A stretch of 63,122 nt of DNA, counting the filler, from Babesia bigemina (taxonomy: Eukaryota), in the NCBI RefSeq assembly GCF_000981445.1. It is 7 parts of 7 records of this genome, joined end to end, with 100 filler letters (N's around TTAATTAATTAA, not from the genome) between each part and the next. Parts side by side here need not be neighbours in the genome. Positions count along the whole stretch, not along the records: positions 1 to 7,284 come from NW_012237006.1; positions 7,385 to 15,946 come from NW_012237007.1; positions 16,047 to 27,012 come from NW_012237008.1; positions 27,113 to 35,478 come from NW_012237009.1; positions 35,579 to 40,817 come from NW_012237010.1; positions 40,918 to 52,146 come from NW_012237011.1; positions 52,247 to 63,122 come from NW_012237012.1. One strand, given 5' to 3'. Each line of letters begins with the position of its first letter. Positions within the stretch are counted from its first letter, which is position 1. Below the pieces are notes generated by a model. That model was given only the letters and a program-made list of their open reading frames with translations. It did not search any database and was not told the DNA's origin. Positions 1-63,122 of this stretch are shown in pieces. Both the position numbers and the translations under genes were made by a program.

Positions 1-692
1 CCACTCTACATCGCTCCCTTATCCACTCCACATCGCTACGTAACCCACTCCACATCGCTCCCTAACCCACTCCACATCGCTCCTTAACCCACTCCACATC
101 GCTCCTTTATCCACTCTACATCGCTCCTTTATCCACTCCACATCGCTCCTTTATCCACTCTACATCGCCCCTTATCCACTCTACATCGCCCCTTAACCCA
201 CTCTACATCGCTCCCTAACCCACTCTACATCGCTCCCTAACCCACTCTACATCGCTCCTTTACCCACTCTACATCGCCCCTTTATCCACTCTACATCGCC
301 CCTTAACCCACTCCACATCGCCCCTTAACCCACTCTACATCGCCCCTTTACCCACTCCCCATCGCTCCTTTATCCACTCTTCATCGCTCCTTAACCCACT
401 CTACATCGCTCCCTAACCCACTCTACATCGCTCCTTTACCCACTCCACATCGCTCCCTAACGCACTCTACATCGCCCCTTAACCCACTCTACATCGCTCC
501 CTAACCCACTCTACATCGCTCCCTAACCCACTCTACATCGCTCCCTAACCCACTCTACATCGCCCCTTTATCCACTCTACATCGCTCCTTAATCCACTCT
601 ACATCGCTCCTTTATCCACTCTACATCGCCCCTTTATCCACTCCACATCGCCCCTTTATCCACTCTACATCGCTCCCTAACCCACTCTACAT
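1..692 (+). repeat. 22-bp satellite S1, consensus CCACTC(T/C)ACATCGC(T/C)CC(C/T)T(T/A)A(C/T), upstream of g1
   Basis: Tandem 21-22-bp units read directly; C-rich on the sense strand of the following gene. Confidence 0.97.
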
Positions 693-1000
693 ACCTCGAA
701 TCACCTCGCCATAATACCGCTATGACCTCTATAAACCATCCTAATAACTTGTGCTTTGTCCCCCTTCACTTCCCTTCTTCCACCTCTTGCCACTGCCCTG
801 ACCATGTGCCGCCTAGTGAGCTTGACCAGAAATTTGACAAAATTTAGAACCCTAAAAATACCTCAAATAACAACCCTACTAACATCCTTAATAACCTTTG
901 CTCTGGCCTTCAGACTTTCCTCGGCTTCAACTCTGAGACTAAAGGCTACGACGGCACTGGGATTGTGTACTCCGACTTGGATAGGCTGTGTGACGGGGTG
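693..1000 (+). promoter_or_regulatory. Conserved short-type leader of g1 with uORF 722-847 (41 codons, TAG) and a +1-frame ORF ending at 1001
   Basis: gaat(t/c)acct(c/t)gcc...gctATGACCT block recurs at all seven visible 5' ends; TAG at 845-847 is in frame with the main ATG at 1001. Confidence 0.6.
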
Positions 1001-4000
1001 ATGGGATTTTTGAGTGGTGTTCTCAGTAACATCAAAGAGCATTTAGGGCAGCATAAAAATGAAATTAGCAATGCAATTAACACTCTTAACAAAAATAAAC
1101 ACGCCGGTAAAAAAAGGTTTTAATATTGCGATTGGAAGTGTGGTCGAAGGGGTGCGGGGGTATAATGGTAATGTAAAAGCTTCTAATGAAGCAGTGAATA
1201 CAGTAATCAACAAATTGAGGAGCGACATGACTAATATTAATAACATTTTAAAAAAATCGTATGAGACTGATGATGTCGCGAAAATTGACAAAAAAGTTGA
1301 GGAGTGTATCAGGCATGTTGCCGAATATGCAGCCGGTATGAGAAAGGAAAAAAATTACATTGAAGATCTCCAAAACGATTTACAAAACAAAATAAATAAC
1401 GCGGGTGAAATTATAAGTTATCAGGCTGCGCAACTAAAAGTTATTCACTCTAGGCAGCAGAAAAGCAAAGAGGCTGTAGAGACGTCTGTCACTGGCAAGA
1501 TTGATAACCTTAGAGACGAGGTAAAAGAGAACATCAAGAAAGAAGTTAAAAATCTCGTCGACCAATTGAAAGATAAAGTGAAGGCTATTTTGAAAAAGTT
1601 GGAAGAAATTAACGACAATCTGTGGAAATATGTTAAGGAGTTGGAAAAGTGGATTGAAAAAGCTGACAAAGATCTAAGCCAAGCGATCGGCAAGGCAAAT
1701 TCAATCGAGAAAAATAAGATTGGAGAGAATGATCAGAATAAGATAAAATCCGTTGTACAAGAAATTAACAAAGGATTTATCGGCGCGAGAGGGTTTGTGA
1801 AGCAAAAAGTTGGAGAAGCGCTGCAAGCTGTGAAAGATATGGACGAGGCGATTAAGAAGGATTTGAAGACAGTGAAAACTAGGATAATGGAGGAGATTTG
1901 GGGGCACGTTAACACGGAAATTAGGACGCCGTATGGTGGTTTGGAAGGGAAGGTTAAGGAGGGATTGTGGACGATAGAAGATGCAATTACTAGGCCGCTC
2001 GGCATGCTCGTAAGCAGCGCACGAAATTTCAAGGAATACTTCGAAGCGACAAAAACCGCGGTTTCGTTGGCTGTCAGTAAAGTCATGGCGGACTTAGAAA
2101 ATCTACAATTGCTTTCTAATATTGAAGATATTCAAAAGGGTGTCGCACCTCTTCTCAGTGCTGTTGGCGGAGGCGATCCTTTCAAAGACCTAAAAGGCTA
2201 TTTCAGCAATCTAACTACTAAAGTCATGACACCCTTAAGAGAGGTGTTGGATGCTGTTTCAAATGGTTTGGGGAATCTTAATGCAGTAGACAGGAAACAA
2301 CTGGAGGCCGCCTTTAGCAGTGTTAAAGAAGACTTTAGAAAGCAACTTAAAGAGATTGAAAAGGTTGTTGATGGCTTCGTTCTGAACCTCGATATAACGA
2401 AGATTCCGATCGGCGACATCGACATGAACAGTATTCCGAAACTCGAACTAACAAAATATGCTCAGCACGTTAAGAGTGTAACAAAAAAGCTTACAGGTCG
2501 TCCTGAACAATTAGAAAGAGTAGACGTTAAAAACTTACTCAAAGTCCTCCGTCATATTGCCTATGAAGTATCTTCTCACTCTCATCAGGTTGTACAGCAC
2601 GTTATGAATAAGATTCAAGAAAAACTTAGGACTGAAGTTGGCAATGTTGCTACAGCCATCAATGCTAAAGTGAACACAATTAAACAAGGTATAGATTATG
2701 GAATTCACGACAAAACATTCTCTTATGTTAGCGGAGACAATAACGAACACTCAAGAGGCTTGCAGGCGTTGGTTAAAAATTACGATCGAAATATTAAACA
2801 CGAGATCGACAGGTTTCAAAGTGATGTCATCCCAGATGCGTTTACGCATACAGATAGACTTCATAAGAGTGCGGAAAATTACGATTTTGGCAAAAAGCTC
2901 ATGACCTCTTTCAAAACCGCCTATGATGCGCTTGGATTTAAGCTTGAACAGGGCACATTTCAGAAAACTGTAGCTGACAAACTCGACCAGGAGATCGGTG
3001 GGGATGGCATGGCAGATGGAGGCGATGCATCTGAAAAAATATCTGCGCTTGCTGACCGAAAATTCACCAATTACAGAGGACAAGTTGACCAAGATAGCGT
3101 AGCGCTTTCTAAAGGTGACTTAGACAAGCTATCAGGCGCACTTCCAAATAAGATCAAGGAAATTGACGAGCACGGACTAAGCACCTTTAAAGGCAACCTG
3201 GGCGCGACTGATACTGACAAGGATGTGATAAAAAGTGGATACCTTAAAGATATCACAGACAATCTCACCAACCTCTTAAAAGAATTTTCCACCGCCGGCC
3301 AATTCATTAATCACTATCTAAACACACTGAAAACGGATATCGGTAAAGACAAGAGTAACGGTCTCAATGAAATAAAAAATAAACTTAAGCTCCTTATCAC
3401 CGGTGAAATAAAAGCAGCCACCAAGCTGGCCACCGACGTCTTAACTGGAGCCGACAAATTACGTGATAAATATGTTAGTCAAATTCATCAATACGTTGCC
3501 GAACAATCCTCATGCGCTACCAGAGATATTAACACGCAGGTGTGCAAGCAATATGTCTCCATCATACAGGATTTGCTATCAGACTTCGTTAACAAGGTTC
3601 AAAGCGAGCTTGGCCCACTCCCCAACGAGATCACAGCAGATGCCGGAAAAGTATATAAAGGCTTCATGGGAGTGTTACTAGAGAAAATAAAAAGCAGTGG
3701 ATTATCAGCTGCACTGGACGATTCCGCTACTCTACAGACACTGTCAGCCAGAGCGAAAACGTTTTTCACCGACTTGCCCAGAACTCTGAACACTAGGCCA
3801 AAAATCATGCCTTCGGATAGTCTTTCCAAACTGCAAACCAGACTAACACCTTTGTTCACTGACCTCACCAAATACGACAGTAAATTTGTAACGAAATTAG
3901 ACGCACTTAGTGGTCTACTCACCGAGATGCGTCCCGAATCGTACGCCCATCAGCACAACCCCCTGCTCGACTGTCTCAAAAAGGGCGTGCAGGGGATGTG

Positions 4001-6227
4001 CGAGGAGCTCGGCAAGGCGTACGTAAGCGTGTATGATAGCGAGACTTTCGGTGCTGAGCTAATAAAAAACCTCAAACATGTATCTAGCGTTGGTAAACTT
4101 GAAATAAAATATGATCTGACTGACGAAGGCACCAGGTTGTCTAAGGTGTTCCTCACGGTGCTCCGCACCATTGACGTTTCGCTTCATACGTTGAAATCCA
4201 ACTGCAGAGTTCTGCAAAAGAAACGAATCAACAGAGATACTGACATCGGCAGACTGTTCGCTGAAATGGGATATGTAGTTTCAAACTTTGATGAGCAAAA
4301 TGGCGAGCTGCAAGACAGAAGTGAAATGACCGGCGAGCATATCCTAGGCCGACTTATCGGTCGCAGTGGGAGAGTCTACAGCAGCCACGATGATAAAAAC
4401 TACGAAGGGGCACTAAAGGATCTCGTCACGCACCTCAATCGCTACTTCGAAGTGTGCCACTTCACCATCCTCCCTAGACCTAGGACACCTTGCAATGTTT
4501 ATGAAATGTTAGTATGGCTTACAGGCCTTCCTCACAATCCGGTTTACGACGCGCTATTAGAAGACGGTCTCAGCGCACCGTTTAAAGACCCGGCGAAGCA
4601 GACGAAGGAAGCGGGTGACGGCTTTGAGTTCACCGTGTTTGACCTCCAGACTTCACATATAGATGCTTACCCAAGTAACATCACCTACAAGAATACGGCT
4701 GCCACGATAAATCACATCTGTTCGAAAGCATACGACGTATTGGCCACCATCGTCGGACATGGCAACGCTTCTACCGTCTACGCTTGTGACTTCCCAAGCA
4801 ACACCCTCAATTTGAAATATCCCGCTGGCGGTGAGGACTGCCTAAATACGCTCCTCGATATCCTGCGTAGACTTTTGCCGCAGCTGCAATATTTGTTCCA
4901 CCGCTGTAACGTTACTGATACGTATTACGGCTGGCGAAATTGTAGGTACGGCAGGGACGTACCGACAGCCAAGTGGCCGTGTGTCGACCACTCAAGCGAC
5001 AAAGCAAAGCACGAAGCAACGTGCCAGACAAAGTGTCAAGCAAACACCCAACTACATTGTCAACCAACATCGCCGTTGATGTCTTATCTAAATGACTGTC
5101 TATCCGCTCATTTGCCGCATCAGATAGTGACGGTGGGTTGCAAGTCTGAATGTAAGACATGCCCTTCCAATAGCCCTGGAATGCCGTGCCGAATGCCTTT
5201 CGGATTTAGAGGATTTTCTGGGTCAACGAAGACAGGTATGGCTATATGTGAAAGCCTCAGGCTATTTTTGGGTAGCGGCCTAGTGTCGTCCCTTTTGTGC
5301 CTTATACCCAGGCCGCCGTCTACACTACCGGAGCACTTCAACTTTGCGTTGTCCCTCGTTGACAAGTGGAATGGCTCTGCCAGTCATGTTATAAAGGACG
5401 CTTTCGAGGCATCGATTGTCGGCAGTTCCATCGGCCTTTACAAGCAACCCAGCAGCTTCACCAAGGTGCTGAGTAATGCCTATGGCAGCCGTGAAAGTAC
5501 CCATGCACGAGAAAGCCATCCCATATCTACTCGAGCTGACTTATTAAGTCTGGCTAAAAAAGAATCTTGCATCTATTCAATTAGCGACAACGTCCATTGC
5601 GCTCCGTATCTGTCGTCGGTCTGTTCAGATTTCTATCACTACCTTGCCATAAAGCACGCCGACTTATATCTGTCCTGGGCAGTCTACTTGCCGTGGACAC
5701 TGTATAAGTATCTAAAAAGTTTACTCGATGCATTCTGTAATATTTCCTGTAAGGACTGGGAATGCAGCAGATGCACGCACGGCGACAAATGCAAACCGGG
5801 GAAGCATGGTGTAGGATACAGCTGTACTTGCAAAGCACTAGTACACTGTCGTGGCGTTATGAGCACATTCTACAGTTACGGATTCGCATTTGGCAACCCT
5901 CAAACACTGTTAGCCACGGATGGCAGGAGATATTGCCACAGTTTCTACAACCAGCTGAATAATGTCTTAAACTCTGTTTGTTTCAAGGACCTCCTCCAAA
6001 AGTGCGACGAATTCATTTCACCATCAGGCAGCCGTTCATATGGCTCAACGTGGCACTGTGGTCCCTCTCCCTCTTCTACCTTCATCTGCGTGATGGTTGG
6101 CAGGCTGGATGTGCTCCACATACGCTCACATCTGCGAACACCGTCGTCGCACAGGATAACGGCGCAGTCATTGTTGGCTGCAGCGCAAGTCGGAAGGCTT
6201 GCCAAGATATCGTATCTACAACCGTAA
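1001..6227 (+). CDS. ves1: VESA1-like variant erythrocyte surface antigen g1 (A-type tail); frameshifts near 1112, 6017 and 6081
   Basis: GYDGTGIVYSDLDRLCDGVMGFL upstream; 1722-aa ORF with PCxVYEMLxWL, SPLMSYLNDCL, GFRGFSG and RLDVLHIRSHL...LAKISYLQP; frameshifts inferred by comparison with g4. Confidence 0.8.
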
Positions 6228-6385
6228 TTGTAGTCACGTCTGTAATTCACTGTAACTCACGTAACTACTCACTTAGCGAATCACCTACTCACCTAACCGA
6301 CGAACGTAGTCTAATGTCTCGAATTACTCTAGCGGAAACCTGTGAACTAAATAGCACCTAGATTAAGTGATGACTAAACGACAAT

Positions 6386-6905
6386 GCAACGTGTTGACCT
6401 AACATCCAAGCTGAGTGCTAACCTAGCACCCAGGCAAAGTGCTGAGCTAGCAACCAGGCAAAGTGATAATCTAGCACCCAAACAAAGTGCTAACCTAGCA
6501 CCCAGGCAAAGTGCTAACCTAGCAACCAGGCAAAGTGGTAACCTAGCATCCAGGCAACGTGCTAAGCAAGCACGCAGGCAAAGTGCTAACCTAGCAACCA
6601 GGCAACGTGTTGATCTAGCACCCAGGCAACGTGCTAACCTAGCACTCAGGCAACGTGCTAAGCTAGCACACAAGCAAAGTGGTAAGCAGGCACCCAGGCT
6701 AAGTGGTAAGCTAGCAACCAGGCAAAGTGCTAAGCAGGCACCCAGGCTAAGTGGTAAGCTAGCACCCAGGCAATGTGCTGAGCTAGCAACCAGGCAAAGT
6801 GCTAAGTTAGCAACCTGGCAAAGTGCTAAGGTAGCACCCAGGCAATGTGCTGAGCTAGCAACCAGGCAAAGTGCTAAGCTAGCACGCAGGCAAAGTGCTA
6901 AGCTG
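6386..6905 (+). repeat. 24-bp 3' array (CAGGCAAAGTGCTAA(C/G)CTAGCA(A/C)C) after g1
   Basis: Tandem 24-bp units; 8-aa periodicity in ORF 6384..6920. Confidence 0.95.
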
Positions 6906-7284
6906 GCGGATGAACCGTAATTTGGTGGGTGTTGTAGCACGTTGATTGCCTGGTGCGTTGAGTTGTGCGTTGACAGTGAGAGGTGTCCGCGTTGCCCATT
7001 GAGTCAGTGTCACGTGAGGCTGGGTGATTGGTCGCTAACGTAGGCGGTCGTGAGGGCCGCGGCGGGTGACCTAAGTCGTGTGCTGCGAGTCACTGGCAGG
7101 GTGGCGTAATCCGCGCCGGCCTGGTTAAGTAGCATTTATAGGCAGCGATGTAGCGATTGTTAGTATCACATTTAGGCACTTAGCCGACACGCTCCGCCAG
7201 CATGGCGCCGATACCGCGGCTCGTAGCACGGTGCTGCCGCACTGTGGGAGTTGAGCGCACGGAGTCGCTGCAATTTTAATGGCG
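6906..7284 (+). other. Conserved non-repetitive element U, copy 1 (truncated by contig end)
   Basis: Near-identical to sequence starting at 25617 and at 33953. Confidence 0.8.
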
Positions 7285-7384
7285 NNNNNNNNNNNNNNNN
7301 NNNNNNNNNNNNNNNNNNNNNNNNNNNNTTAATTAATTAANNNNNNNNNNNNNNNNNNNNNNNNNNNNNNNNNNNNNNNNNNNN
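7285..7384. other. Artificial contig spacer
   Basis: 44 N + TTAATTAATTAA + 44 N. Confidence 0.98.
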
Positions 7385-7387
7385 GTC

Positions 7388-8189
7388 ATGTAGAGTGGAT
7401 AAGGGGCGATGTAGAGTGGGTTAAGGAGCGATGTAGTGTGGAGAAAGGGGCGATGTAGAGTGGGTTAGGGAGCGATGGAGAGTGGGTTAGGGAGCGATGT
7501 AGAGTGGATAAAGGGGCGATGTGGAGTGGGTAAAGGGGCGATGAAGGGTGGATAAAGGAGCGATGTAGAGTGGGTAAAGGGGCGATGTGGAGTGGATTAG
7601 GGAGCGATGTGGAGTGGATTAGGGAGCGATGTGGAGTGGGTAAAGGAGCGGTGTAGAGTGGGTTAGGAGCGATGTAGAGTGGGTTAAGGAGCGATGTAGA
7701 GTGGATAAAGGAGCGATGTAGAGTGGGTTAAGGGGCGATGTAGAGTGGGTAAAGGAGCGATGTAGAGTGGATAAAGGGGCGATGTAGAGTGGGTTAGGGA
7801 GCGATGTGGAGTGGGTTAAGGGACGATGTAGAGTGGATAAGGGGCGATGTAGAGTGGGTTAAGGAGCGATGTAGTGTGGAGAAAGGGGCGATGTAGAGTG
7901 GGTTAGGGAGCGATGTAGAGTGGGTTAAGGGGCGATGTGGAGTGGGTAAAGGGGCGATGTAGAGTGGATAAAGGGGCGATGTAGAGTGGGTTAGGGAGGG
8001 ATGTGGAGTGGGTTAAGGAGCGATGTAGAGTGGATAAAGGGGCGATGTAGAGTGGGTAAAGGGGCGATGTGGAGTGGGTAAAGGGGCGATGTGGAGTGGG
8101 TTAGGGAGCGATGTAGAGTGGATAAAGGAGCGATGTAGAGTGGGTAAAGGAGCGATGTGGAGTGGGTTAGGGAGCGATGTAGAGTGGAT
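7388..8189 (-). repeat. 22-bp satellite S2, downstream of g2 and presumably upstream of a missing next gene
   Basis: GCGATGTAGAGTGG units on the + strand. Confidence 0.97.
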
Positions 8190-8380
8190 GATAAATACCA
8201 CTTAGCTCACCATGACATCGCTGCCGTGACCATCAACTGTCATCGCTGCCGTGACCATCAACTGTCATCGCTGCCGTGACCATCAACTGTCATCGCTGCC
8301 GTAACCATCAACTGTCATCGCTGCCGTAACCATCAACTGTCATCGCTGCCGTAACCATCAACTGTCATCGCTGCCGTAAC
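8190..8380 (-). repeat. Adaptor: junction plus 25-bp repeat TGTCATCGCTGCCGT(G/A)ACCATCAAC, about 7 copies
   Basis: Read directly; related 20-bp versions at 46722, 52733 and 59208. Confidence 0.9.
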
Positions 8381-8384
8381 ACAA

Positions 8385-9232
8385 ACTTTGCCTGTGTGCT
8401 AGCTTACCACTTTGCCTGGGTGCTAGGTTAGCACTTAGCCTGGTTGCTAGGTTAGCACTTAGCCTGGTTGCTAGCTTAGCACTTCGCCTGGTTGCTAGGT
8501 CAACACTTTGCCTGGTTGCTAGCTTATCACTTTGCCTGGGTGCTAGGTTAAAACGTTGCCTGGTTGCTAGCTTAGCACTTTGCGTGGTTGGTAGCTTAGC
8601 ACTTTGCCTGGTTGCCAGCTTAGCACTTTGCCTGGTTGCCAGCTTAGCACATAGCCTGGTTGCTAGCTTAACACTTTCCCTGGTTGCTACGTTACCACTT
8701 TACCTGTGTGCTAGCTTAACACTTTGCCTGGGTGCCAGCTTAGCACGTTGCCTGTGTGCTAGCTTAGCACTTAGCCTGTGTGCCAGCTTACCACTTTGCC
8801 TGGTTGCCAGCTTACCACTTAGCCTGGCTGCTAGGTTAGCACTTTGCCTGCGTGCTAGCTCAACACTTTGCCTGGGTGCCAGCTTAGCACTTTGCCTGTG
8901 TGCTAGGTTACCACGTTGCCTGTGTGCTACCTCATCACTTTGCCTGGGTGCTAGCTTACCACTTTGCCTGGTTGCTAGCTTAGCACTTTGCCTGAGTGCC
9001 AGCTTAGCACTTTGCCTGGTTGCTAGGTTATCACTTTGCCTGGGTGCTTGCTTAGCACGTTGCCTGCGTGCTAGCTTATCACTTTGCCTGGGTGCTTGCT
9101 TAGCACTTTGCCTGTGTGCTAAATTAGCACTTTGCCTGGGTGCTAGCTTACCACTTTGCCTGGGTGCTAGGTCAACACTTTGCCTGGTTGCTAGGTCAAC
9201 ACGTTGCCTGGCTGCTAGGTCAACACGTTGCA
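8385..9232 (-). repeat. 24-bp 3' array after g2
   Basis: Reverse complement of the 6386-6905 unit. Confidence 0.95.
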
Positions 9233-9379
9233 TTGTCGTTCACTCATCACTTAATCTCTACGCTATCTAGTTCACAGGTTGCCGCTAGAGTAATTCGAGA
9301 CATTAGACTACGTTTGTATGTTAGGTGAGTAGGTGAGCTATGGTAAGTGAGTTACTGTGAATTACAAATGTGACTACAA

Positions 9380-12300
9380 TTACGGTTGTAGATACGATAT
9401 CTTGGCAAGCCTTCCGACTTGCGTTGCGGCCAACAATGATTGCGCCGTTATCCTGTGCGATGACGGTATCCTCAGGTGTGAGCGTATGTGGAGCACATCC
9501 AGTCTGCCGACCATTACGCAGATGAGGTAGAAGAGGGATAGTGACCAAAGTGCGACGTTAAGCCATATAAACGGCTGCCTGATGGTGAATATAAATTCGT
9601 CGCACTTTTCGAACAGTTCGGTAAAATATTTAGAGTCGAGGACGTTGCAGAGCTGATTGTAGAAGTTGTGGCAATACTTTTTGCTTTCTTCCGATGAGAG
9701 TGTAGCGGGATTACCAAATGTGAATCCAAAGCTATATAGAGTGCTTAGCACGCCACGGCATTCGATTAGTCCTCTACATTCGCAATTGTCGATTCCGTGT
9801 TTACCATGCCTACATTTGTTGCCGTTTAGGCATCTACGGCATCCCCAGTTTTGGCAGGATATACTGCAGAATGCATCACGTAGACTCTTGATATATGCGT
9901 ATAGCGTCGACGGCAAGTGAATAGCCCATGAGAGATAAAGCTTAGAATGCCACTCAGCAAGGTAGCTATATGAATCATCGCATAATGATCTAAGGTAAGG
10001 AGCGCAATGCAACTTGTCGGCACTAGCATAAGTACATGACTCTTTTTTCGATAGACTTGATAAGTCGGATTCTAGTGCTTTGGGATGGTTTGTGCGATCA
10101 TGACTTTGGCTGTTTTTGTACGCATGACACAGTGCATCGGGAAGTTTGCTGATGTCGTCATATAAACCGATAGACAACTCCCTTGTTGATGTGCCAAAAG
10201 CAACACTGACAGCATTATTCGATGTTTCCGCTTTTTGCAACATTGCTGCTAATGTCAACGCGAACTGGAAGTGTTCAGGCAACGTGGATGGAGGTTTGGT
10301 CATTAGACCGAATATCGGTGTGATATCTAGTTTGTCGAAGAAATTGGTTAGCACTTTGGATAGGTGTTTACCTGTCTTCGTGCTTCCCGAGAAACCCCTA
10401 AAGCCAAGTGGTGTCAGACATGGCTGTCCGGGCAGACCTTTGGGGCAGTTGCTGCATACGGATTTGCAACCGATAGAGCTTATGTTGTGAGGTAGATGGC
10501 CGGGTAACGTGTCACTTAGGTACGCTTGAAGCGGTGATCTGGGCAGGCAGTCGGTTTGCTTGTCATCAGTATGCTTATCACAATGCGATTTACCGGTCAA
10601 GATATCCTTGCCGTACAGACAATTTGACCAACCGAAATGCTGAGTTCCAAGCTGACACTGGCTATGCAAAAATCTGAACACTGGTAACAATCTGCGTAGG
10701 ATGTCCACTAACAGTTCAAGGCAACTGGAAGCATCGGGTGGATAATGTAGATTAAGCCAGTTATTGCAGAAGTCAACGGCATAGGTTGTGTATGCGTCGC
10801 CGTAGCCGATGATCTCAGTCAGCACGTCATATGCTCTGGAACACAGGCGCTTCACTGCTCTTTGTGTGTCGTCATATGCGATTGGTCGTGGATACGCCTG
10901 TAGTGGTTGCTCGCTGACAACGGTCACGGGGATGTCACCGTTCTCAGTTGGCTGGTTGTTAGGGTTGACGAATAGCTCACTGACCGCGTCACGCCATAGA
11001 TCCTCATAGACGTCATTGCAAGGTAAACCAGACAGCCAACAGAGCATCTCGTATATGGAACACGGGCGTTTCTTTGACGATGAAGTAGCTATGTGACCGA
11101 TTTTGTGGTAATCATTAAGGTAAATGTATATATTTTCGAGTGGACGTCTAACATTGTCGTCTGTATGATACACATGTTCATAATCATTGCCTGCAAGTAA
11201 AGTATGGATTCTTCTACCAGACAGATGTCTGTTCACTTCGCCATTCTGTTCGGTGTCGGAGTTGGAAACAACGTAGCCATGATCTTCGATAAGTCTTCCG
11301 AGATCAGTGGAATTATGTGTTTGTTGTCCACTGAGATTCTTTGAATTGTGTTTCATTACAGACAGCGAGGTGTTAAGTATTGAAATTACAGTGAGGCACA
11401 CTTTAGCGAACTTCGTGCCATACGGCGTTAATTTCTCCTTTTCGACAAGGTTAGCACCAAACGTCTCACTATCATACACCGAAACGTACGCCTTGTCGAG
11501 TTCGGCGTGTAACCTCGTGACACCGATTTTCAGAATATCAAGCAAGATATTGCTCTTCTCTGAGTATGAACCTAGTCGTATTCGGCGTATCAGACTGGCA
11601 AGGGCGGATAGGTTGTCCGCGAATTTCTGGTCGTAATTCTTAAGGTCGGTGAAAAGGGTTTCGAGTGAATTATTTAACTGCATTGTTGAATTATGATTGG
11701 GTAGGATTTCGGGTTTGCGGTTCAAAGTTTGAAGCATTGTAGTGAAGAAAGATTTAACATATGACGCCAAATCGGATAAATTAGTATTTGTAGACAGTTG
11801 TGTGAATTCGGTGTATGCCAATTTCATATGTATTACCCCCATGAAACCTTTAAATTTCCACTCGGAGTCCTGTTCTATTGCCTTTGGGAGTTTTTCGAGT
11901 ACGTTGTTCACCGTATCGGCAAACTGGATGAGAACGAATTGAGTAAAGTTTACGTATTTCGTTTTGATTATTTTCGTAATCGTACTCTTGACTGCATCGA
12001 GTTTTTGAGTGACATGTCTTTCGAGTTCGATGGTCATTGTTCGGCAGTGTGCATTTATATCATTGATGATGTCTTGCGTTTGATTGATGAATGGATTTAG
12101 CCCTTGTTTCTGCAAATGCTCGAGTTTATTCGAGAGATTTGTGAGTTCACCTTTGGTGTCTCTGCCTATTAGAACTTTCTGCAAATGTACTAATTTGGTT
12201 TTCAAACCATCCTCATTACGTTCGCTAATGGCTGTCATGACTGCGTTGCACAACTTACTTATATTGGTGTGGAATGTGGACGCATCTTCTTCAATGGTAT

Positions 12301-14590
12301 TCACATTAATGGTACCATCAAGAAAACTGAAGTCCGCCAGCACCGCTTCTTGAAATTTTCTTATTTTTCCATAGATGCTATCTTGATTGGAACCGTGGCT
12401 CTGCTCGCCTATATGCCTGGCATATGTAGGCATAAGATCCTTAACATTACGTTCATCCTCACAGGCTCCCTCAAATTCCAATGCGATCTGGTTGTGAATC
12501 TTCGTGTTGAGCACATCTTCCAGTTTATAAATATGTTCATTGACAGCATCTAAAGCCTCGGTGATCAGATTGCCGGGTTTACTAGCATCGGCGTTAAGGT
12601 TGTCGTGAATTAATTTAATGTTTTTTATTGCCTCATGTACGTTGTTCATGTTGAATGTGACGCGAAATACACTAATGTCTGCCGCAAATTCATTGGCCCT
12701 ATTAACTAGTTGTTTGAGAATGCGTTCTACGACGGATTGCATATCAGAACGAGAATATTCGGAGTCGGTAACACTCAGCCCATCCCCGCCTCCAATGGCT
12801 GTCACTATACCATTGATAAGCTCCCCGTTACGCCCATCCTTGATCTTATTTTCAAGGTGCTTTGCGAAAGTCGTGCAGGCCTTTTGTACACTTTCCAAAT
12901 CTTCCGAAATATTACGAGTTGCTTTTTCAACGAGAGTTACTGTGCTTGCGCTATAAACTTGTTTCTGAAGTTCATATTTGATTTTATCTTTTATTGCATG
13001 GTGCAACATCGTGTTTTTTCCACGCAATAACTCTTCCACATTTATTGATTGCAGTTTACCCTTATTAGTCAACCCCTCAACATAACTCTTTAGTCTCCAG
13101 TAGATGGTTTCATTCTCAAGTAAAGGCTTGCCAATCCAGGCATCTAATATATCGTTCCCAAAATTTTGTTTCGTGAACTTCTCCGCATATGTAGCCACGC
13201 CCTGTATTATGGCGGTTAAACCTGATTTTCCTGGGTTTTTGGCATATATTCCTTCAATAAGATTCCAAATGCCATCTTCGAGTTGTCCCCAATACTTATT
13301 TATACCCCCATTTCCGTCACCTTGCTCACCAAGGGTTTTCTCCTTGATTACCTCGAAATGCTTACGAGCCATTTGAACATACTGTGAAACCACCGAGCCG
13401 ATCCCGTGTCGCAATTCTGCCAAATCTTTTTGCACCTTTCCATCTAAATCTGCAAGTGCATCTTTAACCATACTGGCCAACTTCGGAAGTTTTCCTGCTG
13501 ATGCCTTGTAAGCGTTATACAACCCTAAGCTTTTATGTTTTAATTCCGCCACTGCATTTACAAGTTCTAACTTATATTGCGCTTTGGGACCACTAATCAC
13601 ATGAGTGATCTCGTTAACTCTACCCAATGCGACAGAGACAGCGTCATGCGCTTTAGTAATCCATTGACCAACTTGTGATACATATTCCAGCAACATCTTA
13701 TCGATGTCTGCAATTCGTTGTTTGAACGCTTCAATGATTTCTGCAAAGCCTTTGGCGAACTTTGTGATGCTCTCAGTAGAGGATGAATTAATCGTATTTT
13801 TTGAATCGTCAAGCTGCTTCTCCACAGAAGAAATCACGGAATCTTTAAAACTCTTCTGCTGCATCCAAATTTTTTGAATCCTATTAGCATTATATTCAAT
13901 TACATTTTTAGCCCTACGCACCTCATCTTCTAGGATATCTTGCAGATCTCCTATATGCGCATCCTCCGCTACCATACCTTCGGAGTACGCTGCAGCCAAC
14001 CTAATGCACTCATTAACATACTTATCAATAGAGGCCACATGTTCATGATATTCTAATTTTCCAATGTTACTTTTGAGTTTCCTTGCGTAATTATTTATTT
14101 TTGTTATTACATCACTCACCTTTTTATTACTGTCTCTGACAGCATCATTATACCTCCGCACCCCGTCGACCACCTCCGCAATCGCAACATTAAAACCGTT
14201 TTTACCAAGATGTTTATTTTGCTTAAGAGTGTCGATTGCTTGTGTAATTTCATTTTTATGCTGCCCTAAATGCTCTTTGATGTTACTGAGAACACCACTC
14301 AAAAATCCCATCACCCCGTCACACAGCCTATCCAAGTCGGAGTACACAATCCCAGTGCCGTCGTAGCCTTTGGAAGTAGAGTTGAAGCCGAGGAAGGTTT
14401 CGAGGCCGGTGCAGAGGTTATTAAGGATGTTAGTAGGGTTGTTATTTGAGGTGTTTTTAAGGTTTTGAATTTTGTCAAATTTCTTGTCAAGCTCCCTAGG
14501 CGGCACATGGTCAGGGCAGTGGCAGGAGGTGGAAGAGGGGAAGGAAAGGGTGACAAGGCACAAGTTATTGTTATGGTTTAAGGAGGTCAT
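9380..14590 (-). CDS. ves1: VESA1-like antigen g2, 1736 aa, uninterrupted from the leader ATG (A-type tail)
   Basis: Single ORF with all family motifs, TM segment FIWLNVALWSLSLFYLICVMVG and LAKISYLQP end. Confidence 0.88.
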   Translation of the reverse strand: MTSLNHNNNLCLVTLSFPSSTSCHCPDHVPPRELDKKFDKIQNLKNTSNNNPTNILNNLCTGLETFLGFNSTSKGYDGTGIVYSDLDRLCDGVMGFLSGVLSNIKEHLGQHKNEITQAIDTLKQNKHLGKNGFNVAIAEVVDGVRRYNDAVRDSNKKVSDVITKINNYARKLKSNIGKLEYHEHVASIDKYVNECIRLAAAYSEGMVAEDAHIGDLQDILEDEVRRAKNVIEYNANRIQKIWMQQKSFKDSVISSVEKQLDDSKNTINSSSTESITKFAKGFAEIIEAFKQRIADIDKMLLEYVSQVGQWITKAHDAVSVALGRVNEITHVISGPKAQYKLELVNAVAELKHKSLGLYNAYKASAGKLPKLASMVKDALADLDGKVQKDLAELRHGIGSVVSQYVQMARKHFEVIKEKTLGEQGDGNGGINKYWGQLEDGIWNLIEGIYAKNPGKSGLTAIIQGVATYAEKFTKQNFGNDILDAWIGKPLLENETIYWRLKSYVEGLTNKGKLQSINVEELLRGKNTMLHHAIKDKIKYELQKQVYSASTVTLVEKATRNISEDLESVQKACTTFAKHLENKIKDGRNGELINGIVTAIGGGDGLSVTDSEYSRSDMQSVVERILKQLVNRANEFAADISVFRVTFNMNNVHEAIKNIKLIHDNLNADASKPGNLITEALDAVNEHIYKLEDVLNTKIHNQIALEFEGACEDERNVKDLMPTYARHIGEQSHGSNQDSIYGKIRKFQEAVLADFSFLDGTINVNTIEEDASTFHTNISKLCNAVMTAISERNEDGLKTKLVHLQKVLIGRDTKGELTNLSNKLEHLQKQGLNPFINQTQDIINDINAHCRTMTIELERHVTQKLDAVKSTITKIIKTKYVNFTQFVLIQFADTVNNVLEKLPKAIEQDSEWKFKGFMGVIHMKLAYTEFTQLSTNTNLSDLASYVKSFFTTMLQTLNRKPEILPNHNSTMQLNNSLETLFTDLKNYDQKFADNLSALASLIRRIRLGSYSEKSNILLDILKIGVTRLHAELDKAYVSVYDSETFGANLVEKEKLTPYGTKFAKVCLTVISILNTSLSVMKHNSKNLSGQQTHNSTDLGRLIEDHGYVVSNSDTEQNGEVNRHLSGRRIHTLLAGNDYEHVYHTDDNVRRPLENIYIYLNDYHKIGHIATSSSKKRPCSIYEMLCWLSGLPCNDVYEDLWRDAVSELFVNPNNQPTENGDIPVTVVSEQPLQAYPRPIAYDDTQRAVKRLCSRAYDVLTEIIGYGDAYTTYAVDFCNNWLNLHYPPDASSCLELLVDILRRLLPVFRFLHSQCQLGTQHFGWSNCLYGKDILTGKSHCDKHTDDKQTDCLPRSPLQAYLSDTLPGHLPHNISSIGCKSVCSNCPKGLPGQPCLTPLGFRGFSGSTKTGKHLSKVLTNFFDKLDITPIFGLMTKPPSTLPEHFQFALTLAAMLQKAETSNNAVSVAFGTSTRELSIGLYDDISKLPDALCHAYKNSQSHDRTNHPKALESDLSSLSKKESCTYASADKLHCAPYLRSLCDDSYSYLAEWHSKLYLSWAIHLPSTLYAYIKSLRDAFCSISCQNWGCRRCLNGNKCRHGKHGIDNCECRGLIECRGVLSTLYSFGFTFGNPATLSSEESKKYCHNFYNQLCNVLDSKYFTELFEKCDEFIFTIRQPFIWLNVALWSLSLFYLICVMVGRLDVLHIRSHLRIPSSHRITAQSLLAATQVGRLAKISYLQP

Positions 14591-14619
14591 AGCAGTATTA
14601 TGGCGAGGTGATTCAAAGG

Positions 14620-15946
14620 ATGTAGAGTGGATAAGGAGCGATGTGGAGTGGATAAAGGAGCGATGTAGAGTGGGTTAGGGAGCGATGTAGAGTGGGTTAA
14701 GGAGCGATGTAGAGTGCGTTAGGGAGCGATGTGGAGTGGGTTAGGGAGCGATGTAGAGTGGGTAAAGGGGCGATGTAGAGTGGGTTAGGGAGCGATGTAG
14801 AGTGGGTAAAGGGGCGATGTAGAGTGGGTTAAGGGGCGATGTGGAGTGGGTTAAGGAGCGATGTAGAGTGGGTTAGGGAGCGATGTGGAGTGGACAGAGG
14901 AGCGATGTAGAGTGGATGAAGGAGCGATGTAGAGTGGGTTAAGGGGCGATGTAGAGTGGATAAGGGTGCGATGTAGAGTGGGTTAAGGGGCGATGTAGAG
15001 TGGGTTAAGGGGCGATGTGGAGTGGATAAAGGGGCGATGTAGAGTGGATAAAGGAGCGATGTAGAGTGTGTAAAGGAGCGATGTGGAGTGGATAAAGGAG
15101 CGATGTAGAGTGGTTAAAGGGGCGATGTAGAGTGGATAAGGGGCGATGTAGAGTGGATAAAGGGGCGATGTAGAGTGGGTTAGGGAGCGATGTAGAGTGG
15201 ATAAAGGGGCGATGTAGAGTGGATAAAGGGGCGATGTAGAGTGGGTTAAGGGGCGATGTAGAGTGGGTTAGGGAGCGATGTAGAGTGGATTAGGGAGCGA
15301 TGTAGAGTGGATAAAGGGGCGATGTAGAGTGGGTTAGGGAGCGATGTAGAGTGGATAAAGGGGCGATGTAGAGTGGGTTAGGGAGCGATGTAGAGTGGAT
15401 AAAGGGGCGATGTAGAGTGGGTTAGGGAGCGATGTAGAGTGGATAAAGGGGCGACGTAGAGTTGATAAAGGAGCGATGTAGAGTGGATAAAGGAGCGATG
15501 TAGAGTGGGTTAGGGAGCGATGTAGAGTGGGTTAAGGGGCGATGTAGAGTGGATTAGGGAGCGATGTAGAGTGGGTAAAGGGGCGCTGTAGAGTGGATAA
15601 AGGGGCGATGTAGAGTGGGTTAAGGGGCGATGTAGAGTGGGTTAAGGGGCGATGTAGAGTGAATAAAGGAGCGATGTAGAGTGGGTTAGGGAGCGATGTA
15701 GAGTGGGTTAGGGAGCGATGTAGAGTGGGTTAGGGAGCGATGTAGAGTGGATGAAGGAGCGATGTAGAGTGGATTATAGAGCGATGTAGAGTGGGTTAAG
15801 GGGCGATGTAGAGTGGATAAAGGGGCGATGTAGAGTGGATAAAGGGGCGATGTAGAATGGATTAGGGAGCGATGTAGAGTGGATTAGGGAGCGATGTAGA
15901 GTGGGTTAGGGAGCGATGTGGAGTGGATAAAGTGGCGATGTAGAGT
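14620..15946 (-). repeat. 22-bp satellite S3 upstream of g2
   Basis: Tandem units running to the contig end. Confidence 0.97.
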
Positions 15947-16046
15947 NNNNNNNNNNNNNNNNNNNNNNNNNNNNNNNNNNNNNNNNNNNNTTAATTAATT
16001 AANNNNNNNNNNNNNNNNNNNNNNNNNNNNNNNNNNNNNNNNNNNN
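15947..16046. other. Artificial contig spacer
   Basis: 44 N + TTAATTAATTAA + 44 N. Confidence 0.98.
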
Positions 16047-18790
16047 CTCTACATCGCTCCTTTATCCACTCTACATCGCCCCTTTACCCACTCCACATCG
16101 CCCCTTAACCCACTCTACATCGCCCCTTTACCCACTCTACATCGCTCCCTTATCCACTCTACATCGCCCCTTTACCCACTCTACATCGCTCCTTAACCCA
16201 CTCCACATCGCCCTTTATCCACTCTACATCGCTCCCTTATCCACTCTACATCGCTCCCTAACCCACTCCACATCGCTCCCTAACCCACTCTACATCGCCC
16301 CTTTATCCACTCTACATCGCTCCCTAACCCACCTTACATCGCTCCCTAACCCACTCTACATCGCCCCTTTATCCACTCTACATCGCCCCTTAACCCACTC
16401 TACATCGCTCCTTTATCCACTCTACATCGCCCCTTTACCCACTCCACATCGCCCCTTATCCACTCTATATCGCTCCTTAATCCATTCTACATCGCTCCCT
16501 AACCCACTCTACATCGCCCCTTTACCCACTCTACATCGCCCCTTTACACACTCTACATCGCCCCTTTACCCACCCTACATCGCTCCTTAACCCACTCTAC
16601 ATCGCTCCTTAACCCACTCTACATCGCCCCTTTAGCCACTCCACATCGCCTATTTCACCACTCGACATCGCTCCTTTATCCACTCCTCATCGCCCCTTAA
16701 CCCACTCTACATCGCCCCTTTACCCACTCTACATCGCCCCTTATCCACTCTACATCGCCCCTTAACCCACTCTACATCGCTCCCTAACCCACTCTTCATC
16801 GCTCCTTACTCCACCTTACATCGCCCCTTATCCACTCTACATCGCTCCCTAACCCACTCCACACCGCCCCTTTATCCACTCTACATCGCTCCTTATCCAC
16901 TCTACATCGCTCCTTTATCCACCCTGCATCGCCGCTTTATCCACTCTACATTGCTCCTTAACCCACTCTACATCGCTCCTTTACCCACTCTACATCGCCC
17001 CTTATCCACTCTACATCGCCCCTTTATCCACCTTACGTCGCTCCCTTATCCACTCTACATCGCCCCTTTATCCACTCTACATCGCTCCCTAACACACTCT
17101 ACATCGCTCCCTAACACACTCTACATCGCTCCCTTAATCCACTCTACATCGCCCCTTTACCCACTCTACATCGCTCCTTACTCCACCTTACATCGCCCCT
17201 TATCCACTCTACATCGCTCCTTAACCCACTCTACATCGCCCCTTAACCCACTCTACATCGCTCCCTAACCCACTCTACATCGCTCCCTAACCCACTCTAC
17301 ATCGCTCCCTAACCCACTCTACATCGCCCCTTAACCCACTCCACATCGCTCCTTATCCACTCCACATCGCCCCTTTATCCACTCCACATCGCCCCTTTAC
17401 CCACTCCACATCGCCCCTTAACCCACTCTACATCGCCTTTTTATCCACCCTACATCGCCCCTTTATAAACTCTACATCGCTCCTTTATAAACTCTACATC
17501 GCCCCTTTATCCACTCCTCATCGCTCCTCTATCCACTCTACATCGCTCCTTTATCCACTCTACATCGCTCCTTATCCACTCTACATCGCCCCTTATCCAC
17601 TCTACATCGCTCCCTTACCCACTCTACATCGCTCCCTAACCCACCCTTCATCGCCCCTTTACCCACTCTACATCGCACCTTTATCCACTCTACATCGCCC
17701 CTTTACCCACTCCACATCGCTCCTTAACCCACTCTACATCGCCCCTTTATCCACTCTACATCGCTCCTTTATCCACTCTACATCGCTCCTTATCCACTCT
17801 ACATCGCCCCTTATCCACTCTACATCGCTCCTTTATCCACTCCACATCGCCCCTTAACCCACTCTACATCGCCCCTTTACCCACTCTACATCGCCCCTTT
17901 ATCCACTCTACATCGCCCCTTAACCCACTCTACATCGCTCCCTTACCCACTCTACATCGCCCCTTAACCTCCTCTAATCGCTCCCTTATCCACTTCACAT
18001 CGCTCCCTAATCCACTCTACATCACCCCTTTATCCACTCTACATCGCCCCTTACCCACTCTACATCGCTCCCTAACCCACTCCACATCGCCCCTTTATCC
18101 ACTCCACATCGCTCCTTTACCCACTCTACATCGCCCCTTTACCCACTCTACATCGCTCCCTTATCCACTCCACATCGCCCCTTTATCCACTCTACATCGC
18201 CCCTTAACCCACTCTACATCGCCCCTTTATCCACTCTACATCGCCCCTTAACCCACTCTACATCGGCCCTTCATCCACTCTACATCGCTCCCTAACCCAC
18301 CTTACATCGCCCCTTTATCCACTCTACATCGCCCCTTTATCCACTCTACATCGCTCCTTTATCCACTCTACATCGCTCCCTAACCCACTCTACATCGCTC
18401 CTTAACCCACTCTACATCGCCCCTTTACCCACTCTACATCGCTCCCTAACCCACTCTACATCGCTCCCTAACCCACTCCACATCGCTGCCTAACCCACTC
18501 TACATCGCTCCCTAACCCACTCTTCATCGCTCGTTTATCCACTCTACATCGCCCCTTAACCCACTCCACATCGCCCCTTTACCCACTCTACATCGCCCCT
18601 TAATCCACTCCACATCGCCCCCTAACCCACTCTCCATCGCCCCTTTATCCACTCTACATCGCTCCTTAACCCACTCAACATCGCTCCCTAACCCACTCTA
18701 CATCGCCCCTTACACACTCTACATCGCTCCTTAACCCACTCTACATCGCTCCTTAACCCACTCTACATCGCTCCTTACCCACTCTACATC
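16047..18790 (+). repeat. 22-bp satellite S4 upstream of g3 (at least 2.7 kb, about 125 units)
   Basis: Tandem units; unit count estimated as length/22. Confidence 0.97.
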
Positions 18791-18852
18791 CCCCGAATTA
18801 CCTCGCCATAATACCGCTATGACCTCTTTAGACCACAATAATAACTTGTGCT

Positions 18853-21800
18853 ATGTCATCCTTCACCTCCCTTCTGACTGTGTCCATCGACTGGTTGATC
18901 CAGGTTAGGTATGCGAATGGTGGCAAGGATGGTCTTACCAAGTTGTCTCAAGCTTTGAAAAAGTTGATTGAGGAGGCTATTGAGAAGGCTTATACTTCTC
19001 TAAACAAGCAATACCCTCTCGCTAAACCTCCTTCTAAAGTCGCCTCGTCTGCCGCCTCGGCTCCTCCTGCTAAGTCTACTGAGTCTACTATTCCCGTGAA
19101 AAAAAGTTTTGAAGAGATTAAAAAAGACATTGAAAATGAAGTTAAATCATTGCCTAATGAAATTAATAAGCTTCAAATTAATCCTCTAACTGAAGAAGAA
19201 AATAAGCGTTTATCTGACTGTCAGTCCAAGTTGTCTGCTTTGCAGACTGTGCATAAGCTTGCTGAATTTGCTGATCAACTTGACACTAGTAAAAACAACT
19301 CTCCTAATTTACTTACTAATTTATGTGACGGCCTTCAGACTTTTCTTGGTTACGATAAAGACTCCAAAGGCTACGACGGCTCTGGGATTGTGTACTCTGA
19401 CTTGGATAGGCTGTGTGACGGGGTGATGGCGTTTTTGTATCAGGTGCTTAAAGATGTCAGCGAGAAACAGCCTTACAGTGTGGGTAAAGAGGAACTAAAA
19501 AAACTTGTTAGTGACCTTAAAACTAAATTATCCACCGGGCGTGAGGGTTTTAAGTTCATTGAGACGGTGGCGGAGAGGGTGAGGGAGTATAATGAGAGAG
19601 TAGCAACGTCGAATGACTATGTCAAAAACAAAATTAAAGAGATGCATAATCACGTTGACAAGACTTTAACAGATAAGTTAAGATCCATATTACTTAATGA
19701 TGATTCAGATCTGCGGAAGGCATTGACACAAGAGCAAGTTCAGAAGGTGGAGCAAGCTGTGACGGACGCCGATCGATTAGTTAAGGACTACGCAACAAAA
19801 GGTACGGACTTCATAAACGGCTTCCGTGAAAAGAAAGTGTTCAGTTACCGAAAGGGTACGACGTACGAATATAGAGACGAATTTAAGGACTTGAATCCTG
19901 ACGTACAACAGAAAATTAATAATGCTATACAAAACATTTCATATGAAGCTACACGGCTTGGTGCACTCTCTGCCAAGGAACAGAAACACCTAGAGCAGAT
20001 GACAGCGAAGATCAAGGATACGTTTACTTCGCTTAACAGGTGCGTGAATGATAAAATTGGCACAGACGTTACTGCGCTTGTTAATAAGGTGAATAAACAA
20101 GTTGAAGCTATTTTGAAGGTGCTAAATAGCATCCATGATAAGCTTTGGCAATGCGTAAAACAATTAGAAACGTGGATTAAGGATGCAGAAAGAATTGTGG
20201 ACGGTGCAATAACCAATGTGAATCCAATTGTAGATAAGGGTGTCGGATTTCGCAACGAAATAGCACTTGAAGATAGTGCTAATCAATTGAAAGACAAAGG
20301 TTTAGACCTTTACGGGAAATTTAACGTTGCAACGCAAGAGGTTGAAAATCTTGTCAAAACGGCGCTGGGGGAGGTAAAAAAGATGGACGAGGCGCTTAAA
20401 GGGGATTTGTGGAAGGTGAAGGAAAGAATTAGAGATGCTATTTGGAAACATGTCAATGCCGATCTGGAAATTCATAATTTGGATGATAAAGTAGAGAAAG
20501 ATTTAGTAACGTTGAAAGGAAAGATTGAGGTTGAGATGAAATCGTATATTCAGTCGTTAAGAATTAAAATTAAGCATGAAGTTGAGCAGATTCTTAATGG
20601 TGGAATGGATACGCAAAAAGGTTTAAAAGGAATTACGAGTGCGGTTAAACATAGATTTGCCGATGCGTTCAAAAAAGGAGAGAATGATGGTTTCGGGCAA
20701 ACAGTAAAAGGATGGATTAAAGGAATTTTAGATGAGGACGCCGTGATTAAAAGCTTGATGCAAAGATACGTAAAGCCGGCAGATAGAACTAATGGAGATA
20801 TAAATAGATTTTATTCGACAAAAACAGATGAAATAGCAGGCGCAATTTCTACGCATATTATGAAACATGTTGGCAACGAAATTGCGACAGTGCAGTCCGC
20901 CATTGATAAAGTCGAACCGTCATCCGGCAATTCAACCATTAAGAAATATGTTGAGGCCATCAAGGGCGTTTGCGAAGATTTTGCCAAAAAATTCAGAAAT
21001 GCAATAGGTTCGACCATTACAGCCGATAATATTGCGCAAACAATTCGGAATGTGTTAACGAATGATTTGTCATCCGATTCCAATATCTATGATTTACAAG
21101 AGGCAGTCATGTTTATTTTCCCCGCACTCCATTCCGCCGCTGATCAGACTGCGAAACAGCTTGATTCTTTGCTGCTTCAAAACAAAGTTGGAAAAATCAT
21201 CGATAGCTCAAAGAATTCAAGTATTGCGGGAGAGATGGATGGTATTTACGGAAAGGTCAAGCGTCTTTATGACGAGCTCGGACAAACGGTTGAAAAAGCC
21301 ACTGGTATGAAAATTAATTCGACCGTTGAAAAGGACATTATGGATGGGATCGGAAAACATATCCCTGGTACATCGGGTACCATTGCTACGAAGCTTGGTC
21401 CAGAACTAATGCCCACTTTTAAAGAAGCCCAGGCTAAGGTTGAGGAGAAACTCATAAAAGATAATCTTGGTAAAATTATCGATGGAGAAATCGGAGAGGA
21501 CGATAAGAAAAGTGGCACGGAAAAACTATCAAATAGAATCATCTTATCCGATGTTATTGACAAATTCACGGGTTACAAAAAATATGTAACGCAAGACAAG
21601 GTTAAACTGTTGTCGCTTACCGGCACTATAGAAGCAAGGGAAGGATCACTTCCAGAAGCAATTGGCGCAATTAGGGATAAAGCGAATGGTGACTTCGAGG
21701 CCGCAAAAAAAGATTCGAAAGAAGCAAAGGCATTCCACGAATGGCACAGCGCCGTCAAACAGAACTTGAAAGCGTTATCGGATGCATTCTCTAAGAAAGG

Positions 21801-24800
21801 TATGGAAGTGAAAACCGCTTTGCAAAAACTTAAGGATGAGAAGATCGGCAAACAGCTACACGGCGTCTCAGTTAGAAGCGGCACACTTCAGAAAATTTAC
21901 AACGATATGGTAACTATACTTCGCGAACATTTCGACCCCGTCATAAAGTCCACCACCAAACTCATGAGAGTAGATGCCGACCGATTCAAACACGAATGCA
22001 CTCAGTCACTCACACAACATGTCAACACTGAATCTCAACAAGCAATGGACAAACTCATTAATCAAGCGAGAAAGCTGTGCATATCGTCAATGAAGTCTTC
22101 CCTCGAACAATTTTCGGGGAAGGTCACCGAGGAGCTGAAGCCCCTGCCCACCCTCATCGACACCGACAGGCGGCACGGCTTTAAGGGTTTTATGCGGACG
22201 TTGGAAGGGACGATTGGAGATGATGGTGGGACGACGGACGAGAATATTGCGAGACTCAAGGGTCTCGTAGGTCAGCTGTCAGGGCATGTGAAACATAAGG
22301 ACACGTTCCAAAATCTGTCGCAGAAATTCAAACAGTTCTGGCATCCACTCCACGACTACCTCAAAGAAGAGACCAAAAGAGTTCACGCAGCGAATAACGA
22401 GAAAATTAATCCCAAGCCGTCCGGAGAGGAACAGCTCTACACTTCCAAACTCGACGCTGCACATTCCGCACTCAACAAACTACTCGATCACATTAGTAAT
22501 CACCGCTACAACCACGAAGTGCCCGCCATGCTAGACAGTCTCTCCACTAAAGTCGATGGTCTCCACCCCAAGACATTCAATGAACCGAGCACTCCCCTGC
22601 TTGACGGCGTTGGGGAGGGGCTGCGTGAGTTTGCGGCTGAACTAGGGAAGGCGTACATAAACAGGTATGATGGTGGGAAAACAATTAAAAGGTGGACACA
22701 TAGGGAAACCGGAGATGTAGAATTAACGGTCGGAGGCCGAAATGGCGCAAAAATATTTCTGAGCCTGCTCGCCATACTCTATCACGATTTGTTAAAATTA
22801 AGAAGTGAGTGCAGGGGCTTGAGCGCACATCAAATCAACAAATCAACGGACGTAGGTAGACTGTTTGCCGAACTAGGATTCAAAGTTTCGGAAAAAAATC
22901 AGCAGAACGGTGAATTGCATGACCACAGGAATAAGATAGGTGACTACGTATTTAAGAGGATTATGTGGCCAATGAAAAAGGCTGATGAAAATGAGCATCT
23001 GAAGGGGTGTGAATCGAAAAAGCACGATAGATATAACAACTTCCACATCTTCGACCTACTCAATTGTATATACAGTCACTTTGAGCAGTACAACGAAGTC
23101 TGCCATATTGCTACTTCCTCAGCTAGGAGGCAGCCGTGCAGCGTCTATGAAATGCTTGTATGGCTCACTGGTCTTCCATACACTTCTGTATACGGCACAA
23201 TGCGTGACATAACTTTGTCGGAGTTTTTTGAAGATTCAACTAAGCAGGTTGCCGCAGAAATAGAGGGTATTGAGATGACACTCACGGACATTGGTGCCGT
23301 ACCCATACAAGCTTGTCCACGTGACATAACGTATAACAAAGTAACGAAAGCAATCACCCATATCTGCGCGAAAGCATATGATGTTCTCGCATCCATAGCA
23401 GGTCACGGCGACGAATACACGCTGTACGCCAGTGACTATTGCAACAACTCTTTAGGTCTCAAATATCCTAGTTCTGGTCAGGAATGTCTTGATATGCTTC
23501 TCGATGTACTACGGAGATGCTTGCCAGCACTCCGCTACATTTTCTACAGATGCAACGTAACCGCTGAGCACCACGGCTGGCGCAATTGTGAGTACGGCAA
23601 GGATGTGCCGACAAGCAAATCGCATTGCAGCAACAGTGCAACGGGCCAGGTAACGGGGCAACCAACGTGCGAAGCAAAGTGCCAACCAACTTCCCCGCTG
23701 ATGAGCTATCTTAACGACTGCCTGCCTGGTCACTTACCGCATAATGTCAGCTCCATAGGGTGCAGATCGGTATGCAGCAACTGTCCCTCCGCTGCGAAGC
23801 TTGGTATGCCGTGTCTGACGCCCATGGGATTCCGCGGTTTCTCTGGCTCAACCAAAAGTGGCGCGGACCTATGTGAGATCATTCGCGAATTCTTAGGTAG
23901 TGGCCTGGTAGCATCATTGTTCTGCCTTGTACCTACTCCGCCGAAGACGCTGCCAGAACACTTCGGATTTGCTTTGTCGCTTGTCAATGGATGGGTTAAT
24001 ATTACCAATTTGACGCCCGAGAAACGAAGTGAATTTAGCTTTCAATCGTCATTTGAATCACGCATACGTGATGTCTCTCTTATGTTATATCCCGATTCCA
24101 ATAAGTTAATAAAAACGTTGATGAGAGCATATGGTTCACAGGCGGTTTTGCATGAATATTGCAAGCATCCTCATCTTGTCAATTTCACTAGCTCAGATAT
24201 ATGTCGTTACGATGTTGCAGATGTAGCCTGCGCTCCTTATCTTCAATCGCTATGCTCAGGTTCCTATGAATACATGGCCATCAAACACTGTGAACTGTAC
24301 CTCACCTGGGCCATATACCTCTCATGGGATTTCTGGCGATTGCTGAACAATTTGTACAACGACTTCTGCAACATATTCTGTGCCGATTGGGGTTGCCGCG
24401 GCTGCTTGAGAGGCGATACGTGCAAGAAAGGATCGCATGGTCGTACTGACGAAAAAAGTGGGAACCCACGTTGCCAGTGTCCATCAATAGTGGATTGTAA
24501 GGGCGTGTCACCGACGCTGTACCGATATGGATTCAGTTTCTGTGACGCTGTCAAATTGAATGATGATAAATATAAAAAGAAGTGTTCCGATTTCTGCAGT
24601 CAGTTAAACAAAATGTTAACTTCACAATATTTCAAAGACCTCTTCAAAGAATGCGACAACTTCATTTGGACCATCAGAGAACCGTTCACTTACATGGTCC
24701 TAGCACTTTGGTCACTCTCCCTCTTCTACCTCATCTGCGTGATGGTTGGCAGACTGGATGTGCTCCACATACGCTCACACTTACGATCACCGTCATCGCA

Positions 24801-24876
24801 CAAGATAACGGCGCAATCATTGTTGGCGGCAGCGCAAGTCGGAAGGCTTGCCAAGATATCGTACCTGCAACCGTGA
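18853..24876 (+). CDS. ves1: VESA1-like antigen g3, 2007 aa, long N-terminus (SIDWLIQVRY), A-type tail
   Basis: ATG-initiated ORF; IDWLIQ and GYDGSGIVYSDLDRLCD motifs, Cys-rich region, TM and tail. Confidence 0.9.
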   Translation: MSSFTSLLTVSIDWLIQVRYANGGKDGLTKLSQALKKLIEEAIEKAYTSLNKQYPLAKPPSKVASSAASAPPAKSTESTIPVKKSFEEIKKDIENEVKSLPNEINKLQINPLTEEENKRLSDCQSKLSALQTVHKLAEFADQLDTSKNNSPNLLTNLCDGLQTFLGYDKDSKGYDGSGIVYSDLDRLCDGVMAFLYQVLKDVSEKQPYSVGKEELKKLVSDLKTKLSTGREGFKFIETVAERVREYNERVATSNDYVKNKIKEMHNHVDKTLTDKLRSILLNDDSDLRKALTQEQVQKVEQAVTDADRLVKDYATKGTDFINGFREKKVFSYRKGTTYEYRDEFKDLNPDVQQKINNAIQNISYEATRLGALSAKEQKHLEQMTAKIKDTFTSLNRCVNDKIGTDVTALVNKVNKQVEAILKVLNSIHDKLWQCVKQLETWIKDAERIVDGAITNVNPIVDKGVGFRNEIALEDSANQLKDKGLDLYGKFNVATQEVENLVKTALGEVKKMDEALKGDLWKVKERIRDAIWKHVNADLEIHNLDDKVEKDLVTLKGKIEVEMKSYIQSLRIKIKHEVEQILNGGMDTQKGLKGITSAVKHRFADAFKKGENDGFGQTVKGWIKGILDEDAVIKSLMQRYVKPADRTNGDINRFYSTKTDEIAGAISTHIMKHVGNEIATVQSAIDKVEPSSGNSTIKKYVEAIKGVCEDFAKKFRNAIGSTITADNIAQTIRNVLTNDLSSDSNIYDLQEAVMFIFPALHSAADQTAKQLDSLLLQNKVGKIIDSSKNSSIAGEMDGIYGKVKRLYDELGQTVEKATGMKINSTVEKDIMDGIGKHIPGTSGTIATKLGPELMPTFKEAQAKVEEKLIKDNLGKIIDGEIGEDDKKSGTEKLSNRIILSDVIDKFTGYKKYVTQDKVKLLSLTGTIEAREGSLPEAIGAIRDKANGDFEAAKKDSKEAKAFHEWHSAVKQNLKALSDAFSKKGMEVKTALQKLKDEKIGKQLHGVSVRSGTLQKIYNDMVTILREHFDPVIKSTTKLMRVDADRFKHECTQSLTQHVNTESQQAMDKLINQARKLCISSMKSSLEQFSGKVTEELKPLPTLIDTDRRHGFKGFMRTLEGTIGDDGGTTDENIARLKGLVGQLSGHVKHKDTFQNLSQKFKQFWHPLHDYLKEETKRVHAANNEKINPKPSGEEQLYTSKLDAAHSALNKLLDHISNHRYNHEVPAMLDSLSTKVDGLHPKTFNEPSTPLLDGVGEGLREFAAELGKAYINRYDGGKTIKRWTHRETGDVELTVGGRNGAKIFLSLLAILYHDLLKLRSECRGLSAHQINKSTDVGRLFAELGFKVSEKNQQNGELHDHRNKIGDYVFKRIMWPMKKADENEHLKGCESKKHDRYNNFHIFDLLNCIYSHFEQYNEVCHIATSSARRQPCSVYEMLVWLTGLPYTSVYGTMRDITLSEFFEDSTKQVAAEIEGIEMTLTDIGAVPIQACPRDITYNKVTKAITHICAKAYDVLASIAGHGDEYTLYASDYCNNSLGLKYPSSGQECLDMLLDVLRRCLPALRYIFYRCNVTAEHHGWRNCEYGKDVPTSKSHCSNSATGQVTGQPTCEAKCQPTSPLMSYLNDCLPGHLPHNVSSIGCRSVCSNCPSAAKLGMPCLTPMGFRGFSGSTKSGADLCEIIREFLGSGLVASLFCLVPTPPKTLPEHFGFALSLVNGWVNITNLTPEKRSEFSFQSSFESRIRDVSLMLYPDSNKLIKTLMRAYGSQAVLHEYCKHPHLVNFTSSDICRYDVADVACAPYLQSLCSGSYEYMAIKHCELYLTWAIYLSWDFWRLLNNLYNDFCNIFCADWGCRGCLRGDTCKKGSHGRTDEKSGNPRCQCPSIVDCKGVSPTLYRYGFSFCDAVKLNDDKYKKKCSDFCSQLNKMLTSQYFKDLFKECDNFIWTIREPFTYMVLALWSLSLFYLICVMVGRLDVLHIRSHLRSPSSHKITAQSLLAAAQVGRLAKISYLQP

Positions 24877-25024
24877 TCATCGTCACATTTGTAATTCACA
24901 GTAACTCACTTACCATAGTTCACCTACTCACCTAACCGACAAACGTAGTCTAATGTCTCGAATTACTCTAGCGGCAACCTGTGAAGTAGATAGCGTTGAG
25001 ATTAAGTGATGACTAAACGACGAA

Positions 25025-25616
25025 GCTAGGTGCTAAGCTGGCATCCAGGCAAAGTGCTGACCTAGCACCCAGGCTAAGTCCTAACCTGGCACCCAGGCAA
25101 AGTGGTAAGCAGGCAACCAGGCAAAGTGGTAAGTTAGCACCCAGGCAAAGTGCTGAGCTGGCAACCAGGCAAAGTGCTAAGCTAGCAACCAGGCAAAGTG
25201 CTAAGCTAGCAACCAGGCAAAGTGCTAAGCAAGCACCCAGGCAAAGTGCTAAGCAAGCACCCAGGCAAAGTGCTAAGCAAGCAATCAAGCAACGTGCTAA
25301 GCTAGCAACCAGGCAACGTGTTGACCTCGCACCCAGGCAACGTGTTGAACTAGCACCCAGGCAACGTGCTAACCTAGCACCCAGGCAAAGTGTTAACCTA
25401 GCACCCAGGCAAAGTGCTAAGCTAGCATCCAGGCAAAGTGTTGACCTAGCGTCCAGGCAAAGTGTTAACCTAGCACCCAGGCAAAGTGCTAACCTAGCAC
25501 CCAGGCAAAGTGCTAACCTAGCACCCAGGCAAAGTGCTAACCTAGCACCCAGGCAGAGTGCTAAGCTTGTAACCAGGCAAAGTGCTAAGCTAGCACACAG
25601 GCAAAGTGCTAAGCTG
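25025..25616 (+). repeat. 24-bp 3' array after g3
   Basis: Same unit as 6386-6905. Confidence 0.95.
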
Positions 25617-26130
25617 GCGGATGAACCGTAATTTGGTGGGTGTTGTAGCACGTTGATTGCCTGGTGCGTTGTATTACGCGTTGACTGTGAGAGGCGTCCG
25701 CGTTGCCCATTGAGTCAGTGTCATGTGAGGCTGGGTGATTGGTCGCTAACGTAGGCGGCCGTGATGGCCGCGGCGGGTGACCTAAGTCGTGTGTTGCGAG
25801 TCACTGGCAGGGTGGCGTAATACGCGTTGGCCTGGTTAAGTAGCGTATATTGGCAGCGATGTAGCGATTGTTAATATCACATTTAGGCACGTAGCCAACG
25901 CACTCCGCCAGTATGGCGTCTATACCGCGGCTCGTAGCACGGCGCTGCTGCACTGTGGGAGTTGAGCGCACGGCTCGCTGCAATTTTTATGGCGTTGCGA
26001 ATAGTGAATAATTTAGAGTGACAGTTGGTGCTGATGACATGCGTCGCGTCAGGTGCAGCTGTGGTATCCCGGGCAGCGTGGGTGTCGGTGGCCTGGGCTG
26101 GGGGGATACAGCGGTGAGGGTGAGTGTTGA
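25617..26130 (+). other. Conserved element U, copy 2 (probable promoter/5' region of the Cys-rich gene)
   Basis: Matches 6906-7284 and 33953-34465; function inferred from position. Confidence 0.7.
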
Positions 26131-26427
26131 TGAGGGGAGTGGGAGCGGCAGTGGTAGTGTTGCAGTTGGTGAGTGCTGCTTGAGTGACTGATATGCTTGC
26201 AGGTTGAGGGGAGTGGGAGCGGCAGTGGTACGTGTTGCAGTTGGTGAGTGCGTTGCTTGTGTGATTGATATGCTTGCAGGCTGAGGGGACTGGGAGCGGC
26301 AGTGGTACGTGTGCAGTTGGTGAGTGCGTTTCTAGGTGATTGATGTTCGCAGGTTGAGGGGACTGGGAGCGGCAGTGGTAGTGTTGCAGTTGGTGAGTGC
26401 TTGCATAGGTGATTGATATGTTAGCAG
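26131..26427 (+). repeat. ~75-bp tandem repeat; each unit is ~40 nt plus a 33-36-nt GTGAGT...GCAG intron-like segment (4 copies)
   Basis: Candidate introns at 26169-26202, 26244-26279, 26320-26352 and 26393-26427. Confidence 0.8.
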
Positions 26428-26455
26428 GTTGAGTGACTGGGAAGGGAGGGAGAAG

Positions 26456-26998
26456 ATGGGGAAGTGTATTTGTGGTAATACATGTCGAATGGGCAATTTT
26501 TGTGATTGTTGTCCATGGTGTTGTAAAACATGTAAGAGTGACTATTGCGGTGAATGTTACGGATATTTCGTAACGCGACAAGCACGCCGGAGGTCTTACG
26601 ACTGCGAGGATTCAAAATGTAAGAAACAATGCGCAGGCAATGAGAAAAACTGTAAATGTGAATGTTGTGTAAAGAAATGTGCAGAGGATGATCCCGTCTG
26701 CAAGCAAGTTCCTCCCCCCCTTCCCCCCGGTCCACAGACTTCACATACTTCCCCCGGTGCTGAGCCTCGGACCAGTGAACAACGTGGCACCAGCGATCAA
26801 GAAAATGCCATCGACGTTCCTAATCCAGAAGCCTCCGCACCGTCCCCCCCTAACCCTCAAGCCATCGCCGCCGTCATCGTTGCCATCATCGTCGCCATCA
26901 TCCTGCTCGACCTGTGCATCTTCCGCTTCCCGGTGGGCTCGCACATCCGCGATTTCCTCGTACGCGAGATACCCTTCTGCATCGCGTTTTACAGCTGA
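26456..26998 (+). CDS. Small Cys-rich single-pass membrane protein (180 aa)
   Basis: First ATG at 26456; 20 Cys in the first 82 aa, Pro/Ser-rich linker, hydrophobic AIAAVIVAIIVAIILLDLCIF, short tail. Confidence 0.75.
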   Translation: MGKCICGNTCRMGNFCDCCPWCCKTCKSDYCGECYGYFVTRQARRRSYDCEDSKCKKQCAGNEKNCKCECCVKKCAEDDPVCKQVPPPLPPGPQTSHTSPGAEPRTSEQRGTSDQENAIDVPNPEASAPSPPNPQAIAAVIVAIIVAIILLDLCIFRFPVGSHIRDFLVREIPFCIAFYS

Positions 26999-27012
26999 TC
27001 TCGACAATTTGT

Positions 27013-27112
27013 NNNNNNNNNNNNNNNNNNNNNNNNNNNNNNNNNNNNNNNNNNNNTTAATTAATTAANNNNNNNNNNNNNNNNNNNNNNNNNNNNNNNN
27101 NNNNNNNNNNNN
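27013..27112. other. Artificial contig spacer
   Basis: 44 N + TTAATTAATTAA + 44 N. Confidence 0.98.
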
Positions 27113-27485
27113 GCCCCTTTACCCACTCTACATCGCCCCTTTACCCACCTTACATCGCCCCTTAACCCACTCTACATCGCCCCTTAACCCACCCTACATC
27201 GCCCCTTAAACCACTCTACATCGCCCCTTATCCACTCTACATCGCCCCCTTATCCACTCTACATCGCTCCCTAACCCACTCTACATCGCTCCCTAACCCA
27301 CTCTACATCGCCCCTTTATCCACTCTACATCGCTCCCTAATCCACTCTACATCGCTCCCTAATCCACTCTACATCGCCCCTTTACCCACTCCACATCGCT
27401 CCCTTATCCACTCTACATCGCTCCTTAACCCACTCCACATCGCCCCTTGACCCACTCCACATCGCCCCTTAACCCACTCTACATC
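27113..27485 (+). repeat. 22-bp satellite S5 upstream of g4
   Basis: Tandem units. Confidence 0.97.
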
Positions 27486-27547
27486 CCTCGAATTACCTCG
27501 CCATAATACCGCTATGACCTCTCTAAACCATTACAATAACTTGTGCC

Positions 27548-30500
27548 TTGTCACCTTTAACTGCCCTTTTGACTGAGTCCATCGACTGGTTGATCCAGGT
27601 TAGGTATGGGAATGGTAAGGGTCTTGGTGAGTTGTCTCAAGCTTTGAAAAAGTTGATTGAGGAGGCCATAAAGAAAGCTAATGATAGCCTTGACACCCGT
27701 CAAAAGCAACTCGAATGTCCTACTACCTCCGCTTCAGGAAGCGGTGTCTCCTACTGTCAGTCTCAGGAGACTGAAATTCAAAAAGCTAATGAACAACTTA
27801 AAACTCTAGAATCTAATAATCCTAATGACTCTAAAAAGCAAATTGCTGAACAAAACGCTAAAATAAAAAAAGCCGAAGCCTCTAAAAATGACTGTGCTAA
27901 GACCCATTACCTCCCTGAGGAGGAGAGAGATAAGGGATTGGATGAAGTGAGGCAGCAGAGAGAAATTGTTAAGAAACTCACTGAATTTAAAGATACTTTA
28001 ACTAATAATAATGATATTTTAACGCATTTATGTGACGGCCTCGAGAAATTCCTCGGCTTCAACTCTGACTCCAAAGGCTACGACGGCACTGGGATAGTGT
28101 ACTCCGACTTGGACAGGCTGTGTGACGCGGTGATGGGATTTTTGAGTGGTGTGCTCAGTAACATCAAAGAGCATTTAGGGCAGCATAAAAATTCTTTAGA
28201 TGATGCAATTAACATTCTTAACACCAATAAACACGCCGGTAAAAACGGTTTTAGTGTTGCGATTGGAAAGGTGGTCGAAGGGGTGGGGAGGTATAATAAG
28301 GCAGTGGAGCAGTCGAATACATCCATTAAAAATCCCATAAGGACACTCTACAAATACGTCAAGACAGAAAAAGGTACGTTAATTAATGGTCTTAATGCTA
28401 TTCAGGTACCGGACGACGCTGCACATGATGCAGTTGAGCAAGCCGAGACACAGGTGCGAGATAAACTGACGGAATGCCAGCAGGCAGCCGACACGTTCAA
28501 CACAGCTTTTAATCTTAGAACACAAACAGACATGAATAAATCTATTACCGACTTGAATGACAAAATAGAGACTAAAGTTAGACATTCCATTAGCAATGTT
28601 AAGCACGAGAGCGAGAGGCTCAAGGCGTTGGCTCAGAAGGAGCAGAGTGACCTAGATGCGACGATTAAGTTAATTAGTGACGCGTTAAGTGGCCTTGGTG
28701 TAGAGGTCAAAAATGAAATTTGCAAGCAGGTGAGAGACCTAGTTGAGCACTTGAAAGGGAGGGTGCAGCTTATTAAACTCCAACTTGAAGACATCGACAA
28801 GAGTCTGAAGCAGTACGCAAAGGAACTGCAGCAGTGGATTGAGAATGCGGACAAAGAAGTGCAGGCTGCGAAAAGTGAAGCCGTCGGAATTGAAAACAAA
28901 AAGCCCGGCGAGAATAATCAAAGGAAACTTACTGAGGTTGCCAAAGCGTTGGCTGACAGGAGCGGCGTGCTTTGCAGGTATATAGATGACGTGAAGAAAG
29001 AATTTAATACGAAAGTAAAAGCAGCGCTTATAGAGGTGCAAGCCATGGACGGGAAGCTGAAAGAGGATTTGTACAAGGTGAAGGATGCTGTAAATCAGCA
29101 GGTGGAGGGGATTAAAAGTAAAATTAAGAACCTTAATAGAATTCTTAGGTACGGGGAAGATGCTGACGGATCCGAAGAGCATCAGGAAATTAAGCAAATC
29201 GTCGAATATCTGAGAGATCAGCTTAAGGCGATAACTGGTAGCGTAGGATTAAGAGAAACGTCGACGACAGGTCTTGAAGGAATAAGAAATAAAATGAATC
29301 AATATGTAAAAAAGTATAGCAAGGATAAGTTTGGAGATACAGCTGAAGGGTGGATAAAAGATATTTGGCGAAATAACGTTGTAGTAAGATATTGGCTTGG
29401 TGAGTATCTCGGTTATAAAACGGAACCGGGTGAACTGCCTCTTAGTGAGCATGGCAAGGATGTAATTAGTGAAGAGATTCTTCAACGAATCGCAAGCCAA
29501 ATAAAAGAGCAGCTTGATGCAGATGTTATCAAGCACATCGAAGTTAAGCCGCAAGGCAATGTACAAACGCAGCTTACCGCTATCCATGGTGGAATCAACA
29601 GATTTGTAGAGTTACTGGGTAGGAGGGTGACTAAAGAAAATAGTACTTTTGTCACTGGGATAGCGAAGCAGCTTGAAAGTGAGGTGGCTAGCATATTGAA
29701 AGCACATCATGCCAAGGAGATACGTTATCTTGAATCTGCAGTTCAATCTACGATGGTCGCTCTAAGCTCCTCTGCTAGGCAGGCATGGGCTGAAATTCAT
29801 TCATTTGCCCTACTCGCAACTAATTTGGGCACTTCAGGCACAACCACTAGCGTCGCGGACGACATAGTTAAGGTATTCGATGCGGCTAGTGGATTCGAGG
29901 AAAAAGTGAAACACGCACTTAAGCATCCACCCAGAGGCCGACCGCCTTCTACTCCTAGTCACGCCGCCGCCGTCGACGCCGCGATCACGGGGGTGACTGA
30001 AGAGCTTGGGAAAAAGCTGAAGCCAGGTGTCGGTAGCGCGGTCACGCTTGACAAGGACGAAACGTTTCAGCAATACAATGCTTTCGTAGACCAAAGCGAA
30101 GAGAGCCTGAAATCTCTCACATCCGAGAAGTTAGAAGATGTTAAGGAAAATGCAGGCACCCTCCCAACCAAGATCAAAGAGATAGGCACGTACGCTGCCA
30201 CCGGATTCAGCGTTGAAGCAACTAGAGAATCTCTTGGAAAATGGTCCGGCAATATTAAAGATGAATTAAAAAACGTACTAGATTCGTTCGCATTCTACGG
30301 CACACTTATCAAAGGCATGTTGGATAAGCATATAAAAGCTATTGGCAAAGGCACCGAAAATCAGAACACGCTCCAGCACCTCCAAAAAAAACTACTAGAG
30401 CTCAATGCTGGTCCTGTGACTACGGCGCTAAAGGAAGCCAACGACATCATAGAAAAAGCCGACGATGTTACAACCAACACGCTACGACCGCTCAGAAATC

Positions 30501-33310
30501 ACGTCGACAAGCAAGTGTCGGAGGCGCAAAAAGCACTCTCCACCCACGCCCGCAGGCAGTACGTTAGCTCAATAGACGCATTGCTCAGGGCATTCGCCAA
30601 GAAAACCGAGAGCGAATTAAAACCGCTGCTTATAGACGTTAACAGCGACTTGAATATCGGACTCAAGGGGTTCATGAAAAAATTCGATGAGAAGTTCGTC
30701 GGTAGCGTTGAAGCGATCGGCGCCATTGACGCTACGTCGTTCACTGTGCAGGGATTGCGGAAAATCTATCCGATGAGCCAGGCGGCCAAAATACTAAACG
30801 ATGGCTTTGATGAATTTTTTACTAAGTTGCAGAAGCAGCCTGATGTCGTGTCTGACGTTGACAAGTATGCGCCTACTCAAAAGGCTTTGCAGATATTGCT
30901 CGGAAAACTTGCGAAGTCTCAACACTTCGACCATGAATTTAACACGAGCTTAGGCGCACTCAAAGACGCTATTGCCAGATTCAATCCTTCGAAATTCGGT
31001 GATACGTCGACGGTGATCACACAATTTCTTAAGGATGGGCTTAGTGCTCTACTCGGAGAGATTGGCCGGGCTTATGTCAACACTTACGAAGGATCGAAAG
31101 CAATTTCATGGGAGGAAACGCTTGCCGTTAAGAAAACCGTGGAAGGTGAAAATGCCGCCAGAGTGTTCCTCACTACTTTGAAAATACTTTGCGATGATTT
31201 GTCCGAGCTGCATAAGCAGTGCACGGAGAAGGCCGAGTGGAGAGGGCGTCAAGTATATGCATCCGCCGCCACAAACGACAATCCGCTCGGTGATCACTTT
31301 GTCAAGTGTGGCTACCAGGTGGCCAGCGCAAAGGGTGGGCAGGACGGTGAGCTGAGATGTTCCCCCAAAATGATGGGCGAGAACATCCTGGCCAAGCTTA
31401 ACGCAATCGTTACTAGCGTTACCGAGACACCGCATTTCTTAACCTGCAAACCAAACGGAAAACAGAATATTTTCAGTGTTATCGATGTCATTACGTGCCT
31501 GTTCCAACATGCCAATGAATACTTCCGTGTCACCCACCTGCCCATTTCGTCCGCTGGTAGGTACCCGTCTTCCATATATGACATGCTTCGCTGGTTATGT
31601 GGTCTGACGTATCACCCCGTGTATGACGACTTGTCGTTGAACGCTTTCAGTGACCTGTTCGAGAAGAAGGAGGAACCAGACGCCAAGGTGCAGGGTGACG
31701 GCATCCCCGTTAAGGACGAGAAGGAAGATATGCTGGAGGCGCACCCGGCAAATATCACAGCCTTAAATCTTAGAGAGATGCTCACCGAGGTATGCCATTA
31801 TTCTTATGACGTCCTCGTCAGCCTGCTTGGTCACGGCCACGCTGGTGGTATCTATGCCTGCGACTTCAACACTAACCCGGATAGATTGTCCTACCCTAGT
31901 AACTCCTCTAAATGTCTCGATTTGCTAACAGAGATATGCCTTCGACTATTCCATCAACTGTCGTTCTTATATAAGCAGTGTACCTATCCCACCCAGCTGG
32001 GCGGCTGGCTTGACTGTCATTATGGCAGGGACGTCGGCGGGTCAAACTGGATCTGCAACACCATGCAATGCCCTAACCAAAACGCTGGGCAAACGCACAA
32101 CCAAACATGTGACCAAAAGTGCAACCAAACACCCAAGTGCGGACTAAAATCGCCACTACAGTCTTTCTTGGAAGACGGCCTGCCAGGGTTCCTGCCGCAC
32201 CCGTACGGCAAATCTGACTGCAAGATGAAGTGTGATGCGCCAAACCATTTTGGCAAGCCGTGCCAAACGCCGATGGGATTCGCCGATTTAACAAATCTGG
32301 CGTCCATTAATGGCACCGGTAAGCGTATCAAAGACGCCCTGCACCAATTTTGCGGCAAAGAAATTAGTCCACTTACCAAATTGTGCAGTGACTTAGTATG
32401 TCTTCTGCAACGTCCGCCACAGACTCTCGGTGATATGTTCGCCTTCTACTACAATTTCACCAATCGCTGGACTGTGGGTAGTAACAAGCATAGGGAAGCA
32501 GCATTCGATACCGCTGTGAACAATGCCAACTTTGGCGCTACTTATGAGGAGCTGAAGATTTACTACATTTTTTCTGGCAGTCATTCGGCAGTGTGGAAGG
32601 GACATTCTGCTGGTAGTCTCGGTAGTCTCGTTTGCTCATCGAAGGAGTCTATAGAATGCGGCCCGTATTTGTGTCCCGTTAGTCATTTCATATACGGTAC
32701 GTTCTCATCGAAACACGCCGATAAATATTTGTCGTGGATTGTCTATCAGACAACAACTTTCTACGATCTGCTCAAAAAGTTATATGACGAGTGCAATTCT
32801 AACTGCGGTCCAAAGGGATCCAACTGCTTAACCACATCCTGTGTTAAAGATTGCTTAAGGCTTAGAAAACCGCCAACCCCAAAGGAACATCATAGCGATT
32901 GTAAATCCATTGTCCAATGCAAAAAGACATTGCCGACTTTGTCAAAATACGGGTTCGTGTTTTTGCAGCAAGCCAAGTTAAACGGGAATGAAGGACTCGA
33001 GAAAAAACGCACGTGTCGAAATTTCTGTGCGGCATTCAAAGAAGTATTTAATAAGGAGTCTATACTTGTCGAACTAATTAAGAAAATTGATGAATTCATT
33101 TTCACCATCAGGCAGCCGTTTATATGGCTTAACGTCGCACTTTGGTCACTGTCCCTCTTCTACCTCATCTGCGTAATGGTTGGCAGACTGGATGTGCTGC
33201 ATATCAAATCACACTTGAGGATACCGTCATCGCACAAGATAACGGCGCAGTCGTTGTTGGCTGCAACGCAAGTCGGAAGGCTTGCCAAGATATCGTACCT
33301 GCAACCATAA
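27548..33310 (+). CDS. ves1: VESA1-like antigen g4, 1920-codon frame (TTG at 27548; first in-frame ATG at 28133), A-type tail
   Basis: ESIDWLIQVRYGNG, GYDGTGIVYSDLDRLCD, SPLQSFLEDGLPGFLPH, TM and LAKISYLQP; start codon uncertain. Confidence 0.87.
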   Translation: MSPLTALLTESIDWLIQVRYGNGKGLGELSQALKKLIEEAIKKANDSLDTRQKQLECPTTSASGSGVSYCQSQETEIQKANEQLKTLESNNPNDSKKQIAEQNAKIKKAEASKNDCAKTHYLPEEERDKGLDEVRQQREIVKKLTEFKDTLTNNNDILTHLCDGLEKFLGFNSDSKGYDGTGIVYSDLDRLCDAVMGFLSGVLSNIKEHLGQHKNSLDDAINILNTNKHAGKNGFSVAIGKVVEGVGRYNKAVEQSNTSIKNPIRTLYKYVKTEKGTLINGLNAIQVPDDAAHDAVEQAETQVRDKLTECQQAADTFNTAFNLRTQTDMNKSITDLNDKIETKVRHSISNVKHESERLKALAQKEQSDLDATIKLISDALSGLGVEVKNEICKQVRDLVEHLKGRVQLIKLQLEDIDKSLKQYAKELQQWIENADKEVQAAKSEAVGIENKKPGENNQRKLTEVAKALADRSGVLCRYIDDVKKEFNTKVKAALIEVQAMDGKLKEDLYKVKDAVNQQVEGIKSKIKNLNRILRYGEDADGSEEHQEIKQIVEYLRDQLKAITGSVGLRETSTTGLEGIRNKMNQYVKKYSKDKFGDTAEGWIKDIWRNNVVVRYWLGEYLGYKTEPGELPLSEHGKDVISEEILQRIASQIKEQLDADVIKHIEVKPQGNVQTQLTAIHGGINRFVELLGRRVTKENSTFVTGIAKQLESEVASILKAHHAKEIRYLESAVQSTMVALSSSARQAWAEIHSFALLATNLGTSGTTTSVADDIVKVFDAASGFEEKVKHALKHPPRGRPPSTPSHAAAVDAAITGVTEELGKKLKPGVGSAVTLDKDETFQQYNAFVDQSEESLKSLTSEKLEDVKENAGTLPTKIKEIGTYAATGFSVEATRESLGKWSGNIKDELKNVLDSFAFYGTLIKGMLDKHIKAIGKGTENQNTLQHLQKKLLELNAGPVTTALKEANDIIEKADDVTTNTLRPLRNHVDKQVSEAQKALSTHARRQYVSSIDALLRAFAKKTESELKPLLIDVNSDLNIGLKGFMKKFDEKFVGSVEAIGAIDATSFTVQGLRKIYPMSQAAKILNDGFDEFFTKLQKQPDVVSDVDKYAPTQKALQILLGKLAKSQHFDHEFNTSLGALKDAIARFNPSKFGDTSTVITQFLKDGLSALLGEIGRAYVNTYEGSKAISWEETLAVKKTVEGENAARVFLTTLKILCDDLSELHKQCTEKAEWRGRQVYASAATNDNPLGDHFVKCGYQVASAKGGQDGELRCSPKMMGENILAKLNAIVTSVTETPHFLTCKPNGKQNIFSVIDVITCLFQHANEYFRVTHLPISSAGRYPSSIYDMLRWLCGLTYHPVYDDLSLNAFSDLFEKKEEPDAKVQGDGIPVKDEKEDMLEAHPANITALNLREMLTEVCHYSYDVLVSLLGHGHAGGIYACDFNTNPDRLSYPSNSSKCLDLLTEICLRLFHQLSFLYKQCTYPTQLGGWLDCHYGRDVGGSNWICNTMQCPNQNAGQTHNQTCDQKCNQTPKCGLKSPLQSFLEDGLPGFLPHPYGKSDCKMKCDAPNHFGKPCQTPMGFADLTNLASINGTGKRIKDALHQFCGKEISPLTKLCSDLVCLLQRPPQTLGDMFAFYYNFTNRWTVGSNKHREAAFDTAVNNANFGATYEELKIYYIFSGSHSAVWKGHSAGSLGSLVCSSKESIECGPYLCPVSHFIYGTFSSKHADKYLSWIVYQTTTFYDLLKKLYDECNSNCGPKGSNCLTTSCVKDCLRLRKPPTPKEHHSDCKSIVQCKKTLPTLSKYGFVFLQQAKLNGNEGLEKKRTCRNFCAAFKEVFNKESILVELIKKIDEFIFTIRQPFIWLNVALWSLSLFYLICVMVGRLDVLHIKSHLRIPSSHKITAQSLLAATQVGRLAKISYLQP

Positions 33311-33455
33311 TCGTATTCACGTCTGTAATTCACTGTAACTCACGTAACTACTCACCTACTCACCTAACCGACTAACGTAGTCTAATGTCTCGAATTACTC
33401 TAGCGGCAACGTGTGAACTAAATAGCGTTGAGATTAAGTTATGACTGAACGACAA

Positions 33456-33952
33456 AGCAACGTGTTGAGCTAACATCCAGGCAAAGTGCTAAGCTAGCAA
33501 CCAGGCAAAGTGCTAAGCTAGCAACCAGGCAACGTGTTGACCTAGCACCCAGGCAAAATGATAAGCTAGCAACCAGGCAAAGTGCTAAGCTAGCAACCAG
33601 GCAACGTGTTGACCTAGCACCCAGGCAAAATGATAAGCTAGCACCCAGGCAAAGTGCTAAGCAAGCAACTAGGCAAAGTGCTAAGCTGGAATCCAGGCAA
33701 AGTGGTAAGCTAACAACCAGGCAAAGTGCTAAGCTAGCAACCAGGCAAAGTGCTAAGCTAGCCCCCAGGCAAAGTGATAAGCTGGCCACCAGGCAACGTG
33801 CTAAGCTAGCACTCAGGCAAGGTGCTAAGCGAGCACCCAGGCAACGTGTTAAGCTAGCATCCAGGCAAAGTGGTGAGCTAGCACTCAGGCAAAGTGCTAA
33901 CCTAGCACTCGGGCAACGTGTTAACCTAGCAACCAGGCAAAGTGCTAAGCTG
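33456..33952 (+). repeat. 24-bp 3' array after g4
   Basis: Same unit as 6386-6905. Confidence 0.95.
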
Positions 33953-34465
33953 GCGGATGAACCGTAATTTGGTAGGTGTTGTGGCACGTTGAGTGCCTGG
34001 TGCTTTGAGTTGCGCGTTGACTGTGAGAGGTGTCCGCGCTGCCCATTGAGTCAGTGTCACGTGAGGCTGGGTGATTGGTTGCTAACGTAGGCGGCCGTGA
34101 GCGCCGCGGCGGATGACCTAAGTCGTGTGTTGCGAGTCACTGGCAGGGTGGCGTAATCCGCGTTGGCCTGGTTAAGTAGCGTTTATAGGCTGCAATGTTG
34201 CGATTGTTAATATCACATTTAGGCACGTAGCCGACACGCTCCGCCAGCATGGCGCCGATACCGCGGCTCGTAGCACGGTGCTGCTGCACTGTGGGAGTTG
34301 AGCGCACGGGGTTGGCTGCAATTTACATGGCGTTGCGAATAGTGAAATATAAAGTGGCTCTTGGTGCTGATCACATGCGTCGCTTCAGGGCGGCTGTGGT
34401 ATCCCGGGCAGTGTGGGTGTCGGCGGCCCGGGCTGGGGGGATACAGGGGTGAGAGTAGGTGATGA
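33953..34465 (+). other. Conserved element U, copy 3
   Basis: Matches copies 1 and 2. Confidence 0.7.
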
Positions 34466-34690
34466 TGAGGGGACTGGTAGCGGCAGTGGTAGTGTTGCCG
34501 TTGGTGAGTGCGTTGCTTGAGTGATTGATATGTTCGCAGGTTGAGGGGAGTGGTAGCGGCAGTGGTAGTGTTGCAGTTGGTGAGTGCTTGCATAGGTGAT
34601 TGATATGTTTGCAGGTTGAGGGGGCTGGTAGCGGCAGTGGTACGCGTTGCAGTTGGTGAGTGCGTTGCTAGGTGATTGATATGTTTGCAG
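34466..34690 (+). repeat. ~75-bp tandem repeat with 35-36-nt intron-like segments (3 copies)
   Basis: Candidate introns at 34504-34539, 34580-34614 and 34656-34690. Confidence 0.8.
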
Positions 34691-34719
34691 GTTGAGGGGA
34701 CTGGGAGCGGAGCGGCAAG

Positions 34720-35178
34720 ATGACTTGGTGGGAGCACTGTAAGTGTGGCACCGGATGTACAAAGTCTAATTGTAGATGCTGTCACGTGTCCTGTGGAGGC
34801 TGTAGTGGATTATGTCCTGTATGTCGCGATACCTACTTCCCTCGTAAAAGTAGAGATGAATGCCATCGTGAAGGATATATAAAATGTGACAAAGACACAT
34901 GTATGTGTTTCTGTCGTAGAACTGTACGCGATGCCGCCAAACTCCAAGCGCAGCGTGTCGCGCTTGAACAGCGTTCCTCCGGTCAAGAGCATTCGATTAC
35001 CTCTTCCCGTGTCACCTCTTCTACCATGTCACAGCATTCCGCAAGCCCCTCTAATTCATCATCCTCCCCCGTCCCTTACATCATCGCCCCCGTCGCGCTC
35101 ATCATCGTCGTCATCTGCGTCATGGTCTACTTCCGCATCCGGCCGTTCCACAGGGTGCGGTATCTACTGCGCAGCTGA
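34720..35178 (+). CDS. Small Cys-rich single-pass membrane protein (152 aa)
   Basis: ATG start; 15 Cys in the first 65 aa, Ser-rich linker, TM VPYIIAPVALIIVVICVMVYF, basic tail; same context as 26456-26998. Confidence 0.75.
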   Translation: MTWWEHCKCGTGCTKSNCRCCHVSCGGCSGLCPVCRDTYFPRKSRDECHREGYIKCDKDTCMCFCRRTVRDAAKLQAQRVALEQRSSGQEHSITSSRVTSSTMSQHSASPSNSSSSPVPYIIAPVALIIVVICVMVYFRIRPFHRVRYLLRS

Positions 35179-35270
35179 TCGCAATACCCTAACTAACAAC
35201 TGACATCTAATGTTGTAGACAGAGTAATGGTCGCGTTGTTGACTAATTACATGAGCAGTGAGGTGACTAC

Positions 35271-35432
35271 TTCCTCTCCTCCCTACTCCTCCACATCATG
35301 GTCATCCGCCTCGACCTGCTCCACATCAAATCGCATCTACATAGTCCCTCATCACATCGTATCGCCGCGCAATCACTACTTGCTGCTGCACGTGTTAACA
35401 AGCTTAACAGAGTGTTTTATCTGCAACCATAA
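35271..35432 (+). pseudogene. Orphan B-type ves C-terminal fragment
   Basis: Reads LLHIMVIRLDLLHIKSHLHSPSSHRIAAQSLLAAARVNKLNRVFYLQP*; in-frame TGA at 35259; B-type 3' flank follows. Confidence 0.85.
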
Positions 35433-35478
35433 TCGTACTCACGTGTTTACTATCTTCACTCACCTAGCATCACCTACT

Positions 35479-35578
35479 NNNNNNNNNNNNNNNNNNNNNN
35501 NNNNNNNNNNNNNNNNNNNNNNTTAATTAATTAANNNNNNNNNNNNNNNNNNNNNNNNNNNNNNNNNNNNNNNNNNNN
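35479..35578. other. Artificial contig spacer
   Basis: 44 N + TTAATTAATTAA + 44 N. Confidence 0.98.
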
Positions 35579-38500
35579 AGCCTTCCGACTTGCGCAGCAG
35601 CCAACAATGATTGCGCAGTAATCCTGTGCGATGATGGTGATCTCAGGTGTGAGCGTATGTGGAGCACATCCAGTCTGCCAACCATTACGCAGATGAGGTA
35701 GAAGAGGGAGAGTGACCAGAGTGCGACGTTGAGCCATATAAACGGCTGCCTGATCATCCACATGTAGTTGTCGCACTCCTTGAACAATGCTGTGAAATGT
35801 GTCGATTGCAATACATTTTTCAGTTGTATGTGGAAATGATGGCAGTAACTCTTACTGGTATCGCCGTGTAATTTAGTCGAATCGCCAAATGTGAATCCGT
35901 AACTGTAGAAGGTACTACTTACACCGCGGCATTCGACAATTCCGCGACACTGACAGTTCTCAATGCCGTGCTTACCGCGAGAACATTTGGTGCCATGCGT
36001 ACAACGACTGCATCCCCAGTCGCGGCAGGAGATATTGCCGAATGAGTCCAGCAGTGATTTCAAGCAATCGTACAATGCCAATGGTAAATAGAGAGCCCAT
36101 GAAAAATACAGTTCTGAATGCTTCTCGGCGAGATAGGTGTATGAATCCTCGCATAGAGATTTAAGATACGGAGCGCAATGAAGCTTATCGCTACTAGCAA
36201 ACGTACATGGCGTCGATACCGAAAGCGTGGACAGGTCGACTTCCGTGAATTTCGAATGGCCTGAGCTACCGTGGCTGCCATATGCATTGCGAAGCGCAGT
36301 TGTGAGTTTGTCTGGTTCCTTATATAGATCGATGGACTCTTCCCTGGCTGATGTGTCGAAGGCTGTTTTGACGTCATTTGTACGAGAGCCGTCATTCTTT
36401 AGCATATTGGACAACGACAACGCGAACTGGAAGTGTTCTGGCAAAGTGGATGGTGGTTTGGTCATTAGACCGAATATCGGTGTGACATCTAGTTTGTCGA
36501 AGAAATTGGTTAGCACTTTGGATAGGTGTTTACCTGGCTTCGTACTCCCAGAGAAACCCCTAAAGCCAAGGGGCGTCAGACACGGCTGTCCGGGGAGGCC
36601 CTTGGGGCAATTGCTGCATACGGATTTGCATCCGATTGAAGTAACGTGGTGAGGTAGATGGCCGGTTAACGTGTCACTTAGGTACGCTTGAAGCGGTGAT
36701 CTGGGCAGGCAGTCGGTTTGCTTGTCATCTGGATGCTTATCACAATGCGATTTACCGTTCAAGATATCCTTGCCGTACAGACAATTTGACCAACCGAAAT
36801 GCTTAGTTCCAAGCTTACACTGGCTATGCAAAAATCTGAAGACTGGTAACAATCTGCGTAGGATGTCCAGCAATAGTTCCAGGCAACTGGCAGCATCAGT
36901 TGGATAATGTAGATTAAGCGAGTTATTGCAGAGGTCAACGGCATAAATTGTGTATGCGTCGCCGTAGCCGATGATCTCAGTCAGCACGTCATATGCTCTG
37001 GAACACAGGCGCTTCACTGCTCTCTGTGCTTCGTTACACTCAATTGGGTGTGGATACGCCTGTAGTGGTTGCTCGCTGACAACGGTCACGGGAATGTCAC
37101 CGTTCTCAGTTGGCTGGTTCTTAGGATCGACGAATAGCTCGCTGACAGCGTCACGCCATAGATCCTCATAGACGTCATTGCAAGGCAGACCAGACAGCCA
37201 ACAGAGCATCTCGTATATGGAACACGGGCGTCTCTTTGACGATGAAGTAGCTATGTGACCGATTTTGTAGTAATCGTTAAGGTAAATGTACATATTTTCG
37301 AGTGGTCGTCTAACGTTGTTGTCTGTATGGTACACATGATTATAGTCGTTGCCTACAAGGTACATTTGTATTCCTTTACCAGTCAAGTGTCTTTTTACTT
37401 CTCCATTTTGTTCAGTTGTGGAGTCGCAAACATCGTAGCCTTGATCGGCGACGAGTCTTGCGAGGTCACTAAAAGCGGTTGCTTGTTGTCCGCTAAGATT
37501 TCTGGAACCTCGTCTCAGAGAAGCCAACGAAGACCTTAAGGTCGAAACTACGCTCAGGAAAAGCTTACTTAACTTGGTTCCGTACGGCGTTAATTTATCT
37601 TTTTCGACGAGCTCAGCGCCAAACGTCTCCCCCGAGTACCTGCTCACGTACTGCTTCGCGAGCTCCGCGTGGAACGCCCGGACGCCGGCCCTGACGACGT
37701 TGAGCAGCGGGGAGGCCTCGGCGAATGAGGAGGGGGTGAGGGTGTCGAGCGCAGCTTGGAGGTCGGCGATATTGGAGGAGACGTCGGCAGAGAAGTGTTT
37801 TTGTTGGTGCATTGTGGACAGGAGGGCGGAGAGGGCGCCGGCGAGGGGGGTGAGGCGGTCAGGGGAGTGGTCGGGTTGGTATTCTAACATTTGGTAAAAT
37901 GTTGTGAAGAAGCTTTTTACATTGTTTGCTGATGTTTCGAGCTTTTGTTTCGGTAGGCTTTTTAGGTCTGCTGCGTTGACGGCGGTACTCAGCTTGGACA
38001 GCAGGCCTTTGACGCCGATCTTTATGTCGTCACTGATGATTTTTCTTATATCCCTGGTTTGATCGACGAGCATTGTTTTAAGTGCGTCCAATTCAGCTCG
38101 GTGGGTGTCTGCGAACATTTTCTTAACGTCAGTGTAAACATCATTAAAGGCTCTCTTGACGGTGTCGGTCAGCTGGTTCTTGGCTTCGGTGATTTTTGCC
38201 GTTAGACTCTCCTGGGCTTCTTCGACAATACGCTGTGCTGTTTCGATAGTCTGTTTAAGCAAAGAATCGAACTCAGTGATTTGCTTATCGAAATTCTCGA
38301 TGCTCTGTTTAAACTCGGTAACATTAACTTTTAGCGAATTCACCTGGCGTTTGATATCTATTTCAGCTTTATTCTTTATATCTGTGACAGCCTGTTGTAC
38401 ACCTCTAATCTTTGATTGGAGCTCATCAATTAGCCTCCGAATATCACCGCTCTCTCCGTCGTCAATCTTATGCAGCTTGGCAATCTCATTACGAATCGTT

Positions 38501-40817
38501 GGCACAACATTTTTTAGTTTGCGGTCAAGTATGTTATGAAACTCGTCATTTAACATGTCAATACCCCGATTGGCTGCTTTTGTGAGTAGCGGTTTGAGTT
38601 GCTTGTTGACGTCGACGTTGGTTATAGTCTCAACCCTTCTCTCAACACTGTCCTCAAGCTCCACCTGGTTGCCCAAATCGGTGCCATTTAAAAGTGCTTT
38701 ACCAAGATTTTTTTGAAACGTCGCAATATGTGAGTTCACATTCTCCAACGCCTTGGTAATCTTGTCGCCTGTCTCGTCTCCTCCACCTTTAGAGTCGCCA
38801 AGAATGGCTCTAATTGTTGTAACATTTGAGATGGTTGCTTGTATATTCAAGCCGAGATTATAGGCAAGATTCTTATTCGTAGATGTTAACGATTTGATCG
38901 CACTGGCAGTCTGTCTAGCCGCCGCAGCCAGAGATATCATTATGGCTTCCACGGCGACTTTCAAATCGGATGACTGGGAAGAAGACTCAAGATCTGGATC
39001 GGTTTTAATCGCACCATATACAGTTTCGAGAAATGTATAGGTTGTCAGCTTCGTTTCAATTTTTTGCGCAAAATCGTTACAAACGCTTTGAACAGCTTTC
39101 ACTGTTGTATCAATATCGGTAGAAATCGACTTGTTTCTATCCACCTCACTGATTAAGGTTGTGAGCTGCGTCATAATGAATGTCTTCATTTTGGTTCTAA
39201 AAGACTCATTGAGTTCATCATCTGTTTCGATTTCATGTTTGCGTTTAATTTCACTGTTTTTCTTCACATACTCAAGCAGATGTTTCTGCACAAGTTTATT
39301 ATTAATCAACACCCTGTCGATCCATACTGGTACTATCTTAGTTGCAAATTGCTCATTAGTGAACTTCTGCGCATATTCCTTCATATGATTTAAAATGTTG
39401 CCAATGTTACCCCTCTTGCTGTCTCCCTCCTCGTTGTATATTCGTTCAACAAGAGTCGTTATCTGTTCTTGAAGTCTGCTCCAATTCTTCGCTATGCTAT
39501 CTTTATTATCGTTTATGTCCTTTCCAACATTCACCTTTATATTGTCAAGTTGCCCCTGAACTAGATGTATATAGCTCTTAACGTATCCTTCGGTTTGATT
39601 TCGCATTTCGTTTTTAACAATCTCAAGTTTTTCTTTCAACTGCTCTTCAATATCAATCAAATGGATGTTTGCCTGGTCTGCAACCTCACTATGAACGGTA
39701 CCAATAGCATTCAACTGTTCCTGAAGAATACTCAATTGCTCATTAACGGCGCCGAAGACACCATTGAGATCATCAGATATCTTCTCAGTTTTAAGGAGGT
39801 TAACATTTCCATCAAGGTCTACTAACTTAGCCGCAATCTTACTCTGGTAATCACTTACCAACAATCCAGACGATGTACTAATTTCCGTGACATCTTCAAT
39901 CAACCGGCTAACCACGTCCATCAGGTGCCTTAAGTCAACTTTCTGTTTTCTTTCAATGTCGTTAATACTAACGTTAATCTGCTTAAATTGACCATCTAAC
40001 GCGCTTTGCAGCTGCTCTGTTTTAACGCTGATCTGTTTAGTGACATGCTCTTCTTGCCTCTTAAATTCGCTGTCTACTTTCGTTACTTGCCCCTCAAGTT
40101 CCTTATTATTCGCCGACTGCACTAGCATCATCACAGCCTTCTCAACAACCTTCATTTCACCGTTTATCTTCGTTTTCAACGCCTTATCTAGCTTGCTAAT
40201 GTGTTCACTTTTTATCTTAACAATCTCACTATAAAGGCTGGACACTGTATTTGTCCAAGTGGACAGCTGATTTTGAAGGGGGTCATTTGCATTCGTTTCA
40301 TTGATTTTATTGGCAATAGTTTCGCTGTTTAATTTGTTTAATTCATCAGTTACTTTTTTTGTTTTATCATTAACATTCTTATTATACCCCTCCAACCACC
40401 CCTTCACCGCGGCGACAGACTCCACAAGCCCAGTACGCCCGGAGCCAATTTGTTTAGTCAAAGTGGTAATAACTGTATTAATGTTGTTTTTATCATTTTT
40501 ATCATAAGTTGTCACTTCATTTTCGTTTTTCACCGCACTAAGCACACCACTCAAAAACGCCATCACCCCGTCACACAGCCTATCCAAGTCAGAGTAGACA
40601 ATCCCCTGGCCGTCGTAGCCTTTGGAGTCAGAGTCGAAGCCGAGGAAAGTCTCGAGACCGTCACAAAGATTCTCTAAGAGCTTTTTAGGCTCATTTGGAT
40701 GATTATTAAGATTAGTCAAAATTTCACAAAGTTCCTTCACTTTCTTCAAAGCCTCCAACTTGGAGTGCAATTTGGCTGGGTCAGCAGAGGAAGAGGGGGA
40801 AGAAGGAGAAGAAGTAA
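35579..40817 (-). CDS. ves1: VESA1-like antigen g5, truncated at both contig ends (A-type tail)
   Basis: Frame open across the whole contig; GYDGQGIVYSDLDRLCDGVMAFL ... AAAQVGR. Confidence 0.87.
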
Positions 40818-40917
40818 NNNNNNNNNNNNNNNNNNNNNNNNNNNNNNNNNNNNNNNNNNNNTTAATTAATTAANNNNNNNNNNNNNNNNNNNNNNNNNNN
40901 NNNNNNNNNNNNNNNNN
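40818..40917. other. Artificial contig spacer
   Basis: 44 N + TTAATTAATTAA + 44 N. Confidence 0.98.
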
Positions 40918-41359
40918 ATCGCCCCTTTACCCACTCTACATCGCTCCTTACTCCACTCTACATCGCCCCTTTAACCACTGTACATCGCCCCTTTATCCAC
41001 TCTACATCGCTCCTTTACCCACTCTACATCGCTCCTTTACCCACTCTACATCGCTCCTTAATCCACTCTACATCGCCCCTTAAACCACTCTACATCGCTC
41101 CTTTATCCACTCTACATCGCTCCTTTATCCACTCTACATCGCTCCTTTACCCACTCTACATCGCTCCTTTATCCACTTTACATCGCTCCTTAACCCACTC
41201 TACATCGCCCCTTAATCCACTCTACATCGCTCCCTAACCGACTCTACATCGCCCCTTTACCCACTGTACATCGCCCCTTTATCCACTCCACATCGCTCCT
41301 TTATCCACTCCACATCGCCCCTTTATCCACTCTACATCGCTCCCTAACCCACTCTACAT
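40918..41359 (+). repeat. 22-bp satellite S6 upstream of g6
   Basis: Tandem units. Confidence 0.97.
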
Positions 41360-41667
41360 TCCTCGAATTACCTTGCCTTTATATTGCTATGACCTCTATA
41401 AACCATCCTAATAACTTGTGCCTTGTCACCCTTCACTTCCTCTCTTCCACCTCTTGCCACTGCCCTGACCATGTGCCGCCTAGTGAGCTTGGCAAGAAAT
41501 TTGATAAAATTTAAAACCTTAAAAATACCTCAAATAATAACCCTACTAACATCCTCAATAACTTCTGCACTGGCCTCGAAACTTTCCTCGGCTTCAACTC
41601 TGAATCTAAAGGCTACGACGGCACTGGGATTGTGTACTCTGACCTGGACAGGCTGTGTGATGCAGTG
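41360..41667 (+). promoter_or_regulatory. Short-type leader of g6 with uORF 41389-41514 (TAA at codon 42)
   Basis: Homologous to the g1 leader. Confidence 0.6.
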
Positions 41668-44600
41668 ATGGGATTTTTGGTTAGTTGCCTTGAGGGAAGT
41701 AAAGACTTGTTAACGCATTATAATGACGAAATGCCAAGCATAATTGAAGCTTTAAAATCCTCGATAGGCAAGGGACTTGGCGTTTCGGGATTTGCCTATG
41801 CCATTGGGAAGGTTAAGAGCGGGCTGCAGGAGTATGAGAGAGGATTAGATGCAGAAGTTGAAATCGTTAAAAACGCATTTAAGCAACTTACGGAGAGCAT
41901 TAAAACCGCCAAATCAGAATTTAATAACCCAATCTCGAAGCCTCTTACTCAACAATTGTCAGACGCTTCCACGAGGGGGAAATTCATTACTGCTAGAGCG
42001 AATAATGTCGACGAAGCCGTTAAAAAGCTCGATGAACATCTAAAAGGTATGTTAACATGTAACGTTAAATTGCTCTTGCAGGCAGTGGAGGGTTTTCATA
42101 GGGTGACGGAAGACGTTGAGGTGAAGCACTTTGCTCGGGCCATGGACACCGCCCTTGTGAGTCAGAAACAAAAACTCAATGGAACTGTTAACATTGGCAT
42201 CACGAATTTACATAAGACATTAGATGTTGAAATAGGAAAAGTTGGAGATAAGATTAAAATTATGGGTCAACAAAAAGATGCGCAGTTAAAGCTGGTGACG
42301 GAAGCGATTGAGTCAGCTGTGTATAACGTCGAAGATTTGCTGGATGCGTTTACGGAATGTAGAAATGATATGAAAGAATTGTTTGTCAGACTACGCAATG
42401 AGACGACGGAGATTAATCCTACACGTGGAGATAAATCTAATCTCAGACTTCAGTTTGACCAGATGGCAGGGGCAGTTACAGAGATGGGAACGGCATACAG
42501 TAGGAAACTGCTGTCTGTTAAAACACAAGTAGACGTGGCGGTTAGTCGTGCATTAGAGTATATCACCCAGGTTGAGACAGCCATTAAAAGTGATTTGACA
42601 AGACTCAAAACCGAGACCGTTAAGAATGCCATCATAGAATTTGCAGAAAAGTTGAATAGATCCGATTTCGGAAAAGCCGCTAACGGGCACAGTGGCTTTG
42701 CTATTGATATAAGCAGTCTTTCGGAACTTGTGGGCACCGATTTAAGTCGGTGGCTCACCGCGGCTGTAGCGGAAGGTCTCGAGAATGTCAAAACCCGGTA
42801 TGGAGAAAAATTGAGAAAGCAGCGTAATGACGATTCTGCAGTTAAAACATTATTAAACGCCATTGATGGTCTCAAAGATAGACTTCGAGTTAATGGTGTC
42901 TCAACACAAGTCATTTCCGGGTTCACCGCTATAGGAAACAGCATTGTTCAAAATGTAAACGACGCAATGGGAGATATTGAAACAATGTTTGACAAAATAA
43001 TGGCTGATTACCATGAACAGACGAAACAAGGTTCGATGCAAAAGGAGAACGGCGTCTTTAGGAATATGATCGATGGAATAAAGGTCCACGTAAGCTACAC
43101 CAGTAGGGGCCCCGACGGCGAAGTAATTGACACTACCAAAATGGGAGATTACGACACGGATAAAAGGCTTTATGATGCTGCACAAGCAGCAATGGGGTAC
43201 ATCATACCTATGCTGGAGAGAATTCCCAAGGGCGTTGATGATGCCCAGCTAGAGGCAGACGGAAAAATCCAACCGTTAGAACAGCAGTTGCAAACATTGC
43301 TAGGCATTCTGAAATCTATCATTTCGGTCGTAAGCGTTGCCAACGAACAATTAAAGTCAGCCATAGATGCCATTTATGACGCTCTGTCTAATGCCCGCAA
43401 AACATTTAAACACGCCCTTAATAATCTGAGGACTACATCGATTGCAAACATAGATTCCGCCTTCTCCGCCCTCACCCACCAAGTCCAATCCCTCTTCGCG
43501 AAGCAGAAGCAGGCCGAGCTCGCCGCGCTGGAGAGCGTTGTCACGCAGCAGTTGCAGGAGATTGAGAGGGTTATTCAGGCAGATAGGGGGAGCGGGTTGA
43601 AGGGTTTCTTGAGCAGATTGAACAGCGGTATTAACGACCTGTTGGATAATCCTGTACCGACGCCTCTCAAACATAGCGATTTACCTATTCTGTCTAACAA
43701 AGTCAAAACGAATATTCAAGACCTTCTAGACTATGTCTTTGAAGAGGTCCAAAAATCCTCCGCCTCTAAAATGCTCGATTCATATCCCGACGTTGTACAG
43801 GACATTAGTGATAAGATTAGTACCTTGCTGACCGATCTCACGCATTTCAATAAAACATTCACCGACGACTTGTACGCACTTAAACAGTCACACGGCGGCC
43901 TTACTCCCGAACAGTTTGACGGCAACAACAACAAATTGCTTGATCTTATTAGACGCGGTGTGCAAAGCTTCATCGAGCAGTTGGACTATGCGTATGTCAA
44001 CAGTTACAGCGGCCAGCGTTGGGAGATGTATAAGGACGATGACACGAAATGTGCCAAAGTGTTTTGTACAGTTTCCCCGATGTTATTCGATCACCTAACT
44101 GACTTGAGGAGAAGGTGTAAGCCAGGGGGTAGATGGACCAAATATAATATTAATCTACATGAGGTCCTTAAGCCGCACTCAACAACAGATAAAATAACTA
44201 ATCCACTCGGATCCTATTTCAGGGATTGCGGTTATCACGTGTCCGCTGAAGCTGATTCACATGAAGGGGATTTGAGAAATAAGGAGGCGTGCAAGGGTAA
44301 CAACATTTACGAGTTTCTCACCAGGGAAACCACTAATGACCAGAAGCTTGTCAGAGAACACGACGAGAAAGATGATGAATCCAGCAAGCATAAGCATAGC
44401 ATTCTCAAGAAGCTTTGCGACTACGTTAACGTGTACTATCGTGTCAGCCACTACGCCACTCTCACGTCAACCAAGCATCCATCGTCTGCCTACCAAATGC
44501 TGTACTGGCTGACTGGGCTCCCGCATAGTCCAGTGTACAACGCGCTGTCACATGAAGGCTTCAGTGGTCTCTTCGAGAAAAAGGACGAAGAAGAGACGGC

Positions 44601-46269
44601 CACTGGAGATGGAAGCATCGTTCTCAAATTCGAAGACGATGACAAGTTGCCGGCGTATCCGAATGACATCACTGCGAACAATATGAGAGGCGTACTAGCA
44701 GAAGTCTGCCACCACGCCGAGGAAACGCTCATCTCCTTCCTGGGCCACGGACACTCGGGTGGCATCTACGCCTGCGAATTTAATACGAATTCCATCAAGT
44801 TAACGTACCCAAGTGATCCTAGTAAATGTGTTGACTTACTCATAGAAATATCGAACAGGCTGTATCATCAACTATGCTTCTTACATAATCAGTGTACGTA
44901 CGAGAGCGACCTCAGTGGCTGGGCAGACTGCTGGTATGGAAGAGACATCGGAGGCTCAGAGTGGAGGTGCAATAGCCTTCAATGTCCAAAGCAAACTGCT
45001 GACCAAAAGCACAACCAAACATGTGACCAAAAGTGCAACCAAAGTGCTGGGTGCGGCCTTAAATCACCACTTCAATCCTTCTTGGAAGACGGCCTCCCTG
45101 GCTTTTTGCCTCATCCATATAACAAGGCTGATTGCAAAATGGGTTGCTCACTCTCAAACCACAGCGGAATACCGTGCAAAACTCCGATGGGTTTCGTGGA
45201 CATTTCCACAATGGCGTCGCACACCCAGAGAGGTGCACGTATCTACAGCGTACTTGATGATTTCTGTGGCAGTGACGATTCGCCACTAACCACGCTCTGC
45301 GCTTACTTTGCGTGCTTATTGGCCACCCCGCCTAAGACGCTTGGTGACATGTTCGCATTTTATTACAACTTCTTGAATGATTGGTGTGGCACGAATCCTG
45401 AACGCACAAGGCTTCGGGAATTGCCGTATGCCGACGCTGTAAAAGATGCTAATTTCAAAAATGACGACAACAGATTGGACATTACGTCAATGTTCAAGAG
45501 CGCTTCCCATGAATATGTCCCTGCCTCTACCCATATGAAGGGTGACCTTTTCACTCTTGTTGGTTGCAACCCGAAACATGTTCCAACATTACCTTGTGGA
45601 CCTTACTTGCAGCCGTTGTCATTATCTATCCCCTCCATGTTCTCTGAGACGAACGCCGATAAATATTTGTCCTGGATCGTTTATTTGACCGAAACGTTCT
45701 ATGACTTGCTGTCTAAGTTACTGGCTGATTGTAAGAGCAAATGCGGTTTGCCGCAATCCAGATGCAACCAGTATAGATGCATTAAGAATTGTCCTGCCGC
45801 AACGTCATCTACAAAGACGCCATCCCCGACTCACAGTGCAGGATGTAAATCAATTGTACAGTGTAAGTCGGCCCTTCCTAATTTGTACAAATACGGGTTT
45901 CATTTCGGCAGTGCAACGGTCCTGAACGGTACGTATAAAGATGAAGAAAAAAGGACGTGCAATGATTTTTGCCAAACATTAGAAAGAATTCTCAACAATA
46001 AAAAAACAGACGGGCATGCCCTAGCCGATTTGGTATTCGACAAAATACCAGAATTCCTATGGAAAGTCCGCCAGAGATTCTTCTGGACCACCGTCGCCCT
46101 CTGGCTCCTCTCTTTCCTCTACCTCCTCCACATCATGGTCATCCGCCTCGACCTCCTCCACATCAAATCGCATCTACGTAGTCCCTCGAGTCATAGGATT
46201 GCTGCTCAATCACTACTTGCTGCTGCAAGAGTTGGAAGACTCAGCAAGATATCGTACCTTCAACCATAA
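41668..46269 (+). CDS. ves1: VESA1-like antigen g6 (hybrid B/A tail)
   Basis: MGFLVSCL start after the DLDRLCD motif; SPLQSFLEDGLPGFLPH; TM; ...AARVGRLSKISYLQP. Confidence 0.87.
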   Translation: MGFLVSCLEGSKDLLTHYNDEMPSIIEALKSSIGKGLGVSGFAYAIGKVKSGLQEYERGLDAEVEIVKNAFKQLTESIKTAKSEFNNPISKPLTQQLSDASTRGKFITARANNVDEAVKKLDEHLKGMLTCNVKLLLQAVEGFHRVTEDVEVKHFARAMDTALVSQKQKLNGTVNIGITNLHKTLDVEIGKVGDKIKIMGQQKDAQLKLVTEAIESAVYNVEDLLDAFTECRNDMKELFVRLRNETTEINPTRGDKSNLRLQFDQMAGAVTEMGTAYSRKLLSVKTQVDVAVSRALEYITQVETAIKSDLTRLKTETVKNAIIEFAEKLNRSDFGKAANGHSGFAIDISSLSELVGTDLSRWLTAAVAEGLENVKTRYGEKLRKQRNDDSAVKTLLNAIDGLKDRLRVNGVSTQVISGFTAIGNSIVQNVNDAMGDIETMFDKIMADYHEQTKQGSMQKENGVFRNMIDGIKVHVSYTSRGPDGEVIDTTKMGDYDTDKRLYDAAQAAMGYIIPMLERIPKGVDDAQLEADGKIQPLEQQLQTLLGILKSIISVVSVANEQLKSAIDAIYDALSNARKTFKHALNNLRTTSIANIDSAFSALTHQVQSLFAKQKQAELAALESVVTQQLQEIERVIQADRGSGLKGFLSRLNSGINDLLDNPVPTPLKHSDLPILSNKVKTNIQDLLDYVFEEVQKSSASKMLDSYPDVVQDISDKISTLLTDLTHFNKTFTDDLYALKQSHGGLTPEQFDGNNNKLLDLIRRGVQSFIEQLDYAYVNSYSGQRWEMYKDDDTKCAKVFCTVSPMLFDHLTDLRRRCKPGGRWTKYNINLHEVLKPHSTTDKITNPLGSYFRDCGYHVSAEADSHEGDLRNKEACKGNNIYEFLTRETTNDQKLVREHDEKDDESSKHKHSILKKLCDYVNVYYRVSHYATLTSTKHPSSAYQMLYWLTGLPHSPVYNALSHEGFSGLFEKKDEEETATGDGSIVLKFEDDDKLPAYPNDITANNMRGVLAEVCHHAEETLISFLGHGHSGGIYACEFNTNSIKLTYPSDPSKCVDLLIEISNRLYHQLCFLHNQCTYESDLSGWADCWYGRDIGGSEWRCNSLQCPKQTADQKHNQTCDQKCNQSAGCGLKSPLQSFLEDGLPGFLPHPYNKADCKMGCSLSNHSGIPCKTPMGFVDISTMASHTQRGARIYSVLDDFCGSDDSPLTTLCAYFACLLATPPKTLGDMFAFYYNFLNDWCGTNPERTRLRELPYADAVKDANFKNDDNRLDITSMFKSASHEYVPASTHMKGDLFTLVGCNPKHVPTLPCGPYLQPLSLSIPSMFSETNADKYLSWIVYLTETFYDLLSKLLADCKSKCGLPQSRCNQYRCIKNCPAATSSTKTPSPTHSAGCKSIVQCKSALPNLYKYGFHFGSATVLNGTYKDEEKRTCNDFCQTLERILNNKKTDGHALADLVFDKIPEFLWKVRQRFFWTTVALWLLSFLYLLHIMVIRLDLLHIKSHLRSPSSHRIAAQSLLAAARVGRLSKISYLQP

Positions 46270-46396
46270 TCGTACTCACGTGTCTACTATCTACACTCAC
46301 CTAGCATCTCACCTACTCACCTATACAACTAATTGTTGTCTAATGTTTTGAATCACTCACTCATCGTTGTACGTGATTGCTTGGTAGATTAACTGA

Positions 46397-46721
46397 TGTG
46401 GTGACCAATGTGCTGATCAAAGTGCTGACCAAAATGGTGACCAACGTGTTGACCAACGTGTTGACCAACGTGCTGACCAAAGTGTTGACCAACGTGGTGA
46501 CCAAAGCCATGACCAACGTGGTGACCTATGTGCTGACCAACGTGGTGACCAATGTGATGACCAATATGCTGACCAAGCACCTGACCTAAGTGCTGACCAA
46601 GGTGCTGACCAAAGGCATGCCCAAAGTGGTGACCAAAGGCATGACCAAAGTACTGACCAAAGGCATGACCAAAGTGGTGACCAAAGGCATGACCAAGGTG
46701 CTGACCAATGCCATGACCAAG
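46397..46721 (+). repeat. 12-bp 3' array (GTG(C/T)TGACCAA(A/C)) after g6
   Basis: Tandem 12-mers; VLTN/VLTK periodicity in translation. Confidence 0.95.
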
Positions 46722-46810
46722 TTGATGGTCACGGCAGCGATGACATGGTTACGGCAGCGATGACATGGTCACGGCAGCGATGACATGGTGACCTAAGTGG
46801 TGATTATTAT
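46722..46810 (+). repeat. Adaptor: 20-bp TGGT(C/T)ACGGCAGCGATGACA x3 plus junction
   Basis: Read directly. Confidence 0.9.
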
Positions 46811-47111
46811 CCACTCCACATCGCCCCTTAACCCACTCCACATCGCCCCTTTATCCACTCTCCATCGCCCCTTTATCCACTCTCCATCGCCCCTTTACCC
46901 ACTCTACATCGCCCCTTAATCCACTCTACATCGCCCCTTAATCCACTCTACATCGCCCCTTTATCCACTCTACATCGCTCCCTAATCCACTCTACATCGC
47001 CCCTTTACCCACTCTACATCGCCCCTTTATCCACTCTACATCGCTCCTTTATCCACTCTACATCGCTCCCTTACCCACTCTACATCGCCCCTTTACCCAC
47101 TCCACATCGCT
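46811..47111 (+). repeat. 22-bp satellite S7 (complete, about 14 units) upstream of g7
   Basis: Tandem units bounded on both sides. Confidence 0.97.
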
Positions 47112-47414
47112 CGAATTACCTCGCCATATTACCGCTATGACCTTTATAAACCATCACAATAACTTGTGCCTTGTCACCCTTCACTTCCCTCTTCCACCTC
47201 CTGCCACTGCCCTGACCATGTACCGCCTAGGGAGCTTGGCAAGAAATTTGACAAAATTTAACACCTTAAAAACACCTCAAATAATAACCCTACTAACATC
47301 CTTAATAACCTCTGCACTGGCCTTCAGACTTTCCTCGGCTTCAACTCTGCTTCCAAAGGCTACGACGGCAGTGGGATTGTGTACTCTGACCTTGACAGGC
47401 TGTGTGACGGGGTG

Positions 47415-50400
47415 ATGGGATTTTTGTCTAGTATAATCACTGAAGTAAAAGAAAATCCAAACTTATCATCTTACAAAACAACATTAAATGAAGCAGTAAA
47501 TGAATTAAACAAAAATCTTAATAAAGGCAAAAAAGGTTTGGAGGCTGTGATTGGCCCGGTCAAGGAGGGAATTAAGGGGTGGTTGGGGGAGGTGGAAAAG
47601 AAAAATAATGATGTAACGAAATATATCGATGTTTTAAAAAATGACACGACTAATGCTGCAACCGGTATCGAAAAATGGAAAAATCAAGATTTTGATGAAG
47701 CCTCCAAAAAACATGGTGAGTTGCACAATTGGATCAAATCCATCAAAGAATTATCCAACCAACCGTATTATGCCATTCATGCGGTCGAATACGTCGATGA
47801 AAAACTCAGAAACAATTTACTTCCGCATATCAATTTACTGAATAACGCTATTGACACTTTCAAGCAGAATACGGTTGAGGATTACGATGGACTTCGCACG
47901 GTGTGCGAAAAGGTGGCTGCAAAAAGCAATGAAATTATTGATCAAGCAAACTTAGTCACGAAGACGGCAGAGAAGAAAATTGAATTGATGACTAGTCAGC
48001 TGGATAATACGATCACTGCACTTGATGAGCATGTTCAGAAAGCTGTGGAAGGTCTAGAAAACGCTACTCACGAACTAAACAAATGGTCTGAAAATCAAAC
48101 GGATTCTTCTCTTCATAAAGCTCTTAAGCAATGTGCCGAAGTTGTCAAGGAGCTCGATTATAAGGAAAACAAGAATACGTTTTATATTCAACTTGCTGCC
48201 ATTGACGCTGCGAAAGACGTTGTTGCTGAGGTGCAGGGAACATTGAGCAGCGTTAACAACCGCCTGATGATTTGGATCACAAAGGCGGCATTTTTGGTCA
48301 GCCAGTCCTTGCGTTTTGTTGCTACGATTCTGGATGAATTGAATGGAGAGGACGGTTCACATAATTACGTCAAACAGATTAAGGACGCTGCGGGAAAACT
48401 ATATAAGGATGCATTGAAGTTGAACGGTGCTATGCGTGCGGCGCATAAACATATCAGTGAAAAGGTCCGTGCAGCTTTGGAGGCATTTGGTGAAGTGGAT
48501 AAGGCTGTCAGAAAGGATTTAGCGCAGTTTAGGGATCTTATTAAAGCTGAGGTTGGAGTATATTTCGCTCAATTAGGAGCCGTGGAATATGGTGTGGTTA
48601 AGCAGAGCGGTGATGTAAGTCAGCTGGATCAAAAAGTTGGAGCAAAGTTCAGAGAATGGCTTCGACAAGCATCATCAACCTCAACAGTCATTACTCATAC
48701 GAAAATCCAAACTGATCTGAGGTACCTCAAGAAGTCTTACAACGTCAATGCTAAATCATCAACGCTAGAGGAGATTTCCGCTTTCGCTGCCATGGGGGAG
48801 GACGCCAAGGCGCAGATTGAAAAAGATTACGGCAGCGACATAAAAGATGTACCGAACCCTGAACAAAGAATGGCGTCGTACAATGCACATGATGGAAAGC
48901 AGAAGGTCACCAACGCTTTGGCTGCGATTAAGAGTGATACTAATGGTCTGCTGAAGATTGAAGAAGTGAAAGACGGAGAAGGAACCCGAATAGACATATT
49001 GTCGCTACGTGCATTGCATCAACAAACAGAAACCTCTGTGAAGAACCTAACAGCTCTTATACGAAAGTACGCCGGTGACGAATCTCTAAAAAACGATGGT
49101 GTCCAGCAATACCTGACGAAATGTAGAGAGTTAATTGTCAAACATGAGGACACTATTGAAGTTGAAGGAGTACGTATACCTGGGCTTCAAAAAATAAAAC
49201 AGGATATAAGCGGCCAACAATCCCTTTTGTCTAAATTAATACAACCGGTAGGTGCGGCCGTCGAAGCAATTAAGATGAGTATTACGAAAGCATCCAAAAT
49301 AGTTGATGACGCTACACGGTCCGAAACTATAAAAGGCTATATAACGCAGCTACAAAGTGAGATGCGGGAGTTAAAAAAATCTCTAAATTCGTTAAATGCG
49401 GGAGAGCTGACAAAAGAGATGCAAGCGGTACGTGCCGAATTCGTCAAAACACAAGATAAAATAATTCTCTACATTAAACTTGTCTCTGAACAGTCGAAAT
49501 CACTTGCAATAGAAGCTGCCATTGACATCAAGAAATCCGCCCTCTCCCAGTTCGCCACGTCCAAGGCCGCCGTGCTCCAGAAGCTGAAGCAGTTGGTTGA
49601 GAAGGAGAAGGGAGAGATTGAGAGGATTATTGAAGAGGATTTGGAAAGCGGATTGAAGGGGATGATGAAGAAAATGAAAGAGAAAGAGAGTACGCTTGAA
49701 GCAATTGAACAGCTTGTAACTGTGAGAGCTCCACCACCCCCGACAGTTAAGAGCGATGGCACAAAACTGCGAGAAATGTCTGGGCATTTCAAATCGTATT
49801 ACGACGCAGTGCACAATCATATTAAGACACAAGTTGAAGATCCTCCCAACCAGCCAACCAAAACAGTAACCAACTCCCCACCCACCGACCAACCCACCGA
49901 CCCAGCCACGCAGCTAACCAAAATCAAAACTAACTTCGACAAATTACTTGGACATTTAATTGATGCAAAACAGTCTAAAAAGTATAATTACGATAAAACT
50001 TTCGTTGATTTACTTAATTCCCTCAAAAACGCCACTAACGATTTATCCCCCTCCGCCTTCGCCAACCCCCGGCACCCGGAGCTGCTCGATGCGCTCAAAA
50101 AGGGGCTGGAGGGGTTTGTCGGCGAGATGGAGCGGGTGTATGTGAACGGGTATGATGGAGGTTCTGAGAACGTTTTATTGGTATATGCAAACACCGAAAA
50201 TGTTACAGAAGAAGGAAAAAATTGCGCCAAAATATTTTTGACGGTATTGGAGACACTGTATAATGATATGCTGAAATTAAAAAAAACGTGTGATGATTCT
50301 AATAATAAGCAAAAGCAGATAAATCTGCAACATGGAAATAATCTTGGAGTATTTTTCAATATGCGAGGCTACAAAGTGAGTGCGGATATAACGAAGCAGG

Positions 50401-52146
50401 ATGGTCAGCTGAGGAATAAGCCGGAGTGCACGGGAGCGCAAGTCAGTGATTTATGTCACAATGAAATTACAAGCGCGGCGGAGGGAACCAAAGAGTTAAT
50501 GCAGAAATTCAAACTCCTTACAGACAAGGGTGCCGTGAAACTTATCAATTTACTTGCTTGCCTAAACCACCATATGTCGTATAACTATTACAGGGCTTGC
50601 CATCTCATCAACGCCCAAATTCTAAACCTCCTACGACAATATATCAAATGCTGCAATGGCTGCCAGGACTGATGTTTAATCCGATGTATGGCAAAGTTAC
50701 GAGCTACCTTAAGGAACTCTTCCCCAAACCTAAAGCAGATGAAGACAAGCCGTATGAAGCTATATCCGATACATCACTTAGCCTGGAAGGAACTTCGAGT
50801 CTTACAGCAAAAATACTGAAAGACAGGCTTGGGACGGTTTGTGTATATTCCCATGATACACTTATGGCCATCCTCGGTCACGGCCATTCCAAAGGCCGAT
50901 ATGCCTGTGAATTCTATATTAACGCCGATAATTTAAATTATCCTAGTAATCCAGCTGCGTGCTTTGACATGCTTGTGGATATATTGAATAGGGTGTATCA
51001 CCAATTTCGATTCTTGTATAGTCAGTGTCAAAACGGACCGGAAGCCGGAGGTTGGGGTGACTGTCATTACGGTCAACACGTCGGTGGATCGTCGTGGACC
51101 TGTAATGAAAAGCAGTGTGCCATCCAATTATGTCCCCAGCTGGCTGATCAAAAGGCCAAGCAAACGGCTGACCAAAACGATGACCAAAAGTGCAGCCAAC
51201 ACCCTGTGTGCGGTGTCAAGTCTCCCCTCCAAGCATACCTCGAAGACGGCCTACAAGGTTTCCTCCCTCATCACCTTACTAAGGTGGGATGTGGAGTCAA
51301 GTGCTCAGTAGGCAACCACTTTGGCAGCCGTGTCTAACTCCCATGGGTTTCGCTGACATCGGAATTGCGGCGTCGCATACGAAAAAAGGTAAGTACATAA
51401 AGCAGGCCCTTTCCGGTTTCTGCGCTTACAAATCACCCCTCACTCAACTGTGCGCTCAGCTAAACTGTCTCCTGCGGCGATCACCGCAGACACTTGGTGA
51501 AATGTTCTCTTTCTACCATAAATTCCTTATGAACTGGAACAATGTGGGTAAGGAGCATAAGAAGCAGGCATTTGAATCGGCAGTAAAAGAAGCCAACTTC
51601 GGAAACATAGAAACAACGTTGGATGTTGTTTGCATACAGATGAGCAAGAAGCACGACAGTCACAGTACTGGTATACGCAAGCAACCCAAAGGTGAATTAT
51701 TCAGTCTTATATCCTGTGAGGATGACACAAAACCAGGCTTACCCTGCGGTCCATACTTACAATCAATCAGCGACGATATAACAACGGTCTTCTCTAAGAA
51801 AAACGCTCGCAACTATTTGTCGTGGGTTGTGTACATGACCGAAACCTTTTATGATCTTCTAGCACAGTTGTATAAACAGTGCTGCAATCAGTGTAATAAG
51901 AAGGGTAGCAGATGCTACGACAAGGGCTGTGACAAAGACTGTCAGGTTCGATTCAGCTATGGATATGAGGTGTCCAATGAGCGAGGTTTACCGCAAGGCT
52001 TTGATACTATTAAACACAGAACCTCCTGCAATTCCATAGTTCAGTGCCGCAGTACTCATGCGCTTATATACGCTTGCGGGTTTACGTTCGGCAGCCCATA
52101 TGCATTACGTGGCGTAAATGATAGGAAGTTGAAACGTACATGTGAA
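47415..52146 (+). pseudogene. ves1: VESA1-like gene g7 with 1-bp deletions near 50605 and 51326; 3' end truncated
   Basis: Three consecutive ORFs (47379, 50597, 51289) continue one ves alignment; the leader from ATG 47137 also carries a 1-bp deletion; could be sequencing error. Confidence 0.7.
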
Positions 52147-52246
52147 NNNNNNNNNNNNNNNNNNNNNNNNNNNNNNNNNNNNNNNNNNNNTTAATTAATT
52201 AANNNNNNNNNNNNNNNNNNNNNNNNNNNNNNNNNNNNNNNNNNNN
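52147..52246. other. Artificial contig spacer
   Basis: 44 N + TTAATTAATTAA + 44 N. Confidence 0.98.
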
Positions 52247-52732
52247 AAAGGAGCGATGTAGAGTGGGTAAAGGGGGCGATGTAGAGTGGGTAAAGGAGCG
52301 ATGTGGAGTGGGTAAAGGAGCGATGTGGAGTGGATAAAGGGGCGATGTAGAGTGGGTAAAGGAGCGATGTAGAGTGGGTTAGGGAGCGATGTAGAGTGGG
52401 TAAAGGAGCGATGTAGAGTGGATAAAGGGGCGATGAAGAGTGGGTTAAGGAGCGATGTAGAGTGGGTTAGGGAGCGATGTAGAGTGGGTTAGGGAGCGAT
52501 GTAGAGTGGGTTAGGGAGCGATGTAGAGTGGGTAAAGGAGCGATGTAGAGTGGATAAAGGGGCGATGAAGAGTGGGTTAAGGAGCGATGTAGAGTGGGTT
52601 AAGGGGCGATGTGGAGTGGATAAAGGGGCGATGTGGAGTGGGTTAAGGGGCGATGTAGAGTGGGTTAAGGGGCGATGTGGAGTGGGTTAAGGGGCGATGT
52701 AGAGTGGATAAAGGGGCGATGTGGAGTGGATA
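52247..52732 (-). repeat. 22-bp satellite S8 downstream of g8
   Basis: G-rich units on the + strand. Confidence 0.97.
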
Positions 52733-52965
52733 ATAATCACCACTTAGATCACCACTGTCATCGCTGCCGTAACCATGTCATCGCTGCCGTGACCATGTCA
52801 TCGCTGCCGTGACCATCAACTTGGTCAGCACGTTGGTCAGCACATTGGTCAGCACATTGGTCAGCACTTTGGTCATGGCATTGGTCGGCACGTTGGTCAG
52901 CACCTTGGTCAGCACTTTGGTCAGCACATTGGTCGGCACCTTGGTTAGCACATTGGTCACCACTT
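52733..52965 (-). repeat. 20-bp adaptor repeats plus 12-bp 3' array after g8
   Basis: Reverse complement of the 46397-46810 organisation. Confidence 0.92.
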
Positions 52966-53090
52966 TAGTTAACTATTACACAATCACATACAACGATTAA
53001 TGAGTGATTTAAAACATTAGATTACAATCCGTTAGATAGGTGAGTAGGTGATATGCTAGGTGAGTGTAGACAGTGAACATGTGAGTACGA

Positions 53091-56000
53091 TTATGGTTGC
53101 AGGTAAAACACTCTGTTAAGCTTGTTAACACGTGCGGCGGCAAGTAGCGATTGAGCAGCGATACGATGTGATGAGGGACTGTGCAAATGCGATTTGATGT
53201 GGAGCAGGTCTAGGCGGATGACCATGATGTGGATGAGGTACAGGAAAGAGAGGAGCCAGAGGGTTAGAACAGTAAGCATGAAAGGCCATCTGATACATAG
53301 TAGGAAGTCGTCGCATTTGTCGAAGAGGTCTCTGAAATATTGCGAGTGTAGCACGTCGTACAGCTGTTTGCAGAATTGGGAACACGTTTTACGCGTGCTT
53401 TTAGCGTTTAAGGTAGATGCTTCACCGAAGCAAAAACCGTACCTATACAATATGGGTGAGACACCTCTACACTGAACTATTGATGCACACTGACAATAAG
53501 GCGTCTTAGTCTTATCATCGCTGAGTCCATGCTGACCACGTCGGCATTTATCAGCGCGTAAACACGTGCGACATCCCCAATCAGCGCATAAGATATTGCA
53601 GAATTCGTCATACAGGCTCTTGAGGTATTTCCAGAAATCCCACGGCAGGTAGACAGCCCAGGAGAGGTAGGTTTTTGAATTCTTAAATGGTAGACATGAG
53701 TAGTAATCTTCACTGAGCGATAACATATAGGGAGTGCAGTATGCTTTCAGTGCAGGATCATTATATCCTGTTATCGAAAGACTGGATAACGCAGCGTGTG
53801 GAGGCATACGAACCTGAGTGAGATTAACAGGCCGTGGATCACCATACGCATTACGCAATGCTTCTGTAAGTTTTGTAGGTTTCTCATATAGTTCAATGGA
53901 GACGTTTGTAATTGCCTCCTCAAACGGCTCTTCGACACCTGTCTTACGCTTCTTGTTGTCGCTACCAACCCACCCAGCAACAAGTGATAACGTGAAACCG
54001 AAGTGTTCCGGTAACGTAGATGGCGTCTTAGTTTGCAGGCTAAATAGGACATTGAGTTTGCCGTTGTCAAAGAATTTGCCTAGCACGTCACTTATGTCTC
54101 TGCCTGCACGCTTGGTCCCGGAGAAACCTCGGAATCCTAGGGGAGTGAGACAGGGCATTCCAGGCGTGGATCTAGGGCAGGTACTACATTTCGCTTTGCA
54201 GCCAATGTCAGTCAACACGTGAGGTAAATGTCCGGGCAAGCAATCGTATAAGTAGGACATCAATGGCGATTTTGGTTGGCAATTTGGTTCGCACTTTGCT
54301 TGACCATTTGGTTGGCACGTTACTTTAGTGCTAGAGTGTTCGTTGCATGGCCAGTTGGTTGTCTGTACGTCTTTGCCATAATGGCAACCTGCCCACCCGT
54401 ACTCTCTCGCGGCGGTGCTGCACTGTGTCTCCAGGTATTTGAGCGGCGGGAACAATCTGCGGAGGATGTCGAGGAACATGTCAAGGCATTCCTCAGCCGA
54501 CGTCGGATATCTGAACTTGAGAGAGTTATTGCAGAAGTCTACGCCGTACGTTGTGTATTCGTCGCCGTGACCGATGATGCGAGTCAGCACGTCATGCGAT
54601 GTTGCACAAATATGGTTGATGGCAGAATGTATATGATCATATCGGATCTTACTCGGGAACACGTCCACGTAGTACGCTGTCAAATCGTCATATTCAGCAT
54701 CCAATTCCAATCCGTCGTCGCTCGCCTGTATTATCTTCTTCTTCGGCTTCTCCATCAGACCAGTGAAACCATCGCGCACAAATATCTCGTAAACCGAATT
54801 ATAATGCAAACCAGCGCACCAAACTAGCATCTCGTACACAGAACATGGATTACGTTTGGCAGTTAAAGATGCCATGTGGCCGAGAGTATAGTACGTTTCC
54901 AGGTGGCAATGGAGGCAGGCAAGTACATCAAGGACGTGGAACTTATCACTTTTCTTTTCTCTGCCGGTCTTCTCATCCTCGTTTGATTTGCACTTCAAAA
55001 GATGTGTTTTGATGTTTTCGACGTTCGTAAGTGCCTGCCTAATTTTTGCATGAATATGTGAACCCATCATCTGGTCACTACGCCTCAACTCGCCGTCCTG
55101 CTTATCCCTATTGGAAACAACGTAACCGCAATCACTTAAAAATGAACCAAGAACACTAATACGATCTATTTGTTTGGAATGCCAATCTAATTTGCATTTC
55201 TCTCTCAACACATCCAACTCCCCTTTCACCATCTCCACTATCGTCAGGCAGACCTTGGCGCAGTTGCGGCCCTCAGGGGTTAAATCGTACTTTTTCTCAG
55301 ATTTTTGTTTAAGAGCAGGAACAGCTTTTTTGGAGTCAGAATCTTCCACTTCCTTCAACAAAGCCCCGTTGAATCGTTTACCCGAGTACCTGTTCACGTA
55401 CGCGCGGCCGAGTTGCTCGGCGAATTTGGAGAGGCCGGCCTTGAGGGGGGCGAGGAGGGGGGAGGGGGAGTCGGCAAAAGATGAGGGATGTAAAGAGGTA
55501 AGAAGGGCATTAAGTGCATCCAATTTAATGTGAACTTCATGATTAAAATGCTGAGAGCCCATAAGCTCGCTGAGCAGAAAATGGAAGGCGGCTCGGGAAG
55601 GCTCCCATCTACGTTTCAACTTCTTGAAGTCTTCCTGACCATATACTTCAATCATCCAACGGTTGTACAAATCGCGTAACATTTGAGCGAAATATTTGAC
55701 AGTTTGTTCTTGCTCTGACAATTTAGGCTGATCGGTGTTTCTGAGTGTAGCCGACAGTTTTGTTGCGTGATCTTCAAAACATTGGATAAATTGTTTTTTT
55801 AATTTACTCAAAATTCCTTTAAGATGAGTCTCTTTATCAGTCTTTATCGTTCCTTCAATTTTCTGAAACTGCTCCTTAACGATTTTATGCAGGGCGGTGA
55901 CTTCTTGAGTTTTTCTTGCGGTGTAAAGGTCTCTGGTTTGTTGTTCCATTTCAGTGAAAGCAGAATCTATTTTAACTGTGACAGCAATGCGGAGTTTATT

Positions 56001-58247
56001 AAAGCACTTCTCGATTTCTCGAGGTGTATCCTTGAGTAGATTAGTGGCTCTCCTAATGCAGCTTGTAAGTTCTACAGCGACAGCTTCGACCTTACTTCTA
56101 ACGCTACCGACTTCACCACCAAGTGTCTCGATGTTCATCATTAGCTCATTCAAATCTGCGTAAACACTGCCTTTTTTGGTTGCGCTAGTACCAACGTTAT
56201 TTTCCAACAAGTCATTTATTTTTTCGTGAAGTTCATGAGCCAAACTTTCAAGGGCAGACTTACCCTGCGGTACACCTGTAGTTACGTGTGGACCATTCTG
56301 ACTTTGCAGTGCTGTAAGCGCCTGTTGAATTGGGAGTATTTGAGTATTAACTTTCAATTTAATTTTTTTTTGGAGTTCATCGATTGCGTTGTCCGCCGTG
56401 CTTTTCAGCAGCTTTGCAAGTTCGTCTTCCACGTCAACGGCGGTAGCGCTAATAAACCCTCGAATAGTATTCCCTAGATCAGTCGGTGCGGAGCCGATGA
56501 CTGTAGATGGGTTGGGAATTAGTTTCCTCTTAAGAGTTCCTGCTAGCCTCTTAACATCTGTTATTGCTTTCTCGACATTACCAATCTTGCAACTTTTCAA
56601 CGCAAACGAATTTAATTCGTTCCAAACTTGTCTCGCTTTGGATTGCAGCGCTACAAGGGTGGCTTGGAGGGCGAGCTTGAGATGTTGGTTGTCGTAAGTA
56701 GGTGGAGAAATATGCGAGGGAAGGGGAGGCAAGTTGGAAGGAAGGACGGAAGTGGACTGTTGTTGTTTCCACAACTTCTCATTGTTCTCAATTTTCTCTA
56801 ATATCTTATCACCCCTCCCTCCAAAACCCTCCCCAAGCTTCTCCATAAAGATACCGATACCTACAATGACAGCTTCAACATTCTCTTCGATGTTGTATGC
56901 AGATTTGATATTTACAGCATTGCCGGCTTTAGTAATTTCGTTTATAAATTCTTCTTTGATCGCTTCAATTATTACACCGCGCAATGTGTCGTTGTTGCCA
57001 TCTTTCATACGCTGCAGCGTAGTCTGTCTCAACTTTTCACTGTGCTTGTTCCACGTGATCCACCGTGTGAGCCATCCACTGACAACATCCTGCTTGAGAA
57101 TATCTTCCACCCAGTCACCGACTTTTTTCCCAAACTGATCCTTACCGCTGAACGTCCGAGCCCATTGCGCTACTAAATGAGCACTCTCATTCAAATAGCC
57201 GTTAATTCCATCGTTATTGCAGATAGTATCAGTTTCTTTCTGGATGGCGTTATAAATCTGATCGGGCAATATTTTCTCAACGTATCCTTCGACGTTTCGC
57301 CTAATTTTACTCTTAACATCTTCAACGACTTCACTCAACATTAATCTATCCTGTACCAATGCAGCGTCATTCGTCACTCGTGCCTTTACTCCTTGATCAG
57401 CTATACCAATCAACTCAATCTGATTCACTAACGCAACCACCTGTTTTTTAATCTCCGCCTTCTCAGACTGAACCTCCTTTTTAAGCGTGATAGCACTTTC
57501 CACAATAGGCGTTAAACCGCTTACAACTTTCGTATCGTAACTACTTTCTACTTTATGTATGCCGTAATTAACTGTTTTGAAGGCCTCAGTGAGATTGGTG
57601 TTGAGTGCTGTGAACAAATCATTAAATTGCGTCCCTTGCAAGCTGATTATTTGCTCATGCAAGGCCCCAACTTCATGCTTCAAATAGGCTTGGAGCATAT
57701 GTGAATAACGTAAAAAAGTTTTTTCCAAAAATGCTGTGATCTCAGCCCACTTCTTCGCAGCCAACTTGAACATTGCGTCGAGATCCGTGTTTCTTGCCGC
57801 CACCTTGAACGTCTCCGTTGCCTGCACCAGCAATGAAATGTTACATTTCAACTTACCTGATAGTGTAGGATCAACATTGTTTAAGGCGATTTTGGCGTCC
57901 GTTACCTTCCCATGATACCAATCTGCCCGGGTAGTCCAGTCGGCAATTTGCTTCGAAAGCTCATTATGTTTTTCATTTTCTATTGACGTTTTATCACTTT
58001 CAATATCTTTTCTCAATTGTTCAAGTGGATTTTTTAGTTCATTTATTTTCTCATTCAATTTCTTTTCATACCCCTCCAACCACTTCTTCACCGCGCCGAC
58101 AGACTCCGCAAGCCCTTCACGGCCGGAGCCAATATTTTTATTTACCTCTTCTAGTACTTCATTAAGTCTTTTATTAAAATGTTTGTCGTATGTTTCAACT
58201 TCATTTTCGTTTTTCACCGCACCAAGCACACCACTCAAAAATCCCAT
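53091..58247 (-). CDS. ves1: VESA1-like antigen g8 (B-type tail)
   Basis: MGFLSGVLGAVKNENEV start; family motifs; TM; ...AARVNKLNRVFYLQP. Confidence 0.88.
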   Translation of the reverse strand: MGFLSGVLGAVKNENEVETYDKHFNKRLNEVLEEVNKNIGSGREGLAESVGAVKKWLEGYEKKLNEKINELKNPLEQLRKDIESDKTSIENEKHNELSKQIADWTTRADWYHGKVTDAKIALNNVDPTLSGKLKCNISLLVQATETFKVAARNTDLDAMFKLAAKKWAEITAFLEKTFLRYSHMLQAYLKHEVGALHEQIISLQGTQFNDLFTALNTNLTEAFKTVNYGIHKVESSYDTKVVSGLTPIVESAITLKKEVQSEKAEIKKQVVALVNQIELIGIADQGVKARVTNDAALVQDRLMLSEVVEDVKSKIRRNVEGYVEKILPDQIYNAIQKETDTICNNDGINGYLNESAHLVAQWARTFSGKDQFGKKVGDWVEDILKQDVVSGWLTRWITWNKHSEKLRQTTLQRMKDGNNDTLRGVIIEAIKEEFINEITKAGNAVNIKSAYNIEENVEAVIVGIGIFMEKLGEGFGGRGDKILEKIENNEKLWKQQQSTSVLPSNLPPLPSHISPPTYDNQHLKLALQATLVALQSKARQVWNELNSFALKSCKIGNVEKAITDVKRLAGTLKRKLIPNPSTVIGSAPTDLGNTIRGFISATAVDVEDELAKLLKSTADNAIDELQKKIKLKVNTQILPIQQALTALQSQNGPHVTTGVPQGKSALESLAHELHEKINDLLENNVGTSATKKGSVYADLNELMMNIETLGGEVGSVRSKVEAVAVELTSCIRRATNLLKDTPREIEKCFNKLRIAVTVKIDSAFTEMEQQTRDLYTARKTQEVTALHKIVKEQFQKIEGTIKTDKETHLKGILSKLKKQFIQCFEDHATKLSATLRNTDQPKLSEQEQTVKYFAQMLRDLYNRWMIEVYGQEDFKKLKRRWEPSRAAFHFLLSELMGSQHFNHEVHIKLDALNALLTSLHPSSFADSPSPLLAPLKAGLSKFAEQLGRAYVNRYSGKRFNGALLKEVEDSDSKKAVPALKQKSEKKYDLTPEGRNCAKVCLTIVEMVKGELDVLREKCKLDWHSKQIDRISVLGSFLSDCGYVVSNRDKQDGELRRSDQMMGSHIHAKIRQALTNVENIKTHLLKCKSNEDEKTGREKKSDKFHVLDVLACLHCHLETYYTLGHMASLTAKRNPCSVYEMLVWCAGLHYNSVYEIFVRDGFTGLMEKPKKKIIQASDDGLELDAEYDDLTAYYVDVFPSKIRYDHIHSAINHICATSHDVLTRIIGHGDEYTTYGVDFCNNSLKFRYPTSAEECLDMFLDILRRLFPPLKYLETQCSTAAREYGWAGCHYGKDVQTTNWPCNEHSSTKVTCQPNGQAKCEPNCQPKSPLMSYLYDCLPGHLPHVLTDIGCKAKCSTCPRSTPGMPCLTPLGFRGFSGTKRAGRDISDVLGKFFDNGKLNVLFSLQTKTPSTLPEHFGFTLSLVAGWVGSDNKKRKTGVEEPFEEAITNVSIELYEKPTKLTEALRNAYGDPRPVNLTQVRMPPHAALSSLSITGYNDPALKAYCTPYMLSLSEDYYSCLPFKNSKTYLSWAVYLPWDFWKYLKSLYDEFCNILCADWGCRTCLRADKCRRGQHGLSDDKTKTPYCQCASIVQCRGVSPILYRYGFCFGEASTLNAKSTRKTCSQFCKQLYDVLHSQYFRDLFDKCDDFLLCIRWPFMLTVLTLWLLSFLYLIHIMVIRLDLLHIKSHLHSPSSHRIAAQSLLAAARVNKLNRVFYLQP

Positions 58248-58556
58248 CACCCCGTCACACAGCCTATCCAGGTCAGAGTACACAATGCCCTGGCCAGTGT
58301 AGCCTTTGGAATCTTTGTTGAAGCCGAGGAATGTTTCGAGGCCAGAACAGAGGTTATTAAGGATGTTAGTAAAGTTGTTATTTGAGGTATTTTTAAGGTT
58401 TTAGATTTTGTCAAATTTATTGCCAAGCTCCCTAAGCGGCACATGGTCAGGGCAGTGGCAAGAGGTGGAAGAAGGGAAGGGAAGGGTGACAAGGCACAAG
58501 TTATTGCTATGGTTAATAGAGGTCATAGCGGTATTATGGCGAGGTAATTCAAGGGT
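58248..58556 (-). promoter_or_regulatory. Short-type leader of g8 with uORF 58526-58401 (TAA at codon 42)
   Basis: Homologous to the g1 leader. Confidence 0.6.
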
Positions 58557-59207
58557 TGTAGAGTGGGTAAAGGGGCGATGTAGAGTGGGTTAAGGGGGCG
58601 ATGTGGAGTGGGTAAAGGGGCGATGTAGAGTGGGTAAAGGGGCGATGGAGAGTGGGTAAAGGGGCGATGGAGAGTGGGTAAAGGGGCGATGTAGAGTGGA
58701 TTAGGGAGCGATGTAGAGTGGGTAAGGAGCGATGTAGAGTGGATAAGGGAGCGATGTGGAGTGGGTTAGGGAGCGATGTAGAGTGGGTTAGGGAGCGATG
58801 TAGAGTGGATTAGGGAGCGATGTAGAGTGGGTTAGGGAGCGATGTAGAGTGGATAAAGGGGCGATGTAGAGTGGGTAAAGGGGCGATGTAGAGTGGGTAA
58901 AGGGGCGATGTAGAGTGGGTTAGGGAGCGATGTAGAGTGGGTTAGGGAGCGATGTAGAGTGGGTTAGGGAGCGATGAAGAGTGGGTTAAGGGGCGATGTA
59001 GAGTGGATAAAGGCGCGATGTAGAGTGGATAAAGGCGCGATGTAGAGTGGATTAGGGAGCGATGTAGAGTGAATAAAGGGGCGATGTAGAGAGGGTTAAG
59101 GGGCGATGTAGAGTGGATAAAGGGGCGATGTAGAGTGGGTAAAGGGGCGATGAAGAGTGGGTTAGGGAGCGATGTAGAGTGGATTAAGGGGCGATGTAGA
59201 GTGGATA
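58557..59207 (-). repeat. 22-bp satellite S9 (complete, about 30 units) upstream of g8
   Basis: Tandem units bounded on both sides. Confidence 0.97.
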
Positions 59208-59650
59208 ATAATCACTACTTAGGTCACCACTGTCATCGCTGCCGTGACCATGTCATCGCTGCCGTAACCACTAACTTGGTCAGCACTTTGGTCATGGCAT
59301 TGGTCAGCACTTTGGTCATGGCATTGGTCAGCACTTTGGTCATGGCATTGGTCAGCACTTTGGTCATGGCATTGGTCAGCAAATTGGGCAGCACTTTGGT
59401 CAGCACTTTGGTCACCACGTTGGTCATGGCATTGGTCAGATGCTTGTTCACCACTGTCATCGCTGCAGTGTCCACTAACTTGGCCTGGTGCTTGGTCACC
59501 ACTTTGGTCAGCAACTTGGTCAGCACTTTGGTCATGGCATTGGTCAGCACTTTGGTCAGCACTTTGGTCAGCACATAGGTCAACACTTTGGTCATGGCAT
59601 TGGTCAACACGTTGGTCAGCACATTGGGCAGCACATTGGTGAACACTTTA
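59208..59650 (-). repeat. 20-bp adaptor repeats plus 12-bp 3' array after g9
   Basis: Same organisation as 52733-52965. Confidence 0.92.
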
Positions 59651-59773
59651 GTTAACTATTACACAATCACATACAACGGTTAATGAGTGATTCAAAACAT
59701 TATAGAACAATTAGTTGTATAGGTGAGTAGGTGATATGCTAGGTGAGTGTAAACATTAAACACGTGAGTACGA

Positions 59774-62700
59774 TTATGGTTGCAGGTAAAACACTCTGTT
59801 AAGCTTGTTAACACGCGCAGCAGCAAGTAGCGATTGAGCAGCAATCCTATGACTCGACGGACTATGCAAATGCGATTTGATGTGGAGGAGATCGAGGCGG
59901 ATGACCATGATGTGGATGAGGTACAACAAAGAGAGGAGCCAGAGGGCGACGTTGAGCCAGATGAAGGGGGCGCGGATGGTGAAGAGGAATTTGTCACACT
60001 CTTCAAATAATTTTGTGAAGTAGTCCGACTTCAATACATTTTTCAATTGCTTGCAGAAATCGGCACATGTGTTCGGATAATTCTCGTTTTGCAATTTAGA
60101 TGGGTCACCGAAGGAGAACCCATAACTGTACAACGTTGGAGCTACGCCTCTGCAGTCAACAATAGAGTGGCATTGACAATTAGGTTGTTTGGAGGCGTCA
60201 CTTATTGATCCATGTGCTCCACGTTTGCACTTGTCTCCTCTTAAGCAACCACGACAGCCCCAGTCTTGACAGTATATGTTACAGAATGCGTCATACAGAT
60301 CTTTAAGGTACATCCAAAAGTTCCACGGGAGGTATACAGCCCATGACAGGTAAAGATTTGAATGCTTTTTGCCGAGGTATCGATAACAGTCGACAGATAA
60401 ATTGGCAAGGTACGGAGCGCATTCGAGTTCCAAATTGATTTTCCCTTTGCAGCTATGTGAAGTTGTAAGATTCTTGAGGTGCGCATATTCACATTTGCCA
60501 TGCTCGGGATTCGGCGAACCATATGCGTCTGTTAACGCTTTGGTTACTGTGGATTGGTCAGTACAGAGGTTAATAGTTTGCTCGTAGATGGATGCGGCAA
60601 ACGTGTCTCGAAGCGCATGAGAGTCGTAATTATACGGTCTAGATGTTGCATTAATACCATTCGCCAGCGCCAACGTAAAACCGAAGTGCTCCGGCAACGT
60701 TGAAGGCGGCTTAGGAATAAGCGTGAATAGACCCGTAAGATGCTTGATGTTGATGAATTTGGTCAGCACTTCACATATGTCCTTACCCATACGTGTGGGT
60801 CCGGAGAAACCTTTGAATCCAAGAGGCGTTAGGCAAGGCTTACTTTTTTTAGAAGTTGAGCAATTGGCACACTCGTACTTACAGCCAATTTTAGTAAGTT
60901 GATGAGGTAAATGACCCGGCAAGCAATCGTTCAGGTAACTCATCAATGGCGATGTTGGTTGGCAATCTACTTGGCACGTTACTTCGCACTTTGCTTGGCA
61001 CGTTGGTTTACACTTTGCTTGGCAGTTTGATTCATCATCTGGTTCGTCGGATGGATGAACTTTGCATGGCCATTTGGCTGTCATGATTCCCTTGCCGTAC
61101 TTGCACGATTGCCAGCCGTTGAGCCCATTGCTGAGCTTGCACTGACTATACAAATATTGTAATGTTGGCAACATTCGACGAAGGATGTCTAGGAGCATAT
61201 CGAGGCAGTCTTCCCCGTTTTGGGGGTAATTGAAATTCATGTAATTGTTGGAATAGTCTACAGCGTATGTCGTGAATTCGTCGCCGTGACCGGCAATTGC
61301 GCAAAGGACGTCATATGAAGTCGAACATATATGCGTCACGGCTGCCCACAGTTCATCATATGATACGTCACGTGGGTAGGCTTCCAGGGATACGGAGCGT
61401 GCATCAACCAATGACACCTTGAACTCCCCTCCGTCTGCCTGTCGTTCTACTGCTAATACGTCGCCATGTTCTCCCTCATCTTCTCTACCTCTTTTATATA
61501 GCTCTTCCAAAACGTTCATGATGGCTACACTTAGCTTACTTTGATGTACCGGATTGTGCGTTAGTCCCGAGAGCCAAGCGAGCATCTCGTACACGGAGCA
61601 TGGCTGTCTCTTGGAGGTGAATGTTGAGAGATGGCACAAGTCGTTGTATGTCTCCAAATAGTCGAAAAGTATCTCGAGTGCACGTTTGGCATTTTTATCG
61701 GAGTGATAAATATGCTGCTTATCGCCTACAAGAAGATCGTCGTGGATATATTGACCCGTGCACCCCGTCTTATTCCTCAGGTGACCTTCATGGGAATCAT
61801 GCGACTTGGAAACTTTGTAACCGCATTTGTTCAAAAATTGACCAAATGAGTTTTCATCTTCGTTACTGTCTTGCAAATAAATTTGTCTTCCTCTCCAGGC
61901 GTTTGGAGCATTCTGCTTTAACTCGTCTAACCCGGCTTTCAGAGTCACCAAAATCGTCAAAAATACCTTCGACAAATTTCTTCCGGCATCCGTCAATTTT
62001 TCACCTTTACCATCCTCATTTGAGACCAATTTACCCATATTCACCTTCTCCTCATACCCCTCATACCTACTCACATACACCCGCTCCATCTGCTCGACAA
62101 ACCCCTGCAGCCCCGCTCTGACCGCATCGAGCAGCTCCGGGTGCCGGGGGTTGGCGAAGGCGGAGGGGTGGAGAGAGGTGAGGGAGGAGGAGAGGGTGGA
62201 GAGGAGGGAGGTGAATTGGTGATCGTAATTATAGTTTTTAGACTGTTTTGCATCAATTAAATTAGTAAGTAAGTTGTTAAGATCTTCATTAATTTTTTTT
62301 ACATTTTTGGATTCATCAGTGTCAGCAAATATGGCTGCCGCACTCCTAGGCTGTGGCGGAATTTTTATTTCGTCTTCAATGTACGGTAAAATGTTTGTTA
62401 CGTAGGCATGGAATTTGGATGACAGGTCCTTGAATATTTTAATAGTGAATGCTTGTTTTAGTGGTGCAAGCAATGACGCCGACGTCTGAAATTCTGGAAG
62501 CGCAAATGTTATTACAGTCACCTTGATTCCATATATCGTCCTCAAAAAACCTTTAACACCCGTTTTTTTATCTTTTTCAATTACGATCTTAATCTCCTCA
62601 GTTTTGTAATGCACTATCGCTTTTAACTTCTCAAACACATCGCTGATTTTGGCGTTATACTGCTTTCGGGCTTCATTTTGGATTGCTTTAGTACTTCTGT

Positions 62701-63121
62701 TAACTTCTTGAGACACAAACATTTCGATGTCCCAAATACATTGCTTGCATTGTGAGTTTAGGGAATTTCTGATTCTTTGCGCTTCGTCAATCAAGGGAGC
62801 CAACTTTGTTTGTTGTAGCTCACGAAGATCATGCATTAAGTTTTTTAGCTTGCGGTCGAAGACATCATTTTTCAGTGTACCCAAATTCCCTGTGAGAAAC
62901 TCGCTTGAATTTTTAACAGCATCGCAGAGGCTGTTGAGTTTCTCCAAAACATCCAAAATATGACCGCTTTTCAACCTTTCAACGTTGTTTTTGATTTCCT
63001 CAAAACCCTTTGTAAAAACAGATTCAACACCTTCAGTAAGTCCATTTTTCAGCTCGGTCAGCAGCGTATGTACACCTTTCTTCCTATCCTGAGAACCGTC
63101 GAAATACTTGCGCCCATCTTG
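59774..63121 (-). CDS. ves1: VESA1-like antigen g9, 5' part outside the window (B-type tail)
   Basis: Frame stays open from 62974 to the window edge; PCSVYEMLAWL, SPLMSYLNDCLPGHLPH, TM, VFYLQP. Confidence 0.87.
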   Translation of the reverse strand, partial: QDGRKYFDGSQDRKKGVHTLLTELKNGLTEGVESVFTKGFEEIKNNVERLKSGHILDVLEKLNSLCDAVKNSSEFLTGNLGTLKNDVFDRKLKNLMHDLRELQQTKLAPLIDEAQRIRNSLNSQCKQCIWDIEMFVSQEVNRSTKAIQNEARKQYNAKISDVFEKLKAIVHYKTEEIKIVIEKDKKTGVKGFLRTIYGIKVTVITFALPEFQTSASLLAPLKQAFTIKIFKDLSSKFHAYVTNILPYIEDEIKIPPQPRSAAAIFADTDESKNVKKINEDLNNLLTNLIDAKQSKNYNYDHQFTSLLSTLSSSLTSLHPSAFANPRHPELLDAVRAGLQGFVEQMERVYVSRYEGYEEKVNMGKLVSNEDGKGEKLTDAGRNLSKVFLTILVTLKAGLDELKQNAPNAWRGRQIYLQDSNEDENSFGQFLNKCGYKVSKSHDSHEGHLRNKTGCTGQYIHDDLLVGDKQHIYHSDKNAKRALEILFDYLETYNDLCHLSTFTSKRQPCSVYEMLAWLSGLTHNPVHQSKLSVAIMNVLEELYKRGREDEGEHGDVLAVERQADGGEFKVSLVDARSVSLEAYPRDVSYDELWAAVTHICSTSYDVLCAIAGHGDEFTTYAVDYSNNYMNFNYPQNGEDCLDMLLDILRRMLPTLQYLYSQCKLSNGLNGWQSCKYGKGIMTAKWPCKVHPSDEPDDESNCQAKCKPTCQAKCEVTCQVDCQPTSPLMSYLNDCLPGHLPHQLTKIGCKYECANCSTSKKSKPCLTPLGFKGFSGPTRMGKDICEVLTKFINIKHLTGLFTLIPKPPSTLPEHFGFTLALANGINATSRPYNYDSHALRDTFAASIYEQTINLCTDQSTVTKALTDAYGSPNPEHGKCEYAHLKNLTTSHSCKGKINLELECAPYLANLSVDCYRYLGKKHSNLYLSWAVYLPWNFWMYLKDLYDAFCNIYCQDWGCRGCLRGDKCKRGAHGSISDASKQPNCQCHSIVDCRGVAPTLYSYGFSFGDPSKLQNENYPNTCADFCKQLKNVLKSDYFTKLFEECDKFLFTIRAPFIWLNVALWLLSLLYLIHIMVIRLDLLHIKSHLHSPSSHRIAAQSLLAAARVNKLNRVFYLQP

Positions 63122-63122
63122 C

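What the first reader, a model, noticed from the sequence alone, without database searches (positions are those of the whole stretch)
1..63122. Stereotyped repeat-bounded cassette around every ves gene, like a VSG-style archive
Seen: across independent contigs the order is fixed and co-oriented. It runs 22-bp satellite, conserved leader, ves CDS, conserved 3' block, 24- or 12-bp array, then either adaptor and next satellite (after g2, g6, g8, g9) or element U (after g1, g3, g4; U leads to a Cys-rich gene in g3 and g4). Known: B. bovis ves1 varies by segmental gene conversion into a locus of active transcription, and T. brucei VSG donors are bounded by upstream 70-bp repeats and a conserved 3' end. 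Inference: these repeats are the homology arms or silencing marks of an antigen archive. I do not know of this grammar being described for ves genes.
Basis: partly seen in the sequence, partly recalled or inferred. Interest (0 to 1): 0.85.

Follow-up and report, generated by a model that had tools for sequence, protein, structure and literature searches.

The report
Headless Babesia surface-antigen gene archive
In this cattle blood parasite (closest relatives are named Babesia bigemina), surface-antigen genes sit head to tail between fixed DNA repeats and have lost their normal front end, so they likely form a spare-parts library that is copied into a few complete genes to change the parasite's antigen.

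Summary
The repeat grammar is real: 7 of 7 visible 5' ends and 7 of 7 visible 3' ends follow it, and its main junctions also appear in contigs of public runs. The genes are ves1b-like. In public B. bigemina records the head occurs in 31 chromosome-3 proteins but only 2 unplaced-contig proteins, against about 160 unplaced family members; large genes at chromosome ends all point to the centromere. One chromosome-3 gene shares about 700 identical residues with a headless copy. Best reading: a two-tier system in which satellite-partitioned telomeric cassettes likely feed a few full-length loci through shared coding blocks, while the repeats likely organise, silence and homogenise the arrays rather than serve as the 5' arm. 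It works more like Pneumocystis msg-I than like VSG. Silence, direction of transfer and breakpoints are not shown; published peptides also match array copies. Not found in six literature searches. New variant of a known kind.

The parts
1..692 (+). 22-bp satellite (S22) before g1; C-rich on the gene's sense strand; cut by the contig end
693..772 (+). 80-nt leader of g1
773..6227 (+). g1, headless ves1b-like copy, class A tail; in-frame stop before the conserved block; frame breaks near 1110, 6015 and 6080
6228..6413 (+). 3' block, class A
6414..6904 (+). 24-bp array (R24)
6905..7284 (+). element U, cut by the contig end
7388..8187 (-). S22 downstream of g2 (start of the next cassette)
8188..8384 (-). 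adaptor (25-bp units) and short linker
8385..9218 (-). R24 after g2
9219..9379 (-). 3' block, class A
9380..14538 (-). g2, headless ves1b-like copy, class A tail; the only copy whose leader ATG opens the ves frame
14539..14618 (-). leader of g2
14619..15946 (-). S22 before g2
16047..18790 (+). S22 before g3 (at least 125 units)
18791..18870 (+). leader of g3
18871..24876 (+). g3, joins the ves1b head profile at column 17-18; class A tail
24877..25029 (+). 3' block, class A
25030..25615 (+). R24 after g3
25616..26130 (+). element U
26131..26442 (+). 73-76-bp repeats, each holding a 33-36-nt GT-AG intron-like segment
26456..26998 (+). Cys-rich single-transmembrane gene; 36 relatives, all named B. 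bigemina
27113..27485 (+). S22 before g4
27486..27568 (+). leader of g4; other copies in public runs continue differently after about 27566-27568
27569..33310 (+). g4, joins the head profile at column 15; body closest to g6, tail class A
33311..33456 (+). 3' block, class A
33457..33951 (+). R24 after g4
33952..34465 (+). element U
34466..34710 (+). 73-76-bp intron-like repeats
34720..35178 (+). second Cys-rich single-transmembrane gene, different C-terminus
35272..35478 (+). lone ves 3' tail (class B) and start of a 3' block; exception to the grammar
35579..40817 (-). g5, fills its contig; both ends out of view
40918..41359 (+). S22 before g6
41360..41439 (+). leader of g6
41440..46269 (+). 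g6, headless; in-frame stop before the conserved block; hybrid tail followed by class B flank
46270..46397 (+). 3' block, class B
46398..46708 (+). 12-bp array (R12)
46709..46806 (+). adaptor (20-bp units) and linker
46807..47110 (+). complete S22 array, 14 units
47111..47190 (+). leader of g7
47191..52146 (+). g7, headless; frame breaks near 50600-50670 and 51300-51340; cut by the contig end
52247..52733 (-). S22 downstream of g8
52734..52820 (-). adaptor and linker
52821..52966 (-). R12 after g8
52967..53090 (-). 3' block, class B
53091..58475 (-). g8, headless; in-frame stop before the conserved block; class B tail
58476..58555 (-). leader of g8
58557..59208 (-). complete S22 array, 30 units
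59209..59275 (-). adaptor and linker
59276..59649 (-). R12 after g9, with one adaptor-like unit inside
59650..59773 (-). 3' block, class B
59774..63122 (-). g9, 3' two-thirds of a ves1b-like copy; cut by the window end

Best explanation
These are head-to-tail ves1b-like cassettes that lack the conserved N-terminus and are each bounded by a 22-bp satellite and a 12- or 24-bp array, and they likely form a mostly untranslated telomeric donor library that would be copied by gene conversion into a small set of full-length, head-bearing ves1b genes. Shown: the grammar, the missing head, the open bodies, the homogenised flanks, the two-tier split among public proteins, mosaic bodies. Taken from published tables: chromosome-end position and centromere-ward polarity of large genes of this kind. 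Inferred: the arms toward expressed genes are the conserved 5' coding block and the transmembrane tail, which both tiers share; the repeats serve array-to-array exchange and probably silencing or telomere clustering. The best candidate recipients are the two head-bearing proteins on unplaced contigs (P0176, P0177) and chromosome-3 loci BBBOND_0310230 and BBBOND_0312140.
For: Head profile from 15 full-length relatives: g3 and g4 join it at columns 15-18, g1, g2, g6, g7, g8 only at about 142-147 of 219, and no DCPEN, CPENL or ENLRE word occurs in any frame of the window, although the whole upstream spacers of g7 and g8 are in view. Five of 7 have no open in-frame Met before the conserved block. 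That block shows coding-type constraint (166 synonymous to 141 non-synonymous codon differences; leader 17 to 65) and is as alike between tiers as within them (0.77 against 0.77 and 0.79; 6 full-length and 31 array proteins). Seven of 9 bodies are open for 1,115-2,014 codons at about 23-44% identity over their long pairwise matches. A head-only search found 36 B. bigemina proteins: 31 on the 3.52-Mb chromosome, 2 on other chromosome pieces, 2 true heads on unplaced contigs, 1 leader-type weak hit; B. ovata 37 of 40 on its 3.70-Mb contig. 161 entries of the published ves1b-containing cluster carry accessions of the series that two checked rows place on unplaced contigs. Tails are class A or B in 62 of 64 array-type proteins but in 1 of 31 chromosome-3 ones. 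All 27 large chromosome-end genes seen in a published table point to the centromere (only 5 confirmed as ves1b-like). Chromosome-3 protein P0195 is identical to headless P0109 in seven successive 100-residue windows, with other array copies best on either side; P0176 has a 95 of 100 match to array copy P0082; P0177 has a class A tail and array-type best hits in 16 of 19 windows. Full-length and array bodies intermix on a quick tree (7 label changes, 8.6 shuffled, 3 forced by strong branches). S22 units are as alike between arrays as within (0.876 and 0.871, 323 units). ves1b loci keep orthologous content between strains in only 0-3.3% of cases (PMC4066756 Table 2).
Against: Silence is not shown. 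In the published proteome of another strain, peptides match chromosome-end proteins too, one (BBBOND_0300010, iBAQ 11,090) above the paper's dominant VESA1B (8,525). Most full-length genes exchange among themselves: pairs sharing 100 or more rare 12-mers are 8 of 561 within the full-length set, 19 of 2,628 within arrays, but 1 of 2,482 between tiers, and the nine first full-length genes have best array matches of only 49-61%. Array-type best hits are expected in about two-thirds of windows from database make-up alone. The P0195-P0109 match has no direction and could be an assembly duplicate. g2 and g3 do have an open in-frame Met. N-termini of public proteins rest on gene models. No DNA around any full-length gene was seen.
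Confidence: 0.55

Rival explanations
1. By-product: a ves1b unit was amplified in subtelomeres by unequal crossover and spent or truncated copies accumulate there; the grammar is shared descent and the arrays donate little.
For: Fixed order and co-orientation follow from tandem duplication alone; large shared tracts are mostly within tiers; g1 and g7 are broken and four leaders carry the same in-frame stop; coding-type constraint in the 5' block could be inherited from translated ancestors.
Against: Seven of 9 bodies stay open despite deep divergence; all 8 copies whose 5' part is in view keep the same 5' block while truncation points vary; cross-tier tracts exist; B. ovata shows the same split of head-bearing genes.
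Confidence: 0.2
2. The cassettes are real genes, transcribed in place from the leader region and translated from the conserved internal Met into a shorter VESA1b, switched epigenetically like upsB var genes next to rep20.
For: Open bodies, conserved leader (85%), peptides matching end-array proteins, low blood-stage reads on two unplaced family members and two end-array genes (1-5 CPM), satellite on the telomere side of centromere-facing genes as for upsB var (PMC3898907).
Against: The most constrained block lies upstream of the first usable Met in 5 of 7 copies; leader changes are mostly non-synonymous; only 2 genes of the chromosome-3 right-end tag range, and none of the chromosome-2 left-end range, pass the expression filter of a published RNA table (another strain, so weak).
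Confidence: 0.13
3. One reading: an unseen expression site also carries the 22-bp satellite, supplies promoter and head from upstream by splicing, and cassettes move in by conversion anchored in the satellite and the 3' arrays, as with VSG 70-bp repeats.
For: S22 and R24 are fully homogenised across arrays; S22 holds most of the window's long-loop G-quadruplex motifs, which are also enriched near B. bovis ves loci (PMC9047050); g3 and g4 share an in-phase acceptor-like site just after the retained head fragment.
Against: No acceptor position is shared by all seven; g6 has none between the stop and the block; full-length proteins with their own head exist in about 34 copies, so a spliced head is not needed.
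Confidence: 0.12

Closest known systems
Pneumocystis jirovecii msg-I (UCS and CRJE)
   Same: Silent subtelomeric copies lack the constant 5' part, begin with a conserved junction element shared with the expressed locus, are mostly open frames and have conserved flanks (PMC10622565 passages).
   Different: There the promoter and 5' part are single-copy and the junction is 33 bp; here about 34 head-bearing genes exist, the shared block is about 35-47 codons, truncation points vary, and satellites separate the cassettes.
Trypanosoma brucei VSG archive (70-bp repeats, conserved 3' end)
   Same: Upstream repeat plus conserved C-terminal end around a hypervariable body; both are said to aid transposition (PMC6152948 passages).
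   Different: Here the cassette has no usable start and no shared acceptor, so satellite-anchored transfer would not yield a full protein; about 70% of VSG are broken, against 2 of 9 bodies here.
Babesia bovis ves1 locus of active transcription
   Same: Same gene superfamily; segmental gene conversion from silent genes, tracts of 109 bp on average; G-quadruplex motifs near ves loci (PMC9047050).
   Different: B. bovis genes are mostly divergent alpha/beta pairs, 75% interstitial (PMC4066756); here they are head-to-tail, headless and repeat-bounded.
Plasmodium falciparum upsB var genes and rep20 (TARE6)
   Same: Subtelomeric antigen genes transcribed toward the centromere with a satellite on the telomere side; rep20 can silence a var promoter and is thought to tie DNA to telomere clusters (PMC3898907).
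   Different: var genes are complete and switch in place; here the satellite recurs before every cassette and the genes are headless.
Borrelia burgdorferi vls silent cassettes and vlsE
   Same: Silent cassettes converted into an expression site (search listing and abstract start of PMC2632889; cassette truncation is recalled).
   Different: Bacterial, one small locus; here 5-6-kb cassettes at many chromosome ends.

Membership tests
Babesia ves1 / BbigVes1b | Conserved C-terminal transmembrane and cytoplasmic domain | tested here: met
   top 120 of 312 hits are B. bigemina and B. ovata family members; tail present in g1-g6, g8, g9 (disrupted in g1, cut in g5)
Babesia ves1 / BbigVes1b | Conserved N-terminal head (LTDCPENLRE motif) of full-length members | tested here: not met
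   absent in 7 of 7 window copies with a visible 5' end
Babesia ves1 / BbigVes1b | Match to a curated VESA Pfam model | tested here: inconclusive
   no such match for 10 window proteins nor for full-length relatives
VSG-type archive cassette | Repeat array upstream of each silent gene | tested here: met
   7 of 7
VSG-type archive cassette | Conserved 3' end | tested here: met
   83-90% in the last 180 coding bases and 87% in the 3' block within class
VSG-type archive cassette | Same repeat upstream of the expressed gene | not testable with these tools
   no genome held; no DNA around full-length genes
VSG-type archive cassette | Transfer from the repeat onward yields a translatable gene | tested here: not met
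   5 of 7 have no open start before the block and no shared acceptor
VSG-type archive cassette | Conversion tracts end in the repeats | not testable with these tools
   needs switched lines
Pneumocystis msg-I type system | Silent copies lack the constant 5' part | tested here: met
Pneumocystis msg-I type system | Conserved junction element in silent copies and in the expressed type | tested here: met
   protein level only: 47-residue block 0.77 identical between tiers
Pneumocystis msg-I type system | Single-copy promoter and 5' part | tested here: not met
   about 34 head-bearing B. bigemina proteins; a single special recipient among them is not excluded
B. bovis LAT-type locus | Divergent gene pair around a bidirectional promoter | tested here: not met
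   g6-g7 and g9-g8 are head to tail
upsB var / rep20 arrangement | Satellite on the telomere side of centromere-facing genes | tested here: inconclusive
   27 of 27 large end genes face the centromere in a published table; their satellites were not seen, one has the leader peptide
upsB var / rep20 arrangement | Each gene complete and switchable in place | tested here: not met

The most novel reading that the evidence does not exclude
Babesia bigemina runs a Pneumocystis-style switch: one or very few special head-donating ves1b loci (the type seen in P0176 and P0177) are rewritten from a library of over 150 promoterless cassettes, each insulated by a telomere-like G-rich satellite at chromosome ends, with a second Cys-rich membrane family stored in the same cassette frame. 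This would be the first promoterless antigen archive in Apicomplexa.
Probability: 0.35. Interest if true: 0.87.

Novelty: new variant of a known kind. Interest (0 to 1): 0.72.

Why it matters
How B. bigemina varies its VESA1, and where its expression site lies, is open: the genome paper inferred gene conversion from phylogeny but described neither the repeats nor headless copies in the parts I read, and counted 80 ves1b genes. If this reading holds, most of the repertoire is an uncounted donor library filed as hypothetical proteins, the recipients can be named from one short motif, and the question becomes testable with a complete assembly and long-read transcripts. It would also show B. bigemina and B. 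bovis solving antigenic variation with different genome layouts, and explains what the standard diagnostic PCR amplifies.

Tried and rejected
No whole genome is held, so repeat distribution away from ves genes was not tested. An exact scan of metagenome contigs with a 26-base satellite pattern found nothing. Three look-ups in earlier findings returned nothing. The run search gave 4 runs, no RNA holder listed. Pfam gave only weak coiled-coil matches. The protein atlas gave no hit above 0.86 for the Cys-rich protein. My first idea that only chromosome-3 genes are expressed (18 of 18 ves1b-labelled proteome rows, 14 of them in the head list) was dropped when end-array proteins filed as hypothetical proved to have peptides too. 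The published RNA table does not separate the tiers: 1 of 5 full-length genes queried was listed. The idea that the 24-bp array derives from the coding repeat was not supported; a 9-mer test was weak for both arrays. Coding roles for the arrays and leader were rejected on non-synonymous excess. Adaptor-satellite foldback is weak (z -1.2 to -2.8). Six motifs were absent from the one B. caballi supplement held. The careful tree did not finish; the quick tree was used. Figures of all papers, the B. ovata GFF and bioRxiv supplements were not seen and could show these repeats.


Full report
What the window is. It is seven contigs joined by artificial linkers. Nine long reading frames encode ves1b-like proteins: the best 120 of 312 relatives of g4's C-terminal part are the window's own protein, 73 proteins named Babesia bigemina and 46 named B. 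ovata, filed as hypothetical. No genome is held, so everything beyond the window comes from public proteins, four laid runs and paper tables.

The grammar. Searches confirm it. S22 then an 80-nt leader precede 7 of 7 genes with a visible 5' end. A 3' block then an array follow 7 of 7 with a visible 3' end, in two linked classes: class A tail, block A and the 24-bp array (g1-g4); class B block and the 12-bp array (g6, g8, g9). Adaptor and the next S22 follow g2, g6, g8, g9; U follows g1, g3, g4 and leads through 73-76-bp repeats to a Cys-rich membrane gene in g3 and g4. One lone ves tail (35272-35432) breaks the rule. Flanks are 85-87% identical while gene middles sit at the shuffled baseline. 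S22 and R24 units are as alike between arrays as within, which points to continuing exchange or a recent common origin. Listed contigs from public runs bridge S22-leader (X1, X4), block-R24 (X1, X3) and R24-U (X1, X4); loose ends show adaptor letters before S22 (X1), 12-bp-array letters after the block that follows the Cys-rich gene (X1, X3), and three different continuations after the leader (X1, X2, X4) (tables are cut, contigs are short). Fixed order by itself is only what tandem duplication gives.

Fifteen of the 120 relatives start with a conserved head containing LTDCPENLRE. A profile of these matches g3 and g4 only from column 15-18, and g1, g2, g6, g7, g8 only from about column 142-147 of 219; the motif's words occur in no frame of the window, though the full spacers before g7 and g8 are present. 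The leader's ATG opens the ves frame only in g2; g1, g6 and g8 meet an in-frame stop, g3, g4 and g7 are out of frame; 5 of 7 have no open Met before a 35-codon block that all eight visible copies keep. That block shows coding-type constraint and is shared equally with full-length genes. No splice acceptor is common to all seven. Yet 7 of 9 bodies are open for 1,115-2,014 codons; g1 and g7 have frame breaks, which may include sequencing errors.

Two tiers. Among the first hits, 9 of 9 chromosome-3 proteins outside the right-end array had the head, against 0 of 8 chromosome-end and 0 of 56 unplaced ones. A head-only search, limited to 1,032-3,285 residues, avoids that sample's bias: 31 of 36 B. 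bigemina hits lie on the 3.52-Mb chromosome, none with a tag in its right-end array, and only 2 true heads lie on unplaced contigs; in B. ovata 37 of 40 lie on one 3.70-Mb contig. The ves1b-containing cluster of PMC5660447 Table S2 lists 161 B. bigemina entries of the accession series that two checked rows place on unplaced contigs (parts 1-2 of 61 read). Coordinates in PMC4066756 Table S1 show 27 large genes at five chromosome ends all facing the centromere (14 at 3R, 5 at 2L, 4 at 3L, 2 at 1R, 2 at 4L; the listing was cut, 5 are confirmed ves1b-like, the rest inferred from size and place). If they carry S22 as here, its G-rich strand with TTAGGG words runs toward the telomere (inference).

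Exchange. Within the window body type and tail class are uncoupled (g4 has a g6-like body and a class A tail; g2 and g5 share a 2-kb stretch at 80%). Full-length and array bodies intermix on a quick tree of 73 rows. Between tiers, large shared tracts are rare (1 of 2,482 pairs against 8 of 561 and 19 of 2,628 within tiers), but that one is striking: chromosome-3 protein P0195 equals headless P0109 over seven 100-residue windows with other array copies best on each side. P0176 and P0177 share an unusual head, sit on small unplaced contigs and have array-like bodies, P0177 with a class A tail; P0186 has a class B tail. These are the candidate recipients. Direction is not shown and assembly duplication is not excluded.

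Expression evidence cuts both ways. All 18 proteome rows labelled ves1b are chromosome-3 genes, 14 in the head list, but end-array proteins filed as hypothetical have peptides too, one above the dominant VESA1B. The strain differed from the reference, so such peptides fit either conversion or expression in place. A published RNA table lists only 2 genes of the right-end tag range, at 1-2 CPM, but also only 1 of 5 full-length genes queried.

Mechanism. Most likely (0.55) a headless donor library feeding a few full-length loci through the shared 5' block and tail. A transfer starting in S22 would replace a recipient's head with a start-less leader, so S22 is unlikely to act as the VSG 70-bp repeat does; a role in array exchange, silencing or telomere clustering, as reported for rep20 and in line with H3K9me3 on subtelomeric vesa families of Babesia MO1 (bioRxiv 10.1101/2024.01.17.575932 passages), is inferred only. 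Rivals: by-product (0.2), expression in place (0.13), strict VSG version (0.12).

Literature. Searches found no description of these repeats or of headless ves1b arrays. Seen: PMC4066756 (Results, Discussion, second half of Methods, supplement legends, table rows; it says analogous flanking motifs may exist and names the C-terminus as a possible annealing point); passages of PMC5660447, PMC10463595, PMC6630957, PMC9047050, PMC10622565, PMC6152948, PMC10975891, PMC9806345, PMC10471129, PMC3979951, PMC3898907 and the MO1 preprint; table rows of PMC5660447 and PMC9806345. Figures and subscription papers were not seen. Verdict: real feature, new variant of a known kind, interest 0.72.

Noticed in passing
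window 919-995, 14317-14393, 28051-28127, 40569-40645, 41586-41662, 47333-47409, 58253-58329: Two of the four primers of the standard B. bigemina SpeI-AvaI diagnostic PCR match the conserved 5' ves block in 7 and 8 copies with 2-4 mismatches; the other two match one place each, weakly. The assay's target is likely this multicopy ves1b block, which would explain its cross-reaction with B. ovata.
   Followed up: partly
window 25616-26998 and 33952-35271: U leads to a Cys-rich single-transmembrane family seen only in B. bigemina (36 hits, near-invariant C-terminus), with members two tags from both dominant VESA1B loci of the genome paper. Its flanks are covered deeply and its middle barely in public runs, and other copies run on into the 12-bp array, so it looks like a second cassette type.
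   Followed up: partly
window 26131-26442 and 34466-34710: The 73-76-bp repeats each hold a 33-36-nt GT-AG segment of intron-like form alternating with about 40 nt, seven in all; possibly repeated untranslated or alternative first exons.
   Followed up: partly
window 46398-46708, 52821-52966, 59276-59649 against 44992-45049, 51142-51190, 54271-54325: The 12-bp array resembles the four-residue coding repeat about 1,220-1,275 bases before the stop: a profile scored p at most 0.01 there in g3, g4, g6, g8 and in the matching part of g7, at another place in g9, and not in g1, g2, g5.
   Followed up: yes
PMC9806345 Table 3 and DataSheet 1: Two blood-stage genes listed as unknown function (BBBOND_0000700, BBBOND_0005840) belong to the ves1b-containing cluster of PMC5660447, although the paper reports no differential VES expression.
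   Followed up: partly
P0004, P0008, P0014, P0025, P0052, P0068, P0078, P0084, P0093: Several B. ovata models are double-length or begin with what looks by eye like an out-of-frame ves tail, suggesting head-to-tail arrays there too; none of 46 shows the B. bigemina leader peptide.
   Followed up: no
window 8216-8380, 46725-46789, 52751-52816, 59226-59272, near 7140: Adaptor and U carry an inverted copy of the satellite's core word; predicted foldback is weak.
   Followed up: partly
window 6228-6413, 24877-25029, 33311-33456, 46270-46397: Both 3' block classes repeat a short word that reads like a splice donor on the opposite strand; unexplained, could mark an antisense transcript from U.
   Followed up: no
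BBBOND_0300080 and BBBOND_0400060: Full-length genes sit at the inner edge of two chromosome-end arrays, the first facing the opposite way.
   Followed up: no
window 6374-7003, 8380-9270, 25013-25714, 33439-34050: The 24-bp arrays keep one open frame on each strand with no indels, but changes are about 90% non-synonymous, so they are not read as genes.
   Followed up: yes
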